Source of the DNA: Promethearchaeota archaeon
GTDB lineage: Archaea; Asgardarchaeota; Lokiarchaeia; Sigyniarchaeales; SOKP01
NCBI GenBank assembly: GCA_016839555.1
Contig: JAEOUA010000010.1
Span: forward strand, 288,001-352,000
Direction of reading: 5' to 3'
Length of the DNA stretch: 64,000 nt
The notes beneath the pieces were generated by a model. It saw only the letters and a program-made list of their open reading frames with translations. It did not search any database and was not told the origin of the DNA. This document shows positions 1-64,000 of the stretch, in pieces. A program made the translations under genes and the position numbers. Positions within the stretch are counted from its first letter, which is position 1; every line of letters begins with the position of its first letter.

Positions 1-1165
1 GGAAGGTTTCTTCCGGTGTTAAAAGCCCCTTTTTGGAAACCTTTCCTTCGAGTAGCATGCGGGCACCTATAGCTAGAGATACTCCTGTTCTACCCGCCAT
101 TTCACCATATGGTTCACGAAGCAACGCAACTCCCACTTTTTTTCTCTTTCCGTTTCGCGTGCCAATGGCGATTACAGATTCCGTGGGGGGTCCTCCATAA
201 AATTCTTTTAATAATTCACGATTCTTTCCGGTTAAAGCGGATTCCTCTATTTTAGCTAAGGCATTATTTAACTTAAAAGCAGCTTCCTCGAAACTAAGCT
301 CTTTATTTTTGATTTTATCACAATATTGACGGAGAATTTCTGTTGCGGACTCACCTAATCGCATTAAATTTGATACATTATTTGTTTTTATAGTTCTATA
401 GAGGGTTACAGGTTCGGGATGACCTATATGACAAGCATATACATCTTTATAGCCAGGAAATGCGAATCTTTCGGCAGGGGTAAGGGCCTCGATTTTAATT
501 AATTTACCATCTTTATAGGTGGGTATATTACCAAAACTTTGATTCAATAAATGCATAATAGCAGCATTGGGTTTATTTGGTATATTAAGGCCACCGTATA
601 CTCCTTTCTGTAATCCTAATTTTTTACGCAATTCTTCTGGTTTAACATAATATTTAGGTTTTCTTCCTTCTTTTCTATTAATATAATAACCCCACGAGGT
701 AATAATTTCATCTATAGTATCTAATTTTGAACAAGCTCTAACAGCAAGAAGATTTAGGATACCCGGGCTAGCTCCCATTCCAATAAGTGCTGTAATACCT
801 GCATTTTTTACTTTATCACCTAATTTGAGCGCATCTAATGTTGGTTTAGCATCATCACAAAGGTCAATGATTGATTTTTTCGCTTTTATCGCTGCTTCTA
901 AAATGGGAATTTCAAATTTGGAAAAAGGACCAACACAGTTAGTAATAAAATCATGTTCTGACATAATTGAAAGTAATTTTTCTGTGTCTAATACATCTAA
1001 TTGGATTGCAGATAATTTAGGAGAATCAACCAAATCAACAAAATTAGAAGCAAGATCATAATTTATGTCTGCTACGGTTATTGATGATATCTGAGCCGAT
1101 TCCAGTAAAATAGCTACGGCCATTCTTCCCATATCTCCTGCTCCTCCTAAAGCTAAGATTTTCAT
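1..1165 (-). CDS. Saccharopine dehydrogenase-like NAD(P)-binding oxidoreductase (3' end runs off the window)
   Basis: Not in ORF track. Manual translation from ATG at 1165: MKILALGGAGDMGRMAV (Rossmann)...NCVGPF...IDLCDD...GMGASPG...GHPEPVT, open to the window edge. Confidence 0.85.
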   Translation of the reverse strand, partial: MKILALGGAGDMGRMAVAILLESAQISSITVADINYDLASNFVDLVDSPKLSAIQLDVLDTEKLLSIMSEHDFITNCVGPFSKFEIPILEAAIKAKKSIIDLCDDAKPTLDALKLGDKVKNAGITALIGMGASPGILNLLAVRACSKLDTIDEIITSWGYYINRKEGRKPKYYVKPEELRKKLGLQKGVYGGLNIPNKPNAAIMHLLNQSFGNIPTYKDGKLIKIEALTPAERFAFPGYKDVYACHIGHPEPVTLYRTIKTNNVSNLMRLGESATEILRQYCDKIKNKELSFEEAAFKLNNALAKIEESALTGKNRELLKEFYGGPPTESVIAIGTRNGKRKKVGVALLREPYGEMAGRTGVSLAIGARMLLEGKVSKKGLLTPEETF

Positions 1166-1467
1166 TTTTTCTTTCAACATTATCAATTTTGATATTCAAA
1201 TTGATTAAATAATAATTAAATCGAAGATAATAAAATAATTTTCTTTTAGTAACTTTTGCTATAGAGTGAATCAGGCTAAAATAAAGGAGAAAGAGAAACA
1301 TGTATTTATATATCATCAAAAATTTGCTAAAAGGCTATGGTCTTTGAAAGAGCGTTTTGCTTCAGATTTTGAAAAGATTAAATATTCTTACCAAACTCTT
1401 TCATATTTGAGATTTATAATATATAGTTAAAAATTAAATTAAAAAAACTATAAGATGTTAAGATTTT

Positions 1468-1719
1468 TTAATATTGATCTTTAGTTTTTTTAAGTAAATA
1501 GATGACTGCAGTTCCTATTATTATAGTTAATGCTATAATTGGAATGCCATTGATGCTACTCACTTTTCCGCCATTACCATCATTATCGTCATCTCCATTA
1601 GAATCTGGCAATAGGGCGCTTGAGATGGTGATATTATAATACAGATTAATTTCATAGGGATAAACAAATATATAATAAGCACCAGCAGTGTTACTATTAT
1701 AAACAATCTGATCTTGAAA
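1468..1719 (-). pseudogene. Start-less C-terminal remnant of a cell-surface protein (beta-strand segment, acidic linker, TM anchor, basic tail)
   Basis: Manual translation FQDQIVYNSNTAGAYYIFVYPYEINLYYNITISSALLPDSNGDDDNDGNGGKVSSINGIPIIALTIIIGTAVIYLLKKTKDQY*. No ATG between it and the upstream in-frame stop. Confidence 0.6.
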
Positions 1720-1868
1720 ATAAAAGCAATTAAAACTACTAAAGAACTTAATACTAATAGTTTTTTAAATTAATTAATAAGTTTGGATAAGATATTTATA
1801 TTGCTTAATTTAATATTTATAAAACAAAATCATATTAAATCTGATTAAAAAATAATAGATGAATAAAA

Positions 1869-3149
1869 ATGAGTGAAAAACTTCCACGAAATATTGCGGT
1901 AAGCGTTGGCTTATTATCTTTAGCTGGACAAATTGCTTGGGCTGTTGAAAATCAATTTTATAATGATTTCATAGATGAAGCACTTGTAAGTTTAGGAGCT
2001 CCTACATTGGTACCCCTTGCAATAACATTAATGGTCAATATTACAACTACAGTCGGTACTATCGCAGCAATCATAATGGGATCTTATAGTGATGTGAAAG
2101 GAAAAAGAAAACCACTACTCCTTTATGGGTTTATTTTTTGGGCAATAACAACAGCAATTTTTCCGCTATCAGCATTTTTTGGCTTTATAGGAGTGTATTT
2201 TGTTATATTTATTGCTATTTTATTCGATTCAATTATGACATTCTTTGGATCGACCACCTTGAATGCGGGGTTTAACGCATATGTAACCGATGTTACAACC
2301 TTAAAAAATCGAAGTAAAGCGATGAGTATTGCTCAAATTACCACCCTCGCGGCATTATTGATTGTTTATGGGGCTCTAGGAATTCTCATAGAGGTTATTG
2401 GTTATTATAATTTTTTTATCTTTGTAGGATTCCTAACAGGATTAATAGGTCTACTAGGAGTATATAAGACAAAAGAGCCTCAAGAACTTGAACCAATGAA
2501 TATTACTGTTATTGAACACATAAAAAATACGTTTGAAAAGAAGTCGACAGTGGATTACAAAAATTTCTTCTTAGTTCTTATAGTAATTTGTTCTTGGCAA
2601 ATAGCTTTGAATATTATGTTTCCATATTTAATAATATATCTTAAATATACTATGGGAAGCCGGACTTCAGCATTAATTATATTATTTATAGCACTTTTGG
2701 TTGCAATAATTCTTTCATACCCGCTCGGAAAAATTACGAATAAACTCGGGAGGAAAAAAATGACGTTAATTTCAACTCTTCTGTTTAGCTTAGGATTATT
2801 TTTAGTTGGAATATGTCAGTCATTAATCCCTCTTTTAATTTCTGGAATCTTTGCATTTGTTTTTTACACAGCGCTGTCTATAGCAACTTTCACTTGGGTA
2901 AAAGATTTATATCCACCAGAGGGAAGAGGACAATTTAGCGGATACTGGAATCTCTTTTCTGGTACCATTCCAATGATCATCGGGCCTATAATTGGAGGCT
3001 TTTTAGTGAGTATATTTGGAACACTAAGAGTAGAAGAAATTGGACGAACGGTATTAGTTCCACCAGACATGATATTCTATGCAGCAGCATTATTCGCGTT
3101 AATAACATTAATCCCATTGATATTTGCAAAAGAAATAAAAACTGAATAG
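1869..3149 (+). CDS. MFS transporter (sugar/GPH-like)
   Basis: About 12 hydrophobic segments; GSYSDVKGKRK and GKITNKLGRKK MFS loop motifs. Confidence 0.85.
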   Translation: MSEKLPRNIAVSVGLLSLAGQIAWAVENQFYNDFIDEALVSLGAPTLVPLAITLMVNITTTVGTIAAIIMGSYSDVKGKRKPLLLYGFIFWAITTAIFPLSAFFGFIGVYFVIFIAILFDSIMTFFGSTTLNAGFNAYVTDVTTLKNRSKAMSIAQITTLAALLIVYGALGILIEVIGYYNFFIFVGFLTGLIGLLGVYKTKEPQELEPMNITVIEHIKNTFEKKSTVDYKNFFLVLIVICSWQIALNIMFPYLIIYLKYTMGSRTSALIILFIALLVAIILSYPLGKITNKLGRKKMTLISTLLFSLGLFLVGICQSLIPLLISGIFAFVFYTALSIATFTWVKDLYPPEGRGQFSGYWNLFSGTIPMIIGPIIGGFLVSIFGTLRVEEIGRTVLVPPDMIFYAAALFALITLIPLIFAKEIKTE

Positions 3150-3214
3150 AAAATAGCTGGAATTTACACCTAGAAGGACTAAAGTTAGAAGATATTAAAT
3201 AATTCAAAATTAGA

Positions 3215-4444
3215 TTAATTTTTCTTACTTGGTACTTTTGGTAATTCTCTCTTTTTTTTTTCTTGGGAAGAGGTTTCCTCTTTAGGTACATTATTCTGTG
3301 TAGCTTCACTATCAGAATGTTTTAAGATTTCGATTGCATCAATACATTTTTCCTTTTCATTGAAATAAATTCTAAAGAGGTGGTTTTTTAAGGAAATCAT
3401 TTCTTTGGGAATTTTTTCAACCAAAGCCCATTGTTGTTCCTCTTGCTGCTCACCAAATACTTCTGCTTTTTTAGAAACGGTTCCGTAAAGATTTTGACCA
3501 ACAATTAAATTTTGCCTCTTATAATTCTTGGGAGGTGCTATTTCTAATATTCTGTCTTTTATTGGTTTATCATTATCGGGTAAATTAATCGTAGTTCTTT
3601 CAATTTCTGATTTTTTAATTGAATTATTTTCATATTTTAATATTTCTATTCCTTCAATTATTCCTTTATTATTATAAAAATAGATTCTAACGCGATAATT
3701 TTTTAATTCATAAATACCTTCTGGGAGTTTAGATACTTTTTCCCATATTGTTTCTTCAATACGTTGACCAAATACATTTGTTACTTTAAGTATTTCGCCA
3801 TAAAGATCTTGATTTATTATAAGATTTTGTCGCTGATATCCCTCAGGCAGTTTTAATTTTACTATTTTATCTATTATTTGTTTTGGATTAATTCTTAAGG
3901 GTCTCTTATAACCTCGTGGTCTCTCACTTTGATATGTAGTTATTGGGGTAATCCCTTTTCCAGATCTTTTTAATTCTTCCAGTGCAGGGGAATAATATTC
4001 TTCTGTTTCTGCTGAAATTGTACTCTCTGAACTTTCTACTACTCTTCCCATTAAGTTAGAGGGAGCTTTATCAATATTTCTTACATAATGCATATCTGCA
4101 AGTTTCTCAGTAACTTCCATTGATTCTAAATTAAAAGATTTTAAAAATTCCTCTGGTTCATCTCCTTGATCTACTGAAACTATTTTACACCGATGAAAGG
4201 CGGCCTCTTTGACAAGTTCATCCTGGATTTTAGATGCCACACGCGAACTTATGAATCTTTTCCTTACAGGTGATTTCGCTCCTTTCCAAATATAAATCCT
4301 TCTTATTTCCTCTTTTACAATAACGAAAACCTGCTCAGGATCTAGGATATTCTGAAGATCTGGCTCGTCTGTATCCAATCGCTGTCTCTCTCCATTTGGT
4401 AATAATTCAAAAACCATGAAATTCTCATATTCAGATTGCGTCAT
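3215..4444 (-). CDS. Gelsolin-domain protein with two tandem copies of an ~80-aa unknown domain
   Basis: N-terminal LDPEQVFVIV..IYIWKGAKS..KRF..VDQGDEPEEF matches the gelsolin repeat pattern; internal repeat at aa 190-270 and 295-375. Confidence 0.75.
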   Translation of the reverse strand: MTQSEYENFMVFELLPNGERQRLDTDEPDLQNILDPEQVFVIVKEEIRRIYIWKGAKSPVRKRFISSRVASKIQDELVKEAAFHRCKIVSVDQGDEPEEFLKSFNLESMEVTEKLADMHYVRNIDKAPSNLMGRVVESSESTISAETEEYYSPALEELKRSGKGITPITTYQSERPRGYKRPLRINPKQIIDKIVKLKLPEGYQRQNLIINQDLYGEILKVTNVFGQRIEETIWEKVSKLPEGIYELKNYRVRIYFYNNKGIIEGIEILKYENNSIKKSEIERTTINLPDNDKPIKDRILEIAPPKNYKRQNLIVGQNLYGTVSKKAEVFGEQQEEQQWALVEKIPKEMISLKNHLFRIYFNEKEKCIDAIEILKHSDSEATQNNVPKEETSSQEKKKRELPKVPSKKN

Positions 4445-4579
4445 ATTTAGATTGAGTCAGTTATTTTTTTCTTCAAAATTAATATTAAAATACGATTATA
4501 AAAGTTTTATTAAATCAGAATGACCATAAATTATAGAAAGAAATCTTTTAATTAATAAAATGCTTTAATTAATATAATT

Positions 4580-5380
4580 ATGTCTAAGATTGTCGATCTA
4601 CTAAAACTTAAAGACTATATAACTCTTACTGGAACTACCCTCGGGTTAATTACAGTAATAATAGTAACTCTCGGCGGGAGGACCTTAGTCTCCTTGGGTT
4701 TTTTCCTATTAGCATTTACATTTGGTACAGATTTGCTTGATGGGTATGTGGCTCGAAAAACGGGAACTGTAAATGAAATTGGAAAGGAATTAGACTCCTT
4801 AAACGATTCTTTAACATTTGGTATCGCACCTTCAGTATTAACATTTCAAGCTTTCAAGATAGGGACTATCTACGATTATTTTTTAATTTTTGCTTGTGTG
4901 CTTTTCGCATTGGGGGCAATATTGCGATTAGCAAGATTTAATATATCCAAGATAAAAGGATATACCGGTATACCAACACCGTTAAGTGGACTCGCGATTT
5001 TAGCTTTTTTTTATGCTAATTATTTTTTTGCTGTAGCGACTAGTGAAATAGGAGGAACTTTAGATTTTCCCTTCTTTTCAAACATACTAATTATTATCAT
5101 TATGATTTTTTTGGCTTGGTCTAATATAACACTTCATATTGTTTTTGAGAAAGAAAAGGATAAAAAGGTTTATTTTACCTTTTTGATTTTCGCTCCTTTA
5201 TGCCCGGTTTTCGCGATAATTGGTATCTTAAATCCTGATTTTATTATTGCTTCAATAGTGAGTATCCTCTTTTTTGTGTTTGAGTCTCTCATAATAGGAT
5301 ATATTCTTATTAGTTTCATTAGAACACAATTAAAAAAAGCTAAGAAAGCTGAAATTCAAGATTCAGTATCAGAAATTTAA
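4580..5380 (+). CDS. pssA: CDP-alcohol phosphatidyltransferase, archaetidylserine/phosphatidylserine synthase-like
   Basis: DLLDGYVARKTG..GKELDSLND signature; LRLARFN and GIPTP motifs typical of PssA type II. Confidence 0.8.
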   Translation: MSKIVDLLKLKDYITLTGTTLGLITVIIVTLGGRTLVSLGFFLLAFTFGTDLLDGYVARKTGTVNEIGKELDSLNDSLTFGIAPSVLTFQAFKIGTIYDYFLIFACVLFALGAILRLARFNISKIKGYTGIPTPLSGLAILAFFYANYFFAVATSEIGGTLDFPFFSNILIIIIMIFLAWSNITLHIVFEKEKDKKVYFTFLIFAPLCPVFAIIGILNPDFIIASIVSILFFVFESLIIGYILISFIRTQLKKAKKAEIQDSVSEI

Positions 5381-5621
5381 TTAAGATCTTCTTTTTTTCA
5401 ATAAAAATATGAAATCTAATATTTATAGATCTTTTTATTAGAATTACTAAGATTTAAAACATCTTTCTTTAATTGTTACCTCTATATCTAATATTAGCAA
5501 TCATGGTTTTTCAACTAAAAGCAAAAATATTTAAAAGAAAATAATTCTTAAATTAATAATGAAATTCATTTTTTTCATCTGAAAAAAGTGAAAACCCTTT
5601 CTATTTTTAGCGGCGAAATCT

Positions 5622-6599
5622 ATGCAAGATTATAATAATATTCTCAATGATTTAAATAAAGTATTTATCCCATGTAGAACAGTTTTAGAGATGGAGGCAC
5701 TTATATCTGTCTATTTGATAGATCATAATTATGAGCATATTAAAGAAGTTCCTCAATCTCGACCATCAAGTGAAAATTTGATTAATATTTTAGGTATAAC
5801 AGACAACGCTTTATATATGGATATCATCGAACATTTTATTAATTATGCCATTCCGAAGCTAAAACCAATTGTAACTTATGCTAGAGATAATTATGATAGA
5901 ATTCGCATGGGAAATATTATTCCTTATTCGAAAGCTCGTGTATGTGTATATCTTGCATTACATCAATTAAAATTAAAATTTCTAATAATTAAAAGCATTA
6001 TGGATAAATTTAAAGAAAAGATCATCTCTGATACAGAATCTATTTCAAATAAAAAAGAGGATAAATCAAATTCATATCTCTTAATGTTTGCTGAAGAATA
6101 TTATCTTAAAAACAAAATGAACTTAATTATCATGTTCCCAAAGAGTAAAGCTTCTGAGAGAGTTAAAAAACTACTAAATAATCAAGATTCAATTACCGGA
6201 GAAAAATTACTTGATATGGCGAGCTCTCGGGAGTTTTTCGACAAAGAAAATATAATTAAATTTATCATGAGAGAAATAAAAGCATCAGTATTTGTATGTA
6301 AATTAATGTTTGCAAAGATGGATCTTTCTAATCCTTTTTCTAGAAATGAAGAAACTATGATTGATGCAGAAAATATTATGCTCAGTAATGATTTTATTCC
6401 AGAATTAATCCCTGCAAGCTGTAAGAATTTAGATAAGGGAAATATTAAGCAATTTAACAGCTGCATAAATGCATTTAATTTTTTATTGGAGAAAGTACTC
6501 GTAGGAATTAATAGAGCTATAGATATTGCTTCTCGAGGTCAAATTCAAATAGGACTATATGAACCGATCTATTATACTGGAAATATTTTGTCAATATGA
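5622..6599 (+). CDS. Hypothetical protein (predicted mostly helical)
   Basis: 325-aa ORF with no recognisable motif. Confidence 0.6.
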   Translation: MQDYNNILNDLNKVFIPCRTVLEMEALISVYLIDHNYEHIKEVPQSRPSSENLINILGITDNALYMDIIEHFINYAIPKLKPIVTYARDNYDRIRMGNIIPYSKARVCVYLALHQLKLKFLIIKSIMDKFKEKIISDTESISNKKEDKSNSYLLMFAEEYYLKNKMNLIIMFPKSKASERVKKLLNNQDSITGEKLLDMASSREFFDKENIIKFIMREIKASVFVCKLMFAKMDLSNPFSRNEETMIDAENIMLSNDFIPELIPASCKNLDKGNIKQFNSCINAFNFLLEKVLVGINRAIDIASRGQIQIGLYEPIYYTGNILSI

Positions 6600-6630
6600 A
6601 TTCTTAAAATTATATTAATAAGAATTTTAG

Positions 6631-8478
6631 TTATAAGAGCTTTTCTTTCCATATTCCAATATTTTCAATAATTTCCTCAATATCTTGCTGACTCAGTTTT
6701 GCTTTCTGTTTTTGAAAACGATCAATAAATTCACGTATATGATGGAGTGTTACAGAAAAACCCCGTTTTTCCAACACTAGGTCTGCAATTTTATCTAAGC
6801 CTTCTGCAAATTCGATTCCTGTGAATTCAGATAGCTTCTTTATAAAATCATTAAAAGTATTATTTAAGAGTATTCCTACTTCAGTTAATTGATCTTCATT
6901 TAGAGGAGTAGGTATCCTGATTTCTCTTTTCTCTGGCATTTCGCGTTTTTGTATTTCTGGTTGAATGGATTTCTTAAGGATTTGCGATTGAGGTTCTTTA
7001 GATGGAGGTATAATTTCTTTCTCTTTTATACCTGCTTTACCAAATTCACCTTCGGCAAGATTCCATAAATTATTAAAAGCTTTATAGATTGTATCTATAA
7101 TTTTGTGATTATTTGTACCAATACCAATAAAATTACTTAATTCATCCTCTATTTCAGGTTTTAATATTCCTAATGCTACACAATTTTTATCAGATCCAAC
7201 ACCAATAAATTGCTCATTTTCGAGATTTCGAAATTCTAAGCCATTTATTTGCTTAAATTGCCTTACTTTACTATTTACATGTGGATCTGAGGAAATCAAT
7301 CGAATTCTAAGATTTTTTGAAGCCTCACTGAATACTTCAACTGGTAAAAAATCTTTTAATTTTGGAACTATTATAAATAATTGATCTTCAGAATTTTGAA
7401 CTGCAGCAATTATTTCCTCATTAATTCGAGTAGCACTATGAATCACCCATACTTCTTTTGTTTTAAGCATCTCTGGCTTATAGATTGATTCCATAAAGTC
7501 AGAAAGCACCTTCATAACAGGTTTATTTAAACTTGAAATTTGATCAAGGGATGACCCTACAATGTTAGAAATATTTTCAAAAATTGTTTTTTCTAAATTT
7601 TTTAAATTTGGGTTAAAATTTTCATTCTTTTCTTTTATTAAATTAGAAAGATCATTTATTTTTTTTTCGAAGTTATAAATTAAATCCAGTAAGATTGTTT
7701 TAAAATCATTTTTATTTTGAATAATGGTATTTATATAGGGATCTAAAGCAAATTTATCAAATTCTTGTTTAATGAGTCCTTCAACAGAAATTAGAAAATT
7801 ATGTTTCACTTCATCTAATTCTGTTTTGAACATTTCCTCAATTATTGTGATGACTAATTCTTTATCTTTTTCTTTTTTCATTTCTAAAGTTTCTATTCGT
7901 TCTGTTATCTTCTTCTTCAAATTAGAGATATTTTCTATGAGATCAGAGAAATGAGTCTTAGTTATTTTATTTATACTTTGATGAAGGTTATCTACTTGAG
8001 GTTTAATCTTTGTAATAGTTTCAAAACTTTCAGCAATATCTTCAGCATCTTTTCTCTCTAATAAAGTAGTTTCTTCAAAATCTTTAAAAATAGTTTTAAT
8101 TTGTTGTTCAAGATCTTTTAAATTGATTTTGGTATTTTGTTGAAAAGTTATTTCTAATGAATTTTTTATTAATTTTTGAATTTGATCTTGGATTCGAGTG
8201 AAATTTTTGCCAATATTATTAAAGTAAGATACTATTGGTGAGAAAGGAGGTATTGCTAAATATTCTGTACCAAGAGTAATATCTTTGTTTTCATTTTTAA
8301 TTACTAAATTGATATTTACAAGTTCATTAAGATATTGAGAAAATTGTTCATCACTAATTTCAGGCATAATCGATCGCAATTCATAATACGTTAAAAAAGA
8401 GTAGGGAAGTGCTTCTGAATAAATTTTAATTGCCCCATCAGATAATTTCAATTGAGATAAAAATTTTTTAAGAGACAT
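6631..8478 (-). CDS. TrmB-like wHTH, long coiled coil, PLD-like effector domain and C-terminal helical domain
   Basis: N-terminal LSQLKLS..AIKIY..LVNINLV..YLAIPPF (TrmB pattern); heptad-rich middle; 'SEDQLFIIVP..LRIRLISS' PLD-fold-like segment. Confidence 0.65.
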   Translation of the reverse strand: MSLKKFLSQLKLSDGAIKIYSEALPYSFLTYYELRSIMPEISDEQFSQYLNELVNINLVIKNENKDITLGTEYLAIPPFSPIVSYFNNIGKNFTRIQDQIQKLIKNSLEITFQQNTKINLKDLEQQIKTIFKDFEETTLLERKDAEDIAESFETITKIKPQVDNLHQSINKITKTHFSDLIENISNLKKKITERIETLEMKKEKDKELVITIIEEMFKTELDEVKHNFLISVEGLIKQEFDKFALDPYINTIIQNKNDFKTILLDLIYNFEKKINDLSNLIKEKNENFNPNLKNLEKTIFENISNIVGSSLDQISSLNKPVMKVLSDFMESIYKPEMLKTKEVWVIHSATRINEEIIAAVQNSEDQLFIIVPKLKDFLPVEVFSEASKNLRIRLISSDPHVNSKVRQFKQINGLEFRNLENEQFIGVGSDKNCVALGILKPEIEDELSNFIGIGTNNHKIIDTIYKAFNNLWNLAEGEFGKAGIKEKEIIPPSKEPQSQILKKSIQPEIQKREMPEKREIRIPTPLNEDQLTEVGILLNNTFNDFIKKLSEFTGIEFAEGLDKIADLVLEKRGFSVTLHHIREFIDRFQKQKAKLSQQDIEEIIENIGIWKEKLL

Positions 8479-8734
8479 GTTATGAAGTTATAATTTTTAA
8501 GTTTATTATATAAAGATATTATAGTTATGAATTTATAATTATTAACTTTACTATATAAAAAGTTATTATTAAAGGATTGTATTTTGTTTTATAAGATATG
8601 ATATATTACGAAATAATTAAAAATAAATAAGAATTTAATCTCATTCTATACAAAGAATATATTAAAGATATATCTTATATATCATATCTTTTAAATTTGA
8701 AAAAAATTCTTGATTTTATGGACAAATTATTATT

Positions 8735-10018
8735 ATGGCTTTAAATAACGATAATTTACTGGAGTCTACTGAGGAGATTATATTTTACTTAGACTTATCA
8801 ACTGATTTTCTTAAAAAAAAACGTTTAATAAGTGGATTAGGAATATTTATAGAGGAAAACGAGAAGTCTGAGAAAACCAGTCTTTATGGATTAGTTCTTT
8901 TCAAACGGGATAAAGAATTATTTACTATTTATAATCAAAAACCAGAAATTATATTTGAGACAATTAAAGAAATATGGGATGAACGAGAAAAAGATTTTAA
9001 TTATTTCGAAAATGGGTTGTATGAAATTTTAGCTTATGTTTTTCAGAAAAGCAGGAAGTTCCGTAAAACCTATCGTATAATTATAATCTCTGATTCTCCA
9101 AGTGATTTATCCGAAGAATATAATACAGCTCTTTATGATTTAATTTTAAAGGCAAAAAATTTTTATACTTATATTGATATTATTCGCGTTGGAGATCAGA
9201 AGTTCTATAAAGATGATGTTAAATTAAAAGTAATAACTAGTGAAACATTTGGAGGGACTCTTTATTGTCGTGATGAAAAGCATTTGAAAAGATATTTAAG
9301 TTCAATAGTCAGAAGTAGAGAAGAATATTCCTATGATTCTTCTTATAAAGAGAAAATATCTCCTAAAGATTACGCGTTTTTTGAGCGATTAGCCACAGAT
9401 TTAATAAGTTTAACTTCCTTGGATTATAAAACTTGTTTTTTCTGTAAAGAGTTCATTTGTGAAATATGTAATGATCCACTTGATGAACTTCATAAGTGTT
9501 TTAATTGCAACACATCTTTCCATACTTGTTGTATTGCTCAATATTCAGTTGAGAATAATATAGGAATACCCTATATTTTCCGTTGTCCTAAATGTGAAGC
9601 TCTTTTAAAATTAGATAAAAGTTTGATTCAATCAATTAATAAAGAAGAAAATTCAATAAATGCTCCAGAACCTTTAAAGGAATATACAGAATCTTTATCA
9701 AATCAATTAAGGGAAGAAGAGGTTCAAAAACCAGTAGAAATTCATGCTGAAGGAAAAAAATCAAAAGAAACTATAATAAGGATCGGTGGCTATTTTGGAC
9801 CTCAAATAAAAATAAATACAAATAAAACTTCAGATAATGAAATAAATTCTCAAGCAGATATTAATCCTAGTAATATAAAACCAGAAAAAAGTGAAAAAAT
9901 CTCAATAACATCTCTAAACCCTCCAAAATCTAGATGCATTATAAAATTTTGTCCTATATGCGGGACAAATGTGAAAGATGCTCCTATTTGTCCTTATTGT
10001 GGTTCAAAACTTGAATAA
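8735..10018 (+). CDS. vWA-domain protein with PHD/RING-like zinc finger and C-terminal zinc ribbon
   Basis: IIFYLDLS, RIIIISDS, IDIIRVG, ETFGGTLY (vWA); CxxC..CxxC..CxxC-x4-H-x2-C..CxxC; terminal CPIC..CPYC. Confidence 0.75.
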   Translation: MALNNDNLLESTEEIIFYLDLSTDFLKKKRLISGLGIFIEENEKSEKTSLYGLVLFKRDKELFTIYNQKPEIIFETIKEIWDEREKDFNYFENGLYEILAYVFQKSRKFRKTYRIIIISDSPSDLSEEYNTALYDLILKAKNFYTYIDIIRVGDQKFYKDDVKLKVITSETFGGTLYCRDEKHLKRYLSSIVRSREEYSYDSSYKEKISPKDYAFFERLATDLISLTSLDYKTCFFCKEFICEICNDPLDELHKCFNCNTSFHTCCIAQYSVENNIGIPYIFRCPKCEALLKLDKSLIQSINKEENSINAPEPLKEYTESLSNQLREEEVQKPVEIHAEGKKSKETIIRIGGYFGPQIKINTNKTSDNEINSQADINPSNIKPEKSEKISITSLNPPKSRCIIKFCPICGTNVKDAPICPYCGSKLE

Positions 10019-10172
10019 ATCCTTAATCAATTGTAATAATTAGCATTATTTTTATAGGCTGAATTAAATTTTAGATTATTTTTGTAATTTTAGCAAATTT
10101 TCAAAATATAAACAAATTCTTTTTAAATTTTCAAAATAAAATCAAAACAAAAAGCATAAAAAAGGATTAATT

Positions 10173-11591
10173 ATGAATTTTGAATTAACTGCAAAACAAA
10201 AAGAGTTAAAAAAAAAAGCTCGGGAGTTTGCAATTAGGGAGGTTTTACCAGTTGCTAAATATTATGATGAGAAAAACACATTCCCTATGGACGTTATTAA
10301 GAAAGCATGGGAAGAGGATTTATTAAATTTAGCGATACCTAAGGAATATGGAGGATTAGGTTATGGACTAATGGAATCAATTGTAGTTGTAGAAGAAATC
10401 GCTGCAGCTTGTCCCGGAATTGCAACATCTATCTTTGACAATAATCTGGGATCTGAACCAATTATTATTGGAGGTAATGATGAACAAAAAAAAAGAATTT
10501 TAACAGAGTTAGTTAATGAATTCAAATTAATTTCATTTGCTACTAGTGAACCAGGTATGGGGTCTGATGTAGCGGGTATGCGATGCTTGGCTAAAAAAGA
10601 TGGTAAAGATTATATTTTAAATGGTACTAAATACTGGATAACTAATGCGGGATATGCGGATTATATCTCTATTTTTGCAACGATTGATCCTGAGAAAAAG
10701 CACAGAGGAATATGTGCATTTATCGTACCGACTGATTCAGAAGGATTCAAAACAGGAGCCCATATCCCAAAACTTGGTCAAAGGGCATCAAACACTTGCT
10801 CTGTAGTATTAAATGACGTTAGAGTACCTGAAGAAAATGTTTTAGCCAAACCAGGATTCGGGTTTGTTTTAGCAATGCAGACCTTCGCAAATACTCGTCC
10901 CGCCATCGGAGCTTTTGCAGTTGGATGTGCAAGATCTGCTATGGAATATGCAATTGACTATACAAGTGAAAGAAAAGCGTTTGGAAGACCTATAGTAAAA
11001 TTCCAAGCCATTCAACAGAAAATAGCAGATATGTATAAAAATATTGAAGCTGCTCGTTTACTTACCTACAAAGCAGCATGGGAAGCAGATCAAGGAATTG
11101 ATAATAATATTAGTTCCGCATGTGCTAAAGCATTCGCTTCAGATGTGGCAATGAATGTTACTACAGAAGCAATTCAATTATTTGGAGGATATGGCTACAT
11201 CAAGACATATCCTGTTGAAAAATTATTTAGAGATGCCAAATTATTCCAAATCTATGAAGGAACCTCAGAAATACAACGAATTGTTATTTCTCGATTTGCT
11301 ACAAAACAATATGAGCATGGAATGCCAAATCTTTATAATCTTCCTTCAAAAGAAATTTCTGAAATACCAGAAAAACTAATTCAGGAAAAAGAAGAACCGG
11401 CTGAAAAAATTGAAAAAACATCCGAAGAATTGGGAGGAAAATATCGATGTACTGTATGTGGATATGTATATGATCCCGTTAAAGGAGATCCTGATGGAAG
11501 TATCGCTCCGGGAACTCGTTTTACTGATATTCCCGATGGTTGGGTATGTCCCGTTTGCGGGGCAGCTAAAAAGCAGTTTATTAAGATATAA
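10173..11591 (+). CDS. Acyl-CoA dehydrogenase (butyryl/medium-chain type) fused to a C-terminal rubredoxin
   Basis: [31 protein letters not shown]; C-terminal [35 protein letters not shown] is a canonical rubredoxin. Confidence 0.92.
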
Positions 11592-11706
11592 TTTCAGTTT
11601 ATAAACTTTTTATTTTTTAATTATTATCTTTTTTCTAATTTTAGTATTTGCATTTTATAACAGAAATCTACATAAGAGCGCTATAATTTAATATAAATGA
11701 TTTTAT

Positions 11707-13077
11707 ATGAATAAAAAAATGGTAGATAATCTGATAAAAAAATCCAAAATTCCTTCCAAAAATGCATTAAAAATGCATCCGTTTTATCATGGCAAAATTC
11801 AAATTATGCCGAAATGTCAAATAAGGTCCCATAAAGATTTTGGTATTTGGTATTCGCCGGGAGTTGCGGCAGTTTCTAAAGAAATAGCCGCAGATAAAAA
11901 TAAAATTTTTACATATACAAATAAATGGAATTATGTAGCGGTTGTTTCTGATGGCTCAAGAGTATTGGGATTAGGAGATCTAGGACCAGAAGCAGCTTTA
12001 CCAGTTATGGAAGGTAAAGCTTTATTATTTAAGTATTTAGGCGGGGTTGACGCCTTCCCTCTAAGTATTGGAATCAATGAGTGTTGCTCTGCTGAAGAAA
12101 TAATTAATTTTGTTAAAATGATACAACCTACTTTTGGTGGGATAAATCTTGAGGATATCTCAAAACCAAAATGCTTCTCTGTTCTAGATAAATTAAGGGA
12201 TGACCCGGAGCTTAAAATTCCGATTTGGCATGATGATCAACAAGGCACGGCAACGGTAAAATTAGCTGCATTAATAAATGCATTAAAAATTGTGGGAAAG
12301 AAAAAAGAAGATATAAAAATAGTCTTCAACGGTATTGGGGCAGCTAATTTTGCCACCTCACGCTTATTGCGAGAATATGGTTTTAATTTAAGAAAATCTA
12401 TTTTTGTTGATTCGAAGGGAATTTTATATAAAAATAGAGCTGATTTACTAAGTCCAGAAAATTATAAATATGAAGTTGCTCAACTAAGTAATACTGAAGA
12501 GATTAGAGGAGACTTAAGTAATGCATTAGAGGGGGCAGACGTATTAATTTCGTTAAGTATCCCTGGACCTAATATAATAGAAAAAGAATGGATTTCAAAA
12601 ATGGCAGATGATGCAATTGTGTTTGCGTGCGCTAATCCTGTACCAGAAATATTTCCTTGGGATGCTAAGGAAGCAGGAGCAAGGATTGTAGCAACTGGTC
12701 GTTCGGATTTTAAAAATCAAGTCAACAATTCTTTAGGCTTCCCAGGTATTTTTCGAGGAACATTAGATGTGAGAGCAAAAACCATTTCAGATGAGATGTG
12801 TATCGCAGCAGCATATGAATTAGCAGATATAGTATTAGATATAGAGGGATGCCTTATTGAAGATTGTATCATTCCCTCAATGGAATATGAAGAAGTCTAT
12901 ATAAGAGAAGCTGTCGCCGTGGGATTAAAAGCAATAGAACAAAATATTGCTCGTATTACCCTTTCAGAAGATGAGCTCTCTTCTAAAGCTTCAAAATCTA
13001 TTAAAAATGCAAAAAAACAAACTGAATTGTTGATGAAAAAAGGATTCATCCCTCAATTTAATGATTATTTTGAATAA
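11707..13077 (+). CDS. NAD(P)-dependent malic enzyme
   Basis: VSDGSRVLGLG, PVMEGK, GGINLEDI, HDDQQGTA, ANPVPEI, ATGRSD..NQVNN. Confidence 0.93.
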   Translation: MNKKMVDNLIKKSKIPSKNALKMHPFYHGKIQIMPKCQIRSHKDFGIWYSPGVAAVSKEIAADKNKIFTYTNKWNYVAVVSDGSRVLGLGDLGPEAALPVMEGKALLFKYLGGVDAFPLSIGINECCSAEEIINFVKMIQPTFGGINLEDISKPKCFSVLDKLRDDPELKIPIWHDDQQGTATVKLAALINALKIVGKKKEDIKIVFNGIGAANFATSRLLREYGFNLRKSIFVDSKGILYKNRADLLSPENYKYEVAQLSNTEEIRGDLSNALEGADVLISLSIPGPNIIEKEWISKMADDAIVFACANPVPEIFPWDAKEAGARIVATGRSDFKNQVNNSLGFPGIFRGTLDVRAKTISDEMCIAAAYELADIVLDIEGCLIEDCIIPSMEYEEVYIREAVAVGLKAIEQNIARITLSEDELSSKASKSIKNAKKQTELLMKKGFIPQFNDYFE

Positions 13078-13230
13078 ATTAAATTTATTATAGCTTAAGA
13101 ATATTAAATATTATGAATTTTAATACACATAGGAGTTATATATCGAAATGATATTAGCATTTTATCAAAACTGAATAAATTCAAATGAATTAAAAGGACA
13201 TTTATTAGCTTTTAAAAAGGCGAATATAAA

Positions 13231-13680
13231 ATGATTGTTGCTCATTCAATTACAGTAGAAATTTTTGTCCAACCAGGAGAAAATTTAGATAGGATTAAAC
13301 TAAAATTTTTGAGCTTATTTCCTTTTAATGTAAAGGAAGAAAAAATTGAATTATATGAAAAATCAGTTATGGGTTTTAACAATAAAATCATCAAAGTCTT
13401 AAGAATTGATTTGTTAAAAAATAGACATATTAAAGTATTTTTAACTAATCTATTTAATCAATTAGATGGGGATACTAAAAATAAAATAAAAAATCAAGCA
13501 AAAAAAAGATTAGATCAAAATCTTAATTTTTATCTTAGATTTGACAAATATAATCTATTAGATAAGAATCTCTATAAATTGACAGATCAAGGAGACTGTT
13601 TTTACATTAAAATTAAAATAGCAGCTTTTCCTAAAAATGAGTCGAATGCATTAATTATAATATATGATTTATTAAAATAA
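13231..13680 (+). CDS. Archaeal RNA-binding protein (DUF54/PF01877-like)
   Basis: E..D..K..F..LFP..GFNNKII..FYLRFDK..GDCFYIKIKIAAFP pattern. Confidence 0.7.
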   Translation: MIVAHSITVEIFVQPGENLDRIKLKFLSLFPFNVKEEKIELYEKSVMGFNNKIIKVLRIDLLKNRHIKVFLTNLFNQLDGDTKNKIKNQAKKRLDQNLNFYLRFDKYNLLDKNLYKLTDQGDCFYIKIKIAAFPKNESNALIIIYDLLK

Positions 13681-13736
13681 GAAGTTAAACTATGATTATT
13701 CTCAGGGAATTTATATATTCTCGTTATTAATTTATT

Positions 13737-14012
13737 TTATTTTGTATTGTTGTTTTTTTCGAAATAATCCAAGATCTTATTCAAATCTAAGACATTTGCC
13801 AGCTTAAACCCTAAGTCAAATAGATTTTTGACTGAATCATTAAAATCATCAAGTAATTCATTGATTGTACTACTATCCAATTTATCAAATAATTGTTTGA
13901 TTTCTTTTTTACTTAAATCAGGTAATTTATTATCCTTTAAATCTTGAATAATTCTCGGTAAATCAATATCAGTTTTTTCTGAGCCGCCTTGATTATTTTC
14001 CATATTCTTCAC
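13737..14012 (-). CDS. Small helical hypothetical protein (alternative start 14003)
   Basis: Overlaps the end of the upstream PlsC-like gene, suggesting translational coupling; amphipathic pattern. Confidence 0.6.
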   Translation of the reverse strand: MKNMENNQGGSEKTDIDLPRIIQDLKDNKLPDLSKKEIKQLFDKLDSSTINELLDDFNDSVKNLFDLGFKLANVLDLNKILDYFEKNNNTK

Positions 14013-14721
14013 TATCTGATTCTGATTTTGATTGATTTGAAATCTTTAAGGAATCTATTATTTTAAGTATACCTTCGGCTAATTCGTAGCGTTGTGGACG
14101 GTATTTGTCTCGATTTAATTTTTTCTCCACTTTGATGGGAGTACCCACATTAACTACTATCCCATCTATATCAAATATATTAAATAATCGAATCTTTTCT
14201 GTATAAACTTTCAAGGGAATAATTGGAGCATCACCTGCCACCGCAAATTTTATTATTGCAGCCATCGATTTTAGTTGTGTTTCATCATCTAATTTTGATT
14301 CCGGAGTCATCGCTACTAAATCATTTTTTTCATTTAAAAATTCAAACACTTGATCAACAGGCTCTTGATCTTCTTTACTTTCTGTGCTTCGGAACATCCC
14401 TAATGTTTTCAAAATAGGTCCTGCAATTTGATGCCTTATTAATTTTGGAGATAACATAAAATGAATTTGTCTCCCACTCAATTGAGCTATTGCCAACATA
14501 TCTCGAAATATATTATCGCTAATCGTGGTTAATAGGGCTTTATCATGTAAGGGAATATTTTCTTTTCCTTTTATTTTTAAATTAGTAAAGGCATCTAAAA
14601 AAAGCCCGGCAACACCTTTAGTAATCCCATATAATACTTTACTAAAATTATCCCTTCCGCCAATTTTTTCAAACATATCTTTTTTTTCTTCTTCTTCTTC
14701 TTGTGGTTGACTTTCTGTCAT
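13993..14721 (-). CDS. PlsC-family glycerolipid acyltransferase-like protein with degenerate catalytic motifs
   Basis: IKGKENIP, IHFM, LVAMTPES, APIIPL, VNVGTPI follow the PlsC fold; HxxxxD is replaced by TISDNIFRD. Confidence 0.7.
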   Translation of the reverse strand: MTESQPQEEEEEKKDMFEKIGGRDNFSKVLYGITKGVAGLFLDAFTNLKIKGKENIPLHDKALLTTISDNIFRDMLAIAQLSGRQIHFMLSPKLIRHQIAGPILKTLGMFRSTESKEDQEPVDQVFEFLNEKNDLVAMTPESKLDDETQLKSMAAIIKFAVAGDAPIIPLKVYTEKIRLFNIFDIDGIVVNVGTPIKVEKKLNRDKYRPQRYELAEGILKIIDSLKISNQSKSESDSEEYGK

Positions 14722-14755
14722 ACTTTGGTGCCTCTCATATTTTAATTTTTATATT

Positions 14756-14959
14756 TTAGACTGTTTCGATAAATTTGTTAACATCTTCCATTCTTTTTTC
14801 ATAATATTCCTTTAAATCTTTGTCTGATACATATCTCGGTATCAAATTTTCGGTAAAAATATCGAACAAAGTTGATAATTTTGACCTGTGCTTTAATGTT
14901 TCAAGAACTTCTCCTCCAATATTTCGGAGTTGCTTTAAGATATCTTTAATCTCTTCCAT
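14756..14959 (-). CDS. Small hypothetical protein, first gene of a three-gene unit with the PlsC-like gene
   Basis: 67-aa ORF ending 34 bp before the PlsC-like start. Confidence 0.55.
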   Translation of the reverse strand: MEEIKDILKQLRNIGGEVLETLKHRSKLSTLFDIFTENLIPRYVSDKDLKEYYEKRMEDVNKFIETV

Positions 14960-15045
14960 CCTTTGTAATACCTATATAAAATTTGTAAATAAGATATTAA
15001 GTATAATTATTTTTTTTTATTTATTGATCATAACCGTTTTAGTTG

Positions 15046-15092
15046 AATAACACAGTGTTATTTAAAAGAATAATCTTCAAAATAAGATTATT
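15046..15092. promoter_or_regulatory. Two adjacent operator-like inverted repeats
   Basis: AATAACAC-a-GTGTTATT (15046-15062) and AATAATCTT-caaaat-AAGATTATT (15069-15092), upstream of the 14959 start. Confidence 0.4.
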
Positions 15093-15378
15093 ATAAGTAT
15101 TGAAATAAAAAGATTTAGTAGTTTTACCTCTCTAAAGAGTATAATAACTATATAACCTTACATACAACAAATTGAAGATTATCATTCGCTCTTTATAGAA
15201 AAAATTAAAGAAGATTTCATTTTTTAGCTTTATTTCTTTTTTAGAGAAAATATAGAATATAAAAGATTAATAGGAGGTTTTAAATGCTCTAAAGAAAAGA
15301 AATTATTGTAGATTTAAAAACAATTATTACATTTAAAATAAAGATTTAACTAATTTTTAATTCAAAAACTTAGCTCTT

Positions 15379-16043
15379 CTAACTTTTCTCTTTTAAACAT
15401 AAAATCTTACCTGCTCTATGTATTATTGGAACATTACATGCAATTATTCCATCCATCTTATTAGGGCCTTCTTGAACAAGCATTTTTAGATGCCCATGCC
15501 TAACTTCTTCATGTGGGTTTAAAGGTCCTCCATCTTGAACTTTAGCTGCTAGATTCTTAAGAATAGGTGGTACATTTGAGTCCTGCCTTTTAGAACTTGG
15601 GGGGGGGTTTCATTTTCTGGTTTGTTAAAAATCCTTGTAAATAATTGAAAAATATTTTGAAATTTTTTTGGATCCTCCCATTTTGCCTTTTGATATTCAA
15701 TTTGTTTTCCTCTCTTAATAAATGGAGTCATTAAAACACCTTGATCCCCATTTTTTAGCTCACCAATAGTTAGCAAAATACTTGACTCAGCACCTGTTTT
15801 TATATTTGTTCCAGTCATAGTTTGATTCCATGCATACATTTCTACATCCATTTTCTGAAAATGGTTTATCATATTTTCAATTGTTTGAGGAATCTCGCTC
15901 CTACTTTTGCAATTTACACTTGCAGGATATATTGTGTCTTTAGTGCGTACCTCTAATATCGGATTTAAGTACCCATACATATTAAAAATCTTTTTGCTAT
16001 TTTCGGCTGCCCTTTTAATTAAAGATTGTAATTTTGTATTCAT
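15379..16043 (-). CDS. Hypothetical protein, apparently frameshifted at a G9 tract (15599-15607)
   Basis: The track ORF stops at 15549. A different frame after the tract stays open for 72 sense codons to a stop at 15379. Confidence 0.55.
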
Positions 16044-16295
16044 TTTAGCTAAAACTCTTTTTTAGTTTAAATATATCTAGATTTGTGCAATAAATTTTAG
16101 GATTAATTATTTATAGATTAGTTAGATTATTATTTATATATATCCAATAGAAATTTTAAATGGATAATATAATAGCCATTATGGTTATGAAATACCAAAA
16201 TTTTTGAAAAATATATTTAAAAAGAGATCGTGTATTCTTAATAAAAAATAAAATACATTTTTTATATAAGTTTATTAAGATTAAAGATTTATTAA

Positions 16296-17318
16296 CTAGA
16301 ATACTTCCCACTTCCCACATCTGCTTCCCCAGCGAGCTATGACTTCATCCCCCTTCTCGGGCATCTTTACTTCGATTATTTCGCAATTGTTAGGACAATC
16401 GCCACAGTGGAAGGTTGATGTTTCAAAATTAAGTTCAGATATTTGTAATCCCCGAAAAGAGGTTTCATTTCCATGATCTAAATAATGATCTCTGACAAGG
16501 ATAGCCATTCCAAGCGCTCCCATAAGCACATTATACTTTGGCACAATAACTTTACAATTAAGATGGCGTTCAAAAGCTTCAATAATACCTTTATTATATG
16601 AGACCCCGCCTTGAAAGACCACAGGTTCTTCTAAATCTTTTCCTTTTGATAAATTATTGAGATAATTTCGGACAAGCGAGTCGCACAATCCAGCAATAAT
16701 ATCTTCTTTTGAGTGCCCCGCATTTTGTTTATGGATCATATCAGATTCGGCGAACACCGTACATCTTCCAGCAATGGATACAGGATTTTCTGATTTTACC
16801 GCATAATCTCCAAATTTCTCAATAGGGATACCTAATCGTGATGCTTGATGATCTAAAAAGGATCCAGTTCCAGCAGCACACACGGAATTCATTGCAAAAT
16901 CGACAATTATTCCATCTCTTAATATGATAATTTTACTATCCTGTCCGCCAATTTCAAGAATAGTTCGGACGTTAGGATACATTGATTGAGTAGCGACAGC
17001 ATGCGCAATAATTTCTGTTTTAGCCAAATCGCCCCCTACGACAGCTTTTGTAAGATATCTAGCCGAACCCGTGGTACCACATGCCTTTATCTCGTAATCT
17101 TCCAACTCGGTTTTTTCTTTAATATGTTCGCGTAATTTAGACATTCCAAATTTAACTGAATCAATAGGGGATCCCCTATTTCTTAAAAAGACATGACTTA
17201 ATACATTACCCTCTCTATCCATTAAAATAAATTTGCATGAAACACTGCCGACGTCAATCCCAAGAAAGGCGTCTTTTTTAGCACCTTGCGTTTCAATTCT
17301 CTCTTTTGCTTGAACCAT
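16296..17318 (-). CDS. 2-hydroxyacyl-CoA dehydratase activase-type ATPase (HgdC/BadF-BadG-BcrA-BcrD, ASKHA, [4Fe-4S]) with Cys-rich C-terminal extension
   Basis: LGIDVGSVS, GTTGSAR, EIGGQDSK, MNSVCAAGTGSFL, GRCTVFAESD, FQGGV; tail CGDCPNNC..WGSRCGKW. Confidence 0.92.
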   Translation of the reverse strand: MVQAKERIETQGAKKDAFLGIDVGSVSCKFILMDREGNVLSHVFLRNRGSPIDSVKFGMSKLREHIKEKTELEDYEIKACGTTGSARYLTKAVVGGDLAKTEIIAHAVATQSMYPNVRTILEIGGQDSKIIILRDGIIVDFAMNSVCAAGTGSFLDHQASRLGIPIEKFGDYAVKSENPVSIAGRCTVFAESDMIHKQNAGHSKEDIIAGLCDSLVRNYLNNLSKGKDLEEPVVFQGGVSYNKGIIEAFERHLNCKVIVPKYNVLMGALGMAILVRDHYLDHGNETSFRGLQISELNFETSTFHCGDCPNNCEIIEVKMPEKGDEVIARWGSRCGKWEVF

Positions 17319-17579
17319 AGTTTTGACCTAATTTTTTTTAATTATTTTCGGTGGGTAATAGGTTTTCCTATATTTTACTCAAATCTTATAATAATAAAAT
17401 ATATCATCTATTAAATGATCTTTTGTACAAATAACTTTTCTTTTCTTTTAAAAAAATCCAATTTTAATATATTAGTAAAAGTATGATTAAAACCATATTT
17501 AGGTCAATTTTTCATAAAAAATAAAATAGTTAAAAAATCAAATAAAAGTATATAATAGTTTCTATTTTATTTTGGTATT

Positions 17580-18506
17580 ATGGATGAAATTGATTTTACA
17601 ATATCATTTATGTTGATGGCAAACTCTAGGATTTCTTATAGCAAAATTGCAGATATATTTAATATGAGTGTAAATAGTATTTATAAACGTATTAAATCAA
17701 TGGTGGAATTAGGAATTATACAAAGTTTTAAAACTAAATTGAGTTTTCTTAATTTTCCTTATACTACGAATATAGTATTATTTGGGAACTCCCCTATTAA
17801 AGAAAAGAAGATCTTAATGGATAAAATAGGGAATAATGAATGTGTCTATAATGTCACACAAGCGAGTGGAGAATTATTTTATATTCATGCCTTTTCGCGT
17901 AATTTGAAGGATTTAGATGCTATAATCTCATTAATAAGAAAAGATGCTAAAATAAATGATCTTACTGTGGGTTTAGATAAAAATTCACCTTCTGCAACTA
18001 TGGATGGAACTATTGAAGCATTTTATACAGATAAAGATTATTTAATAATAAATTCTTTGAGAAATAATTCACGAAAAACTATATCTGATATTGCAGATGA
18101 AGTGGGAATTTCCAGCAAGACGGTCACTCGTCGTTTAAATCGTTTAATTGATGAGAACCTAATAGAATTTACGATTGATTGGTATCCTGACAAAACATCC
18201 GAAATTTTATCGTTTATTATTATCAAGTCGAAACCAGCTAAAGATTTTGATGAAATGAATTTGATGGAAAATATCAAAACTCAATTTGGACAAAAAATTA
18301 TGTATTATTGGAACTTTATAAACCTTCCTAATGTTATGATAATTTTTTGCTGGGCAAATTCTATGAAAGAGCTCCAAGAGATAGAAGCTTATTTAATTGA
18401 ATTGAACCTTGAAAAAGTTGAAATAACGGTTCTTATTGAGGGAAAAATATATCAAACTTGGGTTGATACGTATTTAGATGAAAAAATTAAAGAGCTTAAA
18501 AAATGA
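17580..18506 (+). CDS. Lrp/AsnC-family transcription regulator with duplicated HTH-effector units
   Basis: Two HTHs: ANSRISYSKIADIF..SIYKRI and NNSRKTISDIADEVGISSKTVTRRL. Confidence 0.85.
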   Translation: MDEIDFTISFMLMANSRISYSKIADIFNMSVNSIYKRIKSMVELGIIQSFKTKLSFLNFPYTTNIVLFGNSPIKEKKILMDKIGNNECVYNVTQASGELFYIHAFSRNLKDLDAIISLIRKDAKINDLTVGLDKNSPSATMDGTIEAFYTDKDYLIINSLRNNSRKTISDIADEVGISSKTVTRRLNRLIDENLIEFTIDWYPDKTSEILSFIIIKSKPAKDFDEMNLMENIKTQFGQKIMYYWNFINLPNVMIIFCWANSMKELQEIEAYLIELNLEKVEITVLIEGKIYQTWVDTYLDEKIKELKK

Positions 18507-18868
18507 ACCCATAAATTCTTTTAATTTTTTATTTTTAAAATATGAATATTATCAACCCATAAGTTTACATTTTAGAATTTAATTTAAAAACTTCCTTTTA
18601 ATGATTAATTATTTTATATTCTGAGAATCTTCAAATACATCATTTGTTAGATATTTATTTTAAATCTTCAAATAAAAATATCCAATTTTTTATCCTATTG
18701 GGTGAAAAAATGTCCAAAATATGGTGCTTATTATTCTACTATTCCAACTTTACAATATACATCAACTATATAAGAGAGATTATCTATAGATCTTCATAGA
18801 ATGAAAAAAAATTTTTTAGAAATTTTATAAATAAATTTTCCAATTATAAAAAAATTTGAGGATGAAAA

Positions 18869-19675
18869 ATGAGTTTAAAATCGGAAAATAAATTTGAAAC
18901 CGCTAATCCAGAAGATATTTATGATCCTGATCAAAATTATGCTATTATTACAAAAGATATAGTAAAAATATTTGGTGATATCACTGCTGTTAATGGATTA
19001 AATATAAAGATAAGAGAAGGAGAAATATTTGGACTTCTAGGGCCAAATGGGGCTGGTAAAACCACAACTATTAACATGTTGGTTGGATTATTAAAACCTA
19101 CTAGTGGTGAACTCTTTGTTGGTGGGTATAATGTGAAAAAAGAATTAAGTAAAATTAAAGAAATAATTGGCGTATGCCCGCAACACATCGCAGTCTATAA
19201 ATTCCTTACGGGTCGGGAAAATATTGAATTGTTTGGTAATCTTCATGGAATAAACAAAAAGGAAGTGAAATCACGAGCTGATAATCTCTTAAATGTAGTT
19301 GAATTCATAGAAACTGCTGAAAGAAAGGCAAAAGAATATAGTGGTGGCATGCTGAGTCAATTAAATCTCTTGATGGCATTAATTAGTGACCCAGAAATTG
19401 TGTTTCTTGATGAACCTACCGTGGGAATGGACCCCAGAGCTCGCCGTAAAATATGGCAATTTATTGGTTCGCTCAAAGAACATAAAAAAACTATACTGCT
19501 TACAACCCATTACATTGAAGAAGCAGAAGCTTTATGTGATAGAGTCGCAATAATAGATTATGGAGAGCTAATCGCCCTCGGATCTCCTAAGGAATTAAAG
19601 GAGAAATATAATGCAAAGAATTTAGAGGAGGTATTTTTAGAAATTACAGGAAGAAGAATATTGGAGGGGATCTAA
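18869..19675 (+). CDS. ABC-2 type exporter ATP-binding subunit
   Basis: GPNGAGKTT, YSGGM, FLDEPT, LTTH. Confidence 0.93.
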   Translation: MSLKSENKFETANPEDIYDPDQNYAIITKDIVKIFGDITAVNGLNIKIREGEIFGLLGPNGAGKTTTINMLVGLLKPTSGELFVGGYNVKKELSKIKEIIGVCPQHIAVYKFLTGRENIELFGNLHGINKKEVKSRADNLLNVVEFIETAERKAKEYSGGMLSQLNLLMALISDPEIVFLDEPTVGMDPRARRKIWQFIGSLKEHKKTILLTTHYIEEAEALCDRVAIIDYGELIALGSPKELKEKYNAKNLEEVFLEITGRRILEGI

Positions 19676-19677
19676 AA

Positions 19678-20433
19678 ATGAATATGCTAAGAGTATTTGC
19701 ACTAGTTAAAATGGAATTGAAAAAGATATTAAGGGAGCCGGCTTACCTGTTTTTGATGCTTTTATTTCCGGCGGTGCTATCAATAATTTTTGGATTTGTT
19801 TTTAGTTCGATTCCAAGTGGATCTCCAGGCATAAGTACTTTTGATTTAATGGCTCCTGGTATATTTGCATATGCCTGTATTTTCATAACTATGATTGTAG
19901 CTCAAACATTTTGTGAAGATAGAGAATATGGATTATTAAAACGAATAAATACCACACCAACCACATCAGCTGAATTTATGAGCAGCCATTTGATTTCAAA
20001 TACAATATTATCACTCCTACAAGTAGCAATAGTAGCAATATTCATATTCCTTATGGGTTTTAGACCAGCGGGAGGTGCTTTAGGTTTACCATTTGCCGTT
20101 ATATTCATGGTTTTTCTTTCAATATGTTCAGTAGGGTTTGGCCTAATTACTGCAACAATAGCAAAAAGCTCAGGTTCTGCAACTGGTTTAGCGTTTATTT
20201 TTATATTACCCCAGATGTTTTTTGGTACATTTATTCCTTTAAATGAAAGTACCATTATAATTGCAATGTTTTTTCCAAGTTATTATGCTACTGAATCTCT
20301 CAAGATGATCTTTAGTGGAGTAGCTTTAACAGAGATAATTATATGGATCAATTTATTAGTAATTGTTATAATGAGCTTCATTATTACAATTATTGGAATA
20401 CAATTATTCAAAAAATTTGGATCAATTTATTAG
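19678..20433 (+). CDS. ABC-2 type exporter permease
   Basis: About 6 TM segments; DREYGLLKRINTTP motif; 2 bp after the ATPase gene. Confidence 0.9.
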   Translation: MNMLRVFALVKMELKKILREPAYLFLMLLFPAVLSIIFGFVFSSIPSGSPGISTFDLMAPGIFAYACIFITMIVAQTFCEDREYGLLKRINTTPTTSAEFMSSHLISNTILSLLQVAIVAIFIFLMGFRPAGGALGLPFAVIFMVFLSICSVGFGLITATIAKSSGSATGLAFIFILPQMFFGTFIPLNESTIIIAMFFPSYYATESLKMIFSGVALTEIIIWINLLVIVIMSFIITIIGIQLFKKFGSIY

Positions 20434-20482
20434 TAATTGTTATAATGGGCTTCATTATTACAATTATTGGAATACAATTATT
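20344..20482 (+). repeat. Tandem duplication of 65 bp (20344-20408 and 20418-20482, one mismatch)
   Basis: TGGATCAATTTATTAGTAATTGTTATAATG(A/G)GCTTCATTATTACAATTATTGGAATACAATTATT occurs twice with a 74-bp period. Confidence 0.95.
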
Positions 20483-20601
20483 TTAAAATTTTTTTTAAAA
20501 ATTTGATAAATAAAAAACTATTAAATTAACATAAAGAATAGTAATCATTTTTTTTTTCCAATAGTAATAATTTTTTATATGAGTTTTTATTCTATATTTT
20601 T

Positions 20602-21330
20602 ATGAGTCTGACACCTTTAGATATTCTCAACGGCTCTTTAGGACTTTCGGTTGTATCTATCTCTATTATTCTGGGGATAATCGTATTATTAAAATATTTC
20701 AAAAATCAAGACAAACATTTCATTTTAATGGGTCTTACATTGATTTTCATGACATCAGGCTGGTACGGAACAAGTTTATCCTTTATAGTTGCTTTACTAT
20801 TTAATAATGAGGGATTACCTCTCGAAGCGATTATGCTCTTAAATTTTATTCCGCTTCCCATCAGTTTAATCTCATGGGTTGTATTTTTTACTGATATAAT
20901 CTTGTTAAAATATCGAGGAAAATTAATCATTGGGAGTGTGATAGGATTTACTGTATTTTTTTATGTTGTATTTCTAACCTTACTTTCTATTGACGTTACT
21001 CTTGTTTCAGAAAAGATTTCACCCGTAGATACTTTAGGCAAAAATTGGTTTCTTAATTCATTTATATTTGTGTATGTAGCAATTTTATTAGTTACGGGGA
21101 TAAAATTCTCTCTCGAAACAATCAAATTTGATGATATTGTAATGAGAACTAAAGGCAAATTTCTCCTAATTGCTTTTCCTTCTTTTTCTCTAGCAGGAAT
21201 TCTTGATAGTTCCTTGCCATCAAATGAATATACATTAATTATTTTTAGAGGGATATTAATAACAGGTATAATTTTGTTCTTTATCGGCTTTTTATTACCA
21301 AAATTTATTAAAAAAAAAATAGTGAAATAA
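20602..21330 (+). CDS. Seven-TM hypothetical membrane protein
   Basis: About 7 hydrophobic segments, no catalytic motif. Confidence 0.7.
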   Translation: MSLTPLDILNGSLGLSVVSISIILGIIVLLKYFKNQDKHFILMGLTLIFMTSGWYGTSLSFIVALLFNNEGLPLEAIMLLNFIPLPISLISWVVFFTDIILLKYRGKLIIGSVIGFTVFFYVVFLTLLSIDVTLVSEKISPVDTLGKNWFLNSFIFVYVAILLVTGIKFSLETIKFDDIVMRTKGKFLLIAFPSFSLAGILDSSLPSNEYTLIIFRGILITGIILFFIGFLLPKFIKKKIVK

Positions 21331-21480
21331 GCTTAAAAACTGAATATTTAATTTTTTTTTTCCTTATTTTTGTATTTTAGAATAAAATAGTAAAGAAATT
21401 TCTCAGCTATATAAAAATTAATCAATTTCTGAAAATAATTAAGAGAAGTGAATCGAGGTTATTTTTTCCAACAGATATAT

Positions 21481-22485
21481 TCAATTTTTAGATGTTTTGC
21501 AGTACTTCTGAAAGCATTCGCAACACGGAATTCCAAAGCTTATATGATTATAATATCTTTTCTTAAAATGAAACGATTCATTCATCAGTACTAATAATTG
21601 GTTTTTTATCTTAATTTTATATTTATCTTTACTGAAATAAAAACGTTTAAGATAACTGGAATGATTTCTCGAATTACAAATTGGACAATATTTAAAGAAA
21701 TTTAGAAATTCAATTAATTCTTTTCGTTCTTCTAATGATAACTCTATTTTTGTTGAACCTTGAAATTCTATTTCTCCTCGCATGATATCTCTCAATCTTA
21801 GTAAATTGTTAGGGAGATCATTGGTATGGGGCAAATCGTCTAAATTTGAAGAGGAAAGCAAATCATTTTCGTTTAAATTGAAATATGTTTGACTTGCTAT
21901 TTCATTATGAGAAGATTGTTTGATTTTGCCGAGATTTCGTCTTAAATAATTTTTTTCTTTATTCGATAAAATATTCATACCAGTTAAAATCTCGGCCACA
22001 TGATTAAAAATAACATCTATATTAAATCCTTGTTTGATTGAAATAAAATAAGGACCAATAAGGTCATGATTATGAGCAAACTTTATGATATTCTCGTAGG
22101 GGACAGCTGGGATTATATCAGATTTTGTGCCTAATAATATAATGGGAACCTCCTCAGAAAAGGCATGAATAATATCAATCCAAATCGGCAGATTAATAAA
22201 AGATTGAGGATCTGTGAGATCAAAAAATAAAAGAAAAATAGCAGTTCCCCTGAAATAAGAGGGAATTAAAAAATAAAAATTTTCAGCAACATTTACATCC
22301 CATATTTGTAATTGACAATGGAGTTCATTGTCTACTTTTAATTTTTTAATATGAAAATCCAGCCCAATATTCTCACTGAAATCTTTAAAAAATTTCTGAC
22401 TATCTTTATCATAATTAATAAAGGCGGACTTTCCGGAACCATTTGAGCCAATTAAGAGAACCTTATATATCCAACCGACTTTCAT
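21481..22485 (-). CDS. Divergent Rab-like small GTPase with C-terminal Cys/His metal-binding domain
   Basis: GSNGSGKS, IGLDF, LQIWD, YFRGT, TKSD, ISIK; C-terminal CPIC-x4-H..IPCCECF. Confidence 0.8.
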   Translation of the reverse strand: MKVGWIYKVLLIGSNGSGKSAFINYDKDSQKFFKDFSENIGLDFHIKKLKVDNELHCQLQIWDVNVAENFYFLIPSYFRGTAIFLLFFDLTDPQSFINLPIWIDIIHAFSEEVPIILLGTKSDIIPAVPYENIIKFAHNHDLIGPYFISIKQGFNIDVIFNHVAEILTGMNILSNKEKNYLRRNLGKIKQSSHNEIASQTYFNLNENDLLSSSNLDDLPHTNDLPNNLLRLRDIMRGEIEFQGSTKIELSLEERKELIEFLNFFKYCPICNSRNHSSYLKRFYFSKDKYKIKIKNQLLVLMNESFHFKKRYYNHISFGIPCCECFQKYCKTSKN

Positions 22486-22724
22486 ATTAAAATATCCACC
22501 TTGATAATTGTTATAAATTCCAATATTAATAAAACAATTTAAGATAAAAAATCTTAGTATGATATATTATAATCAGAATTATTCTATAAAAATATAAGTT
22601 AAGAATCTATTAAATTTTTGATTTTAATTTTATAACGTTCTATGGTCTCATATATTTCTTGAATACTTCATAAAAAATAATAAAATATTAAATGAATAAT
22701 AAGGAAAGTTGTAAAATTCTTAAA

Positions 22725-23948
22725 TTAGGCTAATTGAATACTACATGGAAATATGGCTGCCCTTAGTTCATTTCCATGCATCTTTTCTAATTCTTGTACC
22801 AATGTATCCAATTTACCAAAGAGTTTTACAGATTTAGGGAAAAAATGATACAAATCATATTTAGAGATGTTAGGGGAAAACAAAAGGACATCTCTGCGTT
22901 TCACAAAAGCTCTCCAAACAACATTATCCCCTATATTTGTGTATATTCTAGAACCTGTTTGCCCTGTTAAGCTATGGTATCCTCTTCCCTCATAAGAGGA
23001 AGACATCAAAACAATTGTACCTTTTCTTTTTAACATCTTACTCGGAGCGGTCATTAGAAAATTAAAGCCCTTAATTGCTTGGCTTAATTCTGAATCTTCT
23101 GGATATAGATTAAAAAAAGCCACATCATTATCTAATGTAACTTCAGTATTATAAAATTCTTTTCCAATTTCCATCGCCCTTCTATGAGCATCTCTAAAAT
23201 GTCCAGAAGTTATTGCCCCAATATTTCCTTCCTCGGTTAAAATTACATTCACAGAAAAGTCTAATCCCACTTTATCTGCTATTTCCTCAATATCTTCGCG
23301 AACTTTAGTCATTCTTCCTATTCCCGCACCTATGCCACGCATCGCTGCAGAATGATTTGCTTCAAGAGTTTTAATACCAGAAACACCTGGCAATACTATC
23401 TTTGCTCCTCCTCCAAAACCTGCTAAAGGATGAGGAATAACCCCTCCAATTGAAATTTTTAGATCTGCTTCATAATATGTCTTATTAATATGAATGGGCG
23501 TTCCCATCTTAGATTCACCTAATTCTACTAAATTTTCATAAGGATGATGATTTTCAATATTAATAGTATCAACCACATCTTTTCCTAATTTAAGAATACA
23601 ATCGTGCCGGTTCATTGGTTTATGTGCCCCTATTGCGAGTAAAATAGTAATTTTCGATCTATCTATGTTAGCCTCTTCTAATTCGCTGAGAATATACGGC
23701 ATAATTTTGTAGATGGGAGTCGTTCTGGTCATATCATCAACCACTATAACTACATTTTCTTTTCCTTTCGCCAACTCAGATATTCTTTCTGTTCCAATGG
23801 GATTTAAAATGCTTTCTTTAATTTTCTCATTATTTATCTCGGAATTTCCATTCATTCTGCACACAGAAATATCCCAGCTATCTGGTAACTTTAATTCCAA
23901 GGTTTCAGGAGCGCGCCATGCGGCCCAAGGTATTTTTATAGATGGCAT
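22725..23948 (-). CDS. larA: LarA-family (nickel-pincer) alpha-hydroxy-acid racemase/epimerase
   Basis: VVDDMTRTTP, AIGAHKPM, PHPLAGFGGGAKIVLPG. Confidence 0.8.
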   Translation of the reverse strand: MPSIKIPWAAWRAPETLELKLPDSWDISVCRMNGNSEINNEKIKESILNPIGTERISELAKGKENVVIVVDDMTRTTPIYKIMPYILSELEEANIDRSKITILLAIGAHKPMNRHDCILKLGKDVVDTINIENHHPYENLVELGESKMGTPIHINKTYYEADLKISIGGVIPHPLAGFGGGAKIVLPGVSGIKTLEANHSAAMRGIGAGIGRMTKVREDIEEIADKVGLDFSVNVILTEEGNIGAITSGHFRDAHRRAMEIGKEFYNTEVTLDNDVAFFNLYPEDSELSQAIKGFNFLMTAPSKMLKRKGTIVLMSSSYEGRGYHSLTGQTGSRIYTNIGDNVVWRAFVKRRDVLLFSPNISKYDLYHFFPKSVKLFGKLDTLVQELEKMHGNELRAAIFPCSIQLA

Positions 23949-24289
23949 TATTATTCCTTCAAATTAATTTTTTAGGGTTTTATTTTTTTCAAAAACACTT
24001 ATATTATTTTGTATAAAAAATGCTTATCTTTAAAAAATATTGACTTAACCCGATAAAATTATTCGACTTATAAAGAGAAAATATAAATTGAAGCTCTTAT
24101 CAAAATATGAATAAGAATTTGATCATTTCTTTAAAATTCTTATTTAAATTTTTTAATAAAATATAAAAAATGTTTAAATAGAATTTTTATTTATATAATA
24201 AAAAATCTGAATTCGCAAAAACAGATCTTATTAAAAACTTAGAAATTAATTAATTATTTTTAAATTACAAATAAAAGAATGTTTGTTTT

Positions 24290-25165
24290 ATGAAGCTTCT
24301 TGAGAATAAAAACGCTCTTATCACTGGAGGAGGAAGAGGTATAGGTAAGGCAGTAGCACTCGATTTTGCCTCTTCGGGTGCAAATGTTGCTGTCGTAGCT
24401 CGGACCAAAAATGAATTAGATCAAACAGTTAAAGAAATTGAACAATTTGGAGTAGAAGGGCTTGCAATTCAAGCTGATTTATCGAATCTTGAACAACTTA
24501 AAAAGTGTACTGAGAAGTTTTTAGATTATTATAAAAAGTGTGATATTTTAATCTGCAACGCAGGCATGACACAGGCTGCCTCTATTATTGAATTTCCAAT
24601 TGAAAAGGCCAAGAATTTGTTTGATTTGAATATTATGGGGTATTATGGAATGATTAAATATATTGTGCCTAATATGATCAAATATGGCGGAGGTAATATT
24701 CAAATGACTTCCTCAGTTCAAGGTAATGTGTTTTTTCTCCCAAAAAAGGCAGCATATTCCGCTTCCAAAGCTGCCATCACCGCAATGGGTAAATGTTTAA
24801 GTCCAGAGTTAAAGCCACATAATATCTCAGTTAATGTAATCCTTCCGGGAGGTGTGGAAACTAAAATGACTCAGTATTTGAGGGAAAAAGGACAGATAAT
24901 GCCCACAGTTCCACCTGAAGATATATCTCCTATTTATCTGTTTTTAGCTACGGAAGAAGCAAAAAAAAATGGATATGGGGGAAAAGTTATTGATCAGATG
25001 AAAATATTTAACTTTTTGCCAGAAATAAAAGAATTCGTCGAAGAAAAACCATTTAATATTAAGAAAGTCTATAAAGAGATGAAAAACAACATGAAAAAAG
25101 ATCACGCTTTAATGTTTCGAAAAAATACAGAATTAATTGAATTTCTCATAAAATTCAAGAGATAA
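24290..25165 (+). CDS. Short-chain dehydrogenase/reductase
   Basis: TGGGRGIG, CNAG, YSASK, PGGVET. Confidence 0.92.
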   Translation: MKLLENKNALITGGGRGIGKAVALDFASSGANVAVVARTKNELDQTVKEIEQFGVEGLAIQADLSNLEQLKKCTEKFLDYYKKCDILICNAGMTQAASIIEFPIEKAKNLFDLNIMGYYGMIKYIVPNMIKYGGGNIQMTSSVQGNVFFLPKKAAYSASKAAITAMGKCLSPELKPHNISVNVILPGGVETKMTQYLREKGQIMPTVPPEDISPIYLFLATEEAKKNGYGGKVIDQMKIFNFLPEIKEFVEEKPFNIKKVYKEMKNNMKKDHALMFRKNTELIEFLIKFKR

Positions 25166-25246
25166 TTTTCTACCAAAATTATCTAATAATTCTTATTGAA
25201 AGAACAATTTTTAATTCTTAATTTGTTCTAATTTGAGGATTTAGAA

Positions 25247-26656
25247 TTGAAAACTGAATTAGACCTAATGGATCATGATTTCCGATATACTGAATTATTT
25301 CCGATATATCTTTTGGCTGGTTGCTTTACCTTAGCCTTTTCAAGTCTTTATATATTAGTAGTGCCCTTATCCTCATTATTTTGGCCCGGAGATGAGTTTC
25401 ATGCCCTTGAAATGGGAATTCTCATATCTACCATGTTTTGGCCCATAGCAATATCTGGTTTAATGTGGGGTAGGTTTATTGATAAATATAATAGAGTAAA
25501 AATATTTTTTATTGTGGCTTTTGCTCGTGGAGTGTGTCTAATTCTTATGAGTTTCACAGTAATGGGACTTGGTATTATCTCATGGACTTATTTTTATATT
25601 TTAATTTTGATTTTTGCCATTTTTGCTGGAGGTAATTACCCGACAGTTGTATCGCTAGCAGATGATATTGTTCCTGAAGGAAAAAGATCACGATTTTTTG
25701 GCATTTATAATATTATAAGAAGCAGCTTTCAATTTATTGGGTTTGTTGTAGTAGGTTTTTTAGTTCAGATAGGATTATGGCAATGGATATTCAGTAGTAT
25801 AGGCATATTAATGATCATAGCAGGAGTAATCATGGTAAAAAAAATTAAGGAACCTAAACGAGGGATTCAAAGAGAAGAATTAAAAAATGTTTTAAAAAAA
25901 TCTGAGGTGGTGTATAATTTTCAAATTGACCGAGAAACTATGAAAAAGACTATGCTAAGTAAGACTAATGTGGTTGCTTTAATTGAAGGTATTTTTACAA
26001 GTGTGTTTATGGGAAGCTTAACCATCTTATTTTTACCTTATATACAATCTCCACCCTATAATATCTCACCCTTTTCAACTGGTGTATTCTTAGCATTTTT
26101 TGGTCTGACGGGAGGACTCATTGGTATGGGTTTTTTTGCTCATTATTCCGACAAATTATCGAAAAAAAAATCGATACTGCGGATCTTTTTTATTATCATT
26201 TCTTTATCAGTTGGTATGATAACCTTCGTCTTTCTCTTTTTCATACCCCTTCCTCCTCTCACAGTTGAGGAAGGGAAAGATCTCTCTCGATTTATGGTAG
26301 ATCCCACTGTATGGATTATGGGTATAATATATTTATTATCCACATCATTTTCAGCCTTATATAACATCAATCAACCTCCTTTATTACAGGAAATTAACTT
26401 ACCTGAAGCTCAAGGCCAAATAATAGCATGGAATCGTTTTCTTGAAGAAATTGCGTGGGGATTGGGGCCATTCATATCGGGAATCTTTATAACCATCTCT
26501 GGTCAGAATTACCAACTAGTTTCAATAATAATAGGGCTTTTTGCTGTTCCCGGAATAATTTTATGGATATTCGCATTAAAATGGTATCCGAAGGATAAAG
26601 AAGAAATAATCAAGATATTAGAACAACGCTCAAAAGACCTAGAATCTAGAGAATGA
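25247..26656 (+). CDS. MFS transporter (paralog of 35842-37281; ATG alternative at 25268)
   Basis: About 12 TM; GRFIDKYNR; shares EPKRG, TMLSKTN.VALIEGIFT and LQEINLPEAQGQI with the paralog. Confidence 0.85.
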   Translation: MKTELDLMDHDFRYTELFPIYLLAGCFTLAFSSLYILVVPLSSLFWPGDEFHALEMGILISTMFWPIAISGLMWGRFIDKYNRVKIFFIVAFARGVCLILMSFTVMGLGIISWTYFYILILIFAIFAGGNYPTVVSLADDIVPEGKRSRFFGIYNIIRSSFQFIGFVVVGFLVQIGLWQWIFSSIGILMIIAGVIMVKKIKEPKRGIQREELKNVLKKSEVVYNFQIDRETMKKTMLSKTNVVALIEGIFTSVFMGSLTILFLPYIQSPPYNISPFSTGVFLAFFGLTGGLIGMGFFAHYSDKLSKKKSILRIFFIIISLSVGMITFVFLFFIPLPPLTVEEGKDLSRFMVDPTVWIMGIIYLLSTSFSALYNINQPPLLQEINLPEAQGQIIAWNRFLEEIAWGLGPFISGIFITISGQNYQLVSIIIGLFAVPGIILWIFALKWYPKDKEEIIKILEQRSKDLESRE

Positions 26657-26701
26657 ATGCTTAAACGGCTAATATTGAAATTCTTTTACCATAATGAAAA
26701 A

Positions 26702-27895
26702 TTAACTTTTCTGCACTAGTTCCAAACATTCCCTATAAAAGAGATTTCCATAATGATTATTTGGTACCTGTATAATATTTTCTTTTTTCTTCTGCTGTTC
26801 TCTTAAATGATTCCTTCTGGCATTCATTAAATCTATAAATGCCTCCAAACGTGTTCGAAAGCCCTCGACTCCACTCTGCTCATCAAATGAGAAAAAGATC
26901 ACCGGCATATCATATTTCTTTTTAAGTTTATTAGTAATGATAGTTCGAGCAGTTATTTCAGGCATACAGGTGAAAGGGTAACTATGTACGAAGCCATCAA
27001 AACCTGCTTTTGCATTATCAATATACTGTCCTATAATCCAGACAGCTTCTCCTCCTATATCCATTGGCATGTATGGTTTGGCTACATGTTCTAACCATTT
27101 TCTATGAAAATTCACATGCAGTTTATGAGCAATCCAATCATATAAACTAAGACTTTGGTAAAGTTCTACACCCATTTCGCCCAATCTTCTTCGAATATCG
27201 AGGTTTACATATGGTTCTAAGGTAATATAAATTTCTCCGGCAAGGCCTACTTTTAAAACATCCCTTGATTTGTCAAGGTCAATTTTATTGAAATCTTCTT
27301 TAATAACCGATTTGAAATGTCTAAGCTCATGGAGAGTATTTGCATCGTCAAGTTTATGTAATAAACGATTCACTGTTTTTGTGGTGATTCCTTGTTCTCG
27401 TTCATACGCACGAAATACTCCCTCCGCTGTATGTATATTTTGTAGATATAAGCATTTTTTTAAGAAGAAAATAACGGCTTTTACAAAATTAGAATATTTA
27501 AAAAGCCCTGCTACTTGATTTACTTCAAAAAGGGTTTTTACCCAACTGAAATCTAAAAGGTCTGCTTGATCAAGAGGAATAAGCCGAAAATCCTTATAGC
27601 CCACATCTCGAAAAATGCGCTCTTGAACACTGGCATAGAACCCAAATCTGCAGGGTCCACAATCAATCGCCATGATAATAGTATTTGCTCCTTTATCAAG
27701 CGCGCTTTTTAATTCACCAAGCGTTGCCTTAAAGGGGAAACATACAAATTCGGGGCTATGTTTTACTCCAAACTTTACCAACTCGCGATTGACTGGTGTA
27801 GGTAACACTACTTCTGCATCTAGGGATTCAATAAGCGATTTAAAAGCGACCCAAGATGTTCCCATGCGAGGGAATGTTACCTTCGGATTCGGCAT
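26702..27895 (-). CDS. 2-hydroxyacyl-CoA dehydratase-like subunit (PlsR/Ger reduction-dehydration domain-like)
   Basis: HSPEFVCFPFK, GPCRFGFY, GEIY..LEP..N, PFTCMPE, DEQSG..G..TRLEAF. Confidence 0.8.
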   Translation of the reverse strand: MPNPKVTFPRMGTSWVAFKSLIESLDAEVVLPTPVNRELVKFGVKHSPEFVCFPFKATLGELKSALDKGANTIIMAIDCGPCRFGFYASVQERIFRDVGYKDFRLIPLDQADLLDFSWVKTLFEVNQVAGLFKYSNFVKAVIFFLKKCLYLQNIHTAEGVFRAYEREQGITTKTVNRLLHKLDDANTLHELRHFKSVIKEDFNKIDLDKSRDVLKVGLAGEIYITLEPYVNLDIRRRLGEMGVELYQSLSLYDWIAHKLHVNFHRKWLEHVAKPYMPMDIGGEAVWIIGQYIDNAKAGFDGFVHSYPFTCMPEITARTIITNKLKKKYDMPVIFFSFDEQSGVEGFRTRLEAFIDLMNARRNHLREQQKKKENIIQVPNNHYGNLFYRECLELVQKS

Positions 27896-27914
27896 TTTTG
27901 TAGTTTATTTATCC

Positions 27915-28030
27915 ATGAAAATTAGTATATTATGGAAAGAAATGTTCATACTATAAAAAATATTTTCATCTCAATAATTATATTAAACATATTTTTCAAT
28001 CAATATTTTCTTTAAAGGTGTTAATATTTT
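27915..28030. repeat. Copy 1 of ~115-bp imperfect direct repeat (copy 2 at 29665-29780)
   Basis: Exact 34-bp core CATACTATAAAAAATATTTTCATCTCAATAATTA at 27947 and 29697; flanks colinear with offset 1750. Confidence 0.85.
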
Positions 28031-28124
28031 TATAATAAATAATTGAAAAGAACGCCGACAGAATTTATATGCCAGAAATAATTCGGTTCAAATCTAATGA
28101 CTCTGAGTTTAAATAAATTATTTA

Positions 28125-29603
28125 TTAATTTATATTTTGGTTCCTTTTTTTATCTGTTTCTATGAATTCAAATCCGATTAACTTAGCCAGATCCCTAAAT
28201 TGCTCTCTTAAATCACCATAAAATGCTACTCGATGATTACCAAATGCTTTTCCATCTATATTCTCAGCTATTGCGCTTGCATTGGTTTTAATCATCAATT
28301 TTGTTCTACATATAATATCATCCCAATGTTTAAAATAATCTTCGCCGTCAATAGTTTCTCCTGTAAAGACACATATTTTTTTATCGTGCATACTTATTTT
28401 GGCTACTGTGACTTTTTCCCCTATGGGTAAATTTACTTGTACGCAAGCACCACCCTTATTCTCTTCCCAGTGTGGTAGATTTCTTATAATATAGGGCGCC
28501 TTTTGATCATTTCCATAAGGATCTGGATCCGCCTCACAATGACCAATAGTAATAGTTCCTGAAGTGGGATCTACCATAAAATCTCCATTAAATCCTGCCT
28601 TATCAGCAAAAAATAAACCAAACTGCTGAGTAACTAATGAATCTATTAGAGTTTCAGAAGTAGCAACAATATTTTCCGAAAGAAGTTGGGTAGATGGTAG
28701 CCCTTGTGACGGAATGCCCTCAGGATACCCACTTAAAATTCCACAACCCTCACCTGCTGGTTGAAAATTGCAATATCCCTCTGTGGTTATTGCCGGAGTA
28801 TTATATTTCTCCATTAATTGTTTCATGGTTAAATAAAGCTTTGCTGAGCGCACTATCTGAAAATGGTTTGTGCCTTTTATTCCTTCAGCTTCATTAATCC
28901 AATTTTGTGCTACCTTTTCGGCTTCTTCTTGATCAATTTTCTCTATTCCTTCAAAAAGTTCCTTCTGGGGGATGGGAACAAGAACAGTCCCAAATGTTTC
29001 TTCCAAATTTTTAAGATATTGCCTCTCATATTTTTCTCTTTCTTTTTTTCTTAATGGAACCTGAAATGTTTCTGGTTCATAGAAGCCAAGAATAGGCATA
29101 TCTGTAATAACCAAAACTCTTAAACCTTTCATCTTAGATATCGCTTGGATTAATCTAATTTTCTCTGCTATATCTTCTATACGGGATAAATAGAAATTCT
29201 TATCTTTATCAGGTATTACAGGTAATACAGTTTTAACAACTTTTGCCTCCTTAGAAGCACTAAAAAAGGGATATTCCCACTGTCCCCAGAGTGGATGTAC
29301 AGCTACAATAGGCAGCCCAATTGATGTTAAATCTTCTGTTGGAGTACCAAAGAAAAGAATCCCAGATAAATCTTTCTTTTGTTTTTTTATATTTCTAATT
29401 ATTTTTCGTTGATATCTACTTTTACTTACAATAAATTCGATATTTTTACATTTCTCTTTCACTGCTTGCAATATCTCTTCATTTTTCATTATCTTGGCTT
29501 CAGGATGATATTTTGGGTAAATTTTAGCTGCATCTTGAGTTCCAGAAGATGTGAATGCTACATATATTTTGGTTTTTCCATTTTCTTGTTCTGATAAAAG
29601 CAT
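28125..29603 (-). CDS. L-fucose/L-arabinose isomerase-like protein
   Basis: AITTEGYC, SETLID, IGHCE, TVAKI, CRTKL, GNHRVAFYGD C-terminal pattern. Confidence 0.65.
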   Translation of the reverse strand: MLLSEQENGKTKIYVAFTSSGTQDAAKIYPKYHPEAKIMKNEEILQAVKEKCKNIEFIVSKSRYQRKIIRNIKKQKKDLSGILFFGTPTEDLTSIGLPIVAVHPLWGQWEYPFFSASKEAKVVKTVLPVIPDKDKNFYLSRIEDIAEKIRLIQAISKMKGLRVLVITDMPILGFYEPETFQVPLRKKEREKYERQYLKNLEETFGTVLVPIPQKELFEGIEKIDQEEAEKVAQNWINEAEGIKGTNHFQIVRSAKLYLTMKQLMEKYNTPAITTEGYCNFQPAGEGCGILSGYPEGIPSQGLPSTQLLSENIVATSETLIDSLVTQQFGLFFADKAGFNGDFMVDPTSGTITIGHCEADPDPYGNDQKAPYIIRNLPHWEENKGGACVQVNLPIGEKVTVAKISMHDKKICVFTGETIDGEDYFKHWDDIICRTKLMIKTNASAIAENIDGKAFGNHRVAFYGDLREQFRDLAKLIGFEFIETDKKRNQNIN

Positions 29604-29646
29604 AAAACCACCAATACTTTTTTAATATATTTTAATAATAATTTTC

Positions 29647-29667
29647 CATCAGTAGAATTTACTGATG
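29647..29667. promoter_or_regulatory. Operator-like palindrome upstream of the sugar isomerase-like gene
   Basis: CATCAGTA-gaatt-TACTGATG, 44-64 bp upstream of the 29603 start. Confidence 0.5.
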
Positions 29668-29780
29668 AAAATAAATATCTTATACAAAGAAGTACACATA
29701 CTATAAAAAATATTTTCATCTCAATAATTAAATTAATCATATTTTTCTATCAAAATTTTCCTTAAAGGAACTAACATATT
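29665..29780. repeat. Copy 2 of ~115-bp imperfect direct repeat
   Basis: See copy 1; overlaps the last 16 codons of the 29733-30185 ORF. Confidence 0.85.
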
Positions 29781-30185
29781 TTTATTTAAAATCTTAAAAT
29801 ATGCTATTATTTTATCCAAAACATAAAAAATGAGAGCATTGGCAAAATTTCTCGCAACACAGTAAATGTTTGCCGGGAATTTTGTGGCATTTTTACTCTT
29901 TTCACGAATTACATCATCATAAGGAAAAACAATTGAAACGGCACGTATATCAGATTCTTTAATATTATTCATTTCCAATCCATTTTTTTCCCAAAATTCT
30001 AGGGGGGTCAAATAGGTCTCTTTAATGATTTCATTATATTCTTTGAAGATTGGATCATCCCCTTTTGCTATACCAATTAAGGGCTTTGAAAATATAATGC
30101 CACTACCATATTCCTCAGGTAATCGATTTAATTCATTATTTTTAAGCACATCTTCTACGAATTTATATAGTTTTTCATTGTTCAT
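29733..30185 (-). pseudogene. 3'-truncated epoxyqueuosine-reductase-like / 4Fe-4S protein
   Basis: IFSKPLIGIAKGDDPIF..YLTPLE..AVSIVFP..AR matches the N-terminal half of this family. No Fe-S Cys motifs follow, and the ORF ends within the repeat. Confidence 0.6.
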
Positions 30186-30287
30186 TTTAATTTCTGTTCT
30201 AAAGGAATAACATTTTATATTAAATTATATATCATTTAATCCATAATTCTATTAAATTAATTGAATTTTTAAATTTGATAATTCTTT

Positions 30288-30695
30288 TCAGTTTTTCCTT
30301 TTATCAATCATATATAAGATGTTTAATAGTGACCAAATTAATGGAAGAATTGCCCACATTACTTCTGTAAAGACAAATTCAAAATAACCAATTGCGATAT
30401 ATGTAATTTGTAATATACTAAATGAAAATCCAGCGGGTATTCCTAATATTATTAAAATTTCGTACTTCTTCATATTCTTATAGAGAAGAATATTACCAAT
30501 TCCGTTATAAATAATCATCCAGAGCCAAAAGAAACTTATCATCGCTCTCGCGCGAGCTGAAAAGGGTTTAGTTCCTACTAACGAAGCGAGTACAGGAGCA
30601 AAGAAGATCATAAAAAGAGCGACAAAGGTAAAAGTTATGCCAAAAATTAGCCAAATTTTCTTCCATATTTTCTCAGAAAACATTTTTGCTTTCAT
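30288..30695 (-). CDS. Small 4-TM hypothetical membrane protein
   Basis: Four hydrophobic segments. Confidence 0.65.
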   Translation of the reverse strand: MKAKMFSEKIWKKIWLIFGITFTFVALFMIFFAPVLASLVGTKPFSARARAMISFFWLWMIIYNGIGNILLYKNMKKYEILIILGIPAGFSFSILQITYIAIGYFEFVFTEVMWAILPLIWSLLNILYMIDKRKN

Positions 30696-30809
30696 CCTCT
30701 TATTTTCATTAAATAATTTTGATTAAATTTCATAGATTGTATTTTAATTATTAAACATTTTTAAAAAGTATATTTATCAAATGGAGAACATTTTCAACTT
30801 AGAGAAACT

Positions 30810-31718
30810 ATGAAAGATATACTTATTAAGATTTCTGATGATTTTCCAGAAATTTTTTTCGTAAAAGGACAGAGAAACGGAAAATACCCATATTCCCATA
30901 GTATGCTATTAAAAGACACTCTTATTGATACAGGAATATCAAGCGGTTTTTTAAGGAAACTTAAACGAAAAATAAAAATTAATAATGTAATTTTATCACA
31001 CTGGCACGAGGATCATATATGTGGCAATCGTCTCTTATCCCAGGCGAATTTTATGGCTCATAAGGAAGATATCCATATAATAGAAGATATATCGAAAATG
31101 TACGAATATTATCACGTGTCCAATGATCCTGAGCAAATTGAACTTTTTGACGCTATTTTACAAGGTTTACGATTAAAGAATACCACCATTGATAGCATTC
31201 TCTCAGATAAGGATATTATAGAAATAAACGATTTATACGAACTGCAAGTTATTCATACGCCAGGGCATACCAAAGGTCATTCTTGTTTTTATGAGAAAAA
31301 TTCAAAAATTATATTTTTAGCAGATATTGACTTAAGCAGTTTCGGTCCTTGGTATGGATGTAAAGATTCAAATATTATGGAATTTGAAGACTCTATTAAA
31401 AAATTAAAAGAATTGCAGATTGAAATAGCAGTCTCCGCTCATAAAGGTATTATTTATGGGTCAAGTAATATCCAGAATCAGCTAGAGGAGTATTTAAAAA
31501 AAATATATCAAAGAGATGAAAAAATATTAAAATTTCTTTCAGAAAATTCCCCTAAAACTTTAGAAGACCTAGCAAACAAAAATATTATCTATTCTACCTA
31601 TAGTGAATATAAAATTTATGAAATCCTTGCTGAAAAAATAATGATTAAATCTCATTTAACTAAACTACTTAAAGAAAATAAAATTTCACAAAAAAATAAT
31701 GGATATATTTTGAGCTAG
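30810..31718 (+). CDS. Metallo-beta-lactamase-fold hydrolase with C-terminal wHTH
   Basis: LIDTG, SHWHEDH, HTPGHT, LADID, SAH. Confidence 0.88.
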   Translation: MKDILIKISDDFPEIFFVKGQRNGKYPYSHSMLLKDTLIDTGISSGFLRKLKRKIKINNVILSHWHEDHICGNRLLSQANFMAHKEDIHIIEDISKMYEYYHVSNDPEQIELFDAILQGLRLKNTTIDSILSDKDIIEINDLYELQVIHTPGHTKGHSCFYEKNSKIIFLADIDLSSFGPWYGCKDSNIMEFEDSIKKLKELQIEIAVSAHKGIIYGSSNIQNQLEEYLKKIYQRDEKILKFLSENSPKTLEDLANKNIIYSTYSEYKIYEILAEKIMIKSHLTKLLKENKISQKNNGYILS

Positions 31719-31832
31719 AGATTCTTTCTACTTAAAAAATAAATAATGATAAAAATATAAAGATTAAAAACTAGAATAATAAAAATAGATAATTAAGGAA
31801 AAATACTGTGCTGATTAAATAATTCAGACATT

Positions 31833-32894
31833 TTAAAAGATTTCAGCTTTTTGCTCCCTTTTTTCTATCTCGAATCTCTTCTTCCGTTTTATCATTTCCG
31901 TGAAAGCCCCAATTCTTGTTTTCAAACCCGCGTCGCCAGAATGCTCATCCATTATGATAGCCAAGTAAGGGAGTCTCACCACTTTCATATCTCTCATGAT
32001 TAATTCAGAAATAAGGCTATCTGGTCCACAAGCAAAACTAATTAAGAACACAACACCGTCTATTTCATTTCTTCCTTTAGTTAGATAATATCTAACCGCC
32101 TGCATGAGCTCTTCCTCATGTATCCAATAATTTTGGAGTTTTCTATTCACAACAACAGGTACTTTAAACACAGATTCAGGCAAATTTTCAATAGTTAATA
32201 CCTCCGCGCCCATTTCATGTAATTTCTTCTGAAAATCTAAGTTAATATAGGTATCAAATAGATTATATCCGTGGCCCAGCAACAAAAGTTTTATCTCACC
32301 TTTCTTCTGTTTTTTTGGCAATTTGAAGGGTCTGTCTCGCCTAACTAACCGTAATGCATAATTAACAGGAGCACCTTCTCGGAGGAAATTTAAATATTCC
32401 CGGTAATAATTCTTTGCTTTTTCATAAGCCTCTAATGATTCTTCTCTGCTTTTTCCTAATTGCTTACCAAGCTCTATAGCAGAAATAGATATGGGAAATT
32501 CTTTTATATTAACTTCAAAATTCAATATCTCTGGAACATTGGGAAGAATTTTGATTACATCGGGAAGTGAGATAAATTTAGGACAGAAGAATCCCTCTTT
32601 TACATCTGACACGTATCGAGGAACAAACAAATAATCTAAATCCGGGTAATTTTCTATTAAATGAAATATATGCCCATAATAGATTTTCATAGGAATGCAA
32701 AGTTCACCAAAGCCATGCTGGACGCCCACCTCTACGATTTTTTTGTTTGTTTCAGGGCTTAATATGATTTCCACTCCTAATTCATCTAAAATTTTTTTCC
32801 AAAATGGGAAGTATCGATAGTAATGAAGCGCACGTGCGATACCGACTTTGATTTTTGAACTCTCTTCTTGTTGTATAATTGACATTTTAAGCAT
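31833..32894 (-). CDS. DUF2229 / acyl-CoA dehydratase activase-related subunit (PlsA/Ger-like domain)
   Basis: VGIARALHYY, ELCIPMK..GH, FFCPKF..LPD, LLGHGYN, SFACGPDS, DEHSGDAG..TR..AF. Confidence 0.82.
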   Translation of the reverse strand: MLKMSIIQQEESSKIKVGIARALHYYRYFPFWKKILDELGVEIILSPETNKKIVEVGVQHGFGELCIPMKIYYGHIFHLIENYPDLDYLFVPRYVSDVKEGFFCPKFISLPDVIKILPNVPEILNFEVNIKEFPISISAIELGKQLGKSREESLEAYEKAKNYYREYLNFLREGAPVNYALRLVRRDRPFKLPKKQKKGEIKLLLLGHGYNLFDTYINLDFQKKLHEMGAEVLTIENLPESVFKVPVVVNRKLQNYWIHEEELMQAVRYYLTKGRNEIDGVVFLISFACGPDSLISELIMRDMKVVRLPYLAIIMDEHSGDAGLKTRIGAFTEMIKRKKRFEIEKREQKAEIF

Positions 32895-32905
32895 TTACTA
32901 GATGT

Positions 32906-34612
32906 TTAAACTTCTGTTTCATCATATACTAAGAGTTCTTCAATTCTCTTCATCAGATTATTTGTTAATCTCTTTAATTCATCATAATCTGGCATTGGTT
33001 TATCAAAATATTTTGCATGTTCCATAAAGGGTTCTCCCGCTTTAAAAGTAGAGCCATGTCCAAAATAGATCGTTTTTGCGTGTTTAGGATAGGTATGTTC
33101 GGTACCTGTTATTCCTATGGGAATGATCGGAACTTTCGCATTAATTGCTAACCGAACCGCGCCTGTATGTCCCTCTAAAACCTCTGGTCCAGAGTGAGTA
33201 GTACCTTCGGGATATACCACTACTAATTCTCCATCTTCAAGCCTATCTTTTGAATAACTATAAGATTCCATATCATGAGTACCTCTTCTTAACGGATATG
33301 CGTGGTGAGTTCGCACCCAAGCATTAACAATCGGGATTTGAAATAATTCTTGTTTTGACATCTGATATAGCATCCGTCTCTTCGTCACCTCTAGACAATA
33401 AGCATGCATGATTACATCCCATTCAGAGTTATGATTCGAACAAATCAAAGCTCCTCCTTCATCTGGCACATTCTCATATCCTTCAATTTTAAGTGGCGCA
33501 AAATTGTCAACGATGAATTTTACAGTCGGATATGTGAGACCATGTTGAATAAGTTCTTGGAATTTATATCGGAGTCCAAATTCTTCCAGGATTTTCAATA
33601 AAGCAAACCATGCATCATCGATAGATTGAAGGAAATAATTTTGATAATATTTTAACCAATATTTAAATCCCTTTTGTTGTTTTTCTTTTTTCTCATCTTC
33701 TGGAGATCCTATAGAAAGCTCATCTGGAGTTTTGTGTTTAATTACCTTTTTTGCATATTGTCCCTTTCCTTCACGTAAATCTAGTATCTTTTGCCGTAAT
33801 TCATCTGTTAATTTCCTTGCGAGTTCAGGAGTAAGTTTTCCCTTATATTCATCATAACGGAAGGGTTTTCCTACTCGGGCTTTCACTTGAACGGGAGTAC
33901 CAATTAATTTTCCCTTAGGAAGAGCATCCCGTGATCCTAAAATGGCTATCGGAACTATTGGCACACCAGTCTCTACTGCAAGTCTTACGGCTCCCGTTTT
34001 AAATTCACCTAAAGTGCCATCCATACTTCTCGTACCTTCTGGAAAGATGCCTACGCATTCACCTATTTCTAATTTATGTTTTGCATAAACCCATGCTTTT
34101 TTTACATCCTCCTTATTTCCTCTTTCACCTAATGTAAATGCACTTAAGTTTTTAAATAGCGTACGAATAATGGGAGTCTTAAAGTTCTCTGGTTTGCTCA
34201 TAAAGTTTAATTTACGAAAATTTGTCATACCGCAGAAGAAAGGATCAAGGTGCGAATTATGATCTGAAACTACAATACATGGTTCGGTATCTGGGAAAAG
34301 TTGGCCATCTTCATATTCGCAATCAAATCTCCATAAAAGACGACAAGCGTGTTTTACCCAAATTTCCGCCAGCCACCATTGAATTCTTTGCTCTGATTCG
34401 GTTAGTCCTAATTGATCAATTATTTTACGATAGATATCATTTAAGGGATCAATAGGGTTGTATTTTAAAATTTTATAGAGAAAATTTTGATGAGGTTTTT
34501 TCCATTTTAATTCCTCGCTGGGTCGCTCTTCTTCAGCCTCCCATTCACCTATAGTCTTCTGTTGAATATTACTAATTTTTTCCTTTTCTATTTCACTTTC
34601 TTGTTCTACCAT
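32906..34612 (-). CDS. plsC: Tandem two-domain PlsC-family glycerolipid acyltransferase
   Basis: Domain 1 has HNSHLD, FMSK, FPEGTRS; domain 2 has HNSEWD, QMSK, YPEGTTH. Both HxxxxD motifs are intact. Confidence 0.88.
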   Translation of the reverse strand: MVEQESEIEKEKISNIQQKTIGEWEAEEERPSEELKWKKPHQNFLYKILKYNPIDPLNDIYRKIIDQLGLTESEQRIQWWLAEIWVKHACRLLWRFDCEYEDGQLFPDTEPCIVVSDHNSHLDPFFCGMTNFRKLNFMSKPENFKTPIIRTLFKNLSAFTLGERGNKEDVKKAWVYAKHKLEIGECVGIFPEGTRSMDGTLGEFKTGAVRLAVETGVPIVPIAILGSRDALPKGKLIGTPVQVKARVGKPFRYDEYKGKLTPELARKLTDELRQKILDLREGKGQYAKKVIKHKTPDELSIGSPEDEKKEKQQKGFKYWLKYYQNYFLQSIDDAWFALLKILEEFGLRYKFQELIQHGLTYPTVKFIVDNFAPLKIEGYENVPDEGGALICSNHNSEWDVIMHAYCLEVTKRRMLYQMSKQELFQIPIVNAWVRTHHAYPLRRGTHDMESYSYSKDRLEDGELVVVYPEGTTHSGPEVLEGHTGAVRLAINAKVPIIPIGITGTEHTYPKHAKTIYFGHGSTFKAGEPFMEHAKYFDKPMPDYDELKRLTNNLMKRIEELLVYDETEV

Positions 34613-34628
34613 ATTAAAATATCATCTC

Positions 34629-35420
34629 TCAAGATTTTATTTTTAATGAATTTTTTTCATTAGTGTTTGTTATTTCTTTATATTTTATTCCAAATAATTC
34701 CAATAATTGGTTCAACGAATTCAAAAGTAAATCAGGATGAAAACTCTGAAGAATATCCTCATTACTTATTCCACTGGAAATAGCAATGGTCCATAATCCC
34801 GCTTCACGGCCAGCTTCTATATCTGTGGGCATATCTCCCACCAGCAAAAATTCATTTCCATGAAAGGGATTATATCGGCTTAAGACGGGCTGAAGTGCTC
34901 GAGGATCTGGCTTTAATACCGGTAATTCATCGGCTCCAAAAACACCATCGAAATAATCCTTACAATTTTCCTCCTCTAAATGCTGGATGATATTCTTCGT
35001 CTGATTATGAGAAACTATATACAAATCGTATTTTTTACTCAATTCTTTAATTAATTGAATAGCTTCTGCGAAAAATTTCGCTTCTTTTTCATATTCTAAA
35101 TATTTAGAGAAGATTTTGGTGGCAATGCTTAATTTTTTTAAGAAGGTGATATTGCTTAGCGAGGTTATATGTTTGAAGATTTGATGTGATTGAAGGATTA
35201 TTTTTGGTAATGGATATCCTTGTACAGATTCTATCACGGCCCCTATCTCTTTAATAGTTTTTTCCATATCATATTCAATCTTATTTTCTTTGAGAACTTC
35301 ATCAATTGAACGTTCTAGTGGTTCATTTATATCCAATAACGTGCCATCAAAATCAAAAATGATACTACGTAAAGTATTGGATTCAAGCCAATTCAATAGT
35401 AGATTGTCTTTATCGTTCAT
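34629..35420 (-). CDS. HAD-superfamily phosphatase (subfamily IA)
   Basis: FDFDGTLLD, VSHN, KPDP, VGDMPTDIEAG. Confidence 0.88.
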   Translation of the reverse strand: MNDKDNLLLNWLESNTLRSIIFDFDGTLLDINEPLERSIDEVLKENKIEYDMEKTIKEIGAVIESVQGYPLPKIILQSHQIFKHITSLSNITFLKKLSIATKIFSKYLEYEKEAKFFAEAIQLIKELSKKYDLYIVSHNQTKNIIQHLEEENCKDYFDGVFGADELPVLKPDPRALQPVLSRYNPFHGNEFLLVGDMPTDIEAGREAGLWTIAISSGISNEDILQSFHPDLLLNSLNQLLELFGIKYKEITNTNEKNSLKIKS

Positions 35421-35605
35421 ATCTCCTACTCGCTTTGTTATATAGGTATCTATTGTTTTAATTCGGAATAAAATTCTACTTAAAAGATCTTTTATATTAA
35501 ATTTTTATTTATATATTCAAGATTTTTATAAAAAGCTTTTGCGATAAAAAATAAGATTATGGATATTACTAATTTACTAATTTTTGGTAAAATTTATAAC
35601 TCAAT

Positions 35606-35631
35606 TTACAAGTTAGTATAATTACTTGTAA
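35606..35631. promoter_or_regulatory. Inverted repeat in the divergent promoter region between the HAD-plsC operon and the MFS gene
   Basis: TTACAAGT-N10-ACTTGTAA. Confidence 0.35.
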
Positions 35632-35841
35632 GATCTAATCAAACTCGTAAAAATTTTATTAAGGATTAAAAAAATTTTTATATGTTCTTATGATTAAATT
35701 AGGATAATTCTTAGAAATAGAATTAAATAAACCTTGTCATAGGCTATATAAAATATATAAATTAAAATTTGAAAATTGATTTTACCACACATATTCTGTT
35801 TTTATTAATTTTCTAACCTAATAACAAGGAATAGTAAAATT

Positions 35842-37281
35842 ATGAAAAAAAAAGAAGATCGGGAAGACTTAAAAGGTTCCTATAATAAAAAATTATGGCC
35901 CTTATACTTGCTTAATGGATTCCAGTCCATTGCGTTTGGAGGTTTTATAATTTTAATAGTTCCGCTTTCAGAAATCTTTTGGCCCGGTGATACTACTCAT
36001 TTTATAGAGATGGGGTTGTTATATTCAACTTTATCTTGGACATCTGCGATTGGGGGGTTGTTATTGGGTAGATTAATTGATAAATATTCAAGAAAATTGA
36101 TTATTATCATTATTTCTATTTTTAGAGGATTTCCGATGATATTACTAGGTTTTGCCATAGCGGGACAAGGAATTAACACCTGGACTTATTTTATTGTAAT
36201 GATTGCTATCTTTGGTTTTTCTGCGGGAGGATCTTGGCCATGTGTCATAAGTCTCTCAAATGATATCGTTCCCAGAAATTATCGCAGCCGTTTTTTTGGG
36301 TTATACGAAATAATTCGCCGAAGTTCTAATATGGGGGGGTGGCTTATTGTGACTTATCTTGTACAATATGGTTTTTGGAGGGAATATTTTTGGGGTATAG
36401 GTATTCTAATATTATTCTCAGGAGGCATTTTTGCCATTCATAACAAAGAACCTAAACGAGGAGCAATACAAGAAGAACTATATGATGTGTTGAAAGATGA
36501 ATCGATTGTCTACGATTTTCAAATAGACAAAAAAATGATAAAGGAAACCATGCTTAGTAAGACAAATATTGTTGCCCTTATTGAGGGAATTTTTACTTGG
36601 ATTTTAATGTCAAGTTTAAATTTCCTTATTTTAAATTTCATTCAAAATCCCCCGATAAATATTTCTGAATTTTCTACAGCTGTATTTCTAGTATTTTTCG
36701 GATTAACCGGGGGAGTTTTTTCCCAACTTGTGTTTGCTCGAATGAGTGATAAGCTTGCTGAGAAAAAAAGTATTATACGCTTGCCTATCATTGTCATGTC
36801 TATAGCAGGAGGACTTGCGACCTTCGCTGTTTTCTTTTTCTTACCATGGCAACCCTTTACTCCTGAACAAGGTAAAGATATCTTCTTTTTATTGACTTTA
36901 CCAATTATCTGGATTATGGGCACATTATTTTTCACTTCTCGGTCTTTCTTTTCTTTATATATCTCGAATCAAGCCCCTGTATTACAAGAGATTAATCTCC
37001 CAGAAGCTCAAGGACAAATTATTTCTTGGAATCAATTTCTCGAAGCATTTGGAAGGGGGATTGGTCCCACATTATGCGGGGTTTTATTGGAGGTTACTAA
37101 TAAAAATTATCAGTTGACAGTTCTTATTGTAGTCGTATGTATTCTGCCCGGCATCGTTTTGTGGCTATTAGCTTTAAAATGGTATCCTAATGATCGTAAA
37201 AATATCAAGAAGATTCTAAAACAGAGAGCAGAGCTATTAAAATCGCAAAATAGGCAAAAATTTAATCCAGATACAATTTAA
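35842..37281 (+). CDS. MFS transporter (paralog of 25247-26656)
   Basis: About 12 TM; GRLIDKYSR; shared blocks with the paralog. Confidence 0.85.
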   Translation: MKKKEDREDLKGSYNKKLWPLYLLNGFQSIAFGGFIILIVPLSEIFWPGDTTHFIEMGLLYSTLSWTSAIGGLLLGRLIDKYSRKLIIIIISIFRGFPMILLGFAIAGQGINTWTYFIVMIAIFGFSAGGSWPCVISLSNDIVPRNYRSRFFGLYEIIRRSSNMGGWLIVTYLVQYGFWREYFWGIGILILFSGGIFAIHNKEPKRGAIQEELYDVLKDESIVYDFQIDKKMIKETMLSKTNIVALIEGIFTWILMSSLNFLILNFIQNPPINISEFSTAVFLVFFGLTGGVFSQLVFARMSDKLAEKKSIIRLPIIVMSIAGGLATFAVFFFLPWQPFTPEQGKDIFFLLTLPIIWIMGTLFFTSRSFFSLYISNQAPVLQEINLPEAQGQIISWNQFLEAFGRGIGPTLCGVLLEVTNKNYQLTVLIVVVCILPGIVLWLLALKWYPNDRKNIKKILKQRAELLKSQNRQKFNPDTI

Positions 37282-37313
37282 TTTTCATTAATTCTAATTT
37301 ATAAGAAAATAGG

Positions 37314-38534
37314 TTATTTATTGGCTATTTTAAGACTTATAATAATTCCAATTGATATAATTATAAATGCAATGACAATATAATATAATATTGGAATCCC
37401 AAATATGACATAAACAACACCTACAAAAGAATATCCCAAGAATCTGAGGCTATTAATAATTGCTGAATTAGTACCCTTCGCTTCTGGATTCAAGTCCATA
37501 GATTTTTTAAATAATGCGGGCCAAATGAAAACAGAACCTAAATAGATTATAAAACTAATTATTGAAAATATTAGAATTGATGTACTATATTGAAGCATTA
37601 AAATAGTTATCATTAACACAAAACCCAATAGGATCATAGTTAAGGGTCTAATTTTATCTAATAACGACCCACTGAACGGAGAAATAATAACTGAGATAAG
37701 TCCATTGACTGTTAAAATAAGTGAGACTGCATTTGCGACTTCTAGAGTACTTAAATTCTGTATATTTATATTCATTTGCTCGTTTAAAGTATTCGTTAAG
37801 GTGATAACGGTAAAAAAACAGAAGAAGCCAAGGCATCCAAGTAATAAAATCTCTTTTTTTAGATTTTCTTTTAATTGCACTTTTAGGGCCTTAATATGAT
37901 ATTTTACCTCTAGAAGACCCTTCTTTTTTTCCCTTTCCTTTAAATCAAAAGGTCTACATATTAAAACTTCACAATTATTTAATGCATAAAAAAATAATAT
38001 TAAGGAAAGGCCAGTAATTATAGGATTAAAAATAAATAATAATCTCCAATTTATATTTGCGAATAACCCCGCTAAAATCGCTCCACCACTTATTCCGATT
38101 CCCGCCGAACTATTATAAATCCCCATGATTAATCCTTCCTTTTCTTCAGGAGTAATAATGCTTAGTATTGCAAGTACTGTGGGATTGATAAGAGCAAAAC
38201 CTAATCCTTGAATAAAAAGGGCAAACAAAAACAAATAATAATTTTTCAGATAAACCGATAGTAAGCATGTCAGTATTCCTAATAAAAATAAAATATATCC
38301 TCCTAAAACAACTTGTTTTTTATCGACAATATCAGAAAATGTGCCCGCAAATAACTGGAGTACCGCGAATGGGAACATATAAATGAAAAAAGCTAATGAG
38401 ATAAAAGAAACAGAAGATAAAGAAAAATTGTCTCTTAATTGTTCAAAAAGAGGGATTAAAGCATTGGTGGATAATGGTCCTAACACAGAGGAAAGAAAAA
38501 TCAAATAATATCTTTTTCGAAAGGTGGTTTCCAT
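37314..38534 (-). CDS. MFS transporter (DHA1-like)
   Basis: About 12 TM; GTFSDIVDKK, FIQGLG, GSLLDKI. Confidence 0.82.
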   Translation of the reverse strand: METTFRKRYYLIFLSSVLGPLSTNALIPLFEQLRDNFSLSSVSFISLAFFIYMFPFAVLQLFAGTFSDIVDKKQVVLGGYILFLLGILTCLLSVYLKNYYLFLFALFIQGLGFALINPTVLAILSIITPEEKEGLIMGIYNSSAGIGISGGAILAGLFANINWRLLFIFNPIITGLSLILFFYALNNCEVLICRPFDLKEREKKKGLLEVKYHIKALKVQLKENLKKEILLLGCLGFFCFFTVITLTNTLNEQMNINIQNLSTLEVANAVSLILTVNGLISVIISPFSGSLLDKIRPLTMILLGFVLMITILMLQYSTSILIFSIISFIIYLGSVFIWPALFKKSMDLNPEAKGTNSAIINSLRFLGYSFVGVVYVIFGIPILYYIVIAFIIISIGIIISLKIANK

Positions 38535-38776
38535 TTTGTTAGCTTAAATTTTAAGGGTATTTCTAGAAAAACGATTAATCACTATAAATTCTTTTTTTAA
38601 TTTATTATTAATTGCATTTAAATGAAATCTTTTTTAGTCGGTTATTTTTTTCCTTACTCATATTTTCTCTCAAATAATTATATCTTAATATTAGAACATA
38701 AATTAGATTATTCAGAGACTTATATATGAAGTTGATTTTCACTTTAGAATATTAGGAAAAAATAAATAGAAAATAA

Positions 38777-39073
38777 TTAGATATCAAGTGTTCTAAGTTT
38801 ATGTGAAACACTTCTGCGCCTCAAAATTTTTACAAAATCATTTTGTTTTTGTTCTAATTGATTTAAAAAAATATCCAGCTTATCAAAATTATTAAAAAAG
38901 TATTCTTCCCCATTGGCAATAATTTTTACCCCTCGGTTGTTTTGTTCTATAATCGCATAAATCCCTCCAATTGTTGGATCATGCTTAATAAATATTTTTT
39001 TATTTTCATTTGCCTCATTACCCTTTTTAGCCCAAAAATTATTCTTTAGCAAAAAATTTCTATACATACTCAA
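38777..39073 (-). CDS. Hypothetical protein
   Basis: 98-aa ORF with protein-like composition. Confidence 0.55.
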   Translation of the reverse strand: MSMYRNFLLKNNFWAKKGNEANENKKIFIKHDPTIGGIYAIIEQNNRGVKIIANGEEYFFNNFDKLDIFLNQLEQKQNDFVKILRRRSVSHKLRTLDI

Positions 39074-39794
39074 TTTTCAATCACACACAATCTTTTAATT
39101 TTTAATATATATTTTGTATTGCTATATCTGAGTAATATAAATCAATTCCTTATTATAGAACACAATGTTATGTAGGAAAATATCTATGTATTATTTGTAT
39201 TTTTACAGGTGAAATCTTTTTTTATAATACTTATTTTTTAAAGTATATTTTTTAAAACCATCAAAATTATATTTAAATCATTAAGTAAAATAATTTCAAT
39301 TAATAAAACAAAAATTTTGATGGGGAGAAGTTAAAAATTTTTCCACTGCAAAATTATTATTTAAAAAACTAGAAAATTAAATAATTTTGTTAATTTAATT
39401 TTACTAACATATTGCTATGCAACTAGCTTCTTCCAAACTCAATTATTTTATTTTCCATAAGATTTTTTATTTATATTTTCCAAAATAAATAATTTATCTC
39501 AAAAAAAATGAAAGATGATATGGAAGGAGTGATCAATATAATTCAATTAAAATTTTTATGGCTAAACAATCCTTTATCTATTTTAATAGATATTCTGAAT
39601 TTGTTCAATAAGAAATCTTAAATTTAAATAAAAATGAACATTTTTTAGAAATCTAAACATTTAAATATGATACTCCTTCTTAATTTTTTCTCAACTAATA
39701 GTGTAATAATTAGATCACACAATAAGTAATAGAAATTTGTGAAATAAAATTTTTTCTAAGCATAATAGCTAGGATAAAATTTGTGGAGATTGAG

Positions 39795-39899
39795 ATGTTT
39801 CCTCACAGTTTATTAAGACAATCTCCGGAGAAAAAAATTGTTCGCGATACGGTATTGTCTTGGAAAGTTAGCGAATGGAAAAAAAACCGGTTTTTATGA
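39795..39899 (+). CDS. Unannotated 34-aa small protein
   Basis: GGAG 7-10 nt upstream of ATG; MFPHSLLRQSPEKKIVRDTVLSWKVSEWKKNRFL*; GC-richer than flanks; followed directly by a hairpin. Confidence 0.45.
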   Translation: MFPHSLLRQSPEKKIVRDTVLSWKVSEWKKNRFL

Positions 39900-39930
39900 A
39901 AGAGGGGTTGTGCTATGCAACCTCTCTTTC
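39898..39930. terminator. Strong RNA hairpin (13-bp stem with one G-U pair) between convergent genes
   Basis: GAAAGAGGGGTTG-tgctatg-CAACCTCTCTTTC; no long U-tract. Confidence 0.5.
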
Positions 39931-39970
39931 TAAATATATAAATTTTAAAAAAGTGATATAATATTAAAGT

Positions 39971-40492
39971 TTAAGTTTTGAATTCTTTTGCAAATTCCCA
40001 TACAGCATCTTGAATTGTATGAAAATTTTTAATAACTTTACCCTTTTTCATTTCTTCCATCATATTAGCATCATATAAAGCACTCCCAACTGCGAGTATA
40101 CGATCATTTTTTTCATCTGAAATGCGGATGATATCTCCTTTTTTAATATCTGGATCAATTTGAGTAATTCCAGGCCTCATTATATCTGCCCCATTAGTTA
40201 CATAAGGAACTGCCCCCATATCAACCACCACTGTTTTTAATCCAATTCTATTATCTAATAATAAAGTGAGCACAGGAATATAATTCTCTTTAGATTTCCA
40301 TAATGTTAATTTGTCATTCACAGCGTATAATTTATCATCGTCTGCCGTAATTATTATTTCAATTTTGGAATTATCTGGAATAAGTTGACGAACAATGGCA
40401 TCATCATAGTACTTTTTTAATTCTTCTTTTAAGTCTTTCAACTGATCTTGTCGAATAAAATGTCTGTGCTTAATATTATCTTTAATATTCAT
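39971..40492 (-). CDS. DUF1947-PUA RNA-binding protein (MCT-1/Tma20-like)
   Basis: VVVDMGAVPYVTNGADIMRPGI..GKVIKNFHTIQD.VW. Confidence 0.88.
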   Translation of the reverse strand: MNIKDNIKHRHFIRQDQLKDLKEELKKYYDDAIVRQLIPDNSKIEIIITADDDKLYAVNDKLTLWKSKENYIPVLTLLLDNRIGLKTVVVDMGAVPYVTNGADIMRPGITQIDPDIKKGDIIRISDEKNDRILAVGSALYDANMMEEMKKGKVIKNFHTIQDAVWEFAKEFKT

Positions 40493-40573
40493 TTTCTAAC
40501 TAATAATAACTCTTGTTAACATAAAAATCTTTTAATCATCCTTAATTATTATATTTGAGAAATAATTAAACCT

Positions 40574-41113
40574 ATGAATAAAACAGTCGCTTCTGCTTGT
40601 GTTATTATCCCACCTGAAGAAATATGGGAGCCCATTCAGAAAATCAGAAGAACATATGATAGTAAAATCCATCGATGGATGCCGCATATTAATCTCTTTT
40701 ATCCTTTTGCTCCCATGCAAGAATATGATAAAATATTTAAAAAATTTGAAAATAAGTGCAAAACAATAAAGGTATTTACTATATCTCTCAAACAATTTAA
40801 ATATTTCCAGCATAGATATCAAAACCATACCATCTGGCTTGATCCAGAACCAAATGAGTTGATTATCGATCTTCAAAGAGAATTATTAAAACTTGTTCCT
40901 GAATATAATGATGTTAATAAATTTTCACGAGGATTTCGACCTCATTTAAGTATAGGACAATTTACCACTTATAAAATTTATGATTTTATTGCTCAATTAC
41001 AAAAAAATTGGGAAGTTTTGACATTTCAAGTTAATCAGATTTATTTTATTAGTCATGAAAATGTTAAAGATTCTGCTTTTAAAATAATAAAAAAACTCAA
41101 ATTAAATCAATAA
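40574..41113 (+). CDS. 2H phosphoesterase (2'-5' RNA ligase family)
   Basis: Two Hx(S/T/N) motifs: WMPHINLFYPF and FRPHLSIGQF. Confidence 0.85.
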   Translation: MNKTVASACVIIPPEEIWEPIQKIRRTYDSKIHRWMPHINLFYPFAPMQEYDKIFKKFENKCKTIKVFTISLKQFKYFQHRYQNHTIWLDPEPNELIIDLQRELLKLVPEYNDVNKFSRGFRPHLSIGQFTTYKIYDFIAQLQKNWEVLTFQVNQIYFISHENVKDSAFKIIKKLKLNQ

Positions 41114-41238
41114 ACATTTCCTTCGGTTTATCTCGAAATAAATATTTCAAACAAATAAATAAATAAACTAAATGTATTATACTAGTATAAGAATATAATT
41201 ATTCTACTATCATTATATACTTAAAAATAAGAAGAAAT

Positions 41239-41838
41239 ATGCCGGAAAATAACGCTAATATTATTGACGATAAGGAAAAGATTATATTTAAGGGAAAGAC
41301 TGAGCTAATAACAAAGATTATCGTGATCGGGGATCCTGCTGTAGGTAAGACCTCTTTATTAACGAAATTTACCTCAAATAAATTCGAAAAAAAATATCTT
41401 CCCACCGTCGGAGTAAATATCGTAAAGGAGCCTGTGGAGGTACAAGATAGGAAGGGAAAAAATGCTTTGGTAAACATTATGTTCTGGGATATTGCCGGAC
41501 AGCCCCAATTCTATATGCTTCATAAGCCTTATTTCAAAGGGGCGGATGCTATGATTCTTGTATTTGATGTGACGCGCAGTAGTACGTTTTCAAACGTAAA
41601 GAATTGGCACAATACAGCCATCAAATATGGACTTAGTGGAATCCCAAAAATACTTATCGCAAATAAGATAGATCTCGAAAAAAAGATAAAAATCATTGTA
41701 CCTATGATTCAACACCTTGCAGATGAATTAAATTGCCCCTATTTTGAAACATCCGCTTTAACTGGCAAAAATGTAAAGCCTCTTTTTGAAAGTCTAGCAA
41801 GAAAGCTTTTAGAATTTAAACAAAGAACAAGTAAATAA
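41239..41838 (+). CDS. Rab-like small GTPase
   Basis: GDPAVGKT, PTVGV, WDIAGQ, NKID, ETSAL; no C-terminal prenylation Cys. Confidence 0.92.
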   Translation: MPENNANIIDDKEKIIFKGKTELITKIIVIGDPAVGKTSLLTKFTSNKFEKKYLPTVGVNIVKEPVEVQDRKGKNALVNIMFWDIAGQPQFYMLHKPYFKGADAMILVFDVTRSSTFSNVKNWHNTAIKYGLSGIPKILIANKIDLEKKIKIIVPMIQHLADELNCPYFETSALTGKNVKPLFESLARKLLEFKQRTSK

Positions 41839-41857
41839 TTATTTTTTATTCTTTTCA

Positions 41858-42454
41858 TTATATTTTTTTATTCCAATAAGATAATTTTGCTATAATGATA
41901 TCTTTTATTGGAACTGTAATAATTCGTTCATTTTTAATTTTTTTGATAATTTGAGAAATTTCATAAAGAATTTTATTTCCTCCGGTATATTCGAAAATCT
42001 CTTCTTGAAGATTATTTAAGTCTTTAATTAGGATTTTATAATCAGAAATATTATCTATTTTTCGCTCCAAATCACAAATATGATTGGAAATTAGAGTCTT
42101 TTTATTTTCTTTTTCAATTTTCTCATTATTTTTGGTATTTAAGTCGACGATTGATTCTTTATTTATATGTCGATATGTCAGGGAGCGTAATAAATGAATC
42201 TCTCTTTCTAATGAGTTTTGGTTTTCAATTATATTATTTAATTTAGGAGCTAAAGATTTAATATCAAGGATAGCCTTATCTAATTCTTTCACTGTATCTG
42301 AAAGTTTCTTCAGATTAAATGACATATTGCCCAGCTTAGTGATAATGTCCATTCCGAATCTCTCTAATATCGATGCTAATTTGTCTATTTTTTCATTAAA
42401 ATCTTGAAGCTGGTGTTCGATTTTTTCATTGCTCGTGCTATTTTTTTCCGTCAT
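41858..42454 (-). CDS. Coiled-coil protein with a C-terminal helical domain shared with 6631-8478
   Basis: Heptad pattern over roughly aa 10-90; C-terminal EIFEYTGGNKILYEI..W.KKI. Confidence 0.7.
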   Translation of the reverse strand: MTEKNSTSNEKIEHQLQDFNEKIDKLASILERFGMDIITKLGNMSFNLKKLSDTVKELDKAILDIKSLAPKLNNIIENQNSLEREIHLLRSLTYRHINKESIVDLNTKNNEKIEKENKKTLISNHICDLERKIDNISDYKILIKDLNNLQEEIFEYTGGNKILYEISQIIKKIKNERIITVPIKDIIIAKLSYWNKKI

Positions 42455-42600
42455 AAAGGATCGATTTCCAATAAAGTTAGTATATAGTAAATACTTAAAA
42501 TTATTAAAAAGATTTTTTTTTGTATTATATAATAAATATATATAATTTTTGCATATAAATTCGAGTTTTAGACTTAGTTTAAGAAAATTTCATCCAAAAA

Positions 42601-43509
42601 ATGATTCAGTATATTAATATTTTTACTAAGGATTCTGGCAAGTCACTTTTATTTAGAAATTATGGTGAATCCGAGGTAGATAGAGATCTCTTAGCGGGCT
42701 TCTTATCGGCGTTCTCCGGATTCATTAAAGAGATAAGTCAATCCGATATAAAAAGCACTTCTACCGAAGAATATAAATATTATTACACAATTTTCGACGA
42801 AATTATTATTGTCGTCTGTACAGATTTAGAAGATGAAGATAGCGTAGTAAATCCAAAATTAAACACTATTAGAGCGAGATTTGTTGAAAAATATGGAAAA
42901 CTTATTAAAAATGGAAGCTGGAATGGCAACCGCAATTTATTTCTTGATTTTGAAAAAGAAATGGATAATACTATTCTTGAGGCTCTCAAAATTTCTATTA
43001 TTGGGTTAGGACAGGTGGGAAAGACCACTCTTTTGCATCTAATTTGTGGAAAGGAAATAGATTTAGAATATATACCCACTGTAACGGCAGACATTACTTC
43101 TTATAATGGTAAAGGACTAAAAACCAACAGGAAGATTGTACTTTGGGATTTTGCTGGCCAATCTCAATATCATAGCCTTTGGAATAAACTTTTAGAAGGG
43201 ACGGATATTGCACTATTGGTAACGGATTCTTCCTTCGAAAATTTAAACGCCACAAAAAAAGTTATTCAAACTATTTTAAATAGATATAACAAAGATACCT
43301 TGATAATAGGAATAGCAAATAAGCAAGATTTACCTAATGCCTTGACACCTGAATTTTGCGAGAAAATTCTCTCCGAAGAGGATCGTCTAATAAAAACTTA
43401 CGGGATGATTGCAATAAATCAAAATTACAAAGAGAAAATTTATGGGATTCTAAATAAAGCTATTGATAAATTAGAAGAAAAAAAAACAAAAAGAGAAAAA
43501 CCAGGTTAG
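42601..43509 (+). CDS. Longin-like domain fused to an Arf/Rab-like small GTPase
   Basis: N-terminal INIFTKDSGKSLLFRNY..DLLAGFLSAFSGF (longin); GLGQVGKT, PTV, WDFAGQ, NKQD. Confidence 0.85.
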   Translation: MIQYINIFTKDSGKSLLFRNYGESEVDRDLLAGFLSAFSGFIKEISQSDIKSTSTEEYKYYYTIFDEIIIVVCTDLEDEDSVVNPKLNTIRARFVEKYGKLIKNGSWNGNRNLFLDFEKEMDNTILEALKISIIGLGQVGKTTLLHLICGKEIDLEYIPTVTADITSYNGKGLKTNRKIVLWDFAGQSQYHSLWNKLLEGTDIALLVTDSSFENLNATKKVIQTILNRYNKDTLIIGIANKQDLPNALTPEFCEKILSEEDRLIKTYGMIAINQNYKEKIYGILNKAIDKLEEKKTKREKPG

Positions 43510-43604
43510 TACTTAGAATCAATCTTCAATTGTTAAAAAACTTCATTTGAGAATTTTTTTTAAATCAGTAAATCCTTTAATTTTTGATGTTTTATTTCCT
43601 ATAG

Positions 43605-45380
43605 GTGAAAAATTTGGAAAGTTCTAATAATATTACATTTGAAGTTGAGGAAATAGACTTAAAAAAAGAAGATGCAACAACCAACCTTTTAATTCTCCCA
43701 GAACTTACAGAGGTTGAAAAAGAGATTCTAGATCCCCTTATTGCACCTACCTCAGGTCTAAGAATTCAATTTTATGATATAGAAGATTCGGATGGTTCAA
43801 AAAAATACATTTTAAAAAAGAGAACATTATATCTATATCTTCGTTTTTTCAAGGCAATAAGTAATAAATTTAAAGAAATAACTTACGAAGAGAATCCAAA
43901 AATTTTAATTTTTACAGATGATCGGCCAAGCAAAGATATTCTATTAACCTATTCATCACAAATTTTTGCTTATGATGGATATCAAATTATTTTGCAAGAA
44001 GATGAAAAGCAAAAATCACGTGTTTCTTCCCCCTATGGGGCAGCTTCAATTGCTCTATATGATGATGTTGATTTGGCTATTATAATTACTGCAAGCCATA
44101 ATGAATTAACGTGGAATGGTATTAAATTTTATATTAAATATCCAATTCCAATCTCTGGCAAAATTTTTAAGGATATCTCAACTATCGCCTTAAACCTTAA
44201 TGAAATCAAATTTAAAACCGACTTTTTTCCAGAAATACGAAATGTAATACAAAAAAATAATGATTATATTATAGAACTTCTATCTAAAATCATTGAAATT
44301 CATAGTTTAAAGGGTAAGGATTTAATAGTATGGCCCTATTTAGGAAAAGCGAGAGGAATTATAGAGCTTTTTGAAAGATTGGGGGCGAAAGTACATTTAA
44401 TAGATGAGCCAATCGATCCTCCTAACCCGATTATAATTGTAAAAGAAGAAAAATTACAAGAAGTAATGAATATTTACAATTCTAATATTGCTCTCTTACT
44501 TGATGCCGATAGGGATAGAATTGCTCTTTATGTAAGAGAAAATGGAAAATTTTCTTATTATATTCCTAATGAGATTTATTCTGCTATGCATAATATTTTG
44601 GCAAAAGAATATAACAAAAATGTGTTAAATGTAAGAACAATTCCGTCAGATCTGCGTGCTGATGAAGCCAGTTTTTTAAATGTTCTCACAGGAGTGGGAT
44701 ATAAACATTTAGGGATTATCCTCTATTTTCTTTTAGATATAGATGTAGAGCAATCTAAGATTGAAACTGGGATATTATATATGAAAGAAGAGGATGGAAA
44801 ATTAACTCAAATTAAAACACCTTTACCCTTAAAACAAAAAATCATTAATGAAATGAAAAAAAGGAACCTCAAAAATATAAGTTTAATATTTGTAATGTGG
44901 GAGGAGTCTGGCGGACACACCGTTACTTTAATAAATGTTAATAAAGATGAAGAATCTGGAGATTATAAATTTAATACAGAACTCCCTGTAATTGCAGATA
45001 AATATCCCGTTCCAGCCTTAGTCATTATAACTGAATTACTTTATCGCGGACATATAATTTCAGAATCAATTGATTGGTCAATAAAAGGGATTAATCAAAC
45101 CATTGAAGCAACAGATAAAGAAAAAGTAAGGATTATGAAAAATTTTCAAGCAGAAGATGGAAAAGAGATTGAAATAGGAGAAAAAAAATATCATATTACT
45201 GGTCTATATAATAACCGAGGAAAAATCAAAATTTACCAATTGAAATCGAGTGATTCGACACTGTATTTTCGTCCTTCTGGCACCGGACCATCAATTAGAT
45301 TCTATATTTTTGGAGATAGAGATACATATTTAGAAGAAATAAAAAGAGTAAAAAAATATGTTAAAAAAGAATATATTTAA
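43605..45380 (+). CDS. Divergent alpha-D-phosphohexomutase (PGM/PMM family)
   Basis: ITASHN phosphoserine loop, DADRDR metal loop, WEESGG, FRPSGT. Confidence 0.82.
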   Translation: MKNLESSNNITFEVEEIDLKKEDATTNLLILPELTEVEKEILDPLIAPTSGLRIQFYDIEDSDGSKKYILKKRTLYLYLRFFKAISNKFKEITYEENPKILIFTDDRPSKDILLTYSSQIFAYDGYQIILQEDEKQKSRVSSPYGAASIALYDDVDLAIIITASHNELTWNGIKFYIKYPIPISGKIFKDISTIALNLNEIKFKTDFFPEIRNVIQKNNDYIIELLSKIIEIHSLKGKDLIVWPYLGKARGIIELFERLGAKVHLIDEPIDPPNPIIIVKEEKLQEVMNIYNSNIALLLDADRDRIALYVRENGKFSYYIPNEIYSAMHNILAKEYNKNVLNVRTIPSDLRADEASFLNVLTGVGYKHLGIILYFLLDIDVEQSKIETGILYMKEEDGKLTQIKTPLPLKQKIINEMKKRNLKNISLIFVMWEESGGHTVTLINVNKDEESGDYKFNTELPVIADKYPVPALVIITELLYRGHIISESIDWSIKGINQTIEATDKEKVRIMKNFQAEDGKEIEIGEKKYHITGLYNNRGKIKIYQLKSSDSTLYFRPSGTGPSIRFYIFGDRDTYLEEIKRVKKYVKKEYI

Positions 45381-45512
45381 AAGAGAGAAACCTCATAAAT
45401 TCAAAATTTAAACCTAAGATTATTTTACCATCTTTTTTTATTTATTTCTTATTTATATACTTATTAGTCTTTTCAAAGATAATTTAAAAATATAAAAAAT
45501 AGAGAAATAAAA

Positions 45513-46769
45513 ATGCAAGAAAAGATAATTAGGGATAAGATTCTTGAATACATGACATTAGAAAATGTGTTTAAAATTGTAAATGATAATATTTTTCCGC
45601 TGTTAAATGAAGAAGAAAAAGATTTTTGTCATGAACTTCAAGAATTTTGTATCGAACTTCATCCAAAAATAGACAAAAACAAAGATGTATATGTGCTCTT
45701 TCCTGAATTAGGAAAGCGTGGATATATACAAAGAATTAATCTTTGGCGCGATTTTAAGCCATATGGAATGAAAGCAGAAGTATTATTAGCCACTCATTTA
45801 AGTTGCCTTGATAGTCAATTAGAGTTAGCCAGGTTAGCCAGCGGGATTTTATGTGGTAATCCAACCTTTCAACATGGAGAGACAGAAGAGATTTTCAAAG
45901 TTCAAAATGAATTGATGGAAGGAAAGAAAATTGGTTGCATAGGAATTACTGAACGAGATAGAGGTTCTGATGCAGTAAATATACTTTCAACTTGTAGGAA
46001 ATCTGAAGATAAAAGTCATGTGATCTATAATGCAGAAAAGATTTTTACCACAAACGGTCCAAAAGCAGATTATTTCGCTACTTATGCTGTTTATAATACC
46101 GCAAATCCAAGGGGAACGATGGTTCAAGCAATGGTTTCACGTGATTTCAAAGGTGAACTTATTACAAACCGGTTAAAAATACCTTATGTACCTCGTGTAC
46201 ATATTGCACATACTATTATGAATGAAGTCGAAATTCCCATAGAATATATTCTTGGTGATAATGGAAAAGGATATACGAATTTATTTGACGGCCTTGTTCC
46301 TGAAAGATTGGGAATTATGGGTTCTGGTTTGGGAATTTGTTGGGCTACCCTAGCTTATGCGATTATATATTCAAATCTGAGAGAACAATTTGGGCGTAAG
46401 ATTATAGATTTCCAAGGGGTCGGCTTTTCTTTAGCTGATTTGTTGGCTCGAACTTCAGCAGCAACGACTCTAGCATTTCAAGCAGCATCCGAATATGATA
46501 AAAACATTCTCTTTGCGGAACATCCGAGTAAAGAAGCTGAAAAGTGGATTGCTGGAATTAGTTCTCAAGGAAAATACTTGGTTTCAAACCTCAGTGCCGA
46601 TCTTACTTATACAGTACAACAACAAATGGGAGGAATTTCAGTTACAGATAATACTGATGTGCAAGAACTCTCATCTACCTCATACATAGAGGAGGTAATT
46701 GGCGGTGCAAGAAACATTCAGCTTCTGATTATTCAAAATGCTTTAAGAAGAATAGGAAAGATTTTATAA
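45513..46769 (+). CDS. Acyl-CoA dehydrogenase family protein
   Basis: GITERDRGSD, KIFTTNG, REQFG..FQGV, QQMGG. Confidence 0.85.
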   Translation: MQEKIIRDKILEYMTLENVFKIVNDNIFPLLNEEEKDFCHELQEFCIELHPKIDKNKDVYVLFPELGKRGYIQRINLWRDFKPYGMKAEVLLATHLSCLDSQLELARLASGILCGNPTFQHGETEEIFKVQNELMEGKKIGCIGITERDRGSDAVNILSTCRKSEDKSHVIYNAEKIFTTNGPKADYFATYAVYNTANPRGTMVQAMVSRDFKGELITNRLKIPYVPRVHIAHTIMNEVEIPIEYILGDNGKGYTNLFDGLVPERLGIMGSGLGICWATLAYAIIYSNLREQFGRKIIDFQGVGFSLADLLARTSAATTLAFQAASEYDKNILFAEHPSKEAEKWIAGISSQGKYLVSNLSADLTYTVQQQMGGISVTDNTDVQELSSTSYIEEVIGGARNIQLLIIQNALRRIGKIL

Positions 46770-46790
46770 AAAAATAAAGGTGAGAAAAAA

Positions 46791-47135
46791 ATGTCGAAAG
46801 AAAAAAAAGAAGGAATTGGTCTACCAGAAGTTAAATACATTGCCTCTGTCGGAAAATGCCCTAACTGCGGGTCTACCAGTGTAAGATTTAAACTTCCATT
46901 GGAATGTTATTTAGAAACAAAAGATTTAAAATTAGAGAAAGTTGTCCTTGATTTCTCTAATCCTCATTATTGGTTAAAGACCACTACAACACACTGTGCA
47001 GAATGTGGCTATGAGTTTCATTTAAGAGATAATGTAGATGATTTCTATAAAGGACTTCAAGAAATGAGGGAAAAAGAGGGAGACATGCCTAATAAATGGT
47101 ATTACCAATTCGATGAGTATAAGATAGAAGATTAA
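46791..47135 (+). CDS. Small CxxC..CxxC metal-binding protein co-transcribed with the ACAD
   Basis: CPNCG and CAECG; GGTGA Shine-Dalgarno-like motif; 21-bp gap. Confidence 0.75.
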   Translation: MSKEKKEGIGLPEVKYIASVGKCPNCGSTSVRFKLPLECYLETKDLKLEKVVLDFSNPHYWLKTTTTHCAECGYEFHLRDNVDDFYKGLQEMREKEGDMPNKWYYQFDEYKIED

Positions 47136-47258
47136 AAACTATATCTTTTATTTTCTTATTTTTTTGTTTGAAAATTTTAATTATTTGAGAAATTTATATC
47201 CTCATCATTATTACATGATGAAAAATAGAAAAAACATTAAAACATAGAAGATTTATTA

Positions 47259-48113
47259 TTATTTCTTCATTTTAACTGGAATATCCTCTTTTAATAGTTC
47301 ATTTAATCCATAACCAGAATTCACCAACTCATAAATTTCAGTAAGAAATCTTGTCATATTGCCTCCTTGAACGATATCATGGTCAAGAGTTATTGTTACA
47401 TTTAATACATCTCTTTCAACAATTTCTCCATTTTCGATTTTTAATTTTCTATCTAAACATCCTAAGGCAAATTGGAGAGGCCATGGTTGTATTGGAATTG
47501 GTGTTCCTATTGTTCTTATGTTTTTTGTTAACATCCCTACGGCAGTAACACACATTGTTCCAATCCTCTTTTTCATTAAATTAGGTTTTTTTAACATTCT
47601 TTTAAATACTATTTTTCTTATAAATCTGGGGAAAGAGCTAAACATTGTTTGTAGCTTTTTTCTTTTCGATCCTTTTCTCACCAATCCTTCTATAGGTTCT
47701 GATTGTACTTCTCGGATTTCATTATGAATCTCAAGAATGGATTTACGGTTAGCATAACGAATAATATGGCTTGTTGGAACTTTTTCACCATTTTCTAATT
47801 CTCTTTCAATTATAATATGCACATCTATATCATTAAAAATGTACTTTTTAAGACCCACTCTAAGAGCATGAACGTCCTTATGTTTCTCGATAACTCGAGA
47901 GATAACAAAAATCAAATAACCAGTCAATGAGATTTTTTCACCATGAATCTCTGCGTACTTTTCAATTGCTTTTAATACATAATCTATTTCAACTTGGGCA
48001 ATCACATGAATATGATGTTGTTTTAAACTCACATCCAACATATCAAAAATTAATCGATGAGATTTTGGAATCCTTTTCACTATATAATCTTCATTTTTTT
48101 GAAGTTTTTTCAT
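47259..48113 (-). CDS. Stand-alone 2-oxoacid dehydrogenase E2-like acyltransferase catalytic domain
   Basis: IRYANRKSILEIHNEI, GTMCVTAVG, TITLDHDIVQG; no lipoyl domain. Confidence 0.8.
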   Translation of the reverse strand: MKKLQKNEDYIVKRIPKSHRLIFDMLDVSLKQHHIHVIAQVEIDYVLKAIEKYAEIHGEKISLTGYLIFVISRVIEKHKDVHALRVGLKKYIFNDIDVHIIIERELENGEKVPTSHIIRYANRKSILEIHNEIREVQSEPIEGLVRKGSKRKKLQTMFSSFPRFIRKIVFKRMLKKPNLMKKRIGTMCVTAVGMLTKNIRTIGTPIPIQPWPLQFALGCLDRKLKIENGEIVERDVLNVTITLDHDIVQGGNMTRFLTEIYELVNSGYGLNELLKEDIPVKMKK

Positions 48114-48375
48114 TTTTGTTTTATAAAAGCTTTTTATTTGTTCTATTAAAACTTTAAATTATTAAAACTTTAAAGCTTTCTTAAAAAATTAAATATATAT
48201 TCAATATTATTGCTTATATTCATTAAAATTTATATTATTGTAAGCAATATAAAAATTATTTTAATTTAATAAAATTCCACATAAAGCACAAGTTATTACT
48301 CTTTTTTCTCTGATACAAGAAAAATACTTTTATTTTAATCCTAATAAGAAATAAATTAAATTTTTTCCCGCTATA

Positions 48376-49125
48376 TTATAAATAATTTTCCAATGAGGAT
48401 TTATTAGAATTTTTATCTTTTTTCTTGTTTCCTATTATTAAATCCTTATTCTCCTCTAAGAATTTCCAACTAAATCCTTTTAGCGAATCCAATGGGCCTT
48501 TAATGCCTTTAGGATTACCTGAACTTGTATAAAGGATTTTAGTAAATTTAATAGCTTCAAAAACCTTAAAAGGGGTCTCAAATTTTTCAATCAATTGTTC
48601 AGCTTTTCTGGGGCCAACATTTAATAACCCTTCAAGAATAAAGCATCTTCTCTGAAAAATATCCATATTTTTAGGCGCTGTTCTACTTAATACCGGCATT
48701 TCATCTTTAATTTGCTCGCGATATGCCACTCTTTCCACGACAATTGCAGTATCTTCTATATTACGAGTGGGGATTACGGCAATTTCTAATTTATAAGAAA
48801 TAAACGCTAAAGCTCCATATATCGATTTAATATTCATTCCGGTATTTTCAAACACATCATCCTTTAATCCCTCTAATATTAGAATTGGTTTGGGATAGGT
48901 TTCTTTCATCCTAAGCAATTGTTCAAAAAGGCGATTATCCATTAAGGAGGTGATAAAATCAGAACCTTCTTTTCTTTCAATTGCCACATTTTTTGAGACA
49001 ATAATATCTCCTATATCTAACTGTTCCATATCGTATTCTATTAATTTATGATTTTTATCAATAATTTTCATTAATTTCTGTTCGCGATTATCCAAAATTA
49101 TATATAATTTTTCGTCTTTATTCAT
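48376..49125 (-). CDS. xpf: Short XPF/ERCC4 structure-specific endonuclease (nuclease + HhH)
   Basis: LDNRE, GDIIV, IERKEGSDF, ILEG; GLLNVGPRKA HhH motif. Confidence 0.85.
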   Translation of the reverse strand: MNKDEKLYIILDNREQKLMKIIDKNHKLIEYDMEQLDIGDIIVSKNVAIERKEGSDFITSLMDNRLFEQLLRMKETYPKPILILEGLKDDVFENTGMNIKSIYGALAFISYKLEIAVIPTRNIEDTAIVVERVAYREQIKDEMPVLSRTAPKNMDIFQRRCFILEGLLNVGPRKAEQLIEKFETPFKVFEAIKFTKILYTSSGNPKGIKGPLDSLKGFSWKFLEENKDLIIGNKKKDKNSNKSSLENYL

Positions 49126-49228
49126 AATGAAACAGCTCTTCTTATATTTTCTAAATATTCTTTATTAAATCTATATTCAATAATTTTTATTGCTTAATAT
49201 ATTTTAAAAAAAATAAAAAAAATTAAGT

Positions 49229-49756
49229 CTAAGATACAATTAAATAGCTCCAAACTGCTTTAAATGTATATAATTTATTATTTAGAATAATAAAAATAAA
49301 ACTAATTAATCCAAAAATTTCTGTGGAAAGATAAAAGGGATTTGTAAATATTCTTTTCAACCATAGAAGCAATTCATCTCCTGTTGGAACAAATTCATAT
49401 TCCATAAACGGAAAAAATAATGGAATAGAAGGTAAATCCAATAAAAGATGAATAGATGTTCCAATAAGAAAAGAGATTGGAATTGAATAAATATTGTTAA
49501 TTTTATTAGATAATTTGGTATAGAATAATAATTTATTAATAACTAATACAAAAAGAAAACTTGTAAATAGAAAAAATAAAGTATGGCAAATATATCTTCC
49601 ATCTCCTAATCGAAATATAAACAGAAGTGCTTTATCTATAATATCAGGTAATATAGCCCCAATAATTAAGGCACATCTATTTATTTTAACTCTTTTTTTT
49701 ATATAAGGTATCTCAAATATAATTAAAGGAAAAGCAATATGAAATAATGGAAACAT
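49229..49756 (-). CDS. YdjM-like membrane metal-dependent hydrolase (paralog 2)
   Basis: FH..LPDIIDK..GR..HT..HLLLD..PLFFP. Confidence 0.8.
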   Translation of the reverse strand: MFPLFHIAFPLIIFEIPYIKKRVKINRCALIIGAILPDIIDKALLFIFRLGDGRYICHTLFFLFTSFLFVLVINKLLFYTKLSNKINNIYSIPISFLIGTSIHLLLDLPSIPLFFPFMEYEFVPTGDELLLWLKRIFTNPFYLSTEIFGLISFIFIILNNKLYTFKAVWSYLIVS

Positions 49757-49817
49757 GCTATTTTAAAAATATAATTATATAGATTAATTAATAAATCACA
49801 ATAAAAGAATATATTGG

Positions 49818-50357
49818 CTATTGAGTCTTACTAAAATACTGCCACATTTTTTTCAGACTATATAATTTATTATTAATTATTATAAATACTAACAATATTA
49901 AACCTATAATTTCCGTTGAGATTAAGATTGGATTAGATAAAAACTCGGTGATCCAACTGTTTACAGCAGCTCCAAAATAGGGAAAATAATAATAAACATG
50001 ATATTCAATAAAAGGATAAAATAATGGAATGTTGGGCAAATCTAATAAAAGATGAATAAATGTTCCTATAAAAAATGAAATGGCAATAGAATAGCTATTT
50101 TTAATTTTTTCAGAGAATCTGGTCAATAATAAAGCTTTATTAACTAAAAATATTAATAGAACACTGATAACAAGGAAAAAAAGGCTATGAGAAATAAATC
50201 TTCCATCCCCAACGCTAAAAAATAAAAATATTTTATCAATAATATCGGGTAGTAATGAAGCAATCAAAATAGTAAGTCTATTTACTTCAAATCGATTTTT
50301 AAGATAGGGAATTTCAAAAATGATCAAGGGGATTGCCATATGAAATAAAAAAAGCAT
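49818..50357 (-). CDS. YdjM-like membrane metal-dependent hydrolase (paralog 1)
   Basis: FH..LPDIIDK..GR..HS..HLLLD..PLFYP; tandem paralog. Confidence 0.8.
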   Translation of the reverse strand: MLFLFHMAIPLIIFEIPYLKNRFEVNRLTILIASLLPDIIDKIFLFFSVGDGRFISHSLFFLVISVLLIFLVNKALLLTRFSEKIKNSYSIAISFFIGTFIHLLLDLPNIPLFYPFIEYHVYYYFPYFGAAVNSWITEFLSNPILISTEIIGLILLVFIIINNKLYSLKKMWQYFSKTQ

Positions 50358-50372
50358 TTAAAACACCGTTTT

Positions 50373-50531
50373 TTAAAATCCATAAATATTTAGGATAAAA
50401 TTTACTATCTCTTTCCAAAAAAAGATGATAACAAAAATTATTGCAACTTGAATCGATATAGAGAGAGAACGTTTAATTAAATAACTATAGGGAATTAATT
50501 GACGAGGAGATTTGATTTTTGATTTACTCAT
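50373..50531 (-). CDS. Unannotated 52-aa single-pass membrane protein
   Basis: MSKSKIKSPRQLIPYSYLIKRSLSISIQVAIIFVIIFFWKEIVNFILNIYGF*, ending 15 bp before the YdjM-like start. Confidence 0.5.
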   Translation of the reverse strand: MSKSKIKSPRQLIPYSYLIKRSLSISIQVAIIFVIIFFWKEIVNFILNIYGF

Positions 50532-50709
50532 TTTTATGGGATTTATTTAATCATATCTTAATTATTTTATAATTATAATAGAATTTTTTGAAATTTATAT
50601 TTCTTGCTTACCATAATTAGTTAAGGTTTCGACATTAATAATTTATTTTAATCCTTTGTATGGATTTTTTTTTAAAACTTTTATTGAGATAATACATTTC
50701 TATAAATTA

Positions 50710-51288
50710 ATGGTTAATTGGAACCAATGGTTTTATAAAAAGGCGCCCAAAATATTTAAAGAATGCGGTATAAAACCCGGAGATATCGTAATAGATTTTG
50801 GCGCTGGAGAGGGCGACTATACAATCCCTATCGCAACTATTATTAAGCAAGAAAATGTTCAAGGAAAAGTAATTGCAATTGATAAGGATGAATATGATTT
50901 GAATAGGTTAAAAAATAAAGCTCGAGAGCTAGATTTAATGAATAATATAGAAATTATTCATAATGATGGGGGACTTACTATAAATAAGCGGGAAAATTTT
51001 GCAGATGCTGTTTTGGTATTCGACGTTCTCCATTTTTTTACAAAAAATGAAAGAAATAAATTATACAAAGAAATTCATAGAGTCTTAGTCCCAGAAGGTT
51101 TACTTATCACTTTTCCTAATCATTATAGAGACTTGTATCCACTATGGAATCTGCGGGAAATGTCTTTAAATGATATTATTGAAGAAATTGAAGCTCATAA
51201 CTTTCAATTAAATTATCAATGGAATGGAGAATTAATTCATGATCATGGATGGTACAATGGTATTGTTCTTTCATTTAAAAAATTATAA
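50710..51288 (+). CDS. Class I SAM-dependent methyltransferase
   Basis: VIDFGAGEG, VIAID, DVLH, HRVLVPEG; ATG 50710 preferred to TTG 50656. Confidence 0.85.
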   Translation: MVNWNQWFYKKAPKIFKECGIKPGDIVIDFGAGEGDYTIPIATIIKQENVQGKVIAIDKDEYDLNRLKNKARELDLMNNIEIIHNDGGLTINKRENFADAVLVFDVLHFFTKNERNKLYKEIHRVLVPEGLLITFPNHYRDLYPLWNLREMSLNDIIEEIEAHNFQLNYQWNGELIHDHGWYNGIVLSFKKL

Positions 51289-51342
51289 GAAATTAGAGAT
51301 ATATTAATTCAGCTGGATTTTAAATTTGAGTGGTTTATAGGG

Positions 51343-51879
51343 TTAAAATTGGCAATTATTCAAGAATATCTCAGCGTCTGCTTTAGAAAAAAATATTAAA
51401 CGAACCTTTTCGATTTTGGGAAAAATATTTAATGATTCTTTTAGAATATTTGAAACTACTTTAGCTGCTTGATATTTTGGAAATGTATAAATTCCTGTTG
51501 AGATAGCGGGAAAAGCAATTGTTTTACAATCATTTTCGACAGCTACTTTTAAGCTATTTTTATAACAATTAGCTAATTCTTCATTAGGATCAGAAGATTG
51601 ACCATAAATAGGTCCTACTGTATGAATTATTTTGGGTTCTAAACGACCTCCAGAGGTAATTACAGCTTTGCCTGTTGGTAATCCCTCTGTGTATTGTTCT
51701 TTTCTAATTTTTTTACATTCTTCCTTGATCGCGGGACCTCCAGCCCTATGGATAGCTCCATCGACACCTCCCCCACCCATTAAGGATGAATTTGCAGCAT
51801 TAACAATGGCGTCCACCGATTCTTTAGTAATATCACCTACAGTAACTTCTATCTTTCCATTTAAAAATTTTTTCATCAT
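51343..51879 (-). CDS. Macro-domain O-acetyl-ADP-ribose deacetylase (YmdB/MacroD-like)
   Basis: GDIT, DAIVNAAN..GGGGVDGAIH, HTVGP, AFPAISTGIY. Confidence 0.92.
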   Translation of the reverse strand: MMKKFLNGKIEVTVGDITKESVDAIVNAANSSLMGGGGVDGAIHRAGGPAIKEECKKIRKEQYTEGLPTGKAVITSGGRLEPKIIHTVGPIYGQSSDPNEELANCYKNSLKVAVENDCKTIAFPAISTGIYTFPKYQAAKVVSNILKESLNIFPKIEKVRLIFFSKADAEIFLNNCQF

Positions 51880-51996
51880 TTTAATTCCTTATTAAAATTT
51901 GTTTTTATTATTTACTCTGCTTAATGAATATTATAAATAAATCATCAAGTACTTATAGAAATAATTAAGGAAAGTTATCTTTTGATTCAAGCGTAT

Positions 51997-52794
51997 TCAA
52001 ATTTGTATTGTTTCCAAAACTTCATCTACTTCGTAATTTTCATGAACGATTTTATGAAGTGCTCTCACTATTTTGGTGGGATCTTCTGCCTGAAACACGT
52101 TTCTTCCAAATGCAACTCCAGAACCACCCGCTTGAATTGAATCATATACCATATTAAATAATTCTTCATTCGTATCCATTTTAGGTCCTCCCGCTATAAT
52201 TACAGGAATATGAACACTTTTTACAATATACTTAAAGGAATCTATATCACCAGTATAATTAGTTTTCACAATATCAGCTCCTAATTCTGCACCTACCCTT
52301 ACTGCGATATTAACAACATCAGGATCATGCTCCTCCGCAATTTTTCTACCTCTTGGGTACATCATTGCTAATAAGGGAACTCCCCATTCCCTACAGTCTT
52401 CAACCACTTTTTGGGCATCTTGAAGCATTTCAGGCTCATCGTCCGCTCCAATATTGATATGAATGGAAACAGCATCAGCGCCCATTTTTAACGCTCGTTC
52501 TACACTACACACTAATATTTTTTTATTTGGATCGGGCGCTAATTTTGTAGCACCAGAAAGGTGGACAATCAATCCAATATCTTTACCATATTTCCTATGA
52601 CCTGCACCAATCATTCCAGAATGCTCTAATACTGCATCAGCTCCTCCCATTGCCACTTTATCGACCATTGCAGCCATATCTTCAAGTCCTTTAATTGTTC
52701 CTACTGATAAACCATGATCCATTGGAATAATAATTGTTCTTCTTGACTCTCGATTAATAATTCTTTCAATTCTAATGCTTTTTCCTAAACTCAA
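51997..52794 (-). CDS. aroA': 2-amino-3,7-dideoxy-D-threo-hept-6-ulosonate synthase / DhnA-type class I aldolase
   Basis: GKSIRIERI, PMDHG, AMMYPRG, ELGADIVKTNYTG, AGGPK, GRNVFQ. Confidence 0.8.
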   Translation of the reverse strand: MSLGKSIRIERIINRESRRTIIIPMDHGLSVGTIKGLEDMAAMVDKVAMGGADAVLEHSGMIGAGHRKYGKDIGLIVHLSGATKLAPDPNKKILVCSVERALKMGADAVSIHINIGADDEPEMLQDAQKVVEDCREWGVPLLAMMYPRGRKIAEEHDPDVVNIAVRVGAELGADIVKTNYTGDIDSFKYIVKSVHIPVIIAGGPKMDTNEELFNMVYDSIQAGGSGVAFGRNVFQAEDPTKIVRALHKIVHENYEVDEVLETIQI

Positions 52795-52926
52795 TTTATA
52801 TCACTTTTTATAACCTTTAATTTAAAATTTCTACATTAAATTACAAATTAATTAATTTTTTAAGATTAATAAACAATAAGTATTGAGAAAAAGATATATC
52901 GAATTGGGAATAATACAAAATATATA

Positions 52927-54375
52927 ATGAAAAAAAACCCGACAACCATTTTAATTTATCCACAACTGGAATTTGCCGGCGCTCAAATCCCTACCCCACC
53001 ATATTCAATTTTATTTATCGCTGATTACCTTTTAAAGCAAAATATAGACGTAAAAGTTTTCGATCTGCGATTTGATTCATATAAACAAGTAAAAGAAGCT
53101 CTTTCCAACAATGATATAGAATATATAGGAGTATCTGCCATGACGGGACCCCAAATTAATTATGCATTACAAATCACTAAATATCTTAAAAAAAATTTTA
53201 AATACATTAAAATTGTATGGGGGGGCATCCATGCAACAATTTTACCAGAACAAACCCTCCAAAATAAGCTAATCGATTTTGTTATTAGAGGAGAAGGTGA
53301 AAAACCATATTATGAGTTAATTAATGGTAAAAATATAAAGCAAATAAAGGGTCTCTCCTATAAAAATAAAAATAAAATCCATCATAATCCGAAATCAGAT
53401 CTTTTAAATAAATCAGAAATTAATGAACAAAAAATACCTTGGAAACTCATAAATTCGAAAAATTATATTCGAAATGGCAACTTTATTATTATAACAAGCA
53501 GAGGTTGTCCTTATAGATGTTCTTTTTGCTATAATAGTATCTTTAATAACAGATGGAGGGGATGGACTGCAGAAAAGTGTATGGAGGAGCTTGATAAAGC
53601 CGTTGATTATGGAGCAAAGAAGCTTACTTTTTATGATGATAATTTTTTTGCGAATTCCCAGCGGATTAAAGATTTATTTAAATATTTTAAAGAAAAGGAA
53701 CTAATATGGAAAGCTGAATTAAGGGTTGATCAGTTAAATTATTCATTGGCAATAAAAGCTAAAAATCATGGTTGTGAACAGTTATTTTTTGGCGCAGAAT
53801 CAGGTTCACAGAAGGTATTAGATATACTCAATAAAGAAGTTACTGTAAGTGATATAATTAATAGTGCCAGAATAGTGAATGATGTAGGTATACAAGCAGA
53901 TTATAGCTGGATGATTGGTATACCTGGCGAGAATTGTAATGATGTAAGAAAAACACTTTCACTTATTAAGAAAATTAGAGAGATCAATTCAAATTCTGAA
54001 TTTTCTATTAAAATTCTCTTTCCTTATCCCAAAACTGTGATATATGAGAAAGCATTAAAAAAAGGATTCAAACCTCCTCAAATTTTATCAGAATGGGGCA
54101 ATATTAGAAGAGAAAGAGCATCAAAATATCTGAAGCATAAAAATCTCCTAGAAATGATTGCAATTACTAGTGCAATTGTAGGAAAAAAAATATTTAAAGA
54201 AAATAATATACCTCCTCTTAAAATTCTAAGATTTTTTGCTGATTTCCGCTGGGATAAAGAGATCTTTAGTTTCGGTATTGAAAACTTCTTCTTTAAACTC
54301 TTTAAAGATGTAATTGAGAAGGTAATTTCTGATAAAGATACATCATATGATCCTTTTTCTCACAAAATTGTTTAA
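52927..54375 (+). CDS. Cobalamin-binding radical SAM protein (class B type)
   Basis: VWGGIHAT (B12 domain), TSRGCPYRCSFC, DDNF, GAESGS. Confidence 0.9.
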   Translation: MKKNPTTILIYPQLEFAGAQIPTPPYSILFIADYLLKQNIDVKVFDLRFDSYKQVKEALSNNDIEYIGVSAMTGPQINYALQITKYLKKNFKYIKIVWGGIHATILPEQTLQNKLIDFVIRGEGEKPYYELINGKNIKQIKGLSYKNKNKIHHNPKSDLLNKSEINEQKIPWKLINSKNYIRNGNFIIITSRGCPYRCSFCYNSIFNNRWRGWTAEKCMEELDKAVDYGAKKLTFYDDNFFANSQRIKDLFKYFKEKELIWKAELRVDQLNYSLAIKAKNHGCEQLFFGAESGSQKVLDILNKEVTVSDIINSARIVNDVGIQADYSWMIGIPGENCNDVRKTLSLIKKIREINSNSEFSIKILFPYPKTVIYEKALKKGFKPPQILSEWGNIRRERASKYLKHKNLLEMIAITSAIVGKKIFKENNIPPLKILRFFADFRWDKEIFSFGIENFFFKLFKDVIEKVISDKDTSYDPFSHKIV

Positions 54376-54408
54376 ACAATAAGAAGAGACATATTCATGA
54401 ATATGTCT
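54367..54408. repeat. Two consecutive perfect palindromes (14 bp and 22 bp)
   Basis: ATTGTTTAAACAAT (54367-54380) and AGACATATTCATGAATATGTCT (54387-54408). Confidence 0.85.
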
Positions 54409-54771
54409 TAAAAATATGAAAATATATTTACAGGAAATATAAAAATTAAGAATCAACATTTTTAATTAAATAATTAATATTTAGAGAACATGTAATTTAA
54501 TGGTTATTCCATCAACTTATTACCTAAAATTACAAAATATTAAATTAAGAACTGAAAATAGATTAAAAAGATATGGTTTTGCATTATTATATCTAATTCC
54601 ACTTGTTATATGGGCTTTTGGCGTCTATTTTATATTTGCATTTTTACTTTAAGCTTAAATTATTTTCATAACAATAATATTTCATATTAATTTTGGATAA
54701 TAATTATAAAAGGAAATAAATAAATTAATAGAGGAAAAATTTATATAAAAAAAAGAGGGATTTAAAAATAT

Positions 54772-55254
54772 TTATACCCTTGAATCGCTGATTTCCGGCG
54801 GTGGGGTGGTCTTATTTTTTTCAAAAATATCACTCATTATTCGATAGAAATCTTTTCTTCTTTCTGTAAAATGAACCTTATCTTCTCCTTTATTTTGCTC
54901 AAGAGTAGCTTTCCAGGCAAAGACTGCAGGATTTCCTTTTTTCATTATTAAAGATCCCTTTTTACGTTTAAAACATTCAATTTTTAACACTCCTTTCGCT
55001 TCGTTGAGTGGTATAATTTGAGATACATCATGCCATCGAACCCATTTACTCGTTCCAGTCTTATACATAGGTGTATTAAACCCAACTTTCAGTCTCCATG
55101 CAAACCCATTATCACTTACCAATAATGTACCATGTTCACTGCCAAGTTTGCATTTGGAAGTAATTAAAACATCACCTATAGGATCAGAAGAAACCATTTT
55201 ATCAAAAACATCTTTTCTATCAGAAGAAAGTTCCCATCCTTCCATTACTGGCAT
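54772..55254 (-). CDS. Hypothetical protein, possible PH-like fold
   Basis: GTLLVSDNGFAW..WVRWHDVSQI, further strands, terminal helix; AAGGTGA Shine-Dalgarno-like motif. Confidence 0.6.
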   Translation of the reverse strand: MPVMEGWELSSDRKDVFDKMVSSDPIGDVLITSKCKLGSEHGTLLVSDNGFAWRLKVGFNTPMYKTGTSKWVRWHDVSQIIPLNEAKGVLKIECFKRKKGSLIMKKGNPAVFAWKATLEQNKGEDKVHFTERRKDFYRIMSDIFEKNKTTPPPEISDSRV

Positions 55255-55493
55255 ATATTTTCACCTTATTTATTTCTTGGTAAAATAATATTTTTATAAA
55301 TATTGGATGAATTCTATTAAGAAATAATCCTATTAAAATTTTTATGAAAATATTAATTGTAGAAGTAATAGTAATTCTAAAAAGTCATAATAAAAAAAAG
55401 CTAAAATTGATTACAAAATAATAATATAATTATCCAAATTTTAAAATAACTTGATTCTTAGAAGATAATTAGAGTTAAAGTGAAATAGACTAT

Positions 55494-57617
55494 ATGAAAA
55501 ATGAAAAAAAATCTTCAAAAGAAGAATTCATCTTTGAATTTTACGAAGATTTAGAGCAAAACTTTGCTACAGAAATATCCTCTGTTTCAAGTCAATATAA
55601 TCAAATTAATTTTAAGCATAATTTAAATAAAGAACAGCTAAATATTATTAATAATATTCAAGGTCCCATGCTCGTAATTGCGGGCGCAGGTTCTGGAAAA
55701 ACTCGCACAATTATTTATGCTGTAGCCAAATTATTGCTCTCTGGTGTTCCTTCAAATAATATAATGCTGGTAACATTTACCAATAAAGCAGCAAAAGAAA
55801 TGATTGATAGGCTTGAGATATTATTAGGTAAAAAGCCAAAAGGAATTTGGGCAGGCACTTTTCATTCAATGGCCAATCGCTTTATTAGAAGATATGCTAA
55901 AACGCTTGGATTAAAAGCTAATTATACAATTATGGATCAAACTGATGCGAAAGCGTTAATGAAATTAGCAATGGAGGAGGTTAATATTTCGGAACTAGAA
56001 GAACGGTTCCCAACATCCGCCATGGCAAAAAATATTCTTTCATATTTAATTAATTGCAATAAGACAATTCGAGAAGTCATTTTATGGAAATATAGTGATT
56101 TTGATAAAGATATAATCGAAAATAAATTAAAAGAAGTTTATAAAAGATATGAGAAAAAAAAGGCTGAAGATGGCTTATTAGATTTCGATGATTTGTTGGT
56201 TTATTGGAATCGCTTATTGGATGAAAAATTAGTGGCTCGAATGATTGCTCGTAAAATAAAGTATATATTAGTTGATGAATATCAAGATACAAATCATATT
56301 CAAGATGAAATTATTCATAAAATAGTATCTTTAAATCCTGAGAAAAATGTCATGGTAGTTGGAGATGATGCCCAATCTATTTATGCTTTTCGCGGTGCTA
56401 ATTTTGAGAATATTCTTAATTTTGAAGAACGATATAAAAATTGTAAGAAATATAAAATAACTTCCAATTATAGAAGTGTTCCAGAAATTTTAGAATTAGC
56501 AAATGATTCTATAGAGCATAATAAATTTCAACATAAAAAAGAAATGAAACCTATTCGTTTTTCTACTGGAATAAAACCCTTTCTAGTAAGTGTTTCTGAA
56601 GATGAAGAACAAGCAAAATTTATCGCAAATCAAATCTTAAAATTAAGAACTGAAGGATATTATTTAAATGAAATTGCTGTGTTATTTCGAGCAAGTCGCC
56701 ATTCCCTTAAGATTGAACAGGAACTCCAGAATAAAAATATACCTTACGAAGTTCGAGCGGGTGTAGCATTTTTTGAAAAAGCGCATATAAAAGATGCGCT
56801 CGTTCATTTAAGAATAATAGAAAATTCTTATGATGAAATTGCTTGGTCTAGAATTTTCGCTCTTATTCCGGGATTAGGAAAAACATCTGGAAATAAAATA
56901 TTTTCAGAAATTTCCAAAACCGATAATCCTTTAGAAACTATTTTGAAAGATGATTTTTTTAAGAAAAAAATGAATGGCTCCAGAATTCCATCAGCTGGTA
57001 TCAAAAATCTAATTAATCATATAAAGCCATTAATTAAATATACCGCTGAAGAGGATCCTTCTGAACTATTATTGGAGGTTATTAATCTCCTTGAAGAATA
57101 TATAAGAGTAAGATATGAGAACGCAGAAGATAGGTTTGAAGATCTTAAAGCTTTAGCAATTTATTCTCAAAACTATCCTACAATTCGAAGGTTTTTAGAA
57201 ACTTTAAGCTTGAATAAATCTAATATTGAATCAAAAACAGTATTAACAGGTGATAAAACAGAACGAGAAAAACCTTTAATACTTTCCACGATCCATCGAG
57301 CAAAAGGATTAGAATGGCGAGTGGTATTTATTCCAATGCTCTGTGAGGGCTATTTTCCTTCATTTCAAGTAATTGGAGATCAAGATGCTTTAGAGGAAGA
57401 ACGCAGAGTATTCTATGTGGCAATTACACGGGCGAAGGACCAATTATATTTAATTACTCCTGCACTAATTCAGTCATGGAGGGGATTTAGAACGGCAACT
57501 ACTTCTCAATTTGTTGAGGAACTTAATTCAAATGTGTACAAAAGCTCATCGGTCAAATTTAAGAAAAAACAAAAAGCAAACTTCCTTACGGCTGATAAGT
57601 TATTAAAAAAAAGTTAA
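55494..57617 (+). CDS. uvrD: UvrD/PcrA/Rep SF1 DNA helicase
   Basis: AGAGSGKT, TFTNKAA, VDEYQD, VGDDAQSIY.FRGA, NYRS, TIHRAKGLE, EERR.FYVAITRAK. Confidence 0.93.
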   Translation: MKNEKKSSKEEFIFEFYEDLEQNFATEISSVSSQYNQINFKHNLNKEQLNIINNIQGPMLVIAGAGSGKTRTIIYAVAKLLLSGVPSNNIMLVTFTNKAAKEMIDRLEILLGKKPKGIWAGTFHSMANRFIRRYAKTLGLKANYTIMDQTDAKALMKLAMEEVNISELEERFPTSAMAKNILSYLINCNKTIREVILWKYSDFDKDIIENKLKEVYKRYEKKKAEDGLLDFDDLLVYWNRLLDEKLVARMIARKIKYILVDEYQDTNHIQDEIIHKIVSLNPEKNVMVVGDDAQSIYAFRGANFENILNFEERYKNCKKYKITSNYRSVPEILELANDSIEHNKFQHKKEMKPIRFSTGIKPFLVSVSEDEEQAKFIANQILKLRTEGYYLNEIAVLFRASRHSLKIEQELQNKNIPYEVRAGVAFFEKAHIKDALVHLRIIENSYDEIAWSRIFALIPGLGKTSGNKIFSEISKTDNPLETILKDDFFKKKMNGSRIPSAGIKNLINHIKPLIKYTAEEDPSELLLEVINLLEEYIRVRYENAEDRFEDLKALAIYSQNYPTIRRFLETLSLNKSNIESKTVLTGDKTEREKPLILSTIHRAKGLEWRVVFIPMLCEGYFPSFQVIGDQDALEEERRVFYVAITRAKDQLYLITPALIQSWRGFRTATTSQFVEELNSNVYKSSSVKFKKKQKANFLTADKLLKKS

Positions 57618-57683
57618 TATAAGATAAGATTTTTTCCTAAGTTATTTATAATTAGAATAAATAATTACCCGCATTGAGAAAGT

Positions 57684-59255
57684 TTACCATGGTCTTTCGA
57701 TAATGGTTGGTCGTGCTATTTTGGCCTTCTTAGGATAATCTACATTATAATGAATTCCTCTACTCTCTTTTCTTGAAATCGCACTTACTATTATAATTTT
57801 TGCGACTGTTGCCAAATTTCTTAACTCAATAAGGTTTTTTTCGATTTTGAAGTCCCAATAATACCTTTCTATCTCATCAAGTATTAGATTGATTCTTTTT
57901 TTAGCTCTTTGCAATCTTTTGTCCGTTCTTACAATTCCCACATAATTTTGCATAAATCTACGAAGCTCATCCCAGTTCTGGGTTATAACTATTGCCTCAG
58001 TAGAGGGTATTGCATTCCCAGGCTCCCAAGGCTTAAATTCTTTAATCTTTAAGTTATTAGCTATAGATGCCAGGGTTTCAGCGCAATTATGTCCACATAC
58101 TAATCCTTCTATTAATGAGTTACTTGCTAACCTATTTGCTCCATGAAGACCTGTACATGCAGATTCTCCAATAACATATAAATTTTTTACTTGAGTAGTA
58201 CCATCTATTTTGGCACTTACGCCTCCACAACAATAGTGGGCTGCGGGAACAATAGGTATAGGCTCTTTAGTAATATCAATATTAAATTCTAAACATTTTT
58301 TATAAACTCCAGGAAAGTGCTTCTTAATAAACTCTGGCTCTCTTTGTGACGCGATATCTAATAATACATAATCATCTCCCGTTCTTTTAAGTTCAAAATC
58401 GATTGCTCTGGAAACTATATCTCGAGGGGCCAAATCTTTCATTGGATGATATTTTTTCATAAATTTCTTTCCACTTAAATTTTTTAGGATGGCTCCCTCC
58501 CCTCTCATGGCTTCTGTGATAAGAAATGATTTAGCATAGGGATGATATAGACAAGTTGGATGGAATTGAAAGAATTCCATATTTGAGATTGCGGCACCTG
58601 CTCGATATGCCATCGCGATTCCATCTCCAGATGCCACGTCGGGATTTGAAGTATAAAGATAAATTTTACCACACCCTCCCGTAGCTAATATAGTTGCTCC
58701 TGCGCCAATATTATGAATCTCTTCCTTCTCCTGATCTAGAACATAAACTCCAAAACATTTCATATTTCGTGCATAGAGATTAATTGCACACATATCTTCT
58801 TTTATCTCAACATTATCACATTCTTTCACTTTATCTATGAGAGCTTCTTCTATATATCTCCCTGTGAGATCATTCACATGGAGAATTCGTCGCTCAGAAT
58901 GGCCTCCTTCCCTTCCAAGATCATATTCTCCATCGCTATTTCTAGAAAAATCAACTCCCCACTCAATCAACTCATGGATTCGCTCTGGAACTTGAGTTAT
59001 AATCTCTCTCACTACCTCTTCATTACACAAGCCATCGCCAGCTTCAAGTGTATCTTTTATATGTTTCTCAAAACTATCATTTTCATCCCATACACAGGCT
59101 ACTCCTCCTTGTGAGTAATATGTATTACATTCTTCCAATTCTTGTTTAGTTATTAAAAGAATTTTTTTATTTGGTGAAAGTCGAGATAACCTTATGGCTA
59201 AAGATAATCCAGAAATCCCCCCACCTATTATTAAAAAATCAGTCTTAAACCTCAA
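57684..59255 (-). CDS. nadB: L-aspartate oxidase
   Basis: IGGGISG, YSQGG, EGGHSERRILH, QFHPT, ITEAMRGEG, PAAHY, GLHGANRLASNSL. Confidence 0.95.
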   Translation of the reverse strand: MRFKTDFLIIGGGISGLSLAIRLSRLSPNKKILLITKQELEECNTYYSQGGVACVWDENDSFEKHIKDTLEAGDGLCNEEVVREIITQVPERIHELIEWGVDFSRNSDGEYDLGREGGHSERRILHVNDLTGRYIEEALIDKVKECDNVEIKEDMCAINLYARNMKCFGVYVLDQEKEEIHNIGAGATILATGGCGKIYLYTSNPDVASGDGIAMAYRAGAAISNMEFFQFHPTCLYHPYAKSFLITEAMRGEGAILKNLSGKKFMKKYHPMKDLAPRDIVSRAIDFELKRTGDDYVLLDIASQREPEFIKKHFPGVYKKCLEFNIDITKEPIPIVPAAHYCCGGVSAKIDGTTQVKNLYVIGESACTGLHGANRLASNSLIEGLVCGHNCAETLASIANNLKIKEFKPWEPGNAIPSTEAIVITQNWDELRRFMQNYVGIVRTDKRLQRAKKRINLILDEIERYYWDFKIEKNLIELRNLATVAKIIIVSAISRKESRGIHYNVDYPKKAKIARPTIIERPW

Positions 59256-59389
59256 AATACATTTCCTTATTTGCCGAATTTAGAATTTTATTAGAATTTA
59301 TAATCATTTTTAAGATATTAATTTAATACTTCTTTTTAGGTTTCACAAAATTTTTTTTTGATTTTTTAATTTAATTTAATCGAGAATAT

Positions 59390-59893
59390 ATGAATAAAAA
59401 AGTAAAAAATGTACTTTTTGTATGCTTTGGCAATACAGCAAGAAGTCCTGCCGCGGAAGGAATCGCTAAAGCACTAAAAAGGGATAAATATTCTGAAGAA
59501 TTAGCTAATGTTAATTTTGATTCTGCAGGGTTCTTTAATGTTTATAAAACTGCTCAACCGGCAACTATAGAATATCTAAAAAAAAATTGGAACATTGATT
59601 TTAGCGATTTTAAAGGGAAGATTATGGATGAAGATTTATTGAAAAAGCAAGATCTCATTTTAGTTATGCAACCACGCCATTTAAAGAGGCTAAAAAGAAA
59701 ATTTAAAAATCTTAAGGAAGTTCAAAAAAAGGCTCATATCTTATTAGAATATGCACAAGTTCCAGGAGACCCAGATATTGAAGATCCGGTCAATTTAAAT
59801 GAAAAAGAATATGAAGAAATAATAAAAACTGTGGAAAATGGAGTTATTGAATCCATTAAAAAAATTATTAAAATTAATAAAGACTTAACTTAA
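59390..59893 (+). CDS. Low-molecular-weight protein phosphatase (LMW-PTP/YwlE family)
   Basis: VCFGNTARSPAAE, DSAG, DIEDP. Confidence 0.88.
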   Translation: MNKKVKNVLFVCFGNTARSPAAEGIAKALKRDKYSEELANVNFDSAGFFNVYKTAQPATIEYLKKNWNIDFSDFKGKIMDEDLLKKQDLILVMQPRHLKRLKRKFKNLKEVQKKAHILLEYAQVPGDPDIEDPVNLNEKEYEEIIKTVENGVIESIKKIIKINKDLT

Positions 59894-59930
59894 ATTAACC
59901 AGTTTTATCTAATTAAAGAGTTAATATTTT

Positions 59931-60686
59931 CTATTTTATTTTTTTCATTAATTCAGTAAAAATTTCACCTGCTTTCCCTTGCAACACAATATCTGCTAAA
60001 TCATCCATAATGGTGGATTCATTATTAATAAAAATGATTTTTGAGCCGCTTTCTTTTGCAATTAAAGGTACTGAATTTGCTGGACTTACTAGCAAGGAGC
60101 TCCCCACCATAATTAGGCAATTTGCTTTTCTGACAGCATTAAGTGCAGCGTTCAAGACACCTAATGGTAAAGATTCACCAAAAAGAATCACTTTAGGTTT
60201 TATAAACCCAGAACATTTATCGCATACAGGATATTCAACATTTTTGGTATCAACCTCATCTAATTCATATTCTTTCCCGCATTTTATACATTCTAACTTT
60301 TTATATGATCCATGTAATTCGTAGATTGGAATATTTTTATATTTCCCGCTACCCGCTCTTTGATGCAACATATCTACATTTTGTGTTATCACCGCCTTCA
60401 CCTTGCCCATTTTTTCCAGCTCTGCAATAGACTTATGAGCTTCATTTGGTTCAGCATTTTCCAATTGGTCGGTAAGTTCATTATGCATTGTCCAGAATGG
60501 TTTAGGGTTTTCTAAGAAAACATAATAATTTCCATGATAAGAAAGGTCATATTTTGACCAAATTCCACCTTCACTTCGAAAGTCTGGAATACCCGATTCA
60601 GTTGATATACCCGCACCTGAAAATACAACAATGTTTTCTGAATTATTGATTATTTCAGCAGCTTCATTTATTTTTGATTCTGACAT
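59931..60686 (-). CDS. cobB: NAD-dependent protein deacylase (sirtuin)
   Basis: GAGISTESGIPDFR, TQNVD.LH, ELHG, CxxC..CxxC, GSSL.VSPA. Confidence 0.93.
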   Translation of the reverse strand: MSESKINEAAEIINNSENIVVFSGAGISTESGIPDFRSEGGIWSKYDLSYHGNYYVFLENPKPFWTMHNELTDQLENAEPNEAHKSIAELEKMGKVKAVITQNVDMLHQRAGSGKYKNIPIYELHGSYKKLECIKCGKEYELDEVDTKNVEYPVCDKCSGFIKPKVILFGESLPLGVLNAALNAVRKANCLIMVGSSLLVSPANSVPLIAKESGSKIIFINNESTIMDDLADIVLQGKAGEIFTELMKKIK

Positions 60687-60900
60687 TTTTTACCTAAAAT
60701 TATCCATATATGTATATATAAATAAGTTGAAGGTTTTTTATTCATCTCTGTCAATTAAAAATAAAAATGAAAATTAAAATTAATGGTATAAATTTATAAA
60801 AATTAAAAGGAAAATAGTAGATAATCTCTATAGAAAAAAGTTTATCTTGATATCTTTTTTCTTTATTATAAAATAAGTTTTGTATCATAATTTCTTAAAA

Positions 60901-61377
60901 ATGAAAAAAATTGAAAGTATTCTTTTCGTGTGTTTGGGAAACACAGCACGCTCTCCCGCAGCAGAATATTTAGCAAAGCATTATGCACAGAGATATGATC
61001 TTAATCTAAAAATTGAGAGTGCCGGATTCATTAACGCGTTCTCTTATATGCAATCTCAATCAAGATCATATTTAAGTGCTAAAAATATCGATTACTCGGA
61101 TTTTAGACCTCAGATAATAAATTGGAAATTATTAGAAAGAAATGATTTGATAATTACGATGGAGAGGAGCCATAAAGTAGATATACTCAATACTTACGGA
61201 AATATCGATAACATTGAAAATAAGGTGTATACATTGAAAGAGTTTAACGGAGCATCAAAAGATCTGGATATCGTCGATCCTTATTATACCTCTTCTAGAC
61301 TTTATTCCCAAGTTTTAAAGGAAATTGATGAGAATATAGAAAAACTAATTTTCAAAATTAAAAAATTCAATGAATAA
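60901..61377 (+). CDS. Low-molecular-weight protein phosphatase (second paralog)
   Basis: VCLGNTARSPAAE, ESAG, DIVDPY; ATG 60901 preferred. Confidence 0.88.
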   Translation: MKKIESILFVCLGNTARSPAAEYLAKHYAQRYDLNLKIESAGFINAFSYMQSQSRSYLSAKNIDYSDFRPQIINWKLLERNDLIITMERSHKVDILNTYGNIDNIENKVYTLKEFNGASKDLDIVDPYYTSSRLYSQVLKEIDENIEKLIFKIKKFNE

Positions 61378-61397
61378 TAACAAATTTAGAATGTATT

Positions 61398-61916
61398 TTA
61401 CATTCGAATTTCATTTAAAAAATCATCTAAATAAAATAAATTCTCGGTCTCAATTATTTCTTTTAACACATAAGCCAAGGAATATTTAAATGCCCAGACC
61501 TCAACCACCTTCCCTAACTCTTTTAATTTTTTTATTACGGGAAGAAAATCACCATCCCCAGAAACTAAAGCAGCAATATCATATTTATTCTCATAAGCTA
61601 AGGAGATCATATCGATAGCAATTCTTACATCCACTTTTTTTTCAAATACATTATGGGATATTGTTTTATCGAAGCTTGTTTGAATTTGATATCCACTGCG
61701 TTCTCTTAAGTTTTTATACCATTTCTTTTTTTTTCTACTGAGTGGATAAACGATACCTTCATAGAGGAAAATACCTTCTAATCTCCTCTCATTGGCAATA
61801 ATTTTTTTTAATTTTTCATAATCAGCTTTCACTTTGTACTTTTTAAAACCCTTAAAGATATTACTATTATCTAAAAAAATAATGAGCCTCTTCTCTTTTT
61901 GGGCAGTATATTTCAT
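61398..61916 (-). CDS. NYN-domain (LabA/DUF88, PIN-like) protein
   Basis: FLDNSN, EKKVDV.IAIDM, LVSGDGDF. Confidence 0.88.
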   Translation of the reverse strand: MKYTAQKEKRLIIFLDNSNIFKGFKKYKVKADYEKLKKIIANERRLEGIFLYEGIVYPLSRKKKKWYKNLRERSGYQIQTSFDKTISHNVFEKKVDVRIAIDMISLAYENKYDIAALVSGDGDFLPVIKKLKELGKVVEVWAFKYSLAYVLKEIIETENLFYLDDFLNEIRM

Positions 61917-62001
61917 GTTTCTTTCCCTAGATATATTTAATCAAATTATTTATGGCAAATTTCGATTTTATTTTCTTTAAATAAGAATATTATATAAATC
62001 A

Positions 62002-62376
62002 TTATTTCTCCTTCCTCATTTTCAACATCTCAACTATTTTTTCAGTTATAGGAAGAGAATCTAAAAAAATGCTGACAAATTTATATATTGTATCATATTC
62101 TTCATAGTTCTGAAGTTTTTCTTTTTCTTGCTCTAGATTTTTTTTTATTTGACTAAATTCTTTTTTATATTTCAGATAATCTTTAACAGCGGAGAGATAT
62201 GAATTAATAAATCCATTCATTATCGAATTCATAGAATAACGCTTGATTTTTGCGTTTATTCCCTCTTTTTCTTCTATAATTTTTCTTTTCAATAAATCAT
62301 TAAGTTCTTGAGAAATAGTACCTTTAGATAATCCTGTTAATTCTTTTAATTTAATTTGAGTAAGCTCCTTTCGTGT
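62002..62376 (-). pseudogene. 5'-truncated winged-helix (MarR/GbsR-like) regulator
   Basis: The frame extends upstream of the track ORF as TRKELTQIKLKELTGLSKGTISQELNDLLKRKII (HTH), but is preceded by an in-frame TAA at 62377-62379 with no start. Confidence 0.65.
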
Positions 62377-62557
62377 TTACCATTGCAAAAATAAAATATT
62401 GATTTAAATGAAATTTTAAAACTGGACATAAATCATATTTAATCTGATTTATCCTTAAAATCTTAAAATTCTTTAATATTAGATAATTAATCATTACATA
62501 TTATAAAAATGGTTTTTGAAAATAGAATAGAAATATTAAGAATTACGAATTGATGTT

Positions 62558-63703
62558 ATGCAAGATACCACTTTCTCTCTTTCGAAAGCTAACTCGACAA
62601 ACGTCAATATAATAAGAGGCCTTTCAATTCAAATAATTGCAATCTCTCATGGATTGGAAAAAATAGGATTAATAGGGCCTGGAAATATTATAGGTGTTAC
62701 AAGTTTTGATTTTTTAATCTTGATGAGTGGAATGCTTATAGCATACTCCATTTTTAAAAATATGAATAATAAAAATTATGATTTTAAAGAATATTTAGTG
62801 AGTAGATTTTCTAGAATTTATATTTCCGTTTTAACGGTTTATACTATTTTAATTTTTATTGAGTGGATAAATAATTACAATTTTTTGAATCATATTTCCA
62901 CTTTTTTCATGAATATTTTATTATTAAATGGTTCCATAATATATTTTTGGCCATACGGACATAGTCATCATCTATGGGCAATTCCTTTTTTTTGGTGGCA
63001 ATATTTATTCTTTGGATGGTTGCTATTAGGTACAAGAACAACAAAAAAAAAATATTTATATTACATCATCTTAGCATTTTTGAGTTTTATGATGTATCTG
63101 ATCCTTTTTGGTTGGCGAGATGAGGCCAAAATAGTTTATTTAGTTATTTGGTATTTAGGAGCTAATCTCACGTTCCTTATGGCAAGATTATATAAAAAGA
63201 TCAAAGATAAATCAACTATAAATGGAGTTTTAAATGAAGAAAAGCGAATTCAATTGGAAAAAAAAGTCAAATATATTTCATTAATTATGTCAATATTATT
63301 CTTTAGCTTAGCAATAATTAGATCTATAACATTTAAAAGTTTTCTTGATCATTATGAACTATACTATAATGTCTTAATGGCTTGTTCAATATCATTCTTA
63401 TTACTTTTTACACAATATAGTAAGTTTAATTATCCTCAAAAATTTAGAAAAGTCATTAATTTCTTAGCAAGTTATTCTTTTACACTATTTTTAATTCATA
63501 TATCTTTATATTATCTCTTCTTTAACATTAGTACAGATTTAGGGTTTTTTATTATGGTCTATATAATAATAAATATTATATCAATTATTATCGCCTACTT
63601 TACAGAAATGAGATACCATAAGTTTAGAAGCTATTTAATGAAGAAATTCAAATTGGATTCAAAACCTAAAGAGGTTATAAAATCTATCAAAACAACACCT
63701 TAA
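62558..63703 (+). CDS. Acyltransferase-3 (OafA/YrhL-like) membrane protein
   Basis: IRGLS..ISH, MSGMLI, SRFSRIY, HLWAI, SYSFTLFLIH; about 10 TM. Confidence 0.82.
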   Translation: MQDTTFSLSKANSTNVNIIRGLSIQIIAISHGLEKIGLIGPGNIIGVTSFDFLILMSGMLIAYSIFKNMNNKNYDFKEYLVSRFSRIYISVLTVYTILIFIEWINNYNFLNHISTFFMNILLLNGSIIYFWPYGHSHHLWAIPFFWWQYLFFGWLLLGTRTTKKKYLYYIILAFLSFMMYLILFGWRDEAKIVYLVIWYLGANLTFLMARLYKKIKDKSTINGVLNEEKRIQLEKKVKYISLIMSILFFSLAIIRSITFKSFLDHYELYYNVLMACSISFLLLFTQYSKFNYPQKFRKVINFLASYSFTLFLIHISLYYLFFNISTDLGFFIMVYIIINIISIIIAYFTEMRYHKFRSYLMKKFKLDSKPKEVIKSIKTTP

Positions 63704-63767
63704 GAAAGTTATCTTATAAAATTATAAATAGAATTAATTTCATTATATTATTTGTGGGATTATAAAA

Positions 63768-64000
63768 ATGGATGTTGAGGATATTGAGCAATTAAATGAA
63801 GAAATTAAAAACCCCGTGAGCAATATTAAACCATTGAGGGGATTTGAGATTATCGCAGAATCAATGGTGTATATGGTTTATGACATTTTCGGGAGAAATT
63901 TGTTACTTTCCATACTGTATCAAATGGGAGCTGGTCCAGGATACCAAATTGCTGAAAGGCTTAAAAAAGAGTATCAAAAAGAAGAATTTGAGATTTTTGA
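63768..64000 (+). CDS. Partial ORF, V4R/TRAPP-Bet3-like
   Basis: Manual translation MDVEDIEQLNEEIKNP...DIFGRNLLLSILYQMGAGPGYQIAERLKKEY..., open to the window edge. Confidence 0.55.
   Translation, partial: MDVEDIEQLNEEIKNPVSNIKPLRGFEIIAESMVYMVYDIFGRNLLLSILYQMGAGPGYQIAERLKKEYQKEEFEIF

Follow-up and report, generated by a model that had tools for sequence, protein, structure and literature searches.

Seven genes dispersed across 22 kb in an Asgard (Loki-type) archaeon represent the scattered form of one conserved Asgard operon. Three of them encode Act, Red1 and Red2, the subunits of a three-part enzyme that belongs to the benzoyl-CoA reductase/2-hydroxyacyl-CoA dehydratase superfamily and, within it, to the DUF2229 branch. 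Bacterial plasmalogen synthase (PlsA/PlsR) and glycerol ester reductase (Ger) are members of the same branch. We propose that the operon may acylate a glycerolipid and that Act/Red1/Red2 may turn the resulting ester into an alk-1-enyl or alkyl ether, a tentative assignment to which we give a probability of about 0.45.

All seven genes lie on the minus strand of the window (the whole stretch of 64,000 nucleotides that was analyzed). The first gene of the operon (34629–35420) encodes a HAD-superfamily phosphatase of 263 aa (HAD_2, 91 bits). It is followed, at distances of 16 and 11 bp calculated from the ORF coordinates, by the genes for PlsC2 (32906–34612), a 568-aa double-domain PlsC/LPLAT acyltransferase with two PF01553 domains (198 bits), and for the first reductase subunit, Red1 (31833–32894; 353 aa), in which DUF2229 (152 bits) is combined with a 60-aa HGD-D tail. 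The second reductase subunit, Red2 (26702–27895; 397 aa), displays a weak N-terminal DUF2229 match and an HGD-D tail, and Act (16296–17318; 340 aa) is an HgdC-type ATPase/activase (BcrAD_BadFG, 165 bits; TIGR00241, 196 bits). A catalytically degenerate, or dead, PlsC-fold protein of 242 aa (13993–14721; PF01553, 26 bits) is encoded next, and its gene overlaps by 20 nt a small acidic helical ORF of 91 aa (13737–14012) that matched no Pfam family. The ORF read-out thus reproduces the six co-oriented genes, with the coordinates, domains and gaps described in an earlier note on this DNA, and adds the small ORF as a seventh. An MFS transporter gene (35842–37281, plus strand; MFS_1) diverges from the HAD gene; its product falls into no specific NCBIfam subfamily and its membership of the system is uncertain, and orthologues with 58–67% identity adjoin the HAD gene in two relatives (L108 and L111).

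The conserved order of the operon is HAD, double PlsC, Red1, Red2, Act, dead PlsC and small ORF. This order is fully contiguous in a Hermodarchaeota-labelled contig (L016) and in two genomes from the family to which the window belongs (L098 from G040 and L099 from G104), which confirms the idea, put forward before the comparison, that the three subunits go back to a single ancestral cluster later interrupted by insertions. In the window genome, the unrelated genes inserted between the cluster parts amount to about 20 kb. A 143-nt direct repeat (27907–29799; copies at 27907–28049 and 29657–29799, 80% identical) brackets an inserted gene (492 aa) lying between Red1 and Red2, and since the repeat is a copy of the region upstream of Red2, it fits a duplicative insertion that helped to split the cluster.

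The linkage to PlsC is kept across Asgard genomes, with one or more PlsC genes directly upstream in 16/16 sampled genomes carrying a Red1 orthologue (at least 44% identity). The gaps range from ~10 to 100 bp, and the adjacency spans two families at 45% identity as well as Hermod- and Thor-labelled contigs; Red1 itself is ~70% identical across Loki-, Thor- and Hermod-labelled bins. The second family (f2) has the order PlsC, PlsC, Red1, Red2, Act, at 45–60% identity. Red2 adjoins Red1 in L016, L098, L099, L102 and L103, the HAD gene is directly upstream of PlsC2 in L016, L097, L098, L099 and L111 (45–57% identity), and an ORF of 63–92 aa with a common FDLG motif lies 3' of the dead PlsC gene in L016, L099, L100 and L108. 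In a further family of the phylum, six genomes contain Red1-Red2(-Act) at ~30–35% identity without PlsC2. A complete relative, G083, has kept HAD, PlsC2 and the dead PlsC and has lost the reductase genes, which indicates that the acyltransferases do not depend on the reductase. This selective loss, the occurrence of split modules on their own elsewhere, and the retention of every gene in the broken-up window cluster would also agree with a reductase that shares no function with the acyltransferases, perhaps a small-molecule reductase of the DCCP kind, and that stands next to them through inherited gene order. We regard this explanation as quite improbable, given the consistency of the closely spaced PlsC-Red1 adjacency and the gathering of three paralogous DUF2229 systems at the same locus in some genomes.

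A comparison with fused bacterial proteins of 1350–1440 aa that have the Act1-Act2-Red1-Red2 (PlsA/Ger) architecture reveals a part-for-part correspondence. Act, Red1 and Red2 align over their full length and are collinear with residues ~300–640, 650–1000 and 1000–1380 of the fused proteins, respectively. The 12 Cys conserved without exception in this alignment are all present, those of the Cys4 motif that follows Act2 included. In Act, the cluster residues Cys147 and Cys186 occur without exception in the fused proteins as well, and the C-terminal Cys4 extension (C305-x2-C308-x3-C312...C334) is invariant in eight fused proteins and five Asgard orthologues; the invariant residues are Cys66, Cys104 and Cys289 in Red1, and Cys52, Cys82 and Cys310 in Red2. 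The three Fe-S/ATPase genes thus make up one system, as previously suggested. Sequence identity of Red1 to the fused proteins is 21–32%, and the best match of Act is the second activase domain plus linker (42–44% over ~330 aa). The best-scoring fused matches to Red1 (24–32% identity, E to 1e-39) group with Thermotogaceae- and Desulfobacterales-labelled sequences; identities to the Firmicutes-type fused forms are 20–26% for Red1 and Red2 and ~33–34% for Act. The tandem Act1-Act2 ('BB') arrangement is replaced by a single 340-aa activase gene, and the genome yielded no tandem form; an Act homodimer could take the place of the tandem. The only other activase gene of the genome, located on contig 3 next to a classic HGD-D pair, encodes 265 aa and is too short to hold the Cys4 motif.

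PlsA consists of Act1, Act2, Red1 and Red2 (PMC12838417), and the Ger architecture is BBD plus H/D pieces (PMC13159169). The PlsA/PlsR pair of Clostridium perfringens (CPE1194/1195), which is naturally split between Red1 and Red2 (PMC12838417), and the single-gene PlsA of Enterococcus, Lactococcus and Bifidobacterium have the same module order along the alignment and share with the Asgard proteins the HgdC-type activase, the Cys4 linker, Red1 (DUF2229), Red2 and all invariant Cys. PlsA/PlsR is oxygen-sensitive and ATP-driven, and its substrates are diacyl glycerolipids (PMC8788747, PMC12838417). Ger, represented by Tmari_0479 of Thermotoga maritima and SHJ90043 of Desulfatibacillum alkenivorans, has the Pfam pattern B-B-D-H-D-D-H (PMC13159169), equal to Act followed by DUF2229 with an HGD-D tail and by a short DUF2229 with an HGD-D tail, comparable to Red1 and Red2. 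By contrast with PlsA and Ger, the Asgard system has a single activase gene where those enzymes have Act1 and Act2 fused, its parts are three separate genes in the order Red1-Red2-Act, and its activity is a prediction. The operon is also PlsC-linked, whereas neither PlsC nor HAD was found within 3 kb of any bacterial fused gene (0/80), and these 80 loci showed no PlsC or other lipid-gene linkage. No lipid neighbours were found for split Red1-Red2-Act modules outside Asgard archaea.

The predicted structure of Red1 (pLDDT 95) has HadBC, DCCP and BzdNO as its best folds, with matches to 3o3m, 7yyl, 6eno, 8s02 and 9g87 (probability 1.0, TM ~0.5). The corresponding systems, HgdAB/HadBC with HgdC/HadI, the class I benzoyl-CoA reductases (BzdNOPQ, MbdONPQ) and DCCP/DCCP-R, resemble the Asgard proteins in pairing an activase driven by ATP with an Fe-S core that is a heterodimer, but identities are 11–18%, the Pfam HGD-D match is confined to the 60-aa tail, and the Asgard activase has the additional Cys4 extension. 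Red1 matches HGD-D over residues 276–335 only (27 bits, below the cut-off) and HadC with an E value of 0.006, and neither a full-length Pfam HGD-D match nor an NCBIfam dehydratase match was obtained. These profile matches, together with three canonical HGD-D pairs elsewhere in the genome, separate the system from amino-acid-fermentation dehydratases and benzoyl-CoA reductases, a distinction that had been anticipated.

The phylogeny of Red1 did not bear out a placement with the fused PlsA/Ger-type proteins. In a quick LG+G4 tree rooted on Red2, whose anchors were taxon-labelled relatives and not the characterised PlsA/Ger sequences, 26 fused bacterial proteins and three Asgard Act1-Act2-Red1 proteins formed one clade (100% SH-aLRT) that includes both the Firmicutes/Fusobacterium type and the Thermotogaceae/Desulfobacterales type. 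The window Red1 falls outside this clade, in a large sister radiation of split enzymes having no characterised member, and its function is thus not transferable by bracketing. The lipid reading therefore rests on family membership and the PlsC linkage. The ester-to-ether route favoured in the earlier note is consequently only partly sustained, with the PlsA/Ger-type architecture and the conserved PlsC linkage in its favour and the position of Red1 against it. In three relatives (L014, L097 and L111), a pair of PlsA/PlsR architecture is located directly 3' of PlsC2-Red1, formed by an Act1-Act2-Red1 protein (865–985 aa) and a Red2-like protein (462–474 aa). The Red1 part of this pair falls within the fused bacterial clade, and hence the PlsC2 operon is also linked to a fused-clade member.

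The tree position leaves room for other chemistry by the same machinery, in which Act/Red1/Red2 would reduce or dehydrate a different carbonyl or hydroxyl of the pathway, for instance in a head-group intermediate or in an acyl donor that is a 2-hydroxy- or oxo-acyl thioester. PlsC2 would handle the product or substrate, and the pathway would end in an acyl lipid or ester of an unusual kind and not in an ether. CoA thioesters or small molecules are the substrates of the nearest solved folds, genes for acyl-CoA dehydrogenase, 3-hydroxyacyl-CoA dehydrogenase and thiolase are found 3' of the operon in relatives, and relatives also carry a paralogous Red1 joined to a flavoprotein domain of the VAO type, a hint that redox chemistry varies within the clade. 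This alternative appears unlikely, although it deserves serious attention: the only characterised DUF2229 proteins in the literature searched are PlsA and Ger, both lipid ester reductases, and the common set of cluster-binding Cys, the shared Act2 Cys4 motif and the fused-clade member at the same PlsC2 operon argue for the ester-to-ether reading.

Both halves of PlsC2 contain the HX4D and PEGT motifs (HNSHLD118/FPEGT190 and HNSEWD394/YPEGT467) typical of bacterial PlsC (1-acyl-sn-glycerol-3-phosphate acyltransferase, LPLAT/AGPAT). Both active sites of the 568-aa protein are therefore intact, and its TIGR00530 score is 162 bits against a cut-off of 103. Unlike bacterial PlsC, PlsC2 unites two domains in one chain without a predicted TM helix; no hydrophobic stretch of TM length was found. 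Every named protein among its best 120 relatives is from Asgard archaea, with at least 50% identity. The second PlsC-fold gene of the operon differs from bacterial PlsC in being catalytically dead: the His of HX4D is replaced and PEGT is changed to TPES in 7/7 orthologues, such that neither motif is present in the 242-aa protein and its six orthologues. These orthologues are 54–63% identical, indicating that the protein is under selection. The HAD protein has the sequences DFDGT at residue 23 and GDMPTD near residue 195, corresponding to the DxDxT and GDxxxD motifs, and reaches no NCBIfam equivalog cut-off.

The window assembly amounts to 3.74 Mb and is 92% complete. The only DUF2229 and PF01553 genes found in it by family searches are those of the cluster, the degenerate 242-aa PF01553 gene being below the threshold of the genome-wide PF01553 search. 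PlsY, a PlsX partner and ACP were not found by family searches, and at least 12 AMP-binding ligases are present. The lack of PlsY and ACP matches, the MFS gene as a conserved divergent neighbour of the HAD gene, and the match of the PlsC2 domains to the acyltransferase part of Aas-type acyl-ACP-phospholipid acyltransferases (110 bits) might reflect lipid scavenging or remodelling instead of de novo synthesis, whereby PlsC2 would re-acylate lyso-lipids or glycerol esters taken up from bacterial partners, HAD would remove their phosphate and the reductase would carry out the remodelling. Such a role seems improbable, as the MFS proteins have no LplT-specific signal (best 17 bits, for a different MFS gene), the double PlsC with two intact sites could perform both acylations alone, and the conserved core contains no lipase or phospholipase. 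That the PlsC and PlsA/Ger families are mainly bacterial raises the possibility of a chimeric contig or a mis-binned fragment, which the earlier note had named as a refuting condition and which is refuted here, with a residual probability close to nil, by an even G+C content across the window (0.25–0.36), by Asgard-typical genes flanking the cluster and lying between its parts (e.g., a Ras-family GTPase), and by hundreds of orthologues, the named ones from Asgard bins including a 3.3-Mb closed record.

In the proposed ester-to-ether pathway, the double PlsC would acylate glycerol phosphate or a lyso-lipid, with acyl-CoA as the probable donor because no ACP or PlsY was found and acyl-CoA ligase-like genes are numerous. 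By analogy with its family, two copies of Act would pair as a homodimer through a [4Fe-4S] cluster bound by Cys147 and Cys186 and, at the expense of ATP, deliver a low-potential electron to the heterodimer of Red1 and Red2, in which each subunit is expected to hold a cluster on its three conserved Cys. In a reaction like those of PlsA and Ger, the reductase would then act on an acyl ester of the acylated product, with sn-1 as the most likely position, and yield an alk-1-enyl or alkyl ether. The operon context further suggests that the HAD enzyme takes off a phosphate, and that the dead PlsC and its small partner may bind lipids or act as a scaffold without any catalytic role.

A single lipid analysis has been published for Lokiarchaeia, and it reported isoprenoid ethers only (PMC7015854); its strain was described as being without genes for ester lipids, and such lipids could have escaped the method (PMC13400652). 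The novelty is smaller than first implied, as Ger homologues have been published for Lokiarchaeota and Heimdallarchaeota (PMC13159169) and PlsC for Loki/Thor (PMC6737245). The published Lokiarchaeota homologues, defined by E ≤1e-50 and coverage ≥30%, are most likely the Act1-Act2-Red1 proteins of 865–985 aa of relatives, which are absent from the window genome. The conserved operon was not found in the literature searched, and it presents a testable candidate pathway by which archaea closely related to eukaryotes might make non-isoprenoid ether lipids.

The cluster lies on the minus strand, and its anatomy is solid: ORF listing and Pfam/NCBIfam scans locate all six genes named in the earlier note, together with a seventh small ORF. 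A 263-aa HAD phosphatase with a DFDGT motif (34629-35420) is followed after 16 bp by a 568-aa double-domain PlsC (PlsC2; 32906-34612), which carries two HX4D and two PEGT motifs (TIGR00530, 162 bits versus a cut-off of 103). After a gap of 11 bp comes the 353-aa reductase subunit Red1 (31833-32894), consisting of a DUF2229 domain (152 bits) and a 60-aa HGD-D tail. The second reductase subunit, Red2 (397 aa; 26702-27895), shows a weak N-terminal DUF2229 match and an HGD-D tail, and the HgdC-type ATPase, Act (340 aa; 16296-17318), is a BcrAD_BadFG activase. A 242-aa PlsC-fold protein (13993-14721) overlaps by 20 nt with the 91-aa small ORF (13737-14012). The catalytic His of this PlsC-fold protein is missing, as it is in 7/7 orthologues with a mutual identity of 54-63%, and the protein is a conserved pseudo-enzyme, here called the dead PlsC. 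The position of the small ORF is kept in relatives, which have an FDLG motif in common with it.

Act, Red1 and Red2 align, in this order and over their full length, to three successive parts of fused bacterial proteins of 1350-1440 aa (Act1-Act2-Red1-Red2 chains): Act to about residues 300-640 (33-44% identity), Red1 to about 650-1000 (21-32%) and Red2 to about 1000-1380 (19-25%). All invariant Cys residues of the aligned set are kept. These are the cluster-bridging Cys 147 and 186 of Act, the Cys4 motif (305, 308, 312, 334) of its C-terminal extension, for which the genome's classic activase, at 265 aa, leaves no room, Cys 66, 104 and 289 of Red1, and Cys 52, 82 and 310 of Red2. The published architecture of glycerol ester reductase (Ger) is the same as that of the Act/Red1/Red2 set (PMC13159169), and that of the anaerobic bacterial plasmalogen synthase PlsA is Act1, Act2, Red1, Red2 (PMC12838417); PlsA/PlsR of C. 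perfringens is likewise split, between Red1 and Red2. The predicted structure of Red1 (pLDDT 95) finds its best solved folds in HadBC, DCCP and the catalytic subunits of benzoyl-CoA reductase, at 11-18% identity, and structure searches returned no PlsA or Ger structure. The cluster reductase is a form of the PlsA/Ger-type reductases that is split into three subunits and linked to PlsC.

The proposal that the dispersed genes represent one ancestral cluster separated by insertions is confirmed by comparison with Asgard relatives. On a Hermodarchaeota-labelled contig (L016) all seven genes are contiguous in the order HAD, PlsC2, Red1, Red2, Act, dead PlsC and an 88-aa ORF, and two genomes of the window's family (G040, locus L098; G104, locus L099) keep the same contiguous order as far as the dead PlsC. 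Dispersal is intermediate in the closer relatives G019 and G030, where the intervening genes differ. A second family (G089, G094) has PlsC, PlsC, Red1, Red2 and Act at 45-60% identity. Red1 identity is ~70% between bins labelled Lokiarchaeota/Promethearchaeota, Thorarchaeota and Hermodarchaeota, and the double PlsC retains at least 50% identity across named Asgard bins. Among 120 sampled genomes of the phylum, 16 have a Red1 orthologue (identity at least 44%), and PlsC gene(s) lie directly upstream of Red1 in every one of them (16/16); in these genomes the linkage to plsC, for which the earlier note had proposed a synteny check, is kept. In G083, a genome that is 100% complete, HAD, PlsC2 and the dead PlsC are kept close together (L108; G083:C6:62000-80000), and no Red1, Red2 or Act was found with the queries used. 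The reductase module seems to have been lost here by a natural deletion, and the gene set argues against the acyltransferases depending on the reductase. In relatives, thiolase, 3-hydroxyacyl-CoA dehydrogenase, acyl-CoA dehydrogenase and old-yellow-enzyme genes flank the operon (L014:1-1526 and 11089-12282; L015:10969-13351), which hints at a tie to acyl-CoA metabolism.

Between the parts of the cluster lie unrelated genes in both orientations, among them an HTH regulator, ABC transporter genes, a Ras-family GTPase, a LarA-like racemase, an SDR, MFS transporters and a metallo-beta-lactamase. For none of the 13 intervening window genes do relatives carry a homologue in the matching intervals. 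A 492-aa gene between Red1 and Red2, with no Pfam or NCBIfam match, is flanked by a 143-nt direct repeat (27907-28049 and 29657-29799; 80% identity, 1750 bp apart) that is a copy of the region upstream of Red2. The contiguous relatives, the non-recurring intervening genes and this repeat show that the cluster was split by insertions. The LarA-like gene (22725-23948, minus strand), located between Red2 and Act and co-oriented with them, encodes a homologue of the LarA-family nickel-pincer 2-hydroxyacid racemases (NF052593, 255 bits, below cut-off). It was rejected as a cluster member, as no homologue occurs near the cluster in 19 Asgard loci, and is treated as an insertion. Between Act and the dead PlsC, a run of nine G (15599-15607) interrupts DNA of 29% G+C within a small ORF region (15549-16043), and could be a slippage site. 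A 74-nt tandem duplication (20341-20488, 95% identical) is located at the 3' end of an ABC-2 permease gene (19678-20433) and extends beyond its stop codon.

A tree of 95 Red1 and 9 Red2 sequences was rooted on the Red2 paralogues; its anchors are fused proteins from taxon-labelled MAGs rather than the characterised PlsA, PlsR and Ger sequences. All 26 fused bacterial proteins form one clade (100% SH-aLRT), which holds Firmicutes/Fusobacterium-type and Thermotogaceae/Desulfobacterales-type sequences and also encloses three Asgard Act1-Act2-Red1 proteins. The earlier note had suggested a phylogeny of the three subunits as a check; the tree for Red1 does not place the window's copy in this PlsA/Ger-type clade. 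The window's Red1 belongs to a broad assemblage of stand-alone Red1 proteins whose branching is poorly resolved, where its nearest neighbours are other Asgard copies linked to PlsC and a paralogue carrying a fused VAO-type flavoprotein domain, in a joint clade with 98% support. No lipid genes were seen near the split modules at L113 and L115, neither PlsC nor HAD occurs within 3 kb of the bacterial fused genes (0/80 loci), and in another family of the phylum Red1-Red2(-Act) occurs at 30-35% identity without PlsC2. Because Red1 lies outside the fused clade, and split modules and fused genes elsewhere are without PlsC linkage, function cannot be carried over by phylogenetic bracketing, and the putative lipid function rests on family membership and the Asgard-specific operon. 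The tree also suggests that, in this enzyme family, the three-subunit split form is older than the fused bacterial protein.

Relatives also contain paralogous systems. At three loci of Lokiarchaeial relatives (L097:12402-15335 and 10975-12384, minus strand; L111:10019-14404; L014:13073-17070), two genes arranged like PlsA/PlsR come straight after PlsC2-Red1: one encodes an Act1-Act2-Red1 protein (865-985 aa), the other a divergent Red2-like protein (462-474 aa) that has no Pfam match. The window's genome is without this pair. The Red1 part of the Act1-Act2-Red1 protein groups with the fused bacterial proteins, so that a member of the fused clade is also tied to the same acyltransferase operon, which raises the odds of the lipid reading. 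The 2022 report of "Ger homologs" in Lokiarchaeota probably refers to these Act1-Act2-Red1 proteins. A further paralogous Red1 bears a VAO/PCMH-type FAD-binding domain at its N-terminus (L097:8128-10641, minus strand; L107:11625-13409; proteins P0121-P0123) and stands ahead of an activase and a Red2 of its own, the whole set interrupting the main cluster between Red1 and Red2. This domain was considered as AGPS, and so as specific evidence for ether lipids, and rejected: among solved structures its nearest relatives are cytokinin dehydrogenases (E 9e-20), with AGPS at only E 5e-4.

The window's assembly measures 3.74 Mb and is 92% complete. Red1 and Red2 are its only two DUF2229 genes, and no PF01553 gene was found in it outside the cluster. 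The second activase, the 265-aa gene, adjoins a classic HGD-D pair on contig 3, and two further classic pairs are located on contigs 4 and 6. Alongside at least 12 AMP-binding ligase genes, the genome contains GGGP synthase and G1P-dehydrogenase-like genes, and family searches found neither PlsY nor acyl carrier protein. The archaeal lipid pathway is therefore present in this organism, and acyl-CoA is the likely donor for PlsC2. A bacterial chimera, which the earlier note had allowed for, is excluded by even G+C and Asgard-type neighbours.

An MFS transporter gene (35842-37281, plus strand) diverges from the HAD gene and is a conserved neighbour in L108 and L111 (58-67% identity); its paralogue lies within the dispersed cluster (25247-26656). 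Lysolipid salvage of the LplT/Aas type is a weak alternative explanation for the operon, but no LplT signal is present in the MFS neighbours of the cluster. A putative ester-to-ether function is the best single explanation, with a probability of roughly 0.45. That Loki-, Thor- and Hermod-type Asgard archaea use the operon to make fatty-acid-derived 1-O-alk(en)yl-2-acyl glycerolipids beside isoprenoid ethers, with an ancestral split form of PlsA/Ger as the enzyme, is a bolder proposal and, at present, rather unlikely.

The finding bears on how eukaryotes with fatty-acyl membranes arose from an archaeal host whose membranes consist of isoprenoid ethers. Knowledge of PlsC genes in Asgard archaea dates from 2015-2019 and a mention of Ger homologues from 2022, both being handled as scattered single genes. 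PlsC and PlsY have been reported in Loki- and Thorarchaeota (PMC6737245), and Ger homologues in Lokiarchaeota, including P. syntrophicum, and in Heimdallarchaeota (PMC13159169). For MK-D1, only isoprenoid ethers were described and ester-lipid genes were reported absent (PMC7015854), and the lipid method could have overlooked ester lipids (PMC13400652). No description of the operon was found in the literature searched on DUF2229, or on Asgard archaea with PlsC, ether or plasmalogen. What is new with respect to the scattered-gene view is that the genome's only acyltransferases and an ATP-driven Fe-S reductase of the ester-to-ether family are encoded together in one conserved operon, which additionally contains a phosphatase and a conserved pseudo-acyltransferase. 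It provides a concrete pathway hypothesis and makes the idea of an Asgard "mixed membrane" directly testable; the activities of PlsA and Ger were themselves established by anaerobic expression in E. coli. If the bolder proposal is true, the lipids would constitute a class chemically intermediate between archaeal and bacterial/eukaryotic membranes, and the non-isoprenoid alkyl glycerol ethers of anoxic sediments would have in these archaea a source that has gone unrecognised.

Follow-up and report, generated by a model that had tools for sequence, protein, structure and literature searches.

A tandem PlsC-type acyltransferase encoded in a conserved Lokiarchaeial gene cluster with Ger/PlsA-like reductase genes

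The window (the whole 64,000-nucleotide stretch analysed here, from a Lokiarchaeial genome that is 92% complete) contains a gene for a tandem PlsC-type acyltransferase preceded by a phosphatase gene and followed by genes for a reductase system. The cluster formed by the HAD, acyltransferase, Red1, Red2, Act and AT3 genes is conserved across the Lokiarchaeial class; in the window it is split into three pieces by inserted genes. The features are the following, in window coordinates:

35842-37281, plus strand: MFS transporter (PF07690), divergent from the HAD gene
34629-35420, minus strand: HAD-IA phosphatase, 263 aa (PF13419, E 1.3e-25), first gene of the core cluster
32906-34612, minus strand: tandem PlsC-type acyltransferase, 568 aa, two PF01553 domains
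within it, domain N: residues ~43-299, motif I HNSHLD (118-123), motif III FPEGTRS (190-196)
within it, domain C: residues ~316-568, motif I HNSEWD (394-399), motif III YPEGTTH (467-473)
31833-32894, minus strand: Red1, DUF2229 and HGD-D subunit, 353 aa (PF09989, E 2.3e-44)
26702-27895, minus strand: Red2, second DUF2229/HGD-D subunit, 397 aa (identified by Pfam)
16296-17318, minus strand: Act, BcrAD/BadFG-type activase ATPase, 340 aa (PF01869, E 2.9e-48)
13993-14721, minus strand: AT3, third PF01553 paralogue, 242 aa (PF01553, 25.9 bits)

In a Pfam search the 568-aa protein scores 197.9 bits against PF01553 (cut-off 23) in two stretches, above the gathering threshold, and belongs to the LPLAT/AGPAT superfamily. 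The preliminary description had recognised two complete acyltransferase domains in one chain, with exactly these motifs, and this is borne out. All superfamily motifs were found: an HX4D dyad in each domain (motif I), F-x-x-R (II), (F/Y)PEGT (III) and VPIxP (IV). Motifs II, III and IV read AFTLGER, FPEGTRS and VPIVPI in domain N, and AYPLRR, YPEGTTH (no Arg after EGT) and VPIIPI in domain C. The HX4D dyad is present in both domains of all 120 full-length homologues, and 110 of these 120 have both strict (F/Y)PEGT motifs; in at least 5 of the other 10, one motif III carries Ala or Ser in place of Gly. To judge from these alignments, both active sites are strongly constrained within the fused family. 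The two domains share 32% identity over 253 aa (E 6e-25), in an alignment that extends over the helices preceding each core. Between them runs a disordered linker (residues 289-313), modelled with low confidence, that contains a conserved LSIGSP motif, and two helices (316-344 and 348-370) lie ahead of domain C. No transmembrane helix was found, the hydrophobicity of every 19-residue segment being too low; the Kyte-Doolittle maximum, 1.61, falls on the motif IV beta-strand. With no transmembrane segment, the protein is probably peripheral on the membrane.

The predicted models of domains N and C (pLDDT 75 and 84) both exhibit the PlsC-like alpha/beta fold with its N-terminal two-helix motif. 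Compared with TmPlsC, the PlsC of Thermotoga (5KYM), the predicted fold of domain N (residues 43-299) gives Z 18.7 (rmsd 4.3, 221 residues aligned) and that of domain C, folded alone, Z 18.8 (rmsd 4.5, 210 aligned). For both domains these values are higher than those obtained with GPATs (plant GPAT 1IUQ, Z 15.1-16.8; human GPAT1, Z 14.9-15.8), and no PlsB-type NCBIfam match to the tandem protein was found. On these models the two domains appear equally TmPlsC-like, with no split into a GPAT-like and an LPAAT-like half. A GPAT-like domain C was considered when the model of the full protein paired it with human GPAT1, and was rejected when domain C alone again gave TmPlsC as its best match. PatA and LpxM were also among the fold matches.

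TmPlsC is the best sequence match (E 7.6e-22) as well as the best fold match of each domain, and shares with the tandem protein the HX4D dyad, motifs II-IV, the N-terminal two-helix motif and the lack of a transmembrane helix. However, it is a single domain of ~250 aa, whereas the Lokiarchaeial protein consists of two diverged copies in one chain, and its motif III is EGTR where Lokiarchaeial domain C has YPEGTT. The scores of the specific PlsC models lie below their cut-offs: 50.6 bits for the equivalog NF011593 (cut-off 501), and 84.8 and 80.3 bits per domain for TIGR00530 (cut-off 102.95), which is exceeded only by the two-domain sum of 162 bits. Besides the generic AGP_acyltrn, the best NCBIfam model for both domains is PRK08633 (acyl-ACP--phospholipid O-acyltransferase); its match to the whole protein (E 1e-31) is far under its cut-off and does not extend beyond the common PlsC domain. 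OlsF, the bifunctional ornithine-lipid synthase, sets a precedent for combining such steps in one chain, as its two acyltransferase domains acylate the same lipid one after the other (bioRxiv 10.1101/2022.08.18.504050). The OlsF domains come from different families, one being an N-acyltransferase and the other an HX5D O-acyltransferase, and act on ornithine, whereas the Lokiarchaeial domains are paralogues, and the NCBIfam OlsF model matches the tandem protein with 20.6 bits only.

In a per-domain tree, which the preliminary description had proposed, domains N and C fall into two distinct clades (SH-aLRT 99 and 98), each including single-gene forms. The topology indicates that the domains are old paralogues and that the tandem gene arose through fusion of two paralogous PlsC-type (LPLAT superfamily) genes. 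Adjacent split genes are found in sister Lokiarchaeial families (L009, L093, L094) and triple-domain chains in a third lineage (P0130, P0283, L095). According to a taxonomy-aware genome search, the fused form is nearly restricted to the GTDB family of the window (111 of 134 genomes) and the split or triple forms lie within the same order or class; among the remaining 55 genera a match was found in only 1 of 239 genomes. On this search an Asgard-wide spread was rejected, in spite of the NCBI names (Thor, Odin, Hermod, Hod, Heimdall) attached to homologues. Two closed genomes from a sister family, G135 (4.36 Mb) and G138 (6.04 Mb), have the cluster as well. In sister families, two closed genomes included, the cluster is otherwise retained but the domain C orthologue no longer has its catalytic His or motif III, so that two acylations are not an invariant core function.

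Red1 starts 11 nt past the acyltransferase stop codon. Of 62 species-level loci, 56 have Red1 as the next gene downstream, and another 4 have it no more than 10 kb away. The preliminary description had overlooked these PlsA/Ger-type reductase genes, which are the strongest clue at the locus. In the window about 4 kb of inserted genes separate Red1 from Red2, whereas the two are contiguous in L007, L008, L009, L093, L094 and L095; Act directly follows Red2 in relatives, and the full order acyltransferase-Red1-Red2-Act occurs in three divergent lineages. Act exceeds the cut-off of TIGR00241 with 195.6 bits. The DUF2229 system is the only one in the genome. A near-length search with Red1 gave only Lokiarchaeial proteins among the 120 matches listed, which therefore hold no information on where the system came from.

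Red1, Red2 and Act together carry the domain set of PlsA/PlsR and Ger (BcrAD_BadFG, DUF2229, HGD-D) in the same order. Red1 aligns to residues ~633-985 and Red2 to residues ~987-1375 of bacterial Act-Act-DUF2229 proteins of 1357-1438 aa, and Act matches both Act1 and Act2 of these fused proteins (39-46% identity for P0287, P0288 and P0297, the three closest). The three thus tile P0287, P0288, P0297 and P0322 collinearly as Act1-Act2-Red1-Red2, which is how plasmalogen synthase is laid out (PMC12838417). Some Lokiarchaeial lineages pair Red1 with a 976-aa Act-Act-DUF2229 protein (as in L050), giving two genes as in plsA-plsR. Proven enzymes of the Ger/PlsA type are Tmari_0479 of T. maritima and CPE1194/1195 of C. 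perfringens. The Lokiarchaeial proteins resemble them in architecture and Pfam families (two BcrAD_BadFG, DUF2229, HGD-D, in collinear order), and both groups are found in anaerobes. Ger has been demonstrated to convert sn-1 esters to ethers, and homologues of it have been reported in Lokiarchaeota (PMC13159169). The Lokiarchaeial system is encoded by three genes (two in some lineages) linked to those of the acyltransferases and the HAD enzyme, whereas the bacterial Ger-layout genes stand alone: no PF01553 gene was seen beside them in the two loci inspected, so on this sample the linkage has no bacterial precedent.

The HAD gene (motif FDFDGT) lies 16 nt upstream of the acyltransferase gene. 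A HAD gene is located upstream in 62 of 66 related loci, adjacent in 44 and further away in 18 more. The HAD enzyme, earlier proposed as the matching PA or PGP phosphatase, is thus a conserved partner; PA and PGP are no more than candidate substrates, its NCBIfam equivalog matches being generic and all under the curated cut-offs. AT3 lacks the catalytic His (SDNIFR-D in place of the catalytic motif, TPESK as motif III) and has its orthologue in the third domain of the triple-domain proteins (SH-aLRT 99). To judge from these motifs, AT3 probably serves as a subunit without catalytic activity. A complex with the tandem protein was predicted with ipSAE 0.44 against 0.00 for the best control, with at least 92% of contacts agreeing between runs and a partner pLDDT of at least 79. 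Of 80 solved complexes, 58 attained the ipSAE mark, as did 2 of 110 mismatched pairs; with scores of 0.60 or below, only 7 of the 80 and both mismatches did so, and the prediction was rated as weak support. The existence of the triple-domain fusion makes this pairing more likely a priori.

MFS homologues flank about 34 related loci, which makes the MFS protein a possible, weakly indicated, cluster-associated transporter. It shows faint likeness to organophosphate and anion-type MFS families, far under cut-offs. An LplT-type lysolipid transporter was considered and rejected, only weak generic MFS families being matched. A gene of the LarA family of hydroxy-acid racemases is present in the window and recurs only in clusters of the triple-domain lineage; as a constant cluster member it was discarded, no homologue at E <= 1e-10 being found in the flanks of the fetched loci. 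Genes for AMP-binding (acyl-activating) proteins occur near the cluster in L003 and L008 and are not fixed neighbours. Two ORFs of 54 and 164 aa after Act match no Pfam family.

Elsewhere in the genome, no match to the PlsY or PlsX families was found, and a whole-genome PF01553 search returned only the two domains of this gene. If glycerol esters are made here, the tandem protein is therefore the sole candidate with intact motifs. GGGPS is clearly present, and searches with PF01210 (GpsA) and PF13685 (G1PDH) gave weak, generic matches only.

A PlsC homologue of Lokiarchaeota is known from the lipid-divide literature (Villanueva 2017, as cited; Coleman 2019, PMC6431249; Manoharan 2019, PMC6737245), where the accessible portions of PMC6431249 and PMC6737245 treat it as a presence/absence marker. 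It probably corresponds to the gene family described here, to which P0040 (KKN09905.1, 551 aa, from the LCGC14 marine sediment metagenome) belongs with 54% identity. Its function is still called unresolved (PMC9385802, PMC13400652), and reviews continue to list it as unknown. Both PlsC and Ger homologues of Lokiarchaeota have thus been published; within the accessible portions of this literature we found neither the tandem architecture nor the split and triple forms nor the reductase neighbourhood mentioned, and no report of the clustering.

The explanation that we consider best, and to which we give about an even chance, is that the tandem protein is the ester-forming module of a pathway that acylates and then reduces the ester to an ether. 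The acyltransferase would attach fatty acyl groups, with acyl-CoA as the probable donor, in ester linkage to a glycerol-phosphate-type acceptor, in one or two acylations. The ATP-driven Fe-S reductase formed by Red1, Red2 and Act would then reduce an ester to an ether of the alkenyl or alkyl type. A phosphate would be removed at some step by the HAD enzyme. The analysis demonstrates the architecture, conservation, clustering and homology; substrates, order of steps and product are inferred. The ether route of eukaryotes and myxobacteria follows the same logic: a PF01553-family acyltransferase makes the ester and a second enzyme the ether. GNPAT acylates DHAP and AGPS then swaps the acyl for an alkyl group. 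The introduction of PMC13159169 describes this logic as well. The conversion itself differs, depending on FAD in AGPS and on an ATP-driven Fe-S radical reductase in the Lokiarchaeial cluster, to which no AGPS gene is linked. Points counted against this explanation include the break-up of the cluster in the window, the variety of acceptors of PF01553 enzymes, the standalone position of the two bacterial Ger-layout genes inspected, and the archaeal-only lipids reported for a cultured relative. In the only lipid analysis of a cultured Lokiarchaeon, isoprenoid archaeal lipids alone were reported (Imachi 2020, as cited in PMC13400652 and PMC9385802). Ester lipids could have escaped the method used, according to the authors of PMC13400652. 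Cultured Lokiarchaeia have the cluster in its split form, with a C-type subunit that is inactive.

The preliminary description had proposed a possible single-chain phosphatidic acid synthase, in which one domain would act as GPAT and the other as LPAAT, yielding diacyl glycerol phosphate for ester phospholipids; the link with the reductase would then be secondary. The two invariant active sites of the fused family and a genome in which neither a PlsY/PlsX match nor another intact-motif PF01553 gene was found are in keeping with it. Fusion of paralogues that are adjacent elsewhere fits consecutive steps, and motifs II and III of domain N contain the Arg residues that bind phosphate. However, the domains are equally PlsC-like with neither nearer to GPATs, the motif III Arg is absent from domain C, and cultured relatives are reported with archaeal lipids only (PMC9385802). 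The idea is further weakened because relatives, among them two closed genomes, retain the cluster although its second domain is catalytically dead, and we regard it as rather unlikely. A still lower probability is given to re-acylation of scavenged lysolipids in the manner of Aas/LplT, whereby lipids or lyso-lipids of partner bacteria would be imported by the MFS protein, re-acylated and possibly made into ethers. The description of Lokiarchaeia as syntrophs, the rank of PRK08633 as best-scoring specific model for both domains, the recurrence of the MFS gene and the acyl-activating genes of L003 and L008 all agree with such scavenging, but the PRK08633 match is limited to the shared PlsC domain, the MFS proteins have no LplT-specific match and the AMP-binding gene is inconstant.

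Equally improbable in our judgement is an acceptor other than a glycerolipid, such as a head group, a polyol or a hydroxy acid, whose ester would feed the radical enzyme. PF01553 enzymes acylate many kinds of acceptor, including ornithine lipids, lipid A and PIMs, and PatA and LpxM are among the fold matches; a LarA-family racemase gene for hydroxy acids lies in the triple-domain clusters and in the window, and HAD-IA enzymes usually act on small soluble phosphates. Against this, TmPlsC, an LPA acyltransferase, is the closest structure by a clear margin, and domain N has the canonical FPEGTRS and the motif II Arg typical of glycerol-phosphate-type acceptors. To our knowledge, all characterised DUF2229 enzymes act on glycerolipid esters.

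A more far-reaching form of the acylate-then-reduce pathway, which we consider unlikely, is that Lokiarchaeia possess a self-contained route to fatty-acid-derived glycerol ethers without PlsB or PlsY, in which the tandem enzyme would perform both acylations of a glycerol phosphate within a single chain, the Ger/PlsA-type reductase make alkyl or alkenyl ethers from the ester or esters, and the HAD enzyme dephosphorylate. The presence of bacterial-type lipid genes in Asgard archaea is a standing question in the debates on the lipid divide and on eukaryogenesis. Here, a presence/absence marker becomes a defined multi-gene system in which an acyltransferase occurring in three states of fusion is accompanied by a phosphatase, an ester reductase and a pseudo-acyltransferase. 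The acylate-then-reduce hypothesis is testable, with an assay that has already worked for bacterial Ger. If the self-contained route exists, the closest archaeal relatives of eukaryotes would have a class of lipids with bacterial- or eukaryote-like chains on archaeal-like ether bonds, and the route might supply some of the non-isoprenoid alkyl glycerol ethers known from anoxic sediments.

The tandem acyltransferase (568 residues) is matched twice by the Pfam profile PF01553 (197.9 bits in total), and the two complete domains seen in the preliminary description stand, with all four motifs as given there:

32906-34612, minus strand: ORF of the tandem acyltransferase
Residues 118-123 and 190-196: domain N motifs HNSHLD and FPEGTRS
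Residues 394-399 and 467-473: domain C motifs HNSEWD and YPEGTTH

The two halves share 32% identity over 253 residues (E 6e-25). This match takes in the helices preceding each catalytic core, so a whole PlsC-like unit is repeated within the protein. In the AlphaFold model (pLDDT 75, pTM 0.72), two long helices precede each of the two alpha/beta domains, which are joined by a disordered linker (289-313) bearing a conserved LSIGSP motif. No segment is sufficiently hydrophobic for a transmembrane helix. With a profile of 36 homologues, the nearest solved sequence is Thermotoga maritima PlsC (5KYM, E 7.6e-22). The predicted structure of domain N (residues 43-299) and domain C folded alone (pLDDT 84) match 5KYM with Z scores of 18.7 and 18.8, respectively. 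Scores for plant and human GPATs are below these for either domain, so the fold does not divide the domains into a GPAT and an LPAAT. Since the protein falls short of the cut-offs of the curated PlsC equivalog models, it is safely described as carrying "PlsC-type LPLAT domains" rather than as "PlsC".

The HX4D motif is present in both domains of all 120 full-length homologues, and HNSEWD of domain C is identical letter for letter in all 110 tabulated proteins and 10 others listed. Named homologues are of Lokiarchaeota/Promethearchaeota origin; the G+C content of the window is about 30%. Only 19 proteins of a 50%-identity representative library fall below E 1e-30, which makes this a tight family, set apart from the PlsC proteins of bacteria, whose identity to either domain is 30-40%. 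Of the 400 genomes searched in the phylum, those with the fused form belong almost exclusively to the window's own GTDB family (111 of its 134 genomes). Families elsewhere in its taxonomic order have N-like and C-like single-domain genes, chains of about 875 residues occur in two more families of the class, and the remaining 55 genera gave one match in 239 genomes. Proteins 52-54% identical to the tandem form occur in MAGs to which NCBI gives the names Thor-, Odin-, Hermod- or Hodarchaeota (several are JBHL* records); such hosts were not borne out by this taxonomy-aware search. A contig labelled Nanopelagicaceae bacterium (L044, DATKTW010000084.1) holds a complete Lokiarchaeial cluster and is therefore probably misbinned.

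In a maximum-likelihood tree, N halves and C halves fall into separate clades (SH-aLRT 99 and 98), and stand-alone proteins fall inside both. N-like and C-like genes lie adjacent, ordered as in the fusion, in L009, L093 and L094, the last two being from closed Lokiarchaeial genomes (4.36 and 6.04 Mb). The tandem protein is thus a fusion of two old paralogues rather than a recent duplication. In both closed genomes, and in P0189, the catalytic His of the C-type protein is replaced by Phe or Ser and motif III has degenerated (NFQSAID at L093:9852-10688; NSQSTLD at L094:8747-9541, minus strand), while the cluster remains intact and, in L093 and L094, so does the neighbouring N-type gene. Proteins of about 875 residues (P0130, P0283, L095) contain three PF01553 domains, the second with FPQQTT. 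Judged by these motifs, the N-type site is the constant one, and the C-type site looks active in some lineages, including that of the window, and dead in others.

The gene for Red1 (353 residues, DUF2229 and HGD-D) starts 11 nt past the acyltransferase stop codon. In a sample of 80 species-level loci from GTDB genomes, it is the next gene downstream in 56 of the 62 loci whose flank is long enough; in four more it lies no farther than 10 kb away. Upstream, a HAD gene is adjacent in 44 of 66 loci and farther away in 18 more. The preliminary description proposed this enzyme as the matching PA or PGP phosphatase; it is indeed a conserved partner, but family models class it no more narrowly than as a generic HAD-IA phosphatase. 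Where the contig is long enough, as in L007, the order beyond Red1 is Red2 (the second DUF2229/HGD-D subunit), Act (a BcrAD/BadFG-type ATPase), a small ORF and AT3 (a third PF01553 paralogue). The Red1-Red2-Act trio also follows split acyltransferases (L008, L009, L093, L094) and a triple one (L095). The cluster, contiguous in relatives, is in three pieces in the window:

35420-31833, minus strand: HAD, tandem acyltransferase, Red1
27895-26702, minus strand: Red2
17318-13993, minus strand: Act, small ORF, AT3
13993-14721, minus strand, within the third piece: AT3 (242 residues, catalytic His and EGT motif replaced)

Between Red1 and Red2 (27896-31832) stand a gene for a metallo-beta-lactamase and three ORFs that match no Pfam family; MFS, SDR, LarA-like, Rab-like GTPase, ABC transporter and HTH genes separate Red2 from Act (17319-26701). 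The LarA-family gene (nickel-pincer hydroxy-acid racemase; 22725-23948, minus strand) has no counterpart in the flanks of the other loci retrieved; in another lineage a distant LarA-like gene lies between the triple acyltransferase and HAD (L092:4550-5920; L095:9096-10484). Two related MFS transporters (35842-37281 and 25247-26656, both plus strand) show weak likeness to organophosphate/anion families; one is divergent from HAD, and homologues flank about 34 related loci.

The third domain of the triple proteins groups with a separate downstream gene of 230-240 residues in the tandem lineage (SH-aLRT 99), of which AT3 is the window's copy. In 12 of 12 aligned orthologues the catalytic motif reads SDNIFR-D and TPESK replaces PEGT. 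AT3 is, by its residues, a pseudo-acyltransferase, and this conserved loss together with the orthology makes it likely a non-catalytic subunit. Predicted complexes of AT3 with the tandem protein gave an ipSAE of 0.44, where the best control had 0.00, rated by the tool as weak support: 58 of 80 solved complexes reach its mark, as do 2 of 110 mismatches, but at scores up to 0.60 only 7 of those 80 do, together with both mismatches. Contact agreement between runs was at least 92% and partner pLDDT at least 79. The natural triple fusion is a stronger argument that the two work together.

Act, Red1 and Red2 are collinear with residues 5-627, 633-985 and 987-1375 of bacterial proteins of 1357-1438 residues (two BcrAD_BadFG domains and DUF2229), the Act1-Act2-Red1-Red2 layout described for anaerobic plasmalogen synthase (PMC12838417). 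Some Loki lineages have Red1 followed by a 976-residue Act-Act-DUF2229 protein, resembling the two-gene plsA-plsR arrangement. Ger, a relative of plasmalogen synthase, converts sn-1 esters into alkyl ethers on anaerobic expression in E. coli, and homologues were reported before in Lokiarchaeota (PMC13159169). The DUF2229 system of the cluster is the only one in the window's genome. A second, paralogous system occurs elsewhere (L067:17746-21595; L044:3306-8178), with its own Act-like and Red2-like genes and a Red1-like subunit carrying an N-terminal FAD_binding_4 domain (about 800-846 residues, as in P0284); its distance to the acyltransferase cluster is a few kb in some genomes.

A reductase of the Ger/PlsA type needs an O-ester substrate, which a host with isoprenoid-ether bulk lipids must first make, and a dedicated acyltransferase beside the reductase would meet this requirement. 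The favoured reading, whose chances we consider evenly balanced, is that the tandem protein may be the ester-forming enzyme for the adjoining reductase; its substrate and acyl donor are presumed, as are the product and the order of the steps. The preliminary description instead proposed a phosphatidic acid synthase performing both acylations in one chain. In favour of this, both sites are invariant in the fused family, and the genome (92% complete) gave no match to PlsY or PlsX; its PF01553 search returned only the two tandem domains, AT3 being too divergent to register and lacking the catalytic His. GGGPS is present, so the usual archaeal lipids should be made as well. Against double acylation as the core function stand the relatives that keep the cluster with a defective C-type site and the altered second domain of the triple proteins.

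PlsC and PlsY homologues in Lokiarchaeota are reported in earlier publications (PMC6431249, PMC6737245). The open literature searched yielded no account of the tandem arrangement or its split and triple forms, of the pseudo-acyltransferase, or of a conserved association with reductase and HAD genes. The function of these lipid-gene homologues has been stated to be unresolved (PMC9385802, PMC13400652), and the interest of the tandem acyltransferase cluster is that it makes this question directly testable.
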